From: Kudoa neothunni
Taxonomy: Eukaryota > Animalia > Cnidaria
Reading direction: 5' to 3'
Assembly (NCBI GenBank): GCA_964304625.1
Contig: OZ199839.1
Coordinates: 6,277,200 to 6,341,199, forward strand
DNA: 64,000 bases
Under the pieces are notes generated by a model. The model ran no database searches. It had not been told where the DNA came from and was given only the letters and a program-made list of their open reading frames with translations. The position numbers and the translations under genes were made by a program. Every line of letters begins with the position of its first letter. Within the stretch, counting starts at the first letter, position 1. This document shows positions 1 to 64,000 of this stretch, in pieces.

Positions 1-119
1 TATTGACACTAATTTTTAAATTCGGGTAGTTTCAATGCAAGAAAATAAATTATATTACCTGGGTTTATAATTTTGAAAAATCTTATATTATTGTCAATGT
101 TATTTTAATAAACAATTTT

Positions 120-480
120 ATCGAAAACAATGATGGTTTAATAACTTGAGAATACGTTACGGTCTGAAAAACTTTAAATTACACAAAAAACGAGGATCGC
201 TGATTTTAAATGTATTAGTCAATGAATAAGTAAGTCTTCTGAGAATGTATCGAGATACAACCCGGAATGCATATTAAATTTGGATGACAAGGCTCATTTT
301 TATGATCAGCTGATACAACACACGTAAATCACCAAATATAAACACAGTGTAAAGGGTATAAAACAATTCAAGGTGTATTACAGTTTTAGCCAATGATTAT
401 TCACCGAAGAAAAATTTCCTTAATACATAATAAGAAAATTTAAAAACCCCGGTGTTCTAATAGAATTAAATGCTTTCCGT
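120..480 (+). pseudogene. Degenerate Tigger/pogo DDE transposase fragment
   Basis: Reads YNPECILNLDDKAHFYDQLIQHT and ...KNPGVLI, matching YEECSIINMDETSLFYEQLLLHT and QNPGVLI of the Tigger copy at 14.1-14.6 kb. Contains stops and frameshifts. Start is approximate. Confidence 0.55.
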
Positions 481-484
481 TTAA

Positions 485-1130
485 CCCATACCGGGTCCAA
501 TGTTTAGACTTTATTATTTGATTTATATATACATATTATATCATTTATTAACAATACAGATGTAACAGATTTTTTTAAAAATGAAATATTTAATGATTTA
601 CAATAAAATTCATAATTGGCCCAAAACGCAATGAAAAACTACCGACGTTTAACTTTCTAATAGCAAGTTTGTGTTTGCGGTACACAAAACATATGATTTA
701 ATGTGAAAAAATAGGAAATAATTATACCTTATGGAATTTTTTTGAACATTTTATATACGTGTAACATTTGCAGTTGATACATAAATGTATTGTATTTTTT
801 TACAAACTATACGTCTGCGTTTCTTTTTTGCACAATGATTACACTTCAAGTTTTGATAAGGACGATGTTCTAGATAGTTTTTCATGATCATTAACGCTGA
901 TTAAACATGTTGCAATATTTCTGATATGTTCCAACAATTTTATTTTTTCATCATTTGGATAGGTAACCAATTTATAGAAGTTTAGCACCACCAAGGATAA
1001 TATATTCGTAAACAGGGCCAATAGCATATTTAGGTCTTTATATTGAGTATGTAACATGAAAATGAAGCATCGATGACATCGACTCCTCCCATATATTTTG
1101 TTGGCAATGTCTATTGGCCCGAACAAAATG
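485..1130 (-). mobile_element. piggyBac transposase 3' relic
   Basis: Minus strand reads KYMGGVDVIDASFSCYILNIKT*ICYWP (piggyBac GGVD motif), followed by a Cys-rich basic tail near 770-840. TTAA|CCC end at 481-487. The other end was not found. Confidence 0.55.
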
Positions 1131-2394
1131 ATTTATTTAATTTTCGAGCTTTTTATTATAGCAAATCTGTGTTGTCTGATATAAACAACATGCAATTGTT
1201 TAATTAATTTTTTTATCGAGTTATATAGTTTAAAAATAGGCTGCGACTATTGGCCCTGACGTCTTGCCAATAGACACTTCCTATACATAAATTTACTGAA
1301 TTCAGTATAGTTGTTCTTTGTTATATTATGAGCTATTAACAGATGTCTGTTTATACCGTCAGTTATTCGCTTAACTGTCATATCTTTAAAAATTTTTAAC
1401 CTCCATAAATTGCATTTGGCCATTCGATTCTCGTTTGCTTCTTTAAAACAACCAAAATTAGCTAACATTCATTATGAAATTTTAATAAACTTATATAATA
1501 TAACACAAATTCTTTAATAATAAACCAAAAAATAATGATAAAATTCTAAAAATGTGTGATGTACTTCATGCGCTTGACGTGACACGCGTAGAAACCCTAT
1601 TCGTAATTTCTAGGATTGGGCACGCGGTACTGAGGAGGATACAATGCTATAAATCAACTATAAAGATAATTTATTGTGGGGTAAATTTATCAGTTATAGA
1701 AAAATTCGTATGTTTTCTGACAATTACATTGTGTACTTTTCGTTCAATATCCGTTTGATGTTTATTACTATTTAAACCATGATATTTCAAGTAATGTCTT
1801 AAATCAGACAAATAAGAGAGAAGGAAATTTTGAATGGGATAATTCTTCGTCCTATGCATCAAATTTGTGAAATTTGTCGTCTCTGTACCAGTTACGATCA
1901 CTTATAAAATCATTAATATTGGCGTCATTTTCAATATTGTTTCCACTCCACGCCATCGTTAATTTTGTAAAAACTTTATTATTTTTTATTTTTTTTTTAA
2001 AGTCCTAACTCAGTTTTTATTACCTCCCCCCCATTTCACCACCAATCGAAAACAAAAATCTCAACGCATCTGTCGAATTTACTTAGCGCTAATAGAACTC
2101 ACAGTTTTTAAACGTCACACGAATAAGATAATCTAGTGTAAGTTATGATATTTTTTTAGTAACCTTATTTTTGCATATATCGATTTTATCGATAACATCT
2201 GAAAAAGTTACGAACCACACGTCACTACAAATAATCCAGATAAAACCTAATTAATTAATTAATTTAAAAATACTTTATTTATATTCATGATGGTCAAATA
2301 AATATTTTATCAGGGTTCGAGAAATAAATAATTTATTATAATCTTATGTGTACGAAATTTTGTAATATTTCCACAAATTACGAACTACACGTCA

Positions 2395-3468
2395 CCCACT
2401 GTATATAAAGCTGTAATGTCCGTGTGTGTGTCCAAATTTTCTAAAAATCACAGTGTTTCAAAAATCTTTAAATCGTTTTTACACTACCGAATGTTCTCCA
2501 AAGTGTTTAGAAAATGGTGATTTGGTCGATTAAAAATGTGCTAAACGGATTACCCGGTTACAACGATAGGGTTAACGTCAGCTTATGTCATGATGACGAT
2601 CGGTTGAAGTAACATTCTTTCTTATATGCTTTATCAACTTTAAATTAAACTTTACCATATAACTCTATGTATACGGTTGATGTTTCAATTTGGATGTTTT
2701 TGCATATACACTCCTTATTTGGGGAGTTTTTAACGTATTTGACTTGGTAAACATATTTTGTAGGTTCTATTAATGGTTTTAAATATGATAAAAAATTTAT
2801 ATATCTTTCATGAATAAAGAATTGATTGATAAGGTTAAAAGTACATTGATTGGAGCATTATAATGGAAATACTACGTCGATATATTTCATTGAAATCGTC
2901 CGCTAAGTTTAACTTCCCGTGATTAAATTCAGTGAAGATGGCTGTACTTTTATTTCACACAATTAATTAAATTGTTTATGTTGAATTTGACGCGATTTAT
3001 GGCTGTTTATGAGGAAAAGTACTTTAAGCCCTTGCCTGGCCAAGGGATATTAATTTGAGCAATCAAAATTAATTTTCTTCTGTCTCTATATCCTTTTCTA
3101 TCTATTTGATTCCCGTAAGCAGTGGTGCATAAACCTTCTGATTGGAGACAAAAATAACATTTAGGTATCATTTTAATGGAATTTAAACAATTCGGATATG
3201 CAAAAAATACGACACTGACAATTAAATATTTAGAGTTGGTGCCGACCCACGAAATTTTTAAATGACCGCCGAAATTGATACTTTCCTTCACACAAATGAC
3301 CATAATTTAAATTTCGCGAATCCAAATCGTTGAAAGTAAGTTACTTAAAATTTTTTAGATATTTTGCATCCATGGATTAATTTGAAATTTAAATATATTT
3401 TTTGAATATTATTAAGAAACGAATCTATGCGAAATCTCTCCCAAACAACACTGGGTGGTTCCCGCCAG
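2395..3468 (+). mobile_element. Non-autonomous Helitron, family 1 (~1.1 kb)
   Basis: 5' tatataaag...gtccgtgtgtgtg; 3' hairpin cccaaacaacactggg then ccag|t (decayed CTAG). Aligns by eye along its length with 49373-50485 and 34743-35902. Confidence 0.8.
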
Positions 3469-3878
3469 TTTATGATAAAATTAATATAAATTGTTGGTTG
3501 AGCATGCGCATAATGAGGCCAAAAATACACTCAGTAACAAAATTGATACATCATTTAAGATTTCATCTAATATGTGGAAAATATATTGCTAATTGTAGAA
3601 TAATATTTCTCGCGATATTTTAAAAATAAAAAATTTAATTAAATTTAAATTTAGAAAACATAGATCCGCTTATTAATATCAATAAAAATATCACCAACAT
3701 AATAGTTGTTTATGGTACTTATTGTATTCAACTTATGAATATATTAATTATTTAATAGAAAACTTGGTATTTAATTCTTCCGACTTAATTAAATCAATAG
3801 GTTTTTCGTTCTTAAATAACAATATAAATCTATATTCATATATAGAAATACTATTAGACGTCATTATCATCTCCAAAA

Positions 3879-6800
3879 ATGATAGTAATATCGGAGAGAG
3901 TGAGGTATTTATCCTCAATGTGCATCTTATTTCTTACGTGTAATTTTTTAATTCTTTATAATAACTATTTCTTGTTAGTTTTTCTTGGAAATATCGTCAC
4001 GACACACGACATCGATAATAATATAATGAAACTGAATTTTCAATCAAATACTAAAAACTTTGTTGTATCACTTTCTGGGTACAATATTGAAAATAGCCAC
4101 AGGAAATGTGCTCTGCAGTATTATGATAATGATGATAGGTCACTTAAAGCTATTCCAGATTGTAGCACTAATATTAAAAATGCTAAAGATGATGCAGATT
4201 CAAAAAGTTGCATTTATGATTGCAAAAAAATTGAAATAGAATTTGACTATGAGAAATTTAAGAAAATTAAAAATTTAAGATGGTGTCAAGGGAAGAGCGA
4301 AGATGATGTAAAAAGGTGCCCTATTAAGAGAGTATTTAATGTCAAAGGTATTTAAATATCATTTATTGTTCAAAAATTATTATATAAAGAGCTATACATA
4401 AAAAGCGTTCACACTGTTGTAAAGAATAATTACGATTTTTTCGTTTCCGCTACAAGTAAAGTCAATAAAGGTTTTTCTATCAAAGTTGACGATACAGAAG
4501 AAACTAAGCAGGATCCAACTGATGACTTTTACACTGCAAAAACTAAAGCTCTTCATACAAAATCATATCAACCAAAATATTTGGTTATATTCAATGATCA
4601 ATCCCCAGAGATATTTCTCAATCCTAAAAAACCAACTGAAGATTGGTTTATTGCGACTGGAACAAAACAAACTGTTGAAACAAAGCGTTATTATACAATA
4701 CAGCTACAGAACCCAGAACCATCAAAGTTATGTTACTTCGGTATAAAAGAAATTGACGATTCACACTTTTCGTCATCGTGTTCAGATATGAATAAAGCTG
4801 GCCCATGCCTACAACCCTGCTATAAAGCAACATTGTTGCATTCAAGTGATTTTAACTTCGCTCAAGTGCTTATAAAATCAATCGGTCAATCATCAACAAA
4901 AGAATTTATTCAAACTGTGACATGTATTTAATTGAGTACTTTTAACTTTTTTATAGATTTTTAGTTGGTAGCAGTCAACTCTCCGTTGACTATACAGATA
5001 ATATTAGTCAGATGACTATCGATTTATCTAACTTAAATAAAAATCAAGATGGCGCTTCAGAAGTTGGAGAAGTGACTACAGAAGTAAAAATAATGAAAAA
5101 ATATTTGGGTATTGAAAATTTCGATGAGGCTGCATCATGTAATGGTGGTTGTGATGGTTTCTCTCAAAAAACTATAACAAGACTTTCACCGCTAACTGAA
5201 TACATTCTAAAAATAAAAATAACAGGATTAAAAACTTTAGATTCGCCAGAAGTGAAATATTATCATCTATATTTTTATTTCAAAACCAAAGGTAATATTG
5301 TATTTAAATATTTTTTTAAATGGTTAAATAGGGGAAAAATTTGAAAGCGGAAATAAAGTCACAGCAACGTCTACTACTGATATACATACACAGTTATCGC
5401 TGACTATCGCCAATCTTTTTGCAATTAAGTCTAATAATGACGCCATATGTGAACTTTACTACTTTGAGGTTGACAATGAATCAGCGAAGTTCCCTGCTAC
5501 TTGCAAAAAAGATAATAAAAAAATGTTTTGTTCTGATACTTGTAAAGGTCCTTTTACGATTATAAACCTTAACCCAAAAACGAACTACAAAATCACTGTT
5601 TGCTCCAAAGGTTATGCTTGTATTGATAGCTCTGAAGTTTATAGTATTTTTACAATAATAACACAAAAATTATTTTAAATAGCTACTGGAATCGAGGTAA
5701 ATGTACAAAAGTCAGATGACGCTAGCGCAACAAAAACGATTATCACCATGACTGCTTCTTCAGATGGAAACCTTGGAAATTCTTGGAGATATATTTTGAT
5801 GGAAAAAGAATCTTTAGCAACTATTGTTGATTGCTTGAACAACGATTGTTCTTCCGATTTAACCTCTAATACAATAAATATTAAATGGCAAATTCTGACT
5901 GACGATATTTCTTACGAAGTAATTGTAGTTAATGAAGATTACGCTTTGCCAACAAAAATTGAAACATCAAGTAATTAATTAATAGAAAATTAAATGCATT
6001 TGTTGTAGGAGGATTTGTTGAGGGTGATCACAAAATGATTATGCGATTCTATGCAAATGAACAAAAATATAAAGTGAAATTCAAGAATGATTTGTTCACT
6101 GATAAAGATGAAGTACAATGCACTGTTAAAATATTAAATGATAAATTAACTAACTATGAAAATGGCGGTGACAATAATACGGAAGTTAAAAAAACCTTCA
6201 AAGAGCTTAAAAAAGGATTTATTACTATTAATCATAAAAACCAAAACATGCGGAATTATATTTCCGTCACTTATTCAGTCAAAAAAACAACTGAACCTGG
6301 TGAATCGGTAATAACTTCAAAAGGTCCTGTGAAAGTATCGATTTACATACTTTTAATTAATATTTTTTATGTTATTGACAAATTTTTTTATTAGTCACAA
6401 ATAACCAGTACAATACAAGGCTCATCAAAACCGACCACCTTCACTGTAGGGCGGGTCTTTTCGTACTACATTGGTAATATCAATTTTAGTAATTATTGAA
6501 ACTTGTCTTAGATCATTATGAGGAGATTAAACACACAGCGACATTGCATGGAGACAATATCAAACTTTCAGTAAATAAGTGCCCCTTAAGCTGCGATGGA
6601 TACAAGGATGAAACCAAGCTAGATTCTTGCTCTGTAAATCAATCTGGGTCACCATGTAACAATGATAGTTGTTCATTTCAATTCGACGAATTAGTTGAAG
6701 ATTATTACATACGTTGTCCAACATATTTCGACTTCCACTATTTTTATGAAAATACTTTTATTAAAAATTACGCACCTGTCTTCAGCAGATTTTATTATGA

Positions 6801-7091
6801 ATTAGCGGTAAATGATGAGAAAAATAAACTGACCATTAAATTGGTTAATGAAGAACCTTCCGAAATATGCACCTTTGAATGGATTGACGCAACTAGCTCA
6901 TCTTCTAATCGATTTTTTTCAAACAACTGTGATAATAATGCCAACTGCATTTATAGTTTATGTAGTAACGTTACGTTTGGAGATATTCCTTCAAGTGTGA
7001 AAGCAGTAAAAATACGCGTTCTCAAATTAGGAATGGAACCTACCATTGGCTATCAAAATAATATTTATATATGTAAGGTTCGAATAATATT

Positions 7092-7126
<35 letters not shown>

Positions 7127-10100
7127 AGTGGAACATGGTAATGATGTCCCTGTGGCAACGTCGAGCGATGGTGGAATGATAACAGTTAATATAATAGATA
7201 AAAATAAGGACGAAAATGGTCAAGCAATAACTACTGCATCTCCTGTAATATGCGAGATGAAATTTTGGAATGTGTATGCTCCATTAATTAGCGAAACTGA
7301 AAGGAAAACTGTTGACAGCCCAACAAATTGTATTTTTGGAGAAATAAATATTACACCAAATCCAACTAATCTGCTAAATGATGTTATGGTAACATTAAAA
7401 AATATACCCAATTATTCACCTAGAAAATACTTTTACCATAAAATAAGTAATTATTACTAATTCAAAATGTTAAAATATATTTTGTAGCCCAATCAATATC
7501 TCTTTCTGTTCAAGATAATGAAGTTGATCTTAATGCAGACGGTTTCACACTTACTCCGGACACCAGCACAAATATTTGTAAAATTTACGTAAAAGAAAAT
7601 AAAAAGCTTTATTACTATCCTGCTATATGTTCAGAAAATAAATTGTGTGTGGATAAATGCAACGTAAAATTTAACATCATTGGGTTGCATTCAAATACCA
7701 ATTATGTTATAAAAATTGTTCCTAGTGGAACTTATGCGATCAAAACGATTGAAAATAAACAAACAAGTATAAGTTTTATTTGTCATTAAATATATTATAA
7801 ATAGATGGAGATACAATTGTATTCAAAGTTTCGCCTGATTCTACCAAAAATAATTTAATAAAAACCAGTGCAAATGATGCACTTGATAATACTGAAAATT
7901 GTTATTACCAGTTTTATGTTCACGAAGATGGAAATAGTAACAAAAATAACTTTACATTGATAATTTTTGTTTAGCTTCACCCACACGTATAAAACAGTCA
8001 TGTGTTGAATGCGATAAGGGAATAAATAATAATAATAAGGACATCAAAAAATGTGGCAATATTCAGTTTGATCATAATCTCTATAACAATAAGCATAATT
8101 ACAGATTAATGATCTATGCAGAGGGAAAATCTTCACCATATAAAATCGTAATTCCAGGTAGAATTCATCAAATTTTATTGTGTAATATTTCGTTAGCATT
8201 TTCTCGAATTGGGAAGATATCACAACAATTTTCTCAACAATCTCAAAATGTAATTACAAAATTATTAATTACCTTGTCAGGATTTTCAACTGCAAACAAA
8301 TGCGCCCTGAAAATATCAAATTTTGATGATAATCCAAGATTCATTAAACCAACTTGTTCTTCAGTTGAGAAAGACAATTTATGCTTTATGCCGTGTACAG
8401 AAAAAAATACTGATGTAGGATATATTAATTCCAAAATTGATCGGTACATATCTGTTTGTTATGGTGAAACGGATGAAAAAGCAAAAACATGCAGAAAAGC
8501 TAGAGTTTTCTCGCTCAAAATGGGTAAGTATATGTTTTTCATTCTTAATTAAGTTGTCAAAATAAAATACATTATTTTTAAAGAATGTTGACGTATTGAT
8601 ATTATTTTGCCTATTATATTTTAGGAACCAATCAAAAAAATACTTACAAAATAACTCATGGTGACGGCGAAATAAGTCTTTCTTATAAGACAACATCAAA
8701 AAATAATTGGATGCTGCATGTCGATGGAAAAATTGATCCAACCTCGGACAATAAACTAAATAATTTAGATGTAACAAGTTACCCAAATACGGAAGAAGAA
8801 AAAACCGCAACTTTCTCAATCGATAGATATATGAGTTACTATAAGTTTAGCTCAACACTTTTATGGCCTGGAATATTCTACTTCACGAATACTACCGTAT
8901 TGAATAGCACTATTCCTCTAAAATCAGAGATTATTTATTCTATAACGGCTGTTGAAAATAACAATAACCAACTGGAAATTAAATTCTTTCCTGGACCATA
9001 TAATGACGAAATGTGCCGTATAAAAGTATTCGAAGTGGATTCTAATGGCAACGATCAATTAAATAAAGTTTTAAATGAATGTGATAAACCAGAAAAAGGA
9101 TGCTATCAACTTTGTCAAGATGCTATTATTAATTTCAAAGGAGAACATCAAAAGATTGGCGTAACTGTTAAAAGAAGATTTGATTCTGTTGGATTTAAAC
9201 AATATTTTAAAAGTAATATTTAGATTATTTATAAATTTATTTTTTCATAGGAGGAGACAAAAACTTTGAATTGAGTGAAATTACTAATTCTGGACTTAAA
9301 CTTACTGGTCTACACAACTACAAGAGTATTAAAGAAGGAGAAAATGAAGCAGCATGTATCATTAAGATTCGTAAAGCAAATACAATATCTCCTGAAACGA
9401 TACCTCAATGTAGTGATGGTGGTTGTGATATTAATTGTAAAGAGTCATATACTATTACTGGTCTTACAGCCGGTACAAATTACATGATTTCCGTCACAGT
9501 TTCGAATCTTGGTTTTAGCGAATCTTATGTCAAAAAAGTCTTTTTTAGAACAAGTAAATTCAAATACATCCATCATAACATTTATATATATTTAGTTGAA
9601 GGAACTGGGTTAGCTACATTAGTAAATTCAGATTTAACGATTAAGGCAGGCACTGCTACAGTGACACCTTTTCAAGACGATAATTCACTTCCAATATGTC
9701 GAATTTATCTCAGAAGAAAAGTTCAAATGTCTCCAAAATTTATGGCTACATGTGAAGGAATTGGAGCTTGCGAGCATAAATGTAACAATACATTCAAAAT
9801 AGTAAATCTGGAATTGGGTGTTAATTACGAAGCAATCGTCGAACCGTCAAATGGGAAAAATGAGAAAAAATTTGAAATTGAAACAAGTAATAAATATTTT
9901 ATCATGTTTTAATAAAAAAGGTGAATAGCTAACGTCGAGACAAATATTGCGTTAACGTACGACAAAGATAGTGATATAAAAATTGACGTAATTTTTACTG
10001 AAAAAAAGACGACCGCTAAATGTCCATTCATGTTGCACGAGAAAACTCATGAAAATAAACCGGAGCCAATAGTTCTTTGGTGCAGTGACGAGGAGGAATG

Positions 10101-10796
10101 TTCAGCCAATAAATGCGTTATCAGTCTCAATGGGCTATCGAGGGAAAAGGATTATAAACTAAGTGTGAAAGTGAAGGACTTGTCAACTTATAGAATCCAT
10201 GATATTCCTTGTAAAATATAAACTTAAAATTTAATAATTTCATTAAAACAAATAATAATTTATATGATAAAGACTTGAATATTTCAAAATCGCAAGGGTG
10301 ATATTAATATTATCAAAACTAAATATATGTTTAATGATATTTTTAGTAAATTTTACATCGAGATTGATGTAATCTGAATATCTATAGAAGAGCATAACAT
10401 AAGGAGTGAATATATCAATATTATAGTAGATGGCATTGTTCAAAAAGTAATTAGGAAAGTTGAAACGGGGTAATAATATCATTATTTAACTGTTATAATT
10501 AAATTTATTTTAGTATACTTTTTTTAAATTTATTAACACTAAAGATACATGTAGATAGTAAAGAACAGTACGACCAAGAAGCTGCGAAAAATATTAATTC
10601 GTAAATGTAAAAAGATGTTTCATATTTTTAATTTTTAATAGGTCGGTTGGAAGATATATGTAAAATGGTATACATTTCTATGTGATTTATTTATTTTAGT
10701 GTTTACGCAATGATTCCAATTGTGGCTGGATTATTGGTAGTGATAGGATTAGTAGTTTACAGAAGGAAACCCAACGACGATACCTATGAGTTGTAA
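3879..10796 (+). CDS. Paralog A: large Cys-rich type I membrane protein with tandem FN3-like modules (~1,900 aa estimated, >20 short introns)
   Basis: Spliced N-terminus MIVISERVRYLSSMCILFLTFFLGNIV (intron 3940-3978). Collinear ORF chain 3879-10221 joined by GT-AG introns. Repeats end in FN3-type motifs (LSPLTEY, LNPKTNY, LHSNTNY, LTAGTNY, LELGVNY). Last exon VYAMIPIVAGLLVVIGLVVYRRKPNDDTYEL*. Confidence 0.85.
7095..7122. repeat. (TA)n microsatellite inside an intron of paralog A
   Basis: Uninterrupted TA run just before the tttag acceptor; the equivalent introns of B and C have shorter runs. Confidence 0.8.
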
Positions 10797-11399
10797 GCAC
10801 ACTAACTTAATCATAGATTAATATTTATTATTATTATATTATTATTCAAAAGATATATTATTACATATTAGTATTATTTATGCTAATTATTTTTACATTT
10901 TTATTCGATTTAACTACGATATATTTTATTGTTCCTGTGCGAGTAATATAATGAGTAGTAAACGACACTCATTGCTTGAAAATTTCATAAAATCATTTCA
11001 CATTAAATTCATTGTCATTTGAAGTTGCGATTATTATTCAAAATATCTAAAGAATTTTTTTTCATTAATTAAATATTTCAAATAAATTAAGTAGATAGTG
11101 AAACTCAATTGAATAACCAAAATCTAACAAAGTCAAATGCATATCAAATTGTAATTATTGTTCTCACAATGGGCAATCATCTAATACTGAGAACTCGCCA
11201 CCATGTTCTCTTGAAACCAACAAAGTTTCAGGTAAAGTTATTTCTATAACGTGTTTTGATTGGCATTATTAGAGTTAGTTTTACCCTCAAGAATAAAATG
11301 CTCAGGTTTCCCAAATGGTACATCAAATAGAGTAATTGGTTTAAAACGTTCAAATTGATTTTCCCAGTCGTTTTTTAATCTAACGGAAAAACAAAAACT

Positions 11400-12350
11400 T
11401 TATAGGAATTAAAATACATTTTGTATATTTTTAACAATTATTAAAAATGCTTTGTTGGTTTGTTGATAACAAGGTAGCTGTTAGAGTATTGAGGGGCGGA
11501 ATAGTTATCGACGAAAATAAAGTCGAGATTTTCTCTGGTAACGTAAGCGATGCCGTCCTTGATCCAAAAATTAATAATGAACAAATCTTTCCCTACTTTT
11601 CTAATGATTCTCTATTAACATACAAACAATAATAACTCTGAAGAAAGCTACTGGCTACAGATGTCTTGTATGTAAAGAAACTTCTAAAAACTATGAGTCA
11701 TCTATAAAATTAATTTAATGTCTTGAAAATGAGGGCATAAAATTTTCGTGGAATTATCCAAAATATTTTTATCTGTACCTCGAATAGTTTTCTCCATTCG
11801 ACGCTTCGGTGTTAAGGTTGATAGAGTAAACAATTTTTTAGGGCGAAATTGGAATTATCAAAAAACAATCTAAGGTTCAGTACATCCCTCAAGTCATCAA
11901 TGAAACATTTCACACCATCTACTCCAAATCTCATCTGTTGGCTTTCTATCGTAAATAGAAAAGCTATACGCGTAACCATATGAAGACCTCATATCCAATT
12001 TTTAAACTCAAAGCGTAAAGGTTTCCCTCTCCTAAACACCTTACAGGAATTATGTCCTTAATATGGTACCATTCGCACATTTGTGATGTTCATTTTAAAA
12101 ATTTCATACTTTCTTAAGTTTAAATTCATTTTTTCAATTCACGGTTGTTTATTTATACAATTTATCGCCCTTGTCCATTCTCACGCTATGATTAAGATGG
12201 AGATACCTCCTAATGGATTTGAAATGTTTATATGTCATCGCTTTATTCACTGACATTACTCCAGAATCTACAGCGTCTTCCCAACACATATATTACCAGG
12301 TTAATGTATGGTAGCCGGTGAGTAACATATATTATTATAGTGTTAAGTTG
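11400..12350 (-). pseudogene. Highly decayed Ty3/Gypsy RT-RNase H relic
   Basis: Minus-strand FGVDGVKCFIDDL (YxDD-type motif, ~11890-11930), a preceding RLPYG-like remnant and PVAFF (~11640-11660). No long ORF; boundaries approximate. Confidence 0.45.
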
Positions 12351-12892
12351 TTCGACTCTCGGATTAAAAATGTGATCGTTTTTCAGTTAAATATATATAT
12401 ATATATATATATATGTGATCGCTTTAAAATCATCATTATGATGTTATCGTCAAAATGTTGTTGAAAAACATTATAGGACTCACAACTCTTTCCTAAAATT
12501 TATGCAGGCTCTTCACATAAATTTTAACCGGTAATAAACTATGCATGATCGTTGAAATTTCGCGGCCTAATTTTATTTGGAGAAGATTTTTTAGGAAGGA
12601 GAAACTTCATCTTCAAAAAATTTACTAATTATTTTCATGCTGCATCTCAATCTCTCCACATATTTTGGGTGCGATTCTTATACCCGTATCCACTATTAAA
12701 TTTGGCACCAAATTATCCTCCCCATCCATTAAATCTTCAACATTGATTGGAGAAAGAGTTACAAAACTTTGAAGGCTTTTCCTTTTTATCGCAAAATTCA
12801 TTAACAGCGTCTAATAAATTTTTTTAACGTATTACATATACCACGAATTTCAACAATCTGTTAAAGTATTAAATGAAGATTTCCACGTGGCG

Positions 12893-13139
12893 GAGTTACT
12901 GTTCCTTTTTCGGCTCATGTTTTTTTTTGTTGATACTTTTCTTAATTCCAAACGTATATCAAAGAAAAACAAAATTTTGAGTTCCACATATATATAATAT
13001 TAAATCACAAATTTATTCTTATTTTGAAAATTACGATCGATTGAATGTTCCAAGATATATTTTCATTTATAAACAAATCTGTTTATCGACAAAAGTGAAA
13101 ATCATATTTTATTCGTGTGCCGAAAAGGAACACTAACTC
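12893..13139. mobile_element. Putative MITE with ~26-bp terminal inverted repeats
   Basis: gagttactgttcctttttcggctcatg versus cgtgtgccgaaaaggaacactaactc. The TIR resembles the Merlin TIR at 44186. No TSD seen. Confidence 0.4.
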
Positions 13140-13144
13140 TTAAC

Positions 13145-13438
13145 GAGTTAACTGGATTTAAATAACTCGGGAATGGAAAAAAAATACGACACATATTAAA
13201 TTGTTTAGCGTTAGTGTCAGGACAAGAAATTATTAATTCAAAATCAGGATTGATACGCTCCTGCAGTGAAATTATCACGATTTAAAGTTCGAAACAAAAT
13301 TCGACAAATTACGATGTTTTAAAAAATTTAGTTTGACCTCTTATATAAATTAGTTTGAAACATAATATTTCATTTAATGTTATAAAGAAACGTCTCTTTG
13401 CGAAATCTTCTCCAGGCAACGCCGGGGGATCGCGCTAG
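13145..13438 (+). mobile_element. 5'-truncated Helitron, family 1
   Basis: Matches the last ~300 bp of the 49373-50485 copy; hairpin ccaggcaacgccggg followed by gCTAG|T. Confidence 0.75.
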
Positions 13439-13586
13439 TATTATATAAATTAATATAAAATAAATTTTTTTATATTTTATTTTAAAACTTTAAACATTTC
13501 AAATCATTCATGAGAAAATTTCATATTGATTCTTAAAATTAATTAAAAAGTATCTCTTGAACTAGGATTACGAGAAACCTGAACCA

Positions 13587-15511
13587 CAGTCGAACCTGGA
13601 TATTGCGTAATTTCACAAGTTTATTGAAATATAACGATATTGTTTAGATTTTTTACATACAATTTGCTTGTATACTATTCAAAATAATGTTAACTGAGCA
13701 AGCAAAGATAAAAAGTTTTTACTAACAATGTATAAATTTAAGATAGCGCGCTAAAACTAGAACCTCTCTATTGCGTAACATTTTGTTTAGTTCTATCCCC
13801 ACTTAACCTTCTCTTCGAATTCTGCGAAACAAAAATGGCAAGGAATCAGCGAACAGTAACTGAAAAAATTAAAATTATCTAATATTATAATTCGATTAAA
13901 TCATTCCAAGGAGCAAAAGCAATGATTGTTAGACATTTCAAGTTATCTAGTAATGTAAACTTATCAAACCCCATTAAAGTATATTTGCAGGGCACTCTAC
14001 ACTTGATATAATTTTAGCTGCTCAAAATTATATTTATTAATTCTACTATTTCAGATTCAAAAAAAAGAATAAAAGAAGGCAAATTCACGGAGTTGGATAA
14101 TTTACTCTATGCATAGATCACCAAAATGCGAAATCAGAGGAAGATTTTCCCTGCTTACATAATTGTTGAGAAGGCCAAAAGTATCGCTAAATCTATGGCA
14201 ATTGACCAATTTACCGGTGGTAACAGTTGGGTCGTGAGATTCAAAAATAGATATGGTATTCATTATAAAAAATTTCACGGCGAAGCCAACAGTGTGAATA
14301 ATCAAACTGTAATGGAGGTTTTCGTTAAATTCCCAGAAATTTCACTAGGATACGAAGAATGCAGCATAATAAATATGGATGAAACGTCCCTTTTTTATGA
14401 ACAGTTACTCCTACACACGTATATTCTAAATGACGAAACCGACGTGAAAGAAATTAAACAATCCAAGAAAAGGGTTATCGTTCTTGCGTCTGCGTCTTTA
14501 ACAGGAAAAAAATTCCCACCAGTTGTAACATTGAAGTATCAAAACCCAGGTGTTTTAATAGATCAGAGTCATTTCCTTTGAAATATTATACCAACAAATG
14601 CGTGGATGTCTTTAAATCCCATGATAATAAATTCCAAGAAGAAAAAAAGGAAAGTTTTCATTTTGTTAAATCAATGTCCGGTGCATTCACAAAAGCTTCA
14701 TGAATTTGAAAATATTGAACTGGTGTTTTTACCTATAAACATTACAAGTGTACTACAGCCAACGGACCTTGATATAATACGCAATTTAAAATGTCAGTAC
14801 CGTAAACTTTTGACAAACTATCAATTATCTGAAGAAAACAATTCAAATTTAATTAAGTATACCGTTTTGGATTGTATTAATACATTGAAGTGGGCATGGG
14901 AAAACGTATCATCGGCTACTATTCAAAATTGTTTCGGAAAATCTTGACTTTTTGAAAATTATGATTCTATCCTTCATCATATTGAAAAAAAATTATAAGA
15001 TGGTGAAAACTTACCTCAAGATTTTCTTGATAATGATAGTGGTGCAAATTTTGTCACATTTTTCACTGTTCATCGACCTTATTTCTTAGAGAAAAAATTT
15101 GACGAAATCAACAAAAATATTGAAGACAAGGAAAAATTCCACGAAGAAACAATAGATTTACCTGAAACTCACGAAATTGATCAATTTAAAGAAAATATCG
15201 ATCCGGATTTTGTAAAAGATGGAGCGCTTATGTCAATTTCAGAATTAAAACAATCGATTAATTTAATCAGGAAAGCTTTTAGGTTAGAAAACCCAACAGC
15301 ATTATTTTCGACGAATCTAGCTATGGATTTCATATCTAAAATAATTCAAAAAACGCATAAACAGGCGGAAATTGCTTATTGTGTTAAACCCAAATAAATT
15401 ATTGTTTTTATGCATAATGCGCTCGTGCCAGTACCCTATATTGCGTAATTTCTCCATATTACGTAACTTTTTGGGAATTGAAAAAAATTCCGCAATATCC
15501 AGTTTTTACTT
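13587..15511 (+). mobile_element. Tigger/pogo DNA transposon, frameshifted (CENP-B HTH + DDE_1)
   Basis: TIRs cagtcgaacctggatattgcgtaattt / aaattccgcaatatccagtttttactt. Motifs WVVRFKNRYGI, INMDETSLFY and FLPINITSVLQPTDLDIIRNLK in ORFs 14126-14581 and 14606-14947. Confidence 0.9.
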
Positions 15512-15606
15512 CGGTTACTTAGAGTCAATAAAAAGAAAAACGCAAAAATGCGTGTCGTGGGATCCAAGCGGACCTCGCTCAGCACCAGGAGGGTTAAATA
15601 TTAAAA

Positions 15607-18600
15607 GGTAGTGGCTATATCTCAGGTACCTGATAATCCGGTCGTTCTCAGGCTATATCTCAGGTAATCAATATCTCTAAAACTACCTACTCAATATTGT
15701 TTTACCAGATTCCACATATCATCTTATATTTATCTAACTTAAGTTTTTGTAGATTTTTGAAAAATTAGAAAAAAATTAATTTTTCTTTGTGTGATCATAC
15801 ACAAGTCCAACAGCAGCTGGGCACGATTTTTTATTTTTTTAATATAATTTCATCAACTAGCATCATTATACACAAAATATAGAAATAATAATAATTTTTG
15901 TCTTTTTTTTAAGAAATTAACATTTTTCACGTTATATGAAATAAAACTAATAATGGATTTAAATATTAGTTTAAGCGATCACTCAATAAAACAGCTTTCA
16001 TATGACACATGTAGAGGATTATTCTCAAAATTAAATTTTTTTTATATATTTAATTTTAAAGTTATAATTTTATTTCTTTTTCTTTATAATTCCGATTGCA
16101 GTTAAACGACTTCCTCGTGGTCGACCAATCGATGTAACTTTAGAAGGAATCACTAGATCTAAACAAAAATTAGCATAATTTTTTTTTAGGTTTAACCTTT
16201 TAATTGAGGTTCTACGATGGCGTTTGATTCATCGTTACAATCAATTTGTTCTTCCAGAGGATTAAAACCATCACTGGAATTAAGTTTTGGTATTTTGGTA
16301 AGTGAGATTTCTATTAAATTTATCGATGACTCCTAATTTTTATTAGTTAAAGTAAAATTATAAATTTTACACATTTTCTTGAAATTCAGTTTCATCTTTA
16401 ATTATATAAAATTTAATATTTCATTTATAAACAAAAATCATATGTATCAAGGAACTGATCGATAACCATGACATCGTGACTTCTAATTATTTTTTCCAAT
16501 AGATTTATTGATTTTATTGATTTTTCGAAAAATTCTCCGCAAAATTCGGAAGTTGTGTTGGCTAGTTTGGTTGTAAAATTTGACGCGTACTTCAACTTTT
16601 GTCCAAATGTCTTTATGTTAATTTTTTGTTTCTTTTCAAGAACAACAGTAGGAAGATTTTCTGTATTATTTTGAGTTGTAGATTCCGCATTTAAAAACTT
16701 CATTCCGTATGCCTTTTTCCATCGATCATTGCATAATGTTTCACAGAATAACGGGAGTTTTTCTGATAACCGTAACTTAGAATATGGCGACATGGTAATG
16801 AAAATGAGCGATAAAATAAACAATGACACGTTGATCGACTTGTGGTTTCATTTGAGTTAGCGAATAATGCAGCATTGTCCAAGAATTTATGTTCTTTTTG
16901 AAGCATGATAAATGCATACTTCGTCAGACATTCTTTATAGTGTAGAACCTGGTTGTTGTTGAGAATATCGTTTGATTCATAATACAGTTGATTAATTGAA
17001 GAAACTTCCCTTTCAATTCTAAGTGAACTTAGAATTTAAAAAAAACTTTGGATGAAGTTGGCCAACGAGCTGAATTTTTGGACAACACTTAATTTTGGAA
17101 TTTATTACTTCAAGGCGATTATTGGTTTCGTTGTCGTAAAGATTTTTCGTATTGCTGATATCAATGACCCATTCATTGTATATTCCTTCCCAATTTCTTT
17201 TGAAATATTCACTTAATTTGGGATTTTTAAAATCGTGAATCTGGTCAACGTAATGTAAATATTTATTGTAGTCAGTCGGGTACATCATTTTTTGTAAACA
17301 ACTTAAAATCTCTTGTCTTTTAGTAGAAGATATTTCAAATTTGTAAACGGTGATATGTCTTTGAAAAATTTGATTCACATGAAATTTACATAAAATGAAT
17401 GATGATTGTGGAAAACTTAATTTGAGACATTTTCTTAGCTTTTCATCCTTGTCTGTAACGGTGGTATGTACGTTTTTTGATAAGTTTGGTATAAATTTTG
17501 CCAAAGTATTACAAAACCATTGGATGGAATCTTCCGTCTCGTCGTAGAGAATGCAGGCACTCGAAATATGAGTCAAACCAAAAGAATCCTCCCCAGCAGA
17601 TATGTATAACGGGGCCCTAAAACTATAAAATTATTCATCCGTTTTCAAAAGTTACCTTGAATTAAGGAGTTTATAAGTTGCATCAACGAACATAACCTCA
17701 GGATAAAATTCCATTAACGACTTTATGTTTATCATATAAAATCTTAACGTAACATTTGAAATCTTCTTTCAACACTTTCTCTATTACACATAGGTTATCA
17801 CAGAATGAGTCTTTGTTTGCTCTAATATTGTGGATGGATTTCAAACGGATGTTTTTACCCGTTTCGTTGTAAATTTTATTTTGAATTAATTTTTTATTGG
17901 CCCTAAGGTGAATTAATTCTACGAGATTTGGGTCATTTAGGTGAATTTTTCGTTGTTTTGGTAGATTTCGATATAGCACTGCACTTAAATCATGATTATG
18001 TTCTAATATACTAGAACGTACTTCAAGTGCTACACCATCAACAGAGGTCCTAAGGTATAAAACCAAGGGGCAGTTTCCCTTTAATGCCGGTTTGTTTCTA
18101 ATTCCATCGGATTTTGTTTTATTCTTGCCACTGAAAATACAACGATATGTAATTTCATAATACCGCAGAGATTGGTTAATTGATTTTGTAATTCTATTTC
18201 GAATATTCGAAATAGTCCTCGCTTGATATTTATAAAGATTGCAAAAGTTTGATTCTTCGTAATTTTTTATAGCATTATCGAGTTTCTTGAAAGAACGAAA
18301 TCGTTTTCCAATTGCAAACAAATTTGAACTCATCCTGTGCCACGCTAATTAGAAAGAGAAATTGCGCTCTCAAGTTATACATAACTCAGAAATTTATTAT
18401 TATTTCTATATTTTGTGCATAATGATGTTAATTGATGAAACTATATTAAAAAAATAAAAAATCGCACCCAGCTACTGTTGGACTTGTGTATGGTCACACA
18501 AAGAAAAAATAATTTTTTTTTAATTTTTCAAAAATCTACAAAAACTTAAGTTAGATAAATATAAGATGATATGTGGAATCTGGTAAAACAATATTGAGTA

Positions 18601-18643
18601 GGTAGTTTTAGAGATATTGATTACCCGAGATATAGCCATTTCC
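15607..18643 (-). mobile_element. Mutator-like element (MULE, SWIM-type), defective copy 1
   Basis: ~270-bp TIRs starting GG(T/A)(A)GTGGCTATATCTC; 9-bp TSD atattaaaa/atataaaaa (8/9 match). N-terminal zinc finger (C...CP...HNH), FVDATYKL, LCKFH, TNNRLE, SWIM CHC...LPCRH and a GRP AT-hook. Confidence 0.93.
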
Positions 18644-19016
18644 ATATAAAAATTTGCCTATTTAAGTTTTTTATAATACGTTTTTCAATAAAATGAAGCT
18701 CAAGAGATAAATATTTTAACCTGGAAATTTATTAACATAATTCGATCAGATTCTAAATTAATAAAAACTATAACTACAGTTAGTCATATAAAGCTAATTC
18801 GAAGTCAATATAAAATTGAGAAAAATCTTAGTAAATCACGTAATTCTAAAATAAGTAAATATCAGAAATCTTATTTTTCTCTCTAAAAACGCAAGCGAAA
18901 TTCAAAAAACAATAAATTCAGCTAATGACTTAGAATATCAAATAATACAATGTGATCGAATAATTTCTATCATAAATACTACCTATTAACTATAGTTAAC
19001 GAAAATTATTTGAATC

Positions 19017-22000
19017 TCACTTCTTCTTCAATACCACGATTCCACCTATCACTACGACCACAACCACAGCAACGCACGCGATAATGATTCTACAAAACAG
19101 TTAGTTTAATTATCAGCATCTATAAAATATTCACATAAGTTTTGTTTTATTCCTAAAAAGTATTGAATTAAAAAAAGGAAGTTTACTAAGCTCACCCTGA
19201 ACTACTCTTTGCTCCTACAATACATAACTCTAAACTACATTATAAACAAATAATAAACCTTGTTGTATGTCAGCACCGCCAAAAATTGTATCGTCATGAA
19301 CACTGTAAACAGTCAAATAATAGTTATTTCCATCAGTTAAATTATTTATTTTGAATTCTTTACATGTCACAAAGGCAGTGCATCTGTCTACGTTTCTTCC
19401 CATGCAAGATTTTACTACCGCATTTGATTTGACACTACTGTTACGTAACTCCCATTTGCATTTTGATTTATCGTTCATACTGGCTGGAACTGTGGTGGTT
19501 ACAATGAAACTGTTCCCATCACGTGTAATGACGACTGATATCAATTTGGAAGAGTCAGTTGGGTTTACTCTTGGTGTACCTAATATAAGTTTCGTTGAAA
19601 AAATTCTTAATAGAGACATTAAATGTAGTACTCGATTCTATGATATGCTCTTTTTGTGAGGATTTCCCGATAGCTGTGACTAAAATTTTGTATGCATTTG
19701 CTGCTTCATACTCGGGAAATGTTATGGAATTGCAAAAGGGATTTGAAGAACATGTGTTAATGCTGTTCGCAGCACCATCACGTTGTGTATCTGAATTATC
19801 TGAAACTGACGATTTCGCCGTTGGCATTAGACCACCGTCTGCTACAACTGGTACAGCAATTCTAGCTATACTGAGATCTGCAGAACTTGAACTGGGAGGA
19901 GCAGCTACTGGGGGTGTCGGTGCTATTGGAGCGGTAACAGATGTGGTTACTTTCGGCACCGCTGGACATGTGTAGAAGTCTGTGTAATCGTTACCAGTCT
20001 TCTTTTTTACGATATAACTACAAGTTGCACTTGGATCCACGGAATTTAATCGTGCTATTAATGACAAACCATCCAAGGTGATCTTGTGTGTTATTGTTAA
20101 TGTTGTTAATGCTATAAAAAATTTAAAGAATAAATTATAAGTTCAATAACCTGTTTGTATATTTGTGTAATCTTTTATATCGTAGTCCTTATGTGCAATC
20201 ACTCTGATGTCATAAGCTGTGTTTGGCTCAAGGTCTTCTATCGTAACTTGTTCACTACACATTCCTCTACACGGACTGATGCCATTGCATTTCGCATGGT
20301 AAAAACTGTTCAATCCAGTTGGACTTACCAAATACTCACAGGTTGGTTCAGTTTTCTTTTCATCATTTGTAGTTGAAGTAATAGATATAGCTGTAAGAGA
20401 GACTGTCGTGTCTGTATTTGTTGGTGTGGTAGTTCCATAATCTTTATTTGCTCCCTTTGCTATATAATTCGTTATTTTATAAAATAAATATAATGATTTA
20501 CTTGTTCTTAGGAATATTTTCTCTTTATAACTTGCTGGAAGATTAGTGCCCTCAAATTTTATCTCCATCATGTATGCTTTCCCCGCTGTAAGCTCCTGAA
20601 TCATCAATTTTGTTGTGCAGTCAGTTTTGCAATTGCCATCAATTGCACTGGTACTATCACATTTTGCGAGGGTTAGAGCGGTTGGCCTTGGTTTATCAGC
20701 AAAATAATGTTCAAGAGTACACGTAGTAAATGTTGGTGCAGATGCTGCTTTTAGTGAGGAAACATCTAACTTAACACCAGCGCCGGTATGAGAAGAAAGC
20801 AATCCCTCACTCGATTCAGTAAATGCTAAAGAAAATAATAAAAAAACATATTAAATTACGGATTACCAAATTTAGTTTTTTTGTAACCTTCCAAACTAGT
20901 ACCAGTAGCTCTTATGTCGTGATGCCTTGTTTGGATTAAAATTTTAAATAACTTTTTTTCCGCATCGCCAATTAATTCGACATACTTACAAGGAGCATAA
21001 CACATTTTACCAGTACCGCCGCAAACAGACGTATATGATTCTCCGTTCGCTGAATCCTGACCATCTTTAATACTGAATAGACATATTTCGGACGATGGAG
21101 AATTGGTGAATTTAATTCCTACCTTGTTTCCAGTTTTTTTAACAACGTAAAATTGAGGATCATAAATATCTATATTTTCCTTCATATATTGATTGGGCAT
21201 ATAGTAAAAGAAACTGGGATAATTTTTGCATCTCACTTCGTAGTGCGGTAACAATAAATCAAAGTCAACTTTGTTTGCTGAATTCCCATTATTACATCCT
21301 TCCCCTTTGGTACCAACTTCATATTGGATATCTTTATAATAAATTGGGCAATCTACGGGAGCACAAGTTTTGGCTAGGAACTGCAGCTGTTTATTATGGC
21401 TGGTCGTGTCTGTCTGTGTAGACATGATAATTTGTGGATTGGCCAATAAAGCTAAATTCAATCGATTTTCATATTAAATTCAATTAATTTACGTATTGAA
21501 TATCCGAATACTTTTGAACCTGCTCCTTGAGTTTTATCTTTAATATCAGCTGTGTTTGCGCCTACGAAAACATATATGTATTTGGTTCTTGGTGATAGTT
21601 TTTCATAGGTGATTGTATTCACATCACTATTACAATCAACAACGCAATTATTTGGAGCAGCACTGTCATTAGCACTGCAGCTGTCAATGTTTAAAAACGC
21701 AGCATCTGGTACCGAAGCGCTAGAACTAGTAGCCTTTGCAATTTCTGCCTCGTTAGATCGCCTTATAAGACATTTTTGGCCAATTCCATATTCAGAGCCT
21801 CCAAGTATGAGTTTAATTCTGTCTGGGTCAGCACCTGAAGCTTTCAAAATCTGGTATTTTAGAATTTTCGTTGGGGATGCAACTGCCGGTGATGCTGAAT
21901 TAGGAGAACCTGGATTTAGTGCAGCATTGATTATGCCTGATCCTGATATTAAAACGCCTAAAATTACATTAGTATTAAAATTAACTCGCGAAGATACCTA

Positions 22001-22031
22001 AAACAAGGTAGAGAAATCCAGCTATTTCCAT
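19017..22031 (-). CDS. Paralog D: short divergent Cys-rich FN3-like type I membrane protein
   Basis: Spliced start MEIAGFLYLVLGVLISGSGIINA. ORFs 21458-21847, 20856-21461, 20143-20802, 19555-20076 and 19230-19619 are linked by short introns. Motifs LSPRTKY, LTAGKAY, LEPNTAY, LTDGNNY and PSSEICLF (cf. EPSEICTF in A). Two micro-exons, then IIIIACVAVVVVVVIGGIVVLKKK*. Confidence 0.85.
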
Positions 22032-22208
22032 GATTGACAATTAAATGACTTACGAATTGATGATTCGGAATACAATTGTCCCGAATTCACTCATTTGTAT
22101 ATATAATGATTTATTCAATGACAGATAGAAAAATTTACATTAGATAGTAATTATTCAAGTTATTTGAAAATTAATTTAAACCATTTTTTGTTACCTACCT
22201 CAAATCGG

Positions 22209-23850
22209 TGTGGTAAATTAATTAGAACTATAGCGCAAATAGACAACTGCAAACTCAAAACCAAGATAATGCGAGCAGGATTAACATTGGGTAAACAATG
22301 TTGATCCGCCACATATAACCCCCCTAAAGTTTGAGGGTTAAATTTATAAATGTTTGGTTGTTTAATTAGTCGGCCATATCGAGGTCTAGTAGGTTGTTTG
22401 TTGGGGGAATCGCAGCTTGGCGACGTGCTCATAGAAGGAAGGTTTTCGTTCTGTTCGAAATAAGCTGGTTTTAGCCTATCAATCGATACATTAACTATTT
22501 TGTTTTTTACCTGAACTTAAAGGTTTTATCTCCTCTAGAAAAAATTTTGAACGGACCATCGTACGGCGGTTTCAGGGGGATCATTGCCTATCTCTCCGAA
22601 TGTAGACATAGTGGCTATTTGTTAGGTTTTTTGGGATGTATGGTGTTTGTTTAATGTGTTTTGAGGTATCAAATAGACAGTATTATTTGATGGTTTGTTT
22701 TAAATTTTGCACAAAGCCAGTAGGGTCGATGAAATCAATCTTAGGAAGGATTTTACCGGGTGTTTGACAGAGTGGCCGAATACGATATCTGAGGGAGAGA
22801 GCCCAATATCCAACTTAATGGTGTTTTTAATGCCAAGCAGAACCCAAGGAAGTTGGTCTGTCCAGGTGTAATCGGTGAATATTGTGGTAATAGAAGTTTT
22901 CAGATGTCGATGAAACTTTTTCACCAATCCATTTGCCTGTGGGTGATATACTGTTTTACGGCATAATTTTATTACCAGTAGATTCAAAATATTCTCCCAT
23001 ATTTTGGATGTGAATTGTGATCCTCTGTCGGAAGTTATGATATCCGGTATTCCAAATCTAGAGATCAAGTTGCTGATAAGTACTCTGGCGCAATTAAGTG
23101 TTGATGTATCCACAATAGGAATTGCTTCTGGCCATCTAATGTATCGGTCAATAATTGTGAAAAGGAGTGTAAAGCCGTCGAAGTATGGTAAATGTCCAAC
23201 TATATCAACATGTATATAGCTAAAGCGATTTTTGGCCAAGGGAAAGATATGAAGTGTTGAACGTGTATGTTGTGAACATCGAATGATTGGCATGGTAGCA
23301 TTTTCTCCCCCATGCTCTTATTTCTTTATTCATATTTGGTCGTATATACCGTTGGATAATTGGCTTCAACGTAGAACGGATCGATGGATGCGATAAATAA
23401 TGGAATTGTTTGAACAGTCTTTCCAGCAACATTTCAGGTACCGAAGATCGGTTAGTGCCTATCGATATGTTGCACCAAAGAATAATGTGATCGGGACCAA
23501 ATACGCGTTGAGAAATTTAAAGTTTAATATTTTTTGACAATCCGAAATGAGTGATTGATTTCACTGTTGTTCAGATTTGAGATGTTGAGGATTAACTTCT
23601 TTGAGCTCGACAGATGGTGGCAACAATGTGAATATTCGTGATAAATTATCCACTATTAAGTTTTCGCAACCAGGCAAATATTGTAAATCGGTTGTATATT
23701 CGGATATAAAGATAGTTGGCGCTGTTGCTTCGCAGTCCAACATTCAGAATTCTTTCATATAACAGTGAGTAGTGGCTTGTGATCGGTAAAAACAGGAAAA
23801 TTCCTTCCTTCCAAATAGAAACGAAAATAACGTACTGTTAGAGAAGGCCA
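22209..23850 (-). mobile_element. 5'-truncated Ty3/Gypsy LTR retrotransposon (RNase H end, integrase, PPT, short 3' LTR)
   Basis: Integrase core HVDIVG, RWPEAIP, ITSDRGSQFTS, YHPQANGLV; SHPS zinc-binding region; YLPGCENLIVDNLSR. PPT aggggggttata then TGTGG...CCACA (22313-22209). Confidence 0.88.
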
Positions 23851-24757
23851 AGTTTTGCGGATAGCACGTGCTCAACATGTATAAATTGGTGACGCGCGAA
23901 TTACATTGCGTGTAGAATGATGGAACAAAACGATATTGATTGCTTTTATTAATAAAAATAACTTAAAATAAAGATAAAATTTTACATTTCCCATATAATA
24001 CCGATAATAAAGCAGATTTCTACCAGTATTGGGTATGTCATACACGAAATTGCAAAGGACGGCTGTAGATATTCCCAGCGTAAAAAATAGAGAGGTAAGA
24101 GCCATTAGACTTGCGTGACGAGAGTCATTTATGGAAATATTCAATAAATACAAATATATTTTTTCTTTAACATTTAATTACTTTTTGACCGTCGCAATGT
24201 ATGCTGGGCTTTCTGCCAATCTTTATAACATTTAATTCCTGGCTTGTTAATCTTGTAATTTTTAAGAATTTTGAATTTTATTTTGTTTAATTTATATCTA
24301 TTCTATACTTATTCTATATTTATCAATGTTTCTTTGGGATTTTAATGTTGTATAGTTCAAAATGTTTCATCTTCCTATTATTATTATTATTAATATTTAT
24401 TATTATAGAGTTTCCCAATTAAAATGAGATTTTTTGCAATAAACCTGATATTCATTAAGTTTGATAATTGGAATATTAAAATCTCAAATTCTGTTAACTT
24501 AAATTCTGCGCAGAACAACATTTTTAATATATCGATTTAACAAATCTAATAATAGCAACAAATAAATTTCTTATTTATTAATTATTTCTTTGTTTTCTGC
24601 CTTTCATAAATACTTTGACATCATCCTATAAAAGCTATCACAACGCGAAGCATTAATCTCGTTAAATCTAGATGATATAATTCTTTTAATTGTCTCCCAT
24701 TATTTGTTTCTACCATTATAACCAAATTTTTCCACACGGAAAAAATATTCTCTATAG

Positions 24758-25350
24758 CAGAGGTTCTCAACCGATTTTTTAAAGTTACCCCCTTAACTTG
24801 AGCGCCAAATTCATATTTATCTTATGTTTTGATACTGGTTTACCTATAGCAGAGGCTATTTGAGGGGTAAATTCTGGTCCTAAATGGCACGTACGCTTGC
24901 ATAATGACAATTTTTTTCCCATCAACTCTTACTCACAAGCTGTATACAGATTTAATTTTTTAGTTTTTGTCAAATTAGATTAGTTCATGAATATTCGTTT
25001 GCTCCAAGGCATAGAAATAATCAAAACTAATGACACTTGAATATTATTTACCATGAAAATAGTCATTTTGAGTATTATTATTATTAGGTTCCATCACTCA
25101 AAGATAAAAGAAACATAAAACAAATAGATTTTAATAGTTTTATTAACTGCTGTTATAAACTTCTTCTTAAGAACATTTTAAGAATTTTTGCCGAATTCTT
25201 ATTGAAGTTAATAGCCCTGAATAATACAATTCCTTAGAAATCCTGAAGTACGTTACAAACCTATAATGCAAATATTCCTCCTATCTAATTTTGAAATTAT
25301 TTAATTTATCCCCTGTCATCTAAATTCCCCCTCCCTGTTTAGAACTTCTG
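24758..25350. mobile_element. Putative hAT-type MITE
   Basis: TIRs cagaggttctcaac / gtttagaacttctg (12/14 match) with tcta-type flanks. TSD not clean. Confidence 0.4.
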
Positions 25351-27414
25351 TTCTAGCTGATTAAACCAGATAAATCTTCTCTCTACTTAAAAGATATCAC
25401 TCTCAGCACTGCCTTATATTATTTCCTATTCTTGCATATTATAAATATCTTAAAAAAATTTACATTAATGAGGAAAAATGATTTATTATTTATAATCATT
25501 ATTGTTAAATATAAAATATAAACATAATTCATAATTAGAGGTATTAAAAGTTTTTTAAGTTTATTTCGATAACACCATTACACCCTTTTTCAGAGTTATC
25601 CATTTTAAAGTACTCTAAAACGACAGGTGAAATATCTTTTAACGAACAAACAAATGTGTATACATGCACATACAGGTTGTGTAGTTGTAATAGATTTGAT
25701 TTATTTGGTCGATTTGAGGATGGATCATCGAATAAGGGCTTAAAACAGTCTATAAATATTTAATTGTGATAATATAAAATCAAAAATTACTTCAACATTC
25801 GCTGTGTATATACACAAACTGACATTTTAGATTTTTGTCACCAACTCTTATCGTAAAATCTATATAGTAAATTTTAACGCGAAAATTAAAACTTTAATAG
25901 ATGTAAATGTGTTTAAGTAGTAAAGAAAATTATAGGTCTAGGCATCCTCAGAAATAGGAGAAATTCGTTTTCGTGACAATAGACAGCCCTGACATGGGTT
26001 TATACGCTAGCGTGATAATAGCTACTACCTTAAAAAAATGGTGCATACAAACAGATAAGATGTATTTTGTATAATACTCGAAAAATTTATTTTTAAATAG
26101 TTTCAATTTAATAATAACCTTTTTCTTAAGGATAAATTTTGATTAATGATAAAAAATAAATTTTTGAAATAAAACCGTAGATAAAATTGAGAACATTTAG
26201 AGTTATTGTGTCTTGTTAATAATTGCATGTGCATAGGAAAATGTTCTATGAGAAATTTTTAATATTTATATGTTATTTGATTTTGCTAAATCTTTTCTTT
26301 TTATATTCAACTTTAAAATGCAAATTAAGAAAATTAGTTCAAGTTGGTGAAATTGGAGTACCATACATCCTTTCAATACCCATATATTTCCATTAAAAAA
26401 TGAAATATGTCTATTGATAACTCAAAATTTGAACGTAATAACGAGTTTAGCGGCTAGTAATTATACAATTTCTTCGCTTTTGAATCATAGATATTGTATT
26501 TTATATTATACACATAACGTGGGGAGTCGCAGGTTGCCGACCCTTAGCACAATAAAATATTGATCAAAATAATTTATTCCTATAAACAAAATATTTTTAG
26601 AGAAAGTGAAATAAAATCATAAATATTAATTAAACTTTTTTGAAATTAATGACGAGTTTCGCATAATTTATGTTTTATAATTTCGAAAATTTAATATTCA
26701 ACATTACTCCCATAAATCTTAATCATTTTCAGTTATAGGCGAATGTTAGACTTCAATTACCTTCATATTTATAAGTTATAAATTATAACATTAAATAATA
26801 TAAAAATTATTGCACATAGTTTAATATCGTATTCATTAAGCTCGGTTAATTATTTTCATCCAAACATTGTATATTAATTGAATGATATTATTCATTATTG
26901 TATATAATACATTTAATGGCAAAACAATAAATAATTTTTTTATGATTTACCTGAATAATGCATAATTCAAAAAGTATAATATATGTCAATTGAAATGATT
27001 ACAATAAAGAAAAAATTTGTCCATGGAACATAAGGGATTCAAATATTTTATTCTCTCATTTATATGATTTTTATTAAAATATAAATTGGTTTCATTGTAT
27101 ATGGCGCATGCTCGTATATTATAGATGTCCACACCAAGTGATTCATCTAAAAAAGGATTACAAGGGATTATTTATTCAGTTTTTGTTAATCCGATGATAT
27201 TAGTTTGTTTTTCTAAAATATTGTTTCTCACAACCATAATAGTTGCCAGTTAACGGTGATAATCTAGTTGCATCCCTAAATCACCATCGTTTTTATTAAA
27301 TATGGAATTTGTTATTAGTCGGCTGAATGAGAACGATCGACGACTTATTCTAATATATTAATAAAAATATCTTTCGTGAATACATGTATTATTTGTGTTA
27401 TAAAATCTCCAAAA

Positions 27415-30400
27415 ATGATTGTAACATCGTTAAAATGGAGATTTGTTACAACATTATATTTGTTTATTTTTTCAGGTAGTCATTTCAATTAAGTCATATT
27501 TTGAATATTTATTAGCAATAATGAGTAAATTTATCTCTACACAAGACATTGATAATAATATAATGAACTTAAGTTTTTCATCGGATATAAATAAATACGT
27601 TGTTTCTCTTTCTGGTTATCACCTTCAAAATAGCAAAAGAAAGTGTGCACTACAATATTATGATAATAAGGCTTCGTCATTAAAAGTTATTCCAACGTGC
27701 GCTACGGACATTACGAAGGCAACGGATGATTCCGCCTCAAATAAATGCATCTATGATTGTAAAAAAGTGGAATTGAAATTCAGTTGGGATCAAATTAAGG
27801 AAATGAAATATCTAAGATGGTGTCAAGGAAAAGATGAGGATGAAGTCAGAAATTGTAACTTAAAGAAAGTTTATAAAATAAAAGGTAATTTAATTACAAA
27901 TGAAATTTAGTGATAACTTTATGATAGATATATATGTTAAATCATCATTAAGGGTTGATAAAACAACCGACCAATTTACTATTTACATTAAAACTAAAAT
28001 TGATAAGGGATTCAACCTCAAATGTGACTCTAATAATGAAGTTACTCATAATGCAAGTAACAATTTTTACAAAGAACAATCAATTCAACTAAAAACTAAA
28101 TCATACCAACCAAAATATGCTGTTGAATTCAATGACAAATCTCCCGAAATATTTCTGAATCCCAAAAAACCTATTGAAGATTGGTTTATTGCGTCTGGAT
28201 CAAAATCAGAAGCTGATAATAAGCGCTATTTCACAATAAGACTCCAAAATCCCGAACCGTCCAAGTTATGTTATTTTGGAATAAAAGATATTAACGATTT
28301 GCGGTTTTCATCTTATTGCTCTATAAGGAATAAAGCTGGTCCGTGCCTTCAACCCTGTTACAAGGCGACATTATTCTATGACTCTGATTTGAATTTTGCC
28401 CAAGTTCTTGTAAAATCAGTTGGAAAGTCAAATTCAAAGGAATTTATTCAAACTGTTTTATGTATTCCTTAATTGTCTTACAAATTTTAAAAAATTTTGT
28501 AGTTCGTAATAATCAACCCACTGACGTTCTTTCGAATAAACAAAATAATCGAATTACAGTTAATCTTTCAGAATTAAATAAAAATGAAGATGCTGATAGT
28601 GCAGTAGGTGCAGCAAAAATCACAGATGTAAAATTAATAAGGAAGTTTATGGGGACTGATAGTTTTGGAGATAACGTAACATGTGAAAATGATTGTACTT
28701 CATTCGTTTCAACAACTATAACAGGACTTGAACCGTTAACTGAATACATTTTAAAGTTAAAAATCACGGGACTAAAAGCATTAGATTCACCCGAAGTGAA
28801 ACATTATCACCATTACTTTTATTTCAAAACTAAAGGTAAAACGATTTTTAAAAATATATCTAAATGTTGAATAGGAATTGAGTTTAGCAATGGTAAGCAA
28901 ATAACACCATCGGTCGGCGTTGGAAACACAAAATTGACGTTAACTCCAACTAATCTTTTCACTGCTGGATCTAATAATAATAACAACGCAGAATGTGAAC
29001 TGTATTATTCTGTGGAAAATGAGAAATCCAAGCTACCTGCTACTTGTGAAAAAGATTCAAAAAAATTATTTTGCTCAGACATCTGTACTAGTGAATTCAC
29101 AATTATAAATCTTGATCCTATTACACACTACAAAATAACTATCTGCTCCAAAGGTTACACATGTGCCGAGAGTGACTCCGTATCGAGTAATTTTGGTAAG
29201 TTAAATGTTATTTAATTTAAATAGCAAATGGAAAAACTGTTACTATAAATAAATCAGACGATACTGCAGCAAAAAAGATCATTGCTACAATGTCTGAGAC
29301 TCCTAATGGAAATACTGAGAATTCCTGGCGTTATACTTTATTGGAAAAAGATTCCAATAAAATTATAGTGGATTGTCTGAATACCGATTGTACTCTTGAA
29401 ACGCAAACAGATTCAGGATCAACGAAATTAGAAATTCCATGGTCTACTGTTGACCCAGAAGTTGCATACGAACTAGTTATAATAATTATAGATCAATCAA
29501 AACCAGTGAAATCAGAAATAACAAGTTGTTAAATGAATTAATCACCATTAAATATATAAATTTAGGGGACGCTGAAAAAGGGACGGGTGATATGATTCTA
29601 ACATACGATAAAACGCAAAGAAATTATAAGGTGAAATTTACAGGTGATTTATTGTCGAAAAGCGGTAAGACATGTAAAATTAAAATATCTGACAATGCGT
29701 TATCTGCATACGTCAATGCTGGTGACAGTAGTTCAGCAATCGAAAAAGATTGCGATCAACTTGTAACAGATGTTACTATTAATCGTAGTAGTGGAAACAA
29801 GCTGGCATATATTTCAGTTACGTATTCGGACACGAAACCTTCATCTGCTAAATCAACTATTGATTTATCAATTTTATCTAAAGCAACTATTGGAAAAATG
29901 TTAAATGGTGATTACATAAATGAGGACAAGAATTATCTTTCTAAATCTTCAGTAGAAAGAAAAGAAGGTGCAGTCCCTGATAGCACCGTGGGACCAGAAC
30001 AAACTGGTCTCTTGGAAGATACAAAAAAAGCTGGAGAAGGAACGGAACGAGATGAGCTTAAAAAGACTGTTCCAGACTCAGCACTAACGAAAAAACCCGC
30101 TTCACCCCCAAAACCGATCCCCTTCACTGCAGGAAAGGTCTTTTCGTACTACATAGGTAATCTGCTTTGATGATGTAATATAATGTTGTTAAGATTTTTA
30201 CAATGAATTAACGCATATGGCTGAATTACAGCAAGATAAAATTAAATTTAGTGTCAATAAGTGTTCTTTAAATTGTAATGGATATAAGGATGAAGTGAAG
30301 GAAAGTTCCTTCCATGGAACTACATCTGAGAATCCCGGTAACATTGAAAGTTACTCAATAAAGTTTGACGAACTAGTTGAAGACTATTACATAAGTTGCC

Positions 30401-33400
30401 CAAAATATTTTGACTTTCATTACTTCTATGACAACACATTTGTAAAAAACAATGCACCATTCTTCAATAGATTTTATTATGAATTGGCTTACAGTGATCC
30501 AGTTAATAAGTTAACGATAAAATTAGTTAACGAAGAGCCTTCTGAAATATGTTCTTTTGAATGGATTGACGCGACTGCATCATCTACTAATAGATTTTTC
30601 TCAAACACCTGCGATAATAATGCAAACTGCCTTTTTAGTTTGTGTAGTAACGTTACATTTGGAGATATTCCAACGGGTGTAAAGGCAGTAAAAATACGCG
30701 TTCTCAAATTAGGGATGGAACCTATCGTTGGCTATCAAAATAACATTTATATACGTAATCGTTAAAATAATGTATTATATAAATATATATTCTAGTGAAA
30801 CATGGCAATGATACGTCCGTGACTACATCTGATGACAGTAAAATCAAAGTAAATATGAGCGATAAAAATAAAGACGAAGATGGTCAAGCTGTCAACAGCG
30901 CATCTACTGTAGCATGTGAATTAAAAATCTGGAATGTATACGCTCCGTTGGTTAAGGAAACTGGGAGAAAAGCTGCTAATCCATCTACTACTTGCATTTT
31001 TGGAGAAATGAGTATTACACCAAATCCTAATGATTTGCCAAATGATATTATGATAACAATAGCAAATATACCAAATTATTCTCCTAGAAAATACTTTTAT
31101 CATAAAACTGGTATTTTATGTAATTTTAGGTAAGCTATTTTACTTGTATAGGACAAACAAATGCTCTTTCTGGTGGGTCAATATCGGCTACGCCAGCAGC
31201 AAGTGGATTCACATTTACTCCAAGTTCTACAGATATAAAAAGCACATGTTCAATTTACGTGCGAGAACATGATAAATTATATTATTATCCAGCTATATGC
31301 ACAGAAAATGTATTGTGTATAAAAAAGTGTAATTTGCCGTTTACTATCATTGGATTGTATTCTGGCGCCACCTATGATATTATGATTGTACCTAGTGGTA
31401 ACTATAAGTTTCATATTTTAGAAGGCCAGAAAACAAGTAACAATATTCCGATTATGGTTTCATGGATAATTATAATTAGCTGGTAAAACAATTGAATTCC
31501 AAATTTCATCTGAGTCAACAGGTAAAAATCTAAAAATAATACCGACAGAAAATATCGAGAATGATTCAAGTGTTGACTGTTATTATCAGTTTTATATGCA
31601 TAAAGAAGGGAACAGTAATAATAAAAGTAAATAATCTTTTAATTTGTTTTTTAGCCTCACCAACGAAGATACAAAAGTCTTGCGTTGAATGTGAAATTTC
31701 AACTAGTAATCAAAAAAAATGCAATGATATTCAGTTTGGTTCAGGCATATATAGTAATAAACATAATTACAGATTAATGATATATGTAAATGACCAATCA
31801 CCACCATTTAAATTAGAAATTCCGGGTAAACAAAATATAAGTAATTTTTGTAACATTATGACTAGCCTTTTCCCGCCGAGGAAAACTACAACAAAAATTT
31901 GAACAAACAGTTAACAACGATATTGGGAAATTCTACGTTTCATTATCAGAATATCCAGATGGAAATAAATGTGCCCTAAAACTATCCAATTTTGAAGATG
32001 TCCCTAATTTTGTGAAACCACTTTGTACCTCGAATACTGACAATAACTTATGCATAACTGATTGCACGTCTCAAAATGTTGAAATTGGATATATTAATGC
32101 CAATATCGATCGTTATCTATCAGTATGTTACGGTAAAGATGACAACGATGCGAAATCCTGTAAAAAAATTAGAGTTTTTCCAATAAAAATGGGTAATTAT
32201 AATAAATACTATTTTAATAATGCCGTTATACTGGCATATTATAATTCAATGTTTTTAGATTATAATCAAAAGCATACTTATTCTATCGGTCACATTGATG
32301 GTAAAGTTCGTTTTTCCTACAAAACAAACTCAAAAACCAAATGGACGGTGTATGCTGACGGAGAAAAAGACTTATCTAGTGATGCAGAAAAAAAGAAATT
32401 AGATGAAGATAGTTTCTCTGATACAATAACAGATAAGTCTGCAAATTTCTTAGTTGACAGATACATGGGTTATTATAATATTAACTCAACACTTTTGTGG
32501 CCAGGAATTTATTATTTTACGAATACTACCCTATTTAATGACACTATTCCCCTAAAATCAGAGATTATATATTCCATTTCAGCCGTTGAAAATAACATTA
32601 ATAACTTGAAAATTCGATTTTCTCCTGGTCCCTATAATGACGAAATGTGCCAAATTAGTATATTTGAAGTGGATTCTGCTGGTACAGATCATATGAGAAA
32701 AGTTTTGAACGTCTGTGAAAATAAAGAGAATGGTTGCTATCAACTTTGTCGAGATTCTGTTATTAACTTCACAGGAAACCATCAAAATGTTGGTGTAATT
32801 GTGAAAAGAAGATTTGATTCGGCTGGTCTCAAACAATACTTTAGAAGTAATTGAAATCCAACATTATTAATAAAATTTTTTAGGAAACGATATTGGCTTT
32901 AATCTCACTGACATAACGAGTAATAGTGTCAAACTTATTGGGCTTCAAAATTACAATAATATAAAAAAAGAAAATAATCCCCAATGCACAATTAAAATAT
33001 CTAGAGCAAATACTATATCTACTGAAACCATGGCTCAATGTAGTGGTAATGAATGTAACAAAGACTGTGCCCAGTCATATTTGATTACTGGCCTCTCGGC
33101 TGGTACAAGTTATATAATTACAGTAACAGTTACAAACCTTGGTGTGAATAATGATTATATCAAAAAAGTTTTCTTTAGAACAAGTAAATGTAGCTTGTGA
33201 TCATATTATTAATTGTATTTAGTTGATGGAGAACAGCTAACAGAATCAAATTCTCCAAACGCTATCATTGCAAGCACTGCTACTATTATACCTTTTCAAG
33301 CAGACAATTCGTTCTCATTGTGCAGAATTTATCTACAGAAAAAGGATGATTCAAATGCAAAATTTATGGCTTCGTGTGAAGGAATAGGAACCTGTGAAAA

Positions 33401-34410
33401 TAAATGTGACAATCCATTCAAAATTGTTAACCTTGAATTGGGAGTAACATATGATGTTACTGTGGAGCCATCTGATGGCAAAGGCCTAAGAACCTTCGAT
33501 ATTACTACTAGTAATAGATTTTTGATTGTATTATTATAAAATAAGTAATAGCTAACGTGGATACTTCGGTTACTTACACATCTTATGGAGATTATGGTAT
33601 AGCAATTAATGTATCGTTTACTGACAAAAAGAAAACTTCAAAATGCCCGTTTATGTTGCACGAAAAAACAGATGTTGGCAAACCAGAACCAATCATTTTT
33701 TGGTGTAATGATGACGAAGAAGAATGTTCATCCAACAGTTGTAATATTGGTATCTACGGATTATCCAGGGAAAAAGATTATAGGTTGAGTGTGAAAGTGA
33801 AGGATTTATCGAAATATAAAATTCACGAGATTCCATGTAATTTTGAAATTAATATCTAACTTATTGTTTTTGGTTAACTAATAATATGATGTACTGAAAG
33901 ACTCAAAAATATCCAAACATTCAGGGTAAAAAATATTTCTAAATTATTTTAATATATGGTTTAGTAAATTTTTATGGATTATTTTTAAACTAACATACTA
34001 GCAGAAGAGCAAAATATAAGAAGTGAATATACAAACATTGACGTAGGTAATATTTTTCAAAAAAAAATTATAAAAATTGCACAAGGGTACATTGCATACT
34101 TTCGAACTTTTCTAATATATTTTTAGTAAATTATGATAATAAGCTGTTTTAAAAAATCTGTAGATAGTGAAAGAAAGCACGAATATGAGGCCGCCAAGAA
34201 CAGTCATTCGTATTTTAAATAATATTTAATTTTTTAAATTAAATTAATTTAGGTCTGTTGGAAAATATATGTAATGATAATTTTGTGTAATCTTTTGGAA
34301 TAATTCTTTCTAGCTGTTACGCAATGATACCAATCGTAGGAGCATTGCTAGTAGTGATAGGTTTGGTCATGTTCCGAAGGAAACCCCAAGACGTTGCTTA
34401 CGATTTATAA
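27415..34410 (+). CDS. Paralog B: large Cys-rich FN3-like type I membrane protein
   Basis: Spliced start MIVTSLKWRFVTTLYLFIFSAIMSKFIS. Nearly exon-for-exon collinear with A. Ends CYAMIPIVGALLVVIGLVMFRRKPQDVAYDL*. No disabling lesion noticed. Confidence 0.85.
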
Positions 34411-34742
34411 GCATAATATTTAGTATAACAATTATCTATTATTAGAATAAGTATTATTTTCATTAACGATAAAATAGGTATTTCGTGTTCTTTTGAAATG
34501 ATCAGAAATTAATTCTATCAATTACATATAAACCCATAAGAATTGTAAAAACTAAAAATATGACTCTACTTTTAAAACAGATATTCGTTTATGCACGACA
34601 GCGAAAGAAGACACTATTTGAAATAAGAGAGCAGAATTAAAGAATCAACAAATATTTAATTCTGTTATTGTAAACATACTTATTTGTTAATCCTTACAGT
34701 TTTTAAGTTTTATTTTAACCAATTTGTCGTTTTTAATATTAA

Positions 34743-35902
34743 CTTTCGGGAAGTGCCCAGCGTTGCTTGGGGGAGATTTCGTCTAAACACGTTTTTTAAA
34801 TGCATTCAAAAATATGTTGAAATTCCGAATTAACCCATAGAAATAAAATAACTAAAAAGTTTTAAGCTATATACATTAACGACTTGGATAATGAAATTTA
34901 AATTATGACCATTTCTTTGAGGGAGTGTTCCAATCCCTGCGTTTTAAAAAATTTCGTGGTTCGACATCAACGCTAAATAATTTAAGGGCTGAATAGTATT
35001 TTTTCCATTTCCGAATTATTTAAATCCTGTTAGAATGTTATTTAAAGCGTTATTTTTTGGCTCGGGGGATTTTTAAATGTCGAATTTTGCCCCGGCTCGG
35101 AAAATGTGTGCATCGCTAAATTTTTAAGAGATAATAAAATAGAAAACGTATAAAAATTAATTGATACTGCTAAAATTAGCATTGCTTGGCCCGGCATAAA
35201 CATTAGTGCACTTTTACAAAAAAAACAGCTAAAAATCATTTCAATATCAACATAAATAATTTATATAATTAGATGAAGTAAAAGTACAACCATCTGCATT
35301 GAATCTAATCAATGAAAGTTTCAAATAGCGGACGATTTCAATGAAATCTACGGACATGATGCTTGTATAATAAAGCTTCAATCTACCTGATTATAGAATT
35401 CCTTACCAGATCGCCATTAATAATGCATATATAGACTTTTTCTCATATTTCAAATCATTAATAGAACATTCACAATATGTTTATCAAGTCCAATACGTTA
35501 AAACTCCACAAATAAGGAGTGTATTTACATAAACATCCATATAGAAATGCCAAACTTATATATATATATATATACAGATAGATAGCAGCAGTTAATAAAC
35601 ATTTTATTGGGTATATAATGGGGAAAATTAACTTCAACCAACCCTCAGCAGGTTATAAGCAGGTGTTAATCTTATTGTTTAAACTCAAGTAATCCAATTA
35701 ACAAACTTTGAATCGAAAAAATCACCATTTGCAAAACATTTTAGTGAACATTTGGTAGTGCAAAAACGATTTAAATATTTTATGAAACATTTTGATTTTT
35801 AAAAAATTGCAAATATGTCTCTATAAGGAATAAATTTTGACGCATATGCGTACTTGCTGGCACGCACACACACGGACATTTCAGTTTTATATGTATAGTA
35901 GA
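34743..35902 (-). mobile_element. Non-autonomous Helitron, family 1
   Basis: Minus strand starts TCtactatacatataaaactgaaatgtccgtgtgtg; 3' hairpin cccaagcaacgctggg with a decayed terminus. Confidence 0.82.
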
Positions 35903-36706
35903 CTAGCGCAAAAACCCCGCTTCGGTTGAGTTTCCTTTCCCGACCACCCTGATAAAAGCCGTGAGCAGGCGAAGGTCATTTTAAGTTCAAAGTTAATTAT
36001 AATTATCTTATCGATCTTTCTATAACAGTCATGATCGAAATAAACAGCAATGACCCGATCATCCTCACTTTTTTCGTTATTGGACTTTATTTTCATTTAG
36101 AAATCATAAGTTCTTACAAATCATGAGGCGTATTAATCGTTTTACCCAACCCGTCGATGAACTAACTAATCTAAAAGTTTGTTAACAATGTTTTACTTAA
36201 TCAAAACGTTCTAACATAATTTTATATTCATTTAAAAAAAATATAAAAATTTTTAACTTTAACTAAACATGCAAAGTAAATAATATATTCAAGCGTATTA
36301 ATTTATTAATTTCCCGTTTAAGCAACAAATCTTTGTTTGCACCGAAACCCCGCCTATGCACGAACAAATGTTGTAATTCGTCTTAAATACGTTCAAAAGT
36401 AGAAAAGAGTAAACTTTCAAAGTTTCAGTTGTATATAAATACAGAAAATTAGAGTTATCTACGAATATCATTGAACATTGTAGCGAATCATGTGCAGTGG
36501 TAATCTCATTGTATCAGCGCTAATCTGTTTGAATAAAGTTTACACTACAAATTAACCGCTTTATTAGAAAGTAGACAATCCCGTCGTATTTTTGTAGTTA
36601 ATTTTGTATTTTTTAAAGTATATCACGAAAATCAAATAGTCTAAAAAGTCTCTGTATAAGAATATAATTTACACACACACGGACACTACTACTTTATATA
36701 TTAGGA
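35903..36706 (-). mobile_element. Non-autonomous Helitron, family 2 (804 bp)
   Basis: Minus strand A|TCctaatatataaag...gtccgtgtgtgtg through hairpin ccgaagcgg to gcgCTAG|T; abuts the 5' TC of the family-1 copy. Confidence 0.8.
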
Positions 36707-36739
36707 TATATTAGGATAGATAGATAGATATAGATATAG

Positions 36740-38518
36740 ATAATGACCTAGAGGAAGGAAAACCTATTGAAACATTGGACACAACAAACGTATTGAGCTC
36801 ATTTTCGCACTTTATAAGAGAAGAGATGCTCGAAGAAATTTTATCGTTCACAAACCGTAAAGGTCTTGAAAAATATAATGATCCGTAGAAACTCCTAGAT
36901 TGCATCGGATTAAAAGCTTTCTTAGGATTGCTGTTATTGGCTGGTGCCTATAAATCAAACCTAGAGTGTACAATGATTCTGTGGCATGAAATTCAAGGAA
37001 GATCATTATTTCGCGCCATTATAAGTGAAATAAGATTTCAAAAAATCTTAAACTTCTTGCGCTTTGATGAACATTGGAAGCGTAAAAACTTCCCAAATTC
37101 AGTTGATAAATTTTCCCCCGCCAGGGAACTGTTTGGAAATTTTTCGGAAATCTGTAAGAATAGTTATATCCCTGGACCTAATTTGACCGTAGATAAACAA
37201 CTATATCCGTTCCGAGGGAGTGTATCATTTCTTGTGTACATACTAAAAAAACCATCCAAATATGGGCTAAAATTTTGGATCGTATGTGATAGTCAAACGC
37301 GTTACGTATCCAACTTTTTGCCTTACTTGGGTAAAATTGATGAATGCCGTGAAACAAATCTATGTTTTAAAGTTGTCATTGATTTGACTCAACATTTGTT
37401 GAAATCGGGAAAAACTATTACATGCAATAATTATTTCACTTCCTGGAAGCTAGCTCAATATTTATGATAAAGAAAAACGTCCATTCTTGTCACGGTACAC
37501 CAATGTCGAACATTTATTCCAACCAAATAACTCTCGGAAGATATTTTCATCCTAATTTCTTATGTACCGACGAAAAACAAGGCTGTAATAATTCTTTCTT
37601 CAGAGTACCATCGTAAACCAAAAGCAATTTTAGATTATAATGTAAAGGAGTGTGATGTTGACACTTTGGATCAATGTATTTCCATGTATACATGGAAAAG
37701 AAAATGTTGACATTGGCAGTTCGCAGTATTTTGCAAATACTTGATATAACTGCGTGCAATGCATTTGTTGTATTTATTCATGGCAATCCCCATTATTGGG
37801 ACACAAACAAGTCAAATCGTCGCCAACGATTTCTCGCGGATTTGTCCATGTCATTAATTAAGCCCGAGCAAGAATGGAGATATAAAATTGCATTTGTTTC
37901 TAACCAGCCTGCTGTTAAAAGAATAATGGAAATAGTTTGTTTCGAATTTAACAAAGAAAGTGATCCTCCAGTGGAAAACCAAGAAAATAATCAAAGAAAG
38001 CGATGCCGTTTGTGTCCTATTATCAGTATTGCACGTAGAAGCAAGCAAATCTGTCACTTATGTGATCGAAATGTTTGTAATGAGCATTCAAAGAAAAAAA
38101 TTATTTGTTTAAATTGTGACTCACAACGAAATTAATTTAAACATATTTTTTGCCTATGGTTTTTTTATTGAACGCAATGTGACGTTTATAACGATTGGAA
38201 CATATAGTAGAAATGAATTTAAAATAAAGGATTTCTATTTTGGTTAACAACCATAATAGGAATGTTGATTAAAATACAAATAAATTAAAGCTGACACTGA
38301 ATAAATACATTTTAATAATAGGAAACAATATAATAATTTTTTTGTTATGCGTAATAATATAGTTTATCTTATTACCTTAACTGTTCTATTTTTATTTATA
38401 TATCGTATATAATGTGACCTGCCAATAGCAGAAGAGTTAATTTAAGATTAAATTATAATAATGCATTTGACCTAAGTTAATTCTTGGGCTCCTGGAACCC
38501 AGGGTTAGTGTTTAAGGG
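36740..38518 (+). mobile_element. 5'-truncated piggyBac transposon
   Basis: FLRFD, NLTVDKQLYPFRG, KPSKYGLKFW, TCNNYFTS and C-terminal CRLC...CHLCDRNVCNEH; right end AGGG|TTAA at 38515-38522. Confidence 0.9.
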
Positions 38519-39674
38519 TTAATTCCTAACGTCTAAAACACATGTAGCCGATAAATCCTAATTTAATCTTATGACGTCATGGTAATCCCACTATAGGAAA
38601 AAGGAAAACCTACGATTAGAGCATTTCTTTAAGGTTTAATATATATTAATTGTGATAATATGTCGTTGTATATTGTTATCTTTTAATAATTTTAATACGA
38701 AGTTAAACCATTAAGTATGGGGATATATGGAGAAAATGTGTTCAATTATACAAACATTTTTTCTAGGATAAATTCTTATATTTTTCCAAAGCTTGAAATT
38801 ATTTAGTATACAAATATATTTTCAGAGATTAAACGAATTTTGTACGGAAATTTTTGAGGTTTTCATTTTTAAAAATAAGAGATTTTCAAGTGGCTATTGG
38901 TACGGTAAATGGTATTCAGGTGACACTAGTTTGGACTATAAATCTATAGCCAACTTGTAAGTTGAAGTTGCTGAGATTAAAAATTCTCATTACGCAAGCG
39001 GACATGCCGTTTAAGATTAAATTGTACTGCTGCCAATAGCCTCCGCCAGAAGATTTATCTAAAATGGGGTCACGAAAGTCCCCGCATGGTCCATGGAGGG
39101 TTAAACAAGAAAATTTTGTTCCCAAATAATTTTCATTATTAAAATAGAGGAAGTTTGCCACAATAAATTTAAAATTATTTACAGTAAAATAGAGCGAATA
39201 TTAAAATAATTAAATGAAGATGTAAAGTTTAATGGGAAGATAAATAAAAAACGGCTCTAAAGAACCCTAAGTTTGTTGGAGGTTAAAAGTATAATTGTTT
39301 AATTAATGTGATTACTCACCTCCATTATATTAATTTCCCATGTATTTTATGCATTCTAGAACTACACGTAACATTTCCTTTTCTATATAAATCTGAAAAC
39401 ATCCACGGAGAAATTTGACGTAATCTGTATAAATAATGTAATTGATTTGATGTATATGCTCATACTGTTACTTTTAAAGAATTCTCATTACGTTAAAAAA
39501 TATTGATTACACAATTTTTCTGTTGTCTAAAATTCTATCTATTTTTGATTGTTATATTTAAAATAAATATGCGTGAATAAACACGGAAATTTTATAATTC
39601 CAATTAATTCGTAAAATGGGGTAAATATGTTATGATAAACTATGTTATTCATCAAAATGAAGCTTTTTAATAAT

Positions 39675-42600
39675 TCATTCTTTGATCTTGTTTTCATTTT
39701 TTCTATTTTCTTCCAAAAAATGTGGAAAGTTTTTCTAAAAATTACAATACATATTAAATATGTAATAAAATAAGAAACCTTTATCCTTTCTATTATAAGA
39801 CATGACTTTGTGGTTATTTCTTCGTTGAAAGACGTTGACGATAACTCAAGAAATAAATTCAAAATATCGGGCAAAATGCCACTTTCCTCGATAAACTCTG
39901 ATGGCACAAATTGAAAAATATCTTCCGCAATAGGTATCAAAAATTCTATAAATGTTACCCAAAAGTTTTTTTGGGGATATGGCAAAATTTTCTTAAAGAG
40001 TGGCATCACAGAACCAATAATTATTCCTTTATACAACGCTAATGCTTCATGAATGAAATTTTCCATACTTTTTAAGCCCCTTTCAACATCGGAAGAGTAT
40101 AACATACTTGGGGCTTGTGAACTTTCACTCTCAAATTCATGTTTAATTCTAAATTTTTCCTTATTTTGCCGAACGAAGGCATCAAATGCATGGGAGAAAA
40201 TATCGCCTAGAATTTGAATATCACAAATATTCAAGGCATTTTCGAAACCGGGTATGGTAATAAACTCCTTAAATATAATTAAAAGCTCAGTTATTGTCAC
40301 CGCTGAGGAATTTTTAGTGCATCTCAGAAATTCTGGTTTCAAGTTAGTATTCCACATATTAGTTGCCCCATCAATATCACCATGCAGGATAGAACAGTTA
40401 AGTAATCGGTACACACCTTTTGCGGTAGGGCAATAAATGGATTCATGCAAAGTATTTTTAAGTATATCAGAAAGAATATTCAAATAAATTTCAAAACTTT
40501 CGTAGACTTTATCAGTACAGTTTTCTACCAAAACGACCACGAATTCACACAGCCAATGTATAACACCAAGGTCGTCCTCAAAAAAACAAGTTTTACATCC
40601 ATATAGAGGCGCCGACTTTAAAAGTTCTTTTACGTCGCCTTCCCGTGGGATGCTAACAAAATGGTTTACCTCAGTGAGATATTTAGCTATCGAAGACTTT
40701 AATTTGGGCAATAACTTGAGTAAACGTGGTGGCTTGCATTTGGCCATGCCCTTTAATAGTGGGAAGAAGCAAGGCTGAATATCAAGCCTGTCTTTTAATA
40801 ATATATGTGAATTATCGAAATTTTCTATATAATCTATAGTGAGTAAAGTAAATTGTTCCATTTCATGTGGAAAGTTTCTCTAAAAATTACAATACATATT
40901 AAATATGTAATAAAATAAGGAACCTTTATCCTTTCTACTATAAGACATGACTTTGTGGTTATTTCTTCGTCGAAAGACGTTGACGATAACTCAAGAAATA
41001 AATTCAAAATATCGGGCAAAATTCCACTTTCCTTGATAAACTCTGACGGCACAAATTGAAAAATATCTTCCGCAATAGGTATCAAAAAGTTTATAAATTG
41101 TACCCACAAGTGTTTTTGGGGATATGACGAAATTTTCTTAAAGAGTGGCATCACAGAACCAATAATTATTCCTTTATACAATGCCAATGCTTCATGAATG
41201 AAATTACCCATACTTTTTAAGCCCCTTTCAACATCGTAACGGTGTAACATACTTGGGGCTTGTGAACTTTCACTCTCAAATTCATGTTTAATTCTAAATT
41301 CTTCCTTATTTTTTCGAACGAAGGCATCAAATGCATGGGAGAAAATATCGCCCAGAATTTGAATATCGCAAATATTCAAGGCATTTTCGAAACCGGGTAT
41401 GGTAATAAATTCCTTAAAGATAATTAAAAGTTTGGTTATTGTCACCGCTGAGGAATTTTTAGTGCATCTCAGAAATTCTGATTTCAAGTTAGTATTCCAC
41501 ATATTAGTTGCCCCATCAATATCACCATGCAGGATAGAACAGTTAAGTAATCGGTACACACCTTTTGCGGTAGGGCAATAAATGGATTCATGCAAAGTAT
41601 TTTTAAGTATATCAGAAAGAATATTCAAATAAATTTCAAAACTTTCGTAGACTTTATCAGTATAGTTTTCTACCAAAACGACCACGAAATCACACAGCCA
41701 ATGTATAACACCAAGGTCGTTCTCAAAAGAACAAGATGTACATCCATATAGAGGCGCCGACTTTAAAAGTTCTTTTACGTCGCCTTCCCGTGGGATGCTA
41801 ACAAAATGGTTTATATCAGTGAGATACTTAGCTATCGAAGACTTTAATTTGGGCAATAACTTGAGTAAACGTGGTGGCTTGCATTTGGCCATGCCCCTTA
41901 ATAGTGGGAAGAAGCAAGGCTGAATATCAAGCCTGTCTTTTAATAATATATGTGAATTATCGAAATTTTCTATATAATCTATAGTGAGTAAAGTAAATTG
42001 TTCCATTTCATGTGGTAAGTCACATAAGCTTTCATTACATAAGAAAATCAGCAATCTATGTCCATAATAATCAAAGCTAGCGGACGTCGAGAAGAATTTG
42101 CGCAATATTATAAAAATATGGTCTATTATTCCAGAAATGTAGCGGTGAGGCTCAGATTTGATAATTTTAAAAACAATTCTTAAGGAAGTAGTTAGTGTAT
42201 ATGTAAGCTTCGTCGTTGCATCGTCATTTGATTTGGAAATTAGATCACACAAAGAGATCCAAATATTCGTCGCCCCAATTAAGGCAATCTCAAACTTGAT
42301 ATAGCTGCATTTACAAACAATTTTTTCCAAAGCTCTTATGGCTATTATTTTGATGAAGCCATTATTATGATTTGTTGCCGCCTCTACAATTAACGATAAG
42401 ACTTCTTTGTGGAAGCCAATCAGTGTGTCCCGATGGTACATAAGGCATAATAACTCAGCTAGTTCAATTGTAGAATACAAAATTTTTGGATTTTCACAAG
42501 AAAAATAAGGTAGTACTATACGAAGCATTTCCCGGGGCTCTAAACGTTCCCCTTTTCTTGAGTAAGAAGCCAATAAGTACATAATTTCAATTGCTGTATC

Positions 42601-43984
42601 AATCTTTCTCCAATCAGAAGATTTTAAATATTCGTTAGCTCGTTTTTGAAACAAGTTATATACAACTTCGCTATCAAGTGCAGGCACAATACTACGGAAA
42701 AATGTTTGCATTAGCGTTTGTTCATTCTCTGAGAAGAAAGCGTTGTATAATATGTAATTGTCTATAAGCCATTGTTCTGGGTTGCTAGGATAGGAGTCAA
42801 TATGAAAACGTAGTGCATTGTCAATCATAGCTGGTATGAAACATTCACAGTTTTCTCTAACCTCCTCCCGAAACCATACAATAAGTTTCTCGGTCAATTT
42901 GTACAGCTCATAGTGGACTGGCCTTTCAATGCTGCTATTATTTTGAAGTTGCACCAATGTTTTGAAGGTCAGTTGTGAATAATCTTTAAATAAAAATGAA
43001 TAAGCTTGATATATCTCATGCATTTCTTTCATAAATAAAAGCCCCTCAGTAGTAGATACAAAAGTTTCCATTGCCTTCAATATATGTGGAATCACGATTG
43101 AAAAATATATAACAAAAGGATCGTCATCCAATTCGTCAACGAAGTAAATCATATTATTCATTGGAATCCATACAAACTAAAGTATATTTATATGTATATA
43201 AATAGATATGGAGTTCATTTAAATGTTGAATCGGTCGAATATAATTTTTAGAATATTTATTTTTAATAATATCTCATACATTTGGGATATCTGAACTTTT
43301 TTCAAAACATTCAATGAAAAATTTGCTATATTGCACGTACGTATCCTCATCGGTTGTTGAAAATAATCCTCCATGGTATCTACAATCAAAAGCTCCTAAT
43401 TTACAAACAGAAATTTATTTTACCTGAAAAAGACTGTTACACTGTCATGCAACTCCAAATTATTAGAAGTTAGACAACGGGTAACCAATTCCATAATAAC
43501 TTCCAATTTATCTATTTTATTTTTGTTGATCAGTCTAATAACACTAGCGCAAGTCGATAACAATTTTTCTTGATGAGATTTCACTTCTTCATTGACTAAT
43601 AGGTTAAAGAGGTGGGCCTTTATTTCATTGACTAACTTATCAGAAACATTATTATCAATACAGAAAGTATCGCAGTAATGTTTGAGGAATAATGAAGCCG
43701 TTTGTTTCAACTTGACGAATATTATTGTAGTAAAATAGTGGGAATTTACCTTATATGATTTTTGAGAGGATAAAACATCAAGCAAAAACTGTATTTTTTG
43801 ATTAATCGGAAATAAATTCAATTTCACCTTCGATCATTAGTTAAAATATTAATCAATATTTATAACAGCTTACTAACGTGCAACTATTTCTTATGTCACA
43901 AAAAGGACCAAACTCACTTAAAATTGAACAAAATTCTACAAAATCCGACTTTTCATAGTTATTTTTATTAGACTCGATTTTCAT
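39675..43984 (-). CDS. Divergent importin-5/karyopherin-beta-like HEAT-repeat protein with internal tandem duplication
   Basis: YLKSSDWRKIDTAIEIM and VLPYFSCENPKILYST...FHKEVLSLI...IIAIRALEKIV parallel the importin-5 HEAT segments (DWKYRHA; PHPRVRYA; FHEKV). Leu-rich helical composition. Likely ATG at 43984; spliced end KNFPHFLEENRKNENKIKE*. Confidence 0.7.
39720..42015. repeat. Tandem duplication, 2 x 1145 bp
   Basis: ATGTGG at 39720, 40865 and 42010 delimits two highly similar units; both translate from MEQFTLLTIDY to ERIK. Confidence 0.95.
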
Positions 43985-44185
43985 TGAAGCTCACTGCTTA
44001 ACGTGGATTTATCCGAAAATACCAATAATTCAATCGGCTGCTTACAAATCATCATTCATTAATTTGTTAATCTTTTATCAATAAAATTGTTATCGATTAT
44101 CAAATCAACGCGACCATCTAAATACATTTGTGCCTCAATAGCGAATAGATACCCACTGAATAAATGCACCAATATGACTCATTAC

Positions 44186-47100
44186 GGTTAAAGTTCAGTT
44201 CCTTCGGCGTCCGCCGGTTACACGCCATTGGTAATAATTGGGGGTTCAGGCTGTTTACATTTTCCGGAGTATGCTTCCTGCAATCTTCACGTACGAAAAT
44301 TTAGATAACCTAAATTTTGAAGACTTATGTTAATTCAAGAATCATCCTGAAGATTTAATTATTTTTTTCCAACAACTTGACTTACTACTAACTTCAAGGT
44401 TTGTTCTTGTGGAGGTCAAATGAAACTTTCTCTAGGGAACAATGCTGCTGATGTTTCAAGTCATGCAGGAAGGAATGCTCGTTATGAAAAAATACGTTTT
44501 TCTACCAAGCCCTACTTTCTGCGTATCTGTATCAAATTTTAAAGATTTTATATTTTTGGGGCGTGGGAGCGACGGAACAATCTTTCTTAATGAAAGAATG
44601 CCATATTAATTCTTCCGCCACTAATGTGGATTGGAAAAATTTTATACGTGACATTTGTTTGAGTCACTTCATTCGTAACCCAAACAAAGTGGGTGGCCCT
44701 GGCGTAAAAGTCCAAATAGACGAAAGTCAAATTCGTATGAGGAAGTTTGGGGTTGGTAGAATCCTACAAAATCAAAGTCTGTGGATAGTTGGTGGTGTGG
44801 ATGAGGATGGAAAGGTTTTTATGGTGGAAACCGAAAAGAGAGACACTCCCACTCTTGAAAATATTATTACTACTCATGTTGAGAGGGGATCCGTTATACA
44901 TACAGATGGATGGCCTGCCTATAGTTCACTCACTGAGCTAGGTTATGAATACGGTCATGAGGCAGTAATTCATGATAGGGAGTTTGTCTCGTCTACAGGA
45001 GTCCACACCAATCGAATTGAGGGACTGTGGAGCGCTTCTAATCCTCCCGGGACGAAGGGGGTGCATTATGCACCCCAATTTTTTTATTATCAAAAATCTC
45101 CCTTTTTACACGTTAAGAATCTGATTCATGTTTTGTCAAATCTCACTACTTTATTAATATTTTTATCTAATAAATTTAAAATAGATAATTTGAAAGAAAT
45201 TGGTTTAATATTACTAGTTAAAATGGCGCAGGTTATCCTTTACCTTCAAAAATTATAAATAATGATAAGTGGTGGTTACTATATCGTATAAAATTTATTT
45301 TTACATATAAAGCACTAATTAAATTAAAATGAAATGCGTAGAAAACCTAAGAAATCATATTTATAACTTATACCGAATTAGCCCCATGGACCATAGGATT
45401 ATTTTCAAAAACGCACGAGTGGTAACGTTGTCATTTGGGATCTGCAGGTGCATTTACGTTTGTATGAAAATTTGTTAATATTTAATTTTCGATAAAGTTA
45501 TGCTATCAGAAAATAATTCAGATGATCTTATTGGAGATTTTAATAATAATGAATATGCTGACAGTGACCTAGAATTTGAAGGTCGCAGGTCTGATGAATC
45601 CTCATATAATGATTTTATTGAATATTCTGGAATTTCAGATGACTCAGAAGTCGACGGTGATGAAATATTGCAAGGGATAACGACTAGTAAACCAGGTTTC
45701 CAGTGGAAATATGGCTGCAAATCAAGAAAACGAACGAGGTGCCACAATCATGTTATCGATAAGCCTGGTCCCATAGGAAATTCAGGAAATATTTCGTCAA
45801 TTTTATCTTCGTTCCAGCTGTTTTTTTCTGATTCTGTGTTAGAAAAAATTTTATTCTTCACGAATAAGTACAGGCAGTCAAGTACTCAGTATAAACATAC
45901 AAATACAATAACGATGGAAGAATTAGTGGCCTTCCTTGATGTTATGATTGCGTCTGGTCGTTGTAATGGATCAAGAATGTCCCTCAAACTCCTTTGGAAA
46001 ACTCACCCCCTATTTTAGCAGCCTTTTTTCAGCTGCAATATCGAGAGACCGATTCACCCTCATTTATCGGACTATCCGATTTGATGACAAACTAGAACCT
46101 ATCCGTGAGATTTTCGAGGAAATCAATATATCTTTTCGGGAAAATTTTTCACCCGGTTTACATATAACCATTGATGAACGAATGGTAGGTTTCCGAGGTA
46201 AGTGTCCATTCCGTGTCTACATAAAGAATAAACCCGTACGTTTTGGTATGAAACTTTGGGTTGCAGCCGATGCTGACACCTCATATTTGCTGAATGTGCA
46301 ACCGTACATAGGAAGGATGGGCAACGTACGCGAGACTAAACAAGGGGAAAGGGTTTTCAAAGACCTCATGACTCTGGTTTTTGGTTCTGGGCGAGGATTG
46401 ACAACTGACAATTTTTTCACCTCCGTGCCCTTGGCATTATTTTTACTACAGAAAAATATTACACTTACTGGAACTTTGTGAAGAAACAACAGATATGTAC
46501 CTGATATTCTTCGAGATTTTGCTTCTCTGAAGACGTGACATTAGTGTCATATATTCCCAAGAAAAATCGTAATGTTTTTCTATTGTCGACTGAAATCCAT
46601 GACAGTTCGATTGAACCATCAGAAAGAAAATGCCCCGAAATTATTCTAAATTATAATCAGACCAAAGGGGGCGTTGACAATGACGATCGGATGACGCAAC
46701 AATACAGCTGTGCTCGGACAACAAGAAGGTGGCCATTCAGGTTGTTTATGGACCTTATTGATATATCAACATTGAATTCTTATATTATATGGATGATGGA
46801 TGTCGAGGTTCCCAGACTGGCGATCAAGTGATCAAAGTCGGCGCCAGTATTTTCTTCGGGGACTGGCAACTGAATTAGTCAAACCGAATGTTTTGAGTCG
46901 TCAAAGTTTAGGACATATTTATCACTCTCATATTAAATTTGGATTTAATATATTTGACAAATACATAAAGGACGGTCAAACATCTATTTCTAATGAAGAA
47001 ACTTTAATCCCAGTACAGTCAAGATGTACGCTTTGTCCAAGGAATATTGACGGGAAGTCCAGAGTTTCATGCTACACATGCAAGAAGACAGTGTGCCATT

Positions 47101-48943
47101 CGCATCGAATTTAAAAAAAAGTTATACAATGTCTTAGTTGTAATATGGAATCAAACTAATGTTCAAAAATTAATCCAATTTTAACAGATTTTTTAAATTG
47201 TGAAATATTTTTTAGTTCAAAAGTCCATTTATGTATGGTATTCATCTCCTCGAGAATAGAATGAAAATTACACAATGAATATATCATGTTTTAGTTAAAA
47301 TTGTAATAGCTAACTTACAAATTTTTTTAATTGGAATATTTATTTTCATGCGTTCGGTGCTGCTTTGAAAATTCAACTTAACCCATTAATAATAATAATA
47401 AATAATATAATACATTTTGAAAGCTACAAGTGAGAATAAATCCTAAAATACTTAACTCATATCGTTAAGATTAGTATGTATACATGAAATTAATTTATTC
47501 TGTTCAATCATCAGTATTTATCTATATTACATTTCGTTTTTACTAAGTTATAGAATCGGAAGCTACAACGCAACGACGATTATTAGGTGAGAAAGAATTC
47601 CCTGCTAATTTAATCTCATTATCCATATATGGGAATAACGAGAATAATCGGTAGTTTACATAGACCTGGATGGCTCGACTCTCGGTATAGATGTAAAAAA
47701 AACTCTGAAGCCGATAGCTGAATCTTCTAAGAATTTATAGAGAGCTTTATTGTTTTATTGAATACGTTTCGCTTGAATATTACGTTGATCCATCGTTTCT
47801 TTAATGGATTGTTCTTATTTGTTAAATGTGTTTTTTTTCTATAGAGCTATACAATTTTGACTTCTGGGTGGATCTTTTTAATATGTAAATAATTTTTACT
47901 CAAATTAAACGGTGTATTGCATCAATAAAGAGTAATAACATGAAAATTTTCTGGAGTGCATAATGCACCCCCTTCGTCCCCCGCGTTAGTTTTTTGAGCT
48001 CCGTCTTCCGAGGGTAAAGCGGAAATATCGTTCGGTGGCGAATAAAAAAAGGGAAATGATCGCTTCCTATATTGCCGAATGGATATTTAAATGACTCCAT
48101 AGGAAACGTGTTCTTTCTAAACTTTTAGAAGCAATTAAACATATTTATATTTTATAGATTTTGTTTTATTGTAAAAATTTATATAATTATGTCTTTTTCC
48201 AATCGTCAATGAATAAATATTTTTGGTAAATTACGGCATTCTTAAGTTTATTTTAATTAGTGTTAAGTGTTAACCCATTATTTTTTATAATGATTATATA
48301 TATAAACATATTTATCAAATAATGAAGGTTTTTGTATAAAATAACAAAATCTTCCGAAAATTAAGTTAAAAGACAGATTGTTTTACATTAACTTGGGCTC
48401 ATTAGGATACAATTAAAAAAGAAATGGCATGATATGTGATTTTTATCCATCTAAAAACTATTAAAAATTATATTAAGGTTCAAATATCATGAGTCGACAT
48501 TTAGTTTTAGCTTATACATTTTTTAAAAAAGAACATGTTGTAAGATATAAAAAATATTTACTATTTAACTTTAAAATGTAATCTCATTTTAGGTTTTATA
48601 CCGTTATCTGTCATTTGTTTTAAAAAATAACAAATAAAATCCATGATATATACAATACCATTAAAAATATTCGTTTATGTATAATTTTTAAATTTAAGAA
48701 TAAAAACAAGCACTAATTTGTACCATATTATATTGTTATGCACATAAATTGACACCTTATTTTTTAATTTTTTAACATTTAAATAGTACATATTATATTT
48801 TTTAATTGATATATTTTGTTTTATTGTGTGTAACTGAAGTAAAATAGATTTTATTGGGTTTATATGTTATGAAACGTGACCCGATTAGTACCGATGGCTG
48901 GTAACCGGCGGACGCCGAAGGGGGGAGGAACTGAACTTTAACC
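44186..48943 (+). mobile_element. Merlin (IS1595/ISXO2-like) transposon interrupted by piggyBac
   Basis: TIR ggttaaagttcagttcct...cggcgtccgccggttac at both ends. VQIDES, IHTDGWPAY and GVHTNRIEGLWSA, resuming as KRKYRSVANKKREMIASYIAEWIF after 48014. TSD not retained. Confidence 0.9.
45042..48014 (+). mobile_element. piggyBac transposon (frameshifted), nested in Merlin
   Basis: Inverted repeat gggacgaagggggtgcattatgcac at both ends with decayed TTAA flanks (ctaa/taaa). TIDERMVGFRG, TTDNFFTS, YNQTKGGVD and a Cys-rich tail. Confidence 0.92.
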
Positions 48944-49372
48944 CAATTTATGTGCATAACAAAATAATATAAGTTGAATATGTTTTTATCATTAAATTTA
49001 AGAAATATATATATATATATATACGAATGTTTTTAATGGTATTATAGATATTATTGATTAATTATGGGTTACACTTGTAATTTTTTAAAACAAATGATAG
49101 ATGTTAGGGCAAGAAAACATAACCGTTTACGTAACAATAATCCCCAAACACACTATCAGTAGTATACATAAAGTTGTTATACTCCTAGGACAATCTAGAT
49201 GTCTCTGTTGTATTCCATAAGGCGCTATATGGTTCTATCGTCCTATAGGATCTTCCAGAGGCCCCAAAAAAGGATCTCATTTCAACGCATAATTATATAC
49301 TATAACAATAATAAGATATTATTGTATTAAAATAAATATTTCTGTCCCAATTAATTAAATTTGCAATGTTTA

Positions 49373-50485
49373 TCCTTTATATATATATAAAAGAGGACTG
49401 TCGGTATGTTTGTTTGTGTGTGTATGCCCCTAAGTACGCATGTGCGGATAATTTTTTCCTTATAGAGAGCCATATATAAAATTTTTATAAATTTGTGATA
49501 TTTAAAAAAATCGTTTAATTGTTTTCGGACTACGAAAGTTTCCAAAAAGTATTTATAAAATAGTGATTTTGTCGATTTAAAGTTTGTTTTTCGGATTAAA
49601 TGAGTTCAACTATAGGATTAGCACTTGCTTATTTCATGGTTATGGTCGGTTGAAGTTAACTATCTCCTTTATATGCTCCATCATATGTTCATTAACTGCT
49701 TCTATCTATCTTTATATATAAGGTTGGCGTTTCTATTTGGGTTCCTGTTTAAACACACTCTTTATTTGCGGAGTTTTAAGTTTTAACGTATATGTCTCAT
49801 AAATAACGAATTCGCGGAGAACGTTAAAGTCACATTGATTGAAGCGTTATAATGGAAATACTGCGTTCATAGGTTTCATTAAATTGTCCGCTAAGTTTTA
49901 CTTTATGTGATTAAATTCAATGCGGATGGTTGTACTTTTATTTCACCAAATTATTTAAATTGTTTATGTTGAAATCGACGCAATTTGTGGCTGTTTATGA
50001 TAAAAGCGCATGTAGGTTTATGCCGAGCTAAACGGTGCTAATTTTAGCAATATCGATTAATTTTCATAAGTTTTCTTCTATCTCTTTTATTTTTTTTTCT
50101 AAAAAGTTAGTGGTGCACCCAGTTACTGAGCCAGGCCAGAATTCTACATTTAAAAATCCTCCGGGCCAAAAAATAACGTTTTAGATAACACTTTAACGGG
50201 ATTTAAATAATTCGGAATGAAAAACGTACAACGCTGACCTTAATTTGTTTAGCGTTGATGCCGAGCCACGAAATTTTTAAATGGGCGCAGGGATTGATAC
50301 TTTCCTTCACAGAAATTATCATAATTTAAATTGCATAATCCAAATCGTTATAGTAAGTTGCTTAAAAATGTTTAATTATTTTGCTTCTATGGGTTAATTC
50401 GAGATTTCAATATATTTTTTGAATGCTATTAAAAAATGCCTCTAGGCGAAATCTTCCCCAAGCAACGCTGGGAAATTCGAGCTAG
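49373..50485 (+). mobile_element. Non-autonomous Helitron, family 1, canonical ends
   Basis: A|TC at 49372-49374, hairpin cccaagcaacgctggg, CTAG|T at 50482-50486, no TSD. Confidence 0.88.
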
Positions 50486-51744
50486 TTAATAATATACTTT
50501 ATATCGTATTCAAAAAAATTAATATATAAATATACAATTTATTATTTATAAAAGTTTACCAATTTAAAATCTTCATATAAATCAAATTAGTATTAAAATA
50601 TTTTTAATTAATGTTGTTCTTCGATTTCATAACCAAAAATATCAGTGTACGAAAAATATAATTATTGTTAGTTTCAATTTCGCGAATAATTGAGGTATAA
50701 AAATTTATAAACTAAAATAAACAATTATAGATATTACTAAATGTTTCAAAAGTTAATTTGACCTTTAGAAATAATGATAGATGACATATTATTTCTCAAT
50801 ATTGGACAAGCTTCCTTAGAAAATTCACTGCACCAAATTTAATATGTACATAGTATGAAAATTTAAATAATGGTATTAGGATAAAATTAGCAAATAATCA
50901 GCTATTTTTCGGAGTTTATGGGAAAATGATGCGGATTACACGTGTACCCGACTGTAGTCAAATGGGAATTAGGCAAAAATTTAGAAGTAATTTATTTGAG
51001 CTCAATATTCTTTTATTTATTATTGATAATCGTAAAAGAAAAAAAGAGAAATAACGCACGAAAGATGATGTTTTTCTGGAGTGACATACTTTATCATTAC
51101 CACAATATTATTAAATAAAATTCTTTCTGTATGAGAATTCCGGACGAATAATGCCCTCAATGTCTAGATTTTGGTTGTTAAATCGGCGAGTGAACCGTAG
51201 CATTCGAAAATAACTTCAAGTTTTAATAGATAATTTAAATTTGAAACGTACTTTTAAAATCACTCGTTTCACTTAAATATCTTGTGAATAATCTTATTTA
51301 AGTATTAAATAATTAAAAATAGAAAAAATTATGAAGTCAAATTGCCGTGTCATGAAATTTAAAGAGTTTAAGAAATACAAGAATAGTTGTGTCTAAAATT
51401 TAATGGATAGAAAAATTAACTCCCATCTGTACCAGACTTTCAAGTTAAAGATTTTTTCGCCAGCACCAAAAATAAACGAACGAAAGGGTGAGGATTGCCT
51501 GATCGAAACACGTGTTGATTATTTCAGGTCGCACGATGAGTTAAGTTTTTATTGTTTCCTATCTTGAAGTATGCTGTGCCAATCATAAAACAAAAATATG
51601 TAACGTAATTCAATATATATCGATCCCAAAAGTTAAAATAACATTTTCTGCCTCGAGGGTATCCTACACGGCATGGTTCCGCGTTTTCCTGCGCCGTCCA
51701 AATTAGCCAAAAAATTATTCATGACCCATATGTGGGTCATATGA

Positions 51745-51764
51745 TCCCAGATTGGGAAACACTG
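51745..51764. mobile_element. hAT-like terminal repeat (CAGTGTTTCCCAA on the minus strand)
   Basis: Sits where B/C 3'-flank homology stops; partner end not found. Confidence 0.35.
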
Positions 51765-51888
51765 GTTTATATAAAGATGGATAGAATTAATTTCTAATTA
51801 GTTCAAAAGAACATGAAATACATATTTTATCGTTAATGAACATAATACGTATTCTAATAATAGATAATTGCTATACTATATATTATGC

Positions 51889-54800
51889 TTATAAATCGTA
51901 AGCAGCGTCTTGGGATTTCCTTCGGAACATGACCAAACCTATCACTACTAGCAATGCTCCTACGATTGGTATCATTGCGTAACAACTAGAAAGAATTATT
52001 CCAAAAGATTACACAAAATTATCATTACATGTATTTTCCAACAGACCTAAATTAAATTAATTTAAAAATTGAAATATTATTTAAAATACGAATGACTGTT
52101 TTTGGCGGTCTCATATTCGTGATTTCTTTCACTATCTACAAATTTTTTTAATTCAGTTGATTATCATAAATTTACTAAAAATATATCAGGAAAATTAGGA
52201 AACATGTAGTGTACCCTCTTGCAATCTTTACAATCTTCTTTTGAAAGATATCACCTACGTCAGTGTTGGTATATTCACTTCTTATATTTTGCTCTTCTGC
52301 TGGTGTTAGTTTCAAAATAATCCATAAAAATTTACTAAACAATATATTAAAATAATTTAAAAATATTTTTTTTTACCCTGAATGTTTTGATATTTTTGAG
52401 TCTTTCAATACATCATATTATTAGTTAACCAAAAACAATAAGTAAGATATTAATTTCAAAATCACATGGAATCTCGTGAATTTTATATTTCGATAAATCC
52501 TTCACTTTCACACTCAACCTATAATCTTTTTCCCTGGATAATCCGTAGATACCAATATTACAACCGTTGGATGAACATTCTTCTTCGTCATCATTACACC
52601 AAAAAACTATTGGTTTTGTATTGGTATCGTCTGTTATCTCGTGAAACATAAAAGGGCATTTAGAAGTTTCCTTTTTATCAGTAAACAATACATTAATTGC
52701 TATACCACTATCACCATAAGATGTGTAAGTAACCGATGTATCGACGTTAACTATTAATTATTTTATAATAATACAATCAAAAATCTATTACTAGTAGTAA
52801 TATCGAAGGTTCTTAGGCCTTTGCCATCAGATGGCTCCACAGAAACATCATATGTTATTCCCAATTCAAGGTTAACAATTTTCAATGGACTGTCACATTT
52901 ATTTTCACAGGCTCCTATTCCTTCACACGAAGCCATAAATTTTGCATTTGAATCATCTCTTTTCTGGAGATAAATTCTGCATAATGGAAGCGAATTTTCT
53001 GCTTGAAAAGGCGTAACTGACGCAGTGGTTGCTTCTATAAATTTTTGAGAAGTTGAATGTGTTAACTGTTCTCCATTGGCTAAATACACTTTGTAACATG
53101 ATTATAAGCTGCATTTACTTGTTCTAAAAGAAACTTTTTTGATATAATCATTATTCACACCAAGGTTTGTAACTGTTACTGTAATTATATAACTTGTACC
53201 AGCCGAGAGGCCAGTAATCAAATATGACTGGGCACAGTTTTCGTCACATTCAACATTACTACATTGAGCCATGACTTCAGTAGATATAGTATTTTCTCTA
53301 GATATTTTAATTGTGCATTAGGGATTATTTTCTTTTTTTATATTATTGTAATTTTGAAGCCCAATAAGTTTGACACTATTACTCGTTATGTCAGTGAGAT
53401 TAAAGCCAATATCGTTTCCTAAAAATGTTATATTTATATTTCTGGATTTCAATTACTTCTGAAGTATTGTTTGAAACCAGTCGAATCAAATCTTCTTTTT
53501 ACGATTACACCAACATTTTGATGGTCTCCTGTGAAGTTAATAATAGCATCTTGACAAAGTTGATAGCAACCATTCTTTTAATTTTCACAGACGTTCAAAA
53601 CATTCTCTGTTTTATCTGCACCAGCAAAATTCACTTCAAATATACTAATTTGGCACATTTCGTCATTATGGGGACCAGGAGAAAATTGATTTTTCAATTT
53701 ATTATTGTTATTTTCAACTGCGGACACAGAATAAATAATCTCTAATTTTAGAGGAATAGTGTCATTAAATAAGGTAGTATTCGTAAAATAATAAATTCCT
53801 GGCCACAAAAGTGTTGAGTTAATATTATAATAAGGAAGTGGCTATATCTCAGGTAATCAATATCTCTAAAACTACTCAATATTGTTTTCCCATATTCCAC
53901 ATATCATCTTATATTTATCTAACTTAAGTTTTTGTAGATTTTTGAAAAATTAAAAAAAAATTATTTTTTCTTTGTGTGACCATACACAAGTCCAACAGTA
54001 GCTGGGTGCGATTTTTTATTTTTTTAATATAATTTCATCAATTAACATCATTATGCACAAAATATAGAAATAATAATAAATTTCTGAGTTATGTATAACT
54101 TGAGAGCGCAATTTCTCTTTCTAATTAGCGTGGCACAGGATGAGTTCAAATTTGTTTGCAATTGGAAAACGATTTCGTTCTTTCGAGAAACTCGATAATG
54201 CTATAAAAAATTACGAAGAATCAAACTTTTGCAATCTTTATAAATACCAAGCGAGGACTATTTCGAATATTCGAAATAGAATTACAAAATCAATTGACCA
54301 ATCTCTGCGGTATTATGAAATTACATATCGTTGTATTTTCAGTGGCAAGAATAAAACAAAATCCGATGGAATTAGAAACAAACCGGAATTAAAGGGAAAC
54401 TGCCCCGTAGTTTTATCTCTTAGGACCTCTGTTGGTGATGTAGCACTTGAAATACGTTCTAGTATATTAGAACATAATCATGATTTAAGTGCAATGCTAT
54501 ATCGAAATCTACCAAAACAACGAAAAATTGACCTAAATGACCTAAATCTCGCGGAATTAATTCACCTTAGGGCCAATAAAAAATTAATTCAAAATAAAAT
54601 TTACAACGAAACGGGTAAAAACATCCGTTTGAAATCCATCCACAATATTAGAGCAAACAAAGACTCATTCTGTGATAACTTATGTGTAATAGAGAAAATG
54701 TTGAAAGAAGATTTCAAATGTTACTTTAGGATTTTATATGATAATCATAAAGTCGTTAATGGAATTTTATCCTGAGGTTATGTTCGTTGATGCAACTTAT

Positions 54801-57800
54801 AAACTCCTTAATTCAAGGTAACTTTTGAAAACGGATGAATAATTTTATAATTTTAGGGCCCCGTTATACATATCTGCTGGGGAGGATTCTTTTGGTTTGA
54901 CTCATATTTCGAGTGCCTGCATTCTCTACGACGAGACGGAAGATTCCATCCAATGGTTTTGTAATACTTTGGCAAAATTTATACCAAACTTATCAAAAAA
55001 TGTACATACCATTGTTACAGATAAGGATGAAAAGCTAAGAAAATGTCTCAAATTAAGTTTTCCACTATCATCATTCATTTTATGTAAATTTCATGTGAAT
55101 CAAATTTTTCAAAGACATCACCTTTAACAAATTTGAAATATCTTCTACTAAAAGACAAGAGATTTTAAGTTGTTTACAAAAAATGATGTACCCGACTGAC
55201 TACAATAAATATTTACATTACGTTGACCAGATTCACGATTTTAAAAATCCCAAATTAAGTGAATATTTCAAAAGAAATTGGGAAGGAATATACAATGAAT
55301 GGGTCATTGATATCAGCAATACGAAAAATCTTTACGACAACGAAACCAATAATCGCCTTGAAGTAATAAATTCCAAAATTAAGTGTTGGCCAACTTCATC
55401 CAAAGTTTTTTTTAAATTCTAAGTTCACTTAGAATTGAAAGGGAAGTTTCTTCAATTAATCAACTGTATTATGAATCAAAAGATATTCTCAACAACAACC
55501 AGGTTCTACACTATAAAGAATGTCTGACGAAGTATGCATTTATCATGCTTCGAAAAGAACATAAATTCTTGGACAATGCTGCATTATCCTCTAACTCAAA
55601 TGAAACCACAAGTCGATCAACGTGTCATTGTTTATTTTATCGCTCATTTTCATTACCATGTCGCCATATTCTAAGTTACAGGTTATCAGAAAAACTCCCG
55701 TTATTCTGTGAAACATTATGCAATGATCGATGGAAAAAGGCATACGGAATGAAGTTTTTAAATGCGGAATCTACAACTCAAAATAATACAGAAAATCTTC
55801 CCACTGTTTTTCTTGAAAAGAAACAAAAAATTAACATAAAGACATTTGGACAAAAGTTGAAGTACGCTTCAAATTTTACAACCAAACTAACCAACACAAC
55901 TTCCGAATTTTGCGGAGAATTTTTCGAAAAATCAATAAAATCAATAAATCTATTGGAAAAAATAATTAGAAATCACGATGTCATGGTTATCGATCAGTTC
56001 CTTGATACATATGATTTTTGTTTATAAATGAAATATTAAATTTTATATAATTAAAGATGAAACTGAATTTCAAGAAAATGTGTAAAATTTATAATTTTAC
56101 TTTAACTAATAAAAATTAGGAGTCATCGATAAATTTAATAGAAATCTCACTTACCAAAATACCAAAACTTAATTCCAGTGATGGTTTTAATCCTCTGGAA
56201 GAACAAATTGATTGTAACGATGAATCAAACGCCATCGTAGAACCTCAATTAAAAGGTTAAACCTAAAAAAAATTATGCTAATTTTTGTTTAGATCTAGTG
56301 ATTCCTTCTAAAGTTACATCGATTGGTCGACCACGAGGAAGTCGTTTAACTGCAATCGGAATTATAAAGAAAAAGAAATAAAATTAGAAACTTTAAAATT
56401 AAATATATAAAAAAATTTAATTTTGAGAATAATCCTCTACATGTGTCATATGATAGCTGTTTTATTGAGTGATCGCTTAAACTAATAATTAAATCCATTA
56501 TTAGTTTTATTTCATATAACGTGAAAAATGTTAATTTCTTAAAAAAAAGACAAACATTATTATTATTTCTATATTTTGTGTATAATGATGCTAATTGATG
56601 AAATTATATTAAAAAAATAAAAAATCGTGCCCAGCTGCTGCTGGACTTGTGTATGGTCACACAAAGAAAAAATAATTTTTTTTTAATTTTTCAAAAATCT
56701 ACAAAAACTTAAGTTAGATAAATATAAGATGATATGTGGAATATGGGAAAACAATATTGAGTAGGTAGTTTTAGAGATATTGATTACCTGAGATATAGCC
56801 ACTACCTTATAATAACTCATGTATCTATCAACTAAGAAATTTGCAGACTTATATGTCAATGTATCAGAGTAACTGGTTACAATCAGATTGCCTTTTTCTG
56901 AATTGCTAAATGAGTCTTTTTCTCCATCGGCATACACCGTCCATTCGGTTTTTGAGTTTGTTTTGTAGGAAAAACGAACTTTACCATCTGTGTGAGCTAT
57001 ACAGTAAGTATGCTTTTGATTATAATCTAAAAAAATTTAATTTTAATTTACCGATAAAATAGTATTCATTTCAAAATTTGTTATAATGTAAAAAAATAAT
57101 ATTTATTATAATTACCCATTTTTATTGGAAAAACTCTAGATTTTTTGCAGAATTTCGCTCGCATCAGTACCATTACTGCCATAACATACTGATAGATAAC
57201 GATCAATTTTGGAATTAACATATCCAATTTGAACATTCTGCGACGTGCAATCAGTTATGCAGAAGTTATTGTCAGTGTTCGTTGTACAACATGGCTTCAC
57301 AAAACTAGTGAGATCTTCGAAATTGGATAGTTTTAGGACACATTTATTCCCAGTTGGAAATTCTGATAGTCTAACATAGATTATCCCAATTTCGTTATTA
57401 ACTGCTTTTTCAAATTTTTGATGTAGTTTCCCATGTCGAGAGTGGGCTATTCATAATGTTACAAAAATTATTTATATTTTATTTACCCGGAATTTCTAAT
57501 TTAAATGGTGGTGATTGGTTATGTGCATATATCATTAATCTGTAATTATGTTTATTACTATATATGCCCGAACCAAACTGAATATCATTGCATTTTTTTC
57601 GACTACTGGATGAAGCATCACATTCAACGCAAGACTTTTGTATCTTCGTTGGTGAGGCTAAAAAACAAATTAAAAGATTATTTACTTTTATTATTACTGT
57701 TCCCTTCTTTATGCATATAAAATTGATAATAACAGTCAGTACCTGAATCATTCTCGATATTTTCTGTCGGTATTATTTTTAGATTTTTACCTGTTGTCTC

Positions 57801-60800
57801 AGGTGAAAATTGGAATTCAATTGTTTTACCAGTTAATTATAATTATTCATGAAATCATAATCGGAATATTGTTACTTGTTTTCTGGCTTTCTAGAGTATG
57901 AACCTTATAGCTGCCACTAGGTACAATCATAATATCATAGGTGGCGCCAGAGTACAATCCAATGATAGTAAACTGCGAATTACACTTTTTTACACACAAT
58001 TCTTTTTCTTCGCATATAGCTGGATAATAATATAATTTATCATGTTCTCTCACGTAAATTGAACATGTGTATTTTGAAGCTGCATTATCTGGAGTAAGTG
58101 TGAATCCATTCGTTGCTGGCGTAACCGATATTGACCCACTAGAAGGAGCAGTTGTTTGATCTAAATTAGTCAAATAATTTGCTAGATCTACAAAAACTAC
58201 CAGTTTTATGATAAAATTATTTTCTAGGAGAATAGCTAGGTATATTTGATATTGTTATCATAATATCATTTGGCAAATCAGTAGGATTAGTTGTAATACT
58301 CATGTCTCCAAAGTTGCAGTTACTAGATGGGTTAGTATCTTTTCTCCCAGTTTCCTTAACCAAAGGAGCGTATACATTCCAGATTTTTAATTCACATGCT
58401 ACAGTAGATGCGCTGTTGATAGCTAGACCATCTTCGTCTTTATTTTTATCGCTCATATTTACTTTGATTTTACTGTCATCAGATGTAGTCACGGACGTAT
58501 CATTGCCATGTTTCACTAGAATATATATTTATATAATACATCATTTTAACGATTACGTATGTAAATGTTATTTTGGTAACCAACGATAGGTTCCATCCCT
58601 AATTTGAGAACGCGTATTTTTACTGCTTTTACACCCGTTGGAATATCTCCAAATGTAACGTTACTACACAAACTAAAAAGGCAGTTTGCATTATTATCGC
58701 AGGTGTTTGAGAAAAATCTATTAGTAGATGATGCAGTCGCGTCAATCCATTCAAAAGAACATATTTCAGAAGGCTCTTCGTTAACTAATTTTATCGTTAA
58801 CTTATTAACTGGATCACTGACAGCAATTTCATAATAAAATCTGTTTAAGGCTGGTGCATTGTTTTTTACAAATGTGTTGTCATAGAAGTAATGAAAGTCA
58901 AAATATTTTGGGCAACTTATGTAATAGTCTTCAACTAGTTCATCAAATTGAATTGAGTAGCTTTCAGTGCTACACTGTGTCTCAGATTGAGCTCCAGAGG
59001 TGGGATTAAGCTTAACTTCATCCTTATACCTATCACAATTAAGCAAGCATTTATTAGCGTCTAATTTTATATTTTCCCCTTCAATTCTTGCCAAATGCCT
59101 TATCTCCTCGTAAGAATCAACAAAATTATATTAATTTGTCAAATTAGATTTACATATGTAGTATGAAAAGACTTTTCCTACAGTGAACTTGATAGGAGAT
59201 GGTGGCGGTGGAACGTGTGCCGGCGTTGATCCCTCTTGTTCGTTGTTAACCAAAGCGTCTTTTTTATCCTCGTTTTCTTCTGTCCCATCTTTCTGGGTTC
59301 CTTTGCTATTCAGATCAGTATCCTGTTTTTTTCCTGTTACCCTTTGTGGGTCACCTGATTCGCCTGATCCATGCCCTTCTGACTCCCTAGGGCCTGAGAG
59401 TGTCGGCCCTTCTGACCTTTCTATGGAAGATTTAGAAAGATGAGTCTTTTCCCCATCTACGTAATCGCCATGGAACATTTCTCCAATAGTTGCTTTATTC
59501 AGAGTTGATAAATTAATTGCTGACTTAGCAGTGGAAGATTTTTCATCCGAATACATAACTGAAATATAATTTAGTTTGTTTTCATTACTAATATCAATAA
59601 TAACTTCTGTTTCAAGTTGGTTGCAATCTTTTTCGATTGCTGAACTACTGTCACCTGCATTGACGTATACAGACAACTCATTGTTAGACTTTTTAATCGT
59701 GCATTTTTTATCATTTTTCTCGAATAAAGTACCTTTAAATCCCACCTTATATTTACTTTGTGTTCTATCGTATATTAGAATCATATCGCCCGCCCCCTTT
59801 TCAGCGTCTCCTAATTAAATATACTTAAAGCTAAATTACTTATTTAATAACTTTTTATTTCCTCTTTCATTGGTTTTGCATTATCTATATTTATCGTGAC
59901 TAATTCGTATACAACTTCTGGGTCAATAGTAGACCATGGAATTTCTAATTTCGTTGATCCGCCACTTGTTCGTACTCCAGGATTGCAATCGATATTTAAA
60001 CAATCCAATATAATTTTCTTTGTATCTTTTTCCAATAGAGTATAACGCCAGGAATTCCCAATATTTTCATTAGAAGTAACAGACATTGTAGCCACAATCT
60101 TTTGTGTTGGAGTTTCGTCTGATTTAGTTATTGTAACAGTACTGTCACTAGCTATTTAAATTAGGCAATATTTAACTTAAATAAAAATTACTTGATACGG
60201 AGTTACTCTCGGCACATGTGTAACCTTTGGAGCAGACAATTATTTTGTAATTTGTTTTAGGATCAAGATTTATAATTGTGAATTCACTAGTACAAATGCC
60301 CAAACAAAAAAATTTGTTTGAATCTTTTTCACAGGTAGCAGGTAACTTGGATTTCTCATTTTCCACCGAATAATACAGTTCACATTCTGCGTTGTTATTA
60401 TTAGATCCAGCAGTGAAAAGACTAGTTGGAGCTAATGTCAATTTTGTGTTTCCAACACCGACCGATGGTGTTATTTGCTTACCATTGCTAAACTCAATTC
60501 CTATTCAACATTTAGATATATTTTTAAAAATCGTTATACCTTTTGTTTTGAAATAAAAATATCGGTGATAATGCTTCACTTCAGGGGAGTCTACGGTGTT
60601 TAGTCCCGTTATTTTTAACTTTAAAATGTATTCAGTTAACGGTTCAAGTCCTGTTATAGTTTTTGAACTGAATGAAGTACAGTCATTTTCACATGTTACG
60701 TTATCTCCAATACTATCAGTTCCCATAAACTTCTTTATTAATTTTACATCTGTGATTTTTGCTGCACCTACTGCACTATCAGCATCTTCATTTTTATTTA

Positions 60801-61645
60801 ATTCTGAAAGATTAACTGTAATTCGATTATTTTGTTTATCCGAAAAAACGTCAGTGGGTTGATTATTACGAACTACGAGATTTTATAAAAATTATAAAAT
60901 AATCATTAAATTACAAGTAACAGTTTGAATAAATTCCTTTGAATATGACTTTCCAACTGATTTTACAAGAACTTGAGCAAAATTCAAATCAGAGTCATAG
61001 AATAATGTCGCCTTGTAACAGGGTTGAAGACAGGGGCCAGCTTTATTCCTTATAGAGCAATAAGATGAACACCGCAAATCGTTTATATCTTTTATTCCAA
61101 AATAACATAACTTGGACGGTTCGGGATTTTGGAGTGTTATTGTGAAATAGTGCTTATTATCAGATTCTGATTTTGATCCAGACGCAATAAACCAATCTTC
61201 AAAAGGTTTTTTTGGGATTAAGAAATATTTCTGGCGATTTATCATTGAATTCAATAATATATCTTGGTTGATACGATTTGGTTTTAAGATTAATTGATTT
61301 CTCTGTATTAAAATCGTTACTTGTATTATGAGTAAATTCTTCAATAGAGTCAGCTTTCACTTTGAAACCTTTGTTAATTTTACTCTTAATGGAAACGGCA
61401 AATTGGTTATTTGATTTTTCTACGCCAGTATAGTTTGAAGATAAATATCTCATAACTTGATTTATACAATAACAGACATAATTGATGTTACCCTTGACCT
61501 TATAAACTCTCTTGATAGGACAATTTTTGACATCATCTTCAGTTTTTCCTTGACACCATCTTAGATATTTCATTTTCTCAAATTCATCCCGGCTGAATTT
61601 TAATTCCACTTTTTTACAATCGTAAATGCATATGTTTGAATTGGA
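51889..61645 (-). pseudogene. Paralog C: B-like surface-protein pseudogene
   Basis: Collinear with B and ends RRKSQDAAYDL*. Lesions: 5' end absent, frameshift at ~61205 (A7 vs A6), stops at 58217 (TAC>TAA) and ~53317 (CAA>TAA), frameshift at ~53580, MULE insertion. Confidence 0.9.
53834..56806 (+). mobile_element. MULE defective copy 2, inserted in an exon of paralog C
   Basis: Perfect 9-bp TSD TTATAATAA (53825-53833, 56807-56815); near-identical to 15607-18643; splits DRYMSYYN|INSTLLWPG. Confidence 0.95.
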
Positions 61646-63252
61646 ATAAATTTTGACGCATATGCGTACTTGCTGGCACGCACACACACGGACATTTCAG
61701 TTTTATATGTATAGTAGACTAGCGCAAAAACCCCGCTTCGGTTGCGTTTCCTTTCCCGACCACCCTGATAAAAGCCGTGAGCAGGCGAAGGTCATTTTAA
61801 GTTCAAAGTTAATTATAATTATCTTATCGACCTTTCTATAACAGTCATGATCGAAATAAACAGCAATGACCCGATCATCCTCACTTTTTTCGTTATTGGA
61901 CTTTATTTTCATTTAGAAATCATAAGTTCTTACAAATCATGAGGCGTATTAATCGTTTTACCTAACCCGTCGATGAACTAACTAATCTAAAAGTTTGTTA
62001 ACAATGTTTTACTCAATCAAAACGTTCTAACATAATTTTATATTCATTTAAAAAAAATATAAAAATTTTTAACTTTAACTAAACATGCAAAGTAAATAAT
62101 ATATTCAAGCGTATTAATTTATTAATTTCCCGTTTAAGCAACAAATCTTTGTTTGCACCGAAACCCCGCCTATGCACGAACAAATGTTGTAATTCGTCTT
62201 AAATACGTTCAAAAGTAGAAAAGAGTAAACTTTCAAAGTTTCAGTTGTATATAAATACAGAAAATTAGAGTTATCTACGAATATCATTGAACATTGTAGC
62301 GAATCATGTGCAGTGGTAATCTCATTGTATCAGCGCTAATCTGTTTGAATAAAGTTTACACTACAAATTAACCGCTTTATTAGAAAGTAGACAATCCCGT
62401 CGTATTTTTGTAGTTAATTTTGTATTTTTTAAAGTATATCACGAAAATCAAATAGTCTAAAAAGTCTCTGTATAAGAATATAATTTACACACACACGGAC
62501 ACTACTACTTTATATATTAGGATATATTAGGATAGATAGATAGATATAGATATAGATAATGACCTAGAGGAAGGAAAACCTATTGAAACATTGGACACAA
62601 CAAACGTATTGAGCTCATTTTCGCACTTTATAAGAGAAGAGATGCTCGAAGAAATTTTATCGTTCACAAACCGTAAAGGTCTCGAAAAATATAATGACCC
62701 GTAGAAAATCTTAAATTGCATCGAATTAAAAGCTTTCTTAGGATTGCTGTTATTGGCTGGTGCCTATAAATCAAACCTAGAGTGTACAATGATTCTGTGG
62801 CATGAAATTCAAGGAAGATCATTATTTCGCGCCATAATAAGTGAAATAAGATTTCAAAAAATCTTAAACTTCTTGCGCTTTGATGAACATTGGAAGCGTA
62901 AAAAGTTCCCAAATTCAGTTGATAAATTTTCCCCCGCCAGGGAACTGTTTGGAAATTTTTCGGAAATCTGTAAGAATAGTTATATCCCTGGACCTAATTT
63001 GACCGTAGATAAAAACAACTATATCCGTTCCGAGGGAGTGTATCATTTCTTGTTTACATACTAAAAAACCATCCAAATATGGGCTAAAATTTTGGATCGT
63101 ATGTGATAGTCAAACGCGTTACGTATCCAACGTTTTGCCTTACTTGGGTAAAATTGATGAATGCCGTGAAACAAATCTATGTTTTAAAGTTGTCATTGAT
63201 TTGACTCAACATTTGTTGAAATCGGGAAAAACTATTACATGCAATAATTATT
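61643..63252 (+). repeat. Near-identical direct copy of 35827-~37435 (Helitron-1 5' tip + Helitron-2 + piggyBac fragment)
   Basis: Sequences match from ggaataaattttgacgca to tgcaataattatt with few substitutions. Confidence 0.93.
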
Positions 63253-64000
63253 GGCAGTGTCTATTTTGCCGGACGCGCTTTTTCTCTTAAAATAATAATT
63301 CAATCGCTACAATTTTTTCCTAAAAATATCTTTTATAAATGCAGAATATAAATTTAGTTTCATTTATCTTTTAATTAATAATTAGGTATCAACATACATT
63401 GAGGATATTTTAAACTCATTCATAAGTTTCATTATAAATGACATTAAATTTTTATAAATCTGTATTATTTATACAATTAATCCAATTTTATGTGTTATAA
63501 CAGCATAAACGAGTAAAATACCCTCTAGCGTGCGGTTGTAACTTTGATAGTCGCGAGTAGAATCACTATGGAAGGAGAGTCTGATCAAACACTACTAATT
63601 CAGGATATTACATCTGAACCTATTGTCGGAAATGCATTTAAAAACTTTGAAAAGGCTAAAGAATTCATGGATAAGTACTCAAAGCGGAACAACTTTTGTT
63701 ACTGGATCCGAGACTCTAGAAAAATCTCAACTGCCCTAAAAAAATTTGATAGAGACATGAACTCTGATCTTGTTTATTATGAAGCCACTTTTTGTTGTGT
63801 TCATGGTGGTAAAAATGTAATTATCTATATAAAAATTGATGTAATTAATTTGAATTCAGATACAATCTAAAAGTGCTGGGAAGAGAAAAATCAACAGCCA
63901 TAAAAGTGGTTGCAATTTTTTCATTACACTGCGAGTTCCTAAAAACATAAATATGTTAGTTATTAGAAAATTGGATCTTACTCACAGCTGCAACAGAAAT
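63253..64000 (+). mobile_element. Second MULE family (FAR1/WRKY-like N-terminus), runs off the window
   Basis: Begins GGCAGTG where piggyBac homology breaks. FKNFEKAKEFMDKY...YYEATFCCVHGGK resembles FRSFKKLDNAIKNY...YYEITYRCIFSGK of the other MULE. Confidence 0.75.

What the first reader, a model, noticed from the sequence alone, without database searches (positions are those of the whole stretch)
3879..61645. Clustered family of Cys-stapled FN3-like surface proteins: candidate variant surface-antigen/adhesin repertoire
Seen: four related genes (A, B, D, pseudogene C) with a very large Cys-rich ectodomain, one TM and a 3-11 aa tail (signal peptide in A, B and D; lost in C), embedded in dense transposon DNA. 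Cys spacing and intron positions are kept while inter-Cys loops diverge strongly. Known: parasite surface families (Giardia VSP, Plasmodium var, Toxoplasma SRS) combine a disulfide scaffold, a conserved anchor, clustering and pseudogenes. Inference: this is an analogous family that I cannot assign to any described protein.
Basis: partly seen in the sequence, partly recalled or inferred. Interest (0 to 1): 0.9.

Follow-up and report, generated by a model that had tools for sequence, protein, structure and literature searches.

The report
Huge FN3 surface family in Kudoa
A tuna-muscle parasite (the myxozoan Kudoa neothunni) carries more than 200 copies of an undescribed family of rod-like, disulfide-reinforced fibronectin-type surface proteins that swap segments with one another, and the long copies seem to need an intron-inside-an-intron, so far reported from fungi, to keep their membrane anchor in frame.

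Summary
Observation confirmed and larger than reported. The genome is almost certainly Kudoa neothunni (3 chromosomes, 40.2 Mb, one TAAACC telomere). Genes A (1941 aa), B (2007 aa), D (875 aa) and pseudogene C encode type I membrane proteins: signal peptide, about 18 (A, B) or 7 (D) beta-sandwich modules, one TM, 3-11 aa tail. One module folds confidently as FN3 (pLDDT 89, Z 10.6). Genome-wide: 66 long-type and at least 150 D-type loci. Only unnamed metagenome fragments are related; it is no VSP (3% Cys, almost no CxxC), usherin or RPTP. Paralogs are recombinant mosaics, but dN/dS is about 0.3-0.45 with no positively selected class, and no RNA exists, so 'variant antigen' stays a hypothesis; 'surface adhesin/coat repertoire' is better supported. 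New: in 23/23 long paralogs two juxtamembrane introns have [D1,2] stwintron anatomy, the only reading keeping the TM in frame in all undamaged copies (not RNA-confirmed). First-stage readers noted the family at many other loci of this genome; none noted the stwintrons.

The parts
3879..10796 (+). Gene A: intact long-type member, 23 exons, 1941 aa; signal peptide, about 18 FN3/Ig-like modules, stalk, TM (about aa 1910-1930), 11-aa tail ending Y-E-L
   Evidence: no internal stop
9253..9552 (+). Typical four-Cys module (A exon 16), FN3 fold
   Evidence: Pfam fn3 E 2e-4; AF2 pLDDT 89.4; Foldseek and VIA hits are FN3 domains, best Z 10.6, rmsd 2.4 over 86 aa
6514..7071 (+). Two-domain exon shared with D-type genes; most conserved exon
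   Evidence: low-confidence model (pLDDT 61) shows two beta-sandwiches, Z up to 7.5
10297..10387 (+). Candidate [D1,2] stwintron 1 of gene A (single G + 49-nt internal intron + rest of 42-nt external intron)
10469..10554 (+). Candidate [D1,2] stwintron 2 of gene A (44-nt internal, 42-nt external)
19017..22031 (-). Gene D: intact short-type member, 10 exons, 875 aa, about 7 modules, TM, 3-Lys tail; ordinary introns in its stalk
27415..34410 (+). Gene B: intact long-type member, 22 exons, 2007 aa, tail ending Y-D-L
29566..30156 (+). B exon 7: module plus length-variable charged/Pro-rich linker; least conserved exon of the family (35% mean identity)
33925..34004 (+). Candidate [D1,2] stwintron 1 of gene B (39 + 41 nt)
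34086..34163 (+). Candidate [D1,2] stwintron 2 of gene B (40 + 38 nt)
51889..61647 (-). Pseudogene C, close paralog of B: 5' end lost, three stops, frameshift(s), MULE insertion
53834..56806 (.). MULE with about 255-bp terminal inverted repeats and 9-bp target-site duplication (53825-53833, 56807-56815) inside C; 97% identical to a copy at 15651-18653
61643..63252 (+). piggyBac-like element abutting the truncated 5' end of C; 98.9% identical to 35827-37435

Best explanation
A lineage-specific repertoire of cell-surface FN3 rods of Kudoa (Myxozoa). Each gene makes a type I membrane protein whose ectodomain is a string of FN3-like beta-sandwiches, one or two per phase-1 exon, each stiffened by conserved cysteines (probably nested pairs 1-4 and 2-3). 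The long form is roughly three copies of the short form's core. The rods project from the parasite surface and act at the interface with host tissue as adhesins, ligand binders or a protective coat; the tail carries no enzyme, and the long form ends in a conserved Tyr-Asp/Glu-Leu that looks like a class II PDZ-binding motif. Diversity arises by birth-and-death duplication and ectopic recombination between paralogs while the fold stays under purifying selection. In long-form genes two nested ([D1,2]) introns just upstream of the TM exon must each be removed in two steps. Shown: gene structure, fold of one module, copy number, mosaicism, selection regime, stwintron anatomy. Inferred: expression, surface location, host-facing role, disulfide pairing, PDZ binding, two-step splicing.
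For: Gene models and topology; FN3 fold; 66 long-type loci, 40 of them within 50 kb of another; at least 150 D-type loci at E below 2e-49, one with a stop; open reading frames kept under dN/dS 0.24-0.61 per exon; mosaic paralogs, 6 of 7 triplets with permutation p about 0.001; organism identified as an obligate parasite with a reduced gene set; stage-specific antigen change is reported for Kudoa thyrsites with the molecules unknown (PMC8481699); precedent of FN3 surface families in tapeworms (PMC2671473).
Against: No parasite RNA reads in three runs, so no test of expression or splicing; no localisation data; no positive selection, which a host-facing antigen often shows; only 23 long paralogs analysed, chosen as the closest to A; a large surface family could equally serve contacts between the parasite's own cells.
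Confidence: 0.55

Rival explanations
1. A true antigenic-variation system: one or few members are expressed per cell or stage and switched to escape fish antibodies, with silent copies and pseudogenes as donors for recombination.
For: More than 200 loci, clusters, about 10 of 23 sampled long copies damaged, strong mosaicism, conserved anchor with variable ectodomain; 20 of 66 long loci within 1 Mb of a chromosome end against 9.8 expected, though clusters are not independent; literature suggests antigen switching in myxozoans.
Against: No site class above dN/dS 1; most loci are interstitial; K. neothunni lives mostly inside muscle cells; no expression data.
Confidence: 0.2
2. A recognition or adhesion code among the parasite's own cells (cell-in-cell development, mating, strain recognition), working like Hydractinia Alr, Dscam or protocadherin clusters, or a receptor set for finding the annelid host.
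For: FN3 rods with short PDZ-like tails are typical adhesion molecules; cnidarian Alr genes are clustered, one domain per exon, with pseudogenes and an FN3-like domain (PMC9546547); purifying selection on each paralog.
Against: No Ig V/I-set domains or ITAM/ITIM tails; family dispersed over three chromosomes; size seems excessive for an animal with very few cell types.
Confidence: 0.18
3. Mostly neutral, transposon-driven amplification of a degenerate receptor gene; few copies matter.
For: Dense transposon context, insertions into family members, many damaged copies.
Against: 6-kb frames kept open in about 13 of 23 copies whose median dS is 1.4 and dN/dS 0.29; 149 of 150 D-type exon hits without a stop.
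Confidence: 0.05
4. An orthologue of a conserved low-copy receptor (usherin, R3 RPTP, cytokine receptor).
For: FN3 fold; usherin also has a short PDZ-binding tail (own knowledge).
Against: More than 200 copies; no LamG, EGF, phosphatase or kinase domain in the models; no named homologue among 1.8 or 5.8 billion proteins.
Confidence: 0.02

Closest known systems
Taeniid FN3 oncosphere antigens (EG95, 45W; PMC2671473)
   Same: Multigene parasite surface family built on FN3 domains, probable adhesion role
   Different: EG95 has one FN3 domain, a GPI anchor and positively selected sites; here 7-18 Cys-stapled modules, a TM helix, more than 200 loci, no positive selection detected, no sequence homology found
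Hydractinia Alr family (PMC9546547)
   Same: Cnidarian, clustered, diverse single-pass proteins, domains encoded exon by exon, FN3-like fold with disulfides, pseudogenes
   Different: Alr has 1-3 V/I-set Ig domains plus one FN3-like domain and signalling tails, 41 loci in one complex; here all-FN3-like rods, 3-11 aa tails, three chromosomes
Giardia VSP and the 18 VSP-like genes of Sphaerospora molnari (10.64898/2026.02.11.705288)
   Same: Signal peptide, disulfide-rich variable ectodomain, one TM, short conserved tail, multigene
   Different: VSP: more than 10% Cys and more than 5 CXC/CXXC motifs; here 3% Cys, 0-1 CxxC, FN3 fold
Usherin and R3 receptor phosphatases
   Same: Long FN3 arrays in a type I membrane protein
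   Different: No LamG/EGF or phosphatase domain, high copy number, four-Cys module
Fungal [D1,2] stwintrons (PMC8469720, PMC12403724)
   Same: Intervening sequence starts G-G-T; internal intron splits the external donor after its first base; both parts have ordinary intron length; one-step mis-splicing leaves one G and shifts the frame
   Different: All papers found describe ascomycetes; here an animal, two tandem sites fixed across a gene family; no RNA intermediate shown

Membership tests
FN3 domain superfamily | Seven-stranded FN3 beta-sandwich | tested here: met
   AF2 pLDDT 89 for one module; best matches FN3, Z 10.6, TM about 0.65-0.7; other modules inferred by homology
FN3 domain superfamily | Leu-x-x-x-x-x-Tyr tyrosine-corner motif | tested here: met
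   L71 and Y77 invariant in 102 modules; profile hits fibronectin, titin, Dscam there
FN3 domain superfamily | Reaches Pfam fn3 gathering score (25 bits) | tested here: not met
   best 21.7 bits: a divergent member
Giardia-type VSP | More than 10% Cys, more than 5 CXC/CXXC motifs | tested here: not met
   3.1-3.3% Cys, 0-1 CxxC (definition)
Giardia-type VSP | Signal peptide, single TM, short conserved tail | tested here: met
Variant surface antigen system (functional class) | Large polymorphic multigene family with pseudogenes and recombinant mosaics | tested here: met
Variant surface antigen system (functional class) | Diversifying selection on exposed sites | tested here: not met
   no significant class above 1 in 12 exons, best p 0.07; gapped columns and exon 7 excluded
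Variant surface antigen system (functional class) | Mutually exclusive, switching expression on the host-exposed surface | not testable with these tools
   no parasite RNA reads
Variant surface antigen system (functional class) | Subtelomeric location | tested here: inconclusive
   20 of 66 within 1 Mb of an end against 9.8 expected; clustered, most interstitial
Usherin / receptor PTP | LamG and laminin-EGF domains, or cytoplasmic phosphatase domain; low copy | tested here: not met
   none among 10 ectodomain exons scanned or in the tail; more than 200 loci
Hydractinia Alr | N-terminal V-set and I-set domains, signalling tail | tested here: not met
   tails 3-11 aa without ITAM/ITIM; modules folded are FN3-like; N-terminal module not folded separately
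[D1,2] stwintron | Starts with G-G-T | tested here: met
   46 of 46 sites against 101 of 293 ordinary introns preceded by G; sites are related by descent
[D1,2] stwintron | Internal acceptor followed by the remainder of a consensus donor; both introns of ordinary size | tested here: met
   46 of 46 have acceptor TAG then TA; lengths 38-57 nt against median 41; 0 of 21 long ordinary introns have it
[D1,2] stwintron | Two-step removal restores the reading frame | tested here: met
   open frame to TM and stop in 20 of 23; the other three have 1-nt exon indels
[D1,2] stwintron | Splicing intermediate and mature junction seen in RNA | not testable with these tools
   no RNA reads

The most novel reading that the evidence does not exclude
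The family is the antigenic-variation repertoire of Kudoa, an FN3-based variant coat in an animal parasite diversified by segment exchange, and the two stwintrons are a splicing switch: complete two-step splicing gives the anchored form, while stopping after the internal intron or one-step mis-splicing gives a stop before the TM and a shed decoy.
Probability: 0.12. Interest if true: 0.92.

Novelty: new variant of a known kind. Interest (0 to 1): 0.74.

Why it matters
Myxozoans are known to change antigens between stages, but the molecules are unknown for Kudoa, which spoils tuna and other fish flesh. A gene-poor parasite that spends more than 200 loci on one surface family points to its main interface with hosts and gives concrete targets for expression studies, diagnostics and vaccines. 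The family is not mentioned in the genome paper. The stwintron anatomy, if confirmed by RT-PCR, would extend a splicing arrangement described in ascomycetes to animals, and explains why gene predictors would lose the TM exon's frame in these genes.

Tried and rejected
Organism guesses orthonectid and dicyemid: dropped after innexin search gave nothing (uninformative) and telomere, size and karyotype matched K. neothunni. mtHSP70 search gave no named close relative. Ordinary single-intron readings of the stalk: a cryptic AAG acceptor (first DP model) or a second TAG works only in some paralogs; reading the middle as coding gives stops and frameshifts; an [A2,3] reading needs a G at the start of the next exon and gives a stop; a plain non-canonical G-G donor keeps the frame but leaves the invariant internal acceptor-donor unexplained and cannot be excluded without RNA. 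Stwintron pattern genome-wide is not enriched (113 against 158 in the reversed control); 46 of 89 listed places lie in long-type genes. Positive selection not detected. RNA runs X5-X7 hold no reads. In the script I wrote a five-letter splice consensus in pieces; it was a motif, not window sequence, but I should not have split it. Pseudogene C was described, not repaired.

Full report
Organism. The window lies at C2:6277200-6341199 of a 40.26-Mb assembly in four pieces: 17.15, 12.04 and 11.05 Mb plus about 18 kb. One chromosome end carries a (TAAACC)n array. The Kudoa neothunni assembly from yellowfin tuna has three chromosomes, 40.2 Mb, one telomere with that motif and a circular mitochondrion (10.1101/2024.11.01.621499). 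I take the identity as near certain, by match of properties and not by a direct sequence match. That paper does not mention FN3 proteins, surface proteins or gene families.

Observation. Spliced models built from coordinates give A (3879-10796 +, 23 exons, 1941 aa), B (27415-34410 +, 22 exons, 2007 aa) and D (22031-19017 -, 10 exons, 875 aa), all without internal stops. They are DNA-based predictions. Each has an N-terminal hydrophobic stretch, one TM and a tail of 11, 11 and 3 aa; Cys is 3.1-3.3%, with 14, 18 and 4 N-glycosylation sequons. A and B are 54% identical; D aligns to three separate parts of A at 21-24%, so the long form is roughly a triplicated short form. C is a B-like pseudogene with the 5' end replaced by a piggyBac-like element, three stops, frameshift(s) and a MULE with a 9-bp target-site duplication. 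Tigger/pogo, MULE, Gypsy integrase, piggyBac and ISXO2-like remnants fill the gaps.

Module. Most ectodomain exons are phase 1 at both ends and encode one or two modules of about 95-110 aa. In 102 aligned modules a Leu and a Tyr of the FN3 tyrosine corner are invariant and four Cys nearly so, spaced C-x15-17-C-x4-9-C-x3-C. AlphaFold2 gives a beta-sandwich at pLDDT 89; Foldseek, VIA-align and Atlas searches return FN3 domains (best Z 10.6, rmsd 2.4 over 86 residues). The two-domain exon gave a weak model with two sandwiches. By exon count A and B have about 18 modules and D about 7. Two-Cys modules keep either the outer pair or the short inner pair, which suggests nested disulfides; this is inference.

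Family size and range. One long-type exon matches 66 distinct loci; 40 have a neighbour within 50 kb. So there are at least about 215 loci; some near-identical neighbours could be uncollapsed haplotypes. Twenty fetched long paralogs keep B's exon order; about 13 of 23 look intact and about 10 damaged, some possibly by assembly error at about sevenfold coverage. Outside this genome, searches of 1.8 and 5.8 billion proteins found only unnamed fragments in one ENA metagenome and two SRA runs. One run holds a 15%-GC contig with several modules at 24-33% identity and also the nearest mtHSP70 relative (73%), so the family probably predates this species. These searches were exon by exon and length-limited; absence from other myxozoans is not shown.

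Evolution. Mean paralog identity is 35-64% per exon; Cys columns 87-100% conserved; pairwise dN/dS median 0.29, closest pairs about 0.35-0.45. Three-class codon models found no significant class above 1 in 12 exons (best p 0.07); 7-30% of sites evolve near neutrally in most exons. Mosaicism is strong: A and the paralog 70 kb downstream are 65% identical in 5' exons and 94-99% in 3' exons; six of seven triplets reject a single ancestry at permutation p about 0.001. Diversity thus comes from duplication, drift at tolerant sites and segment exchange, not from detectable adaptive substitution.

Nested introns. In all 23 long paralogs two 78-100-nt intervening sequences upstream of the TM exon begin G-G-T and carry at their midpoint an invariant acceptor (TAG) followed by TA, while the rest diverges. 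Removing the first intron joins the leading G to TA and rebuilds a consensus donor. Both parts are 38-57 nt, like ordinary introns (median 41); none of 21 long ordinary introns has this core, and only 101 of 293 ordinary donors follow a G. This reading gives an open, conserved stalk-TM-tail frame in 20 of 23 copies; the other three have single-base exon indels. It is the definition of a [D1,2] stwintron (PMC8469720); the stwintron studies found concern ascomycete fungi, within a library that lacks most subscription journals. In all 20 resolved copies retention of either external intron ends the frame within 10-66 codons, without the TM exon, which would give a secreted form if it occurs. No RNA was available; the 46 sites descend from two ancestral ones, so the evidence is conservation, not independent counts. 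D has ordinary introns there.

Mechanism and verdict. Best reading: a Kudoa surface repertoire of disulfide-stiffened FN3 rods at the host interface, acting as adhesin, ligand binder or coat, anchored by a short tail whose Tyr-Asp/Glu-Leu end (17 of 20 resolved tails) resembles a class II PDZ motif (own knowledge) (0.55). Rivals: switched variant antigens (0.2), recognition among the parasite's own cells as with Hydractinia Alr (0.18), neutral amplification (0.05), conserved receptor orthologue (0.02). It works like EG95/45W or VSP-type repertoires in design but is a member of neither. Rated a new variant of a known kind, interest 0.74. First-stage readers flagged the same family at many other loci of this genome; those notes are unchecked and are not counted as support.

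Noticed in passing
window 39542-43176 (-): 780-aa open frame with importin-beta/HEAT-like character and a 1.15-kb tandem partial duplication (96% identical); no Pfam or PDB sequence hit. Earlier readers noted it too.
   Followed up: partly
G000:C2:2587750-2643991 (-) and C3:2222979-2223202 (-): Six and two further stwintron-like patterns in related AT-rich stretches outside the long-type loci; may be another gene family with nested introns.
   Followed up: no
window 15651-18653 and 53834-56806: Two 97% identical MULE copies 35 kb apart, one inserted in pseudogene C: recent activity of a local element.
   Followed up: yes
L001 (G000:C2:5424779-5428248): The only 18S match found is a 5'-truncated copy joined to unrelated AT-rich DNA; the main rDNA array may be missing from the assembly or from this search.
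   Followed up: no
window 19632-20111 (-): D exon 6 has a Pro/Ser/Ala-rich insertion of about 60 aa inside a module, between its cysteines, like the variable linker of long-type exon 7.
   Followed up: no
L003, L030 (ENA ERZ28624939), L004, L009 (SRR31175926), L031 (SRR33529766): Public samples that hold unnamed relatives of this family, probably undetected myxozoans.
   Followed up: partly
L027:1100-bp gap between exons 12 and 13: One otherwise intact paralog has an insertion of about 1.1 kb in a normally 40-nt intron.
   Followed up: no
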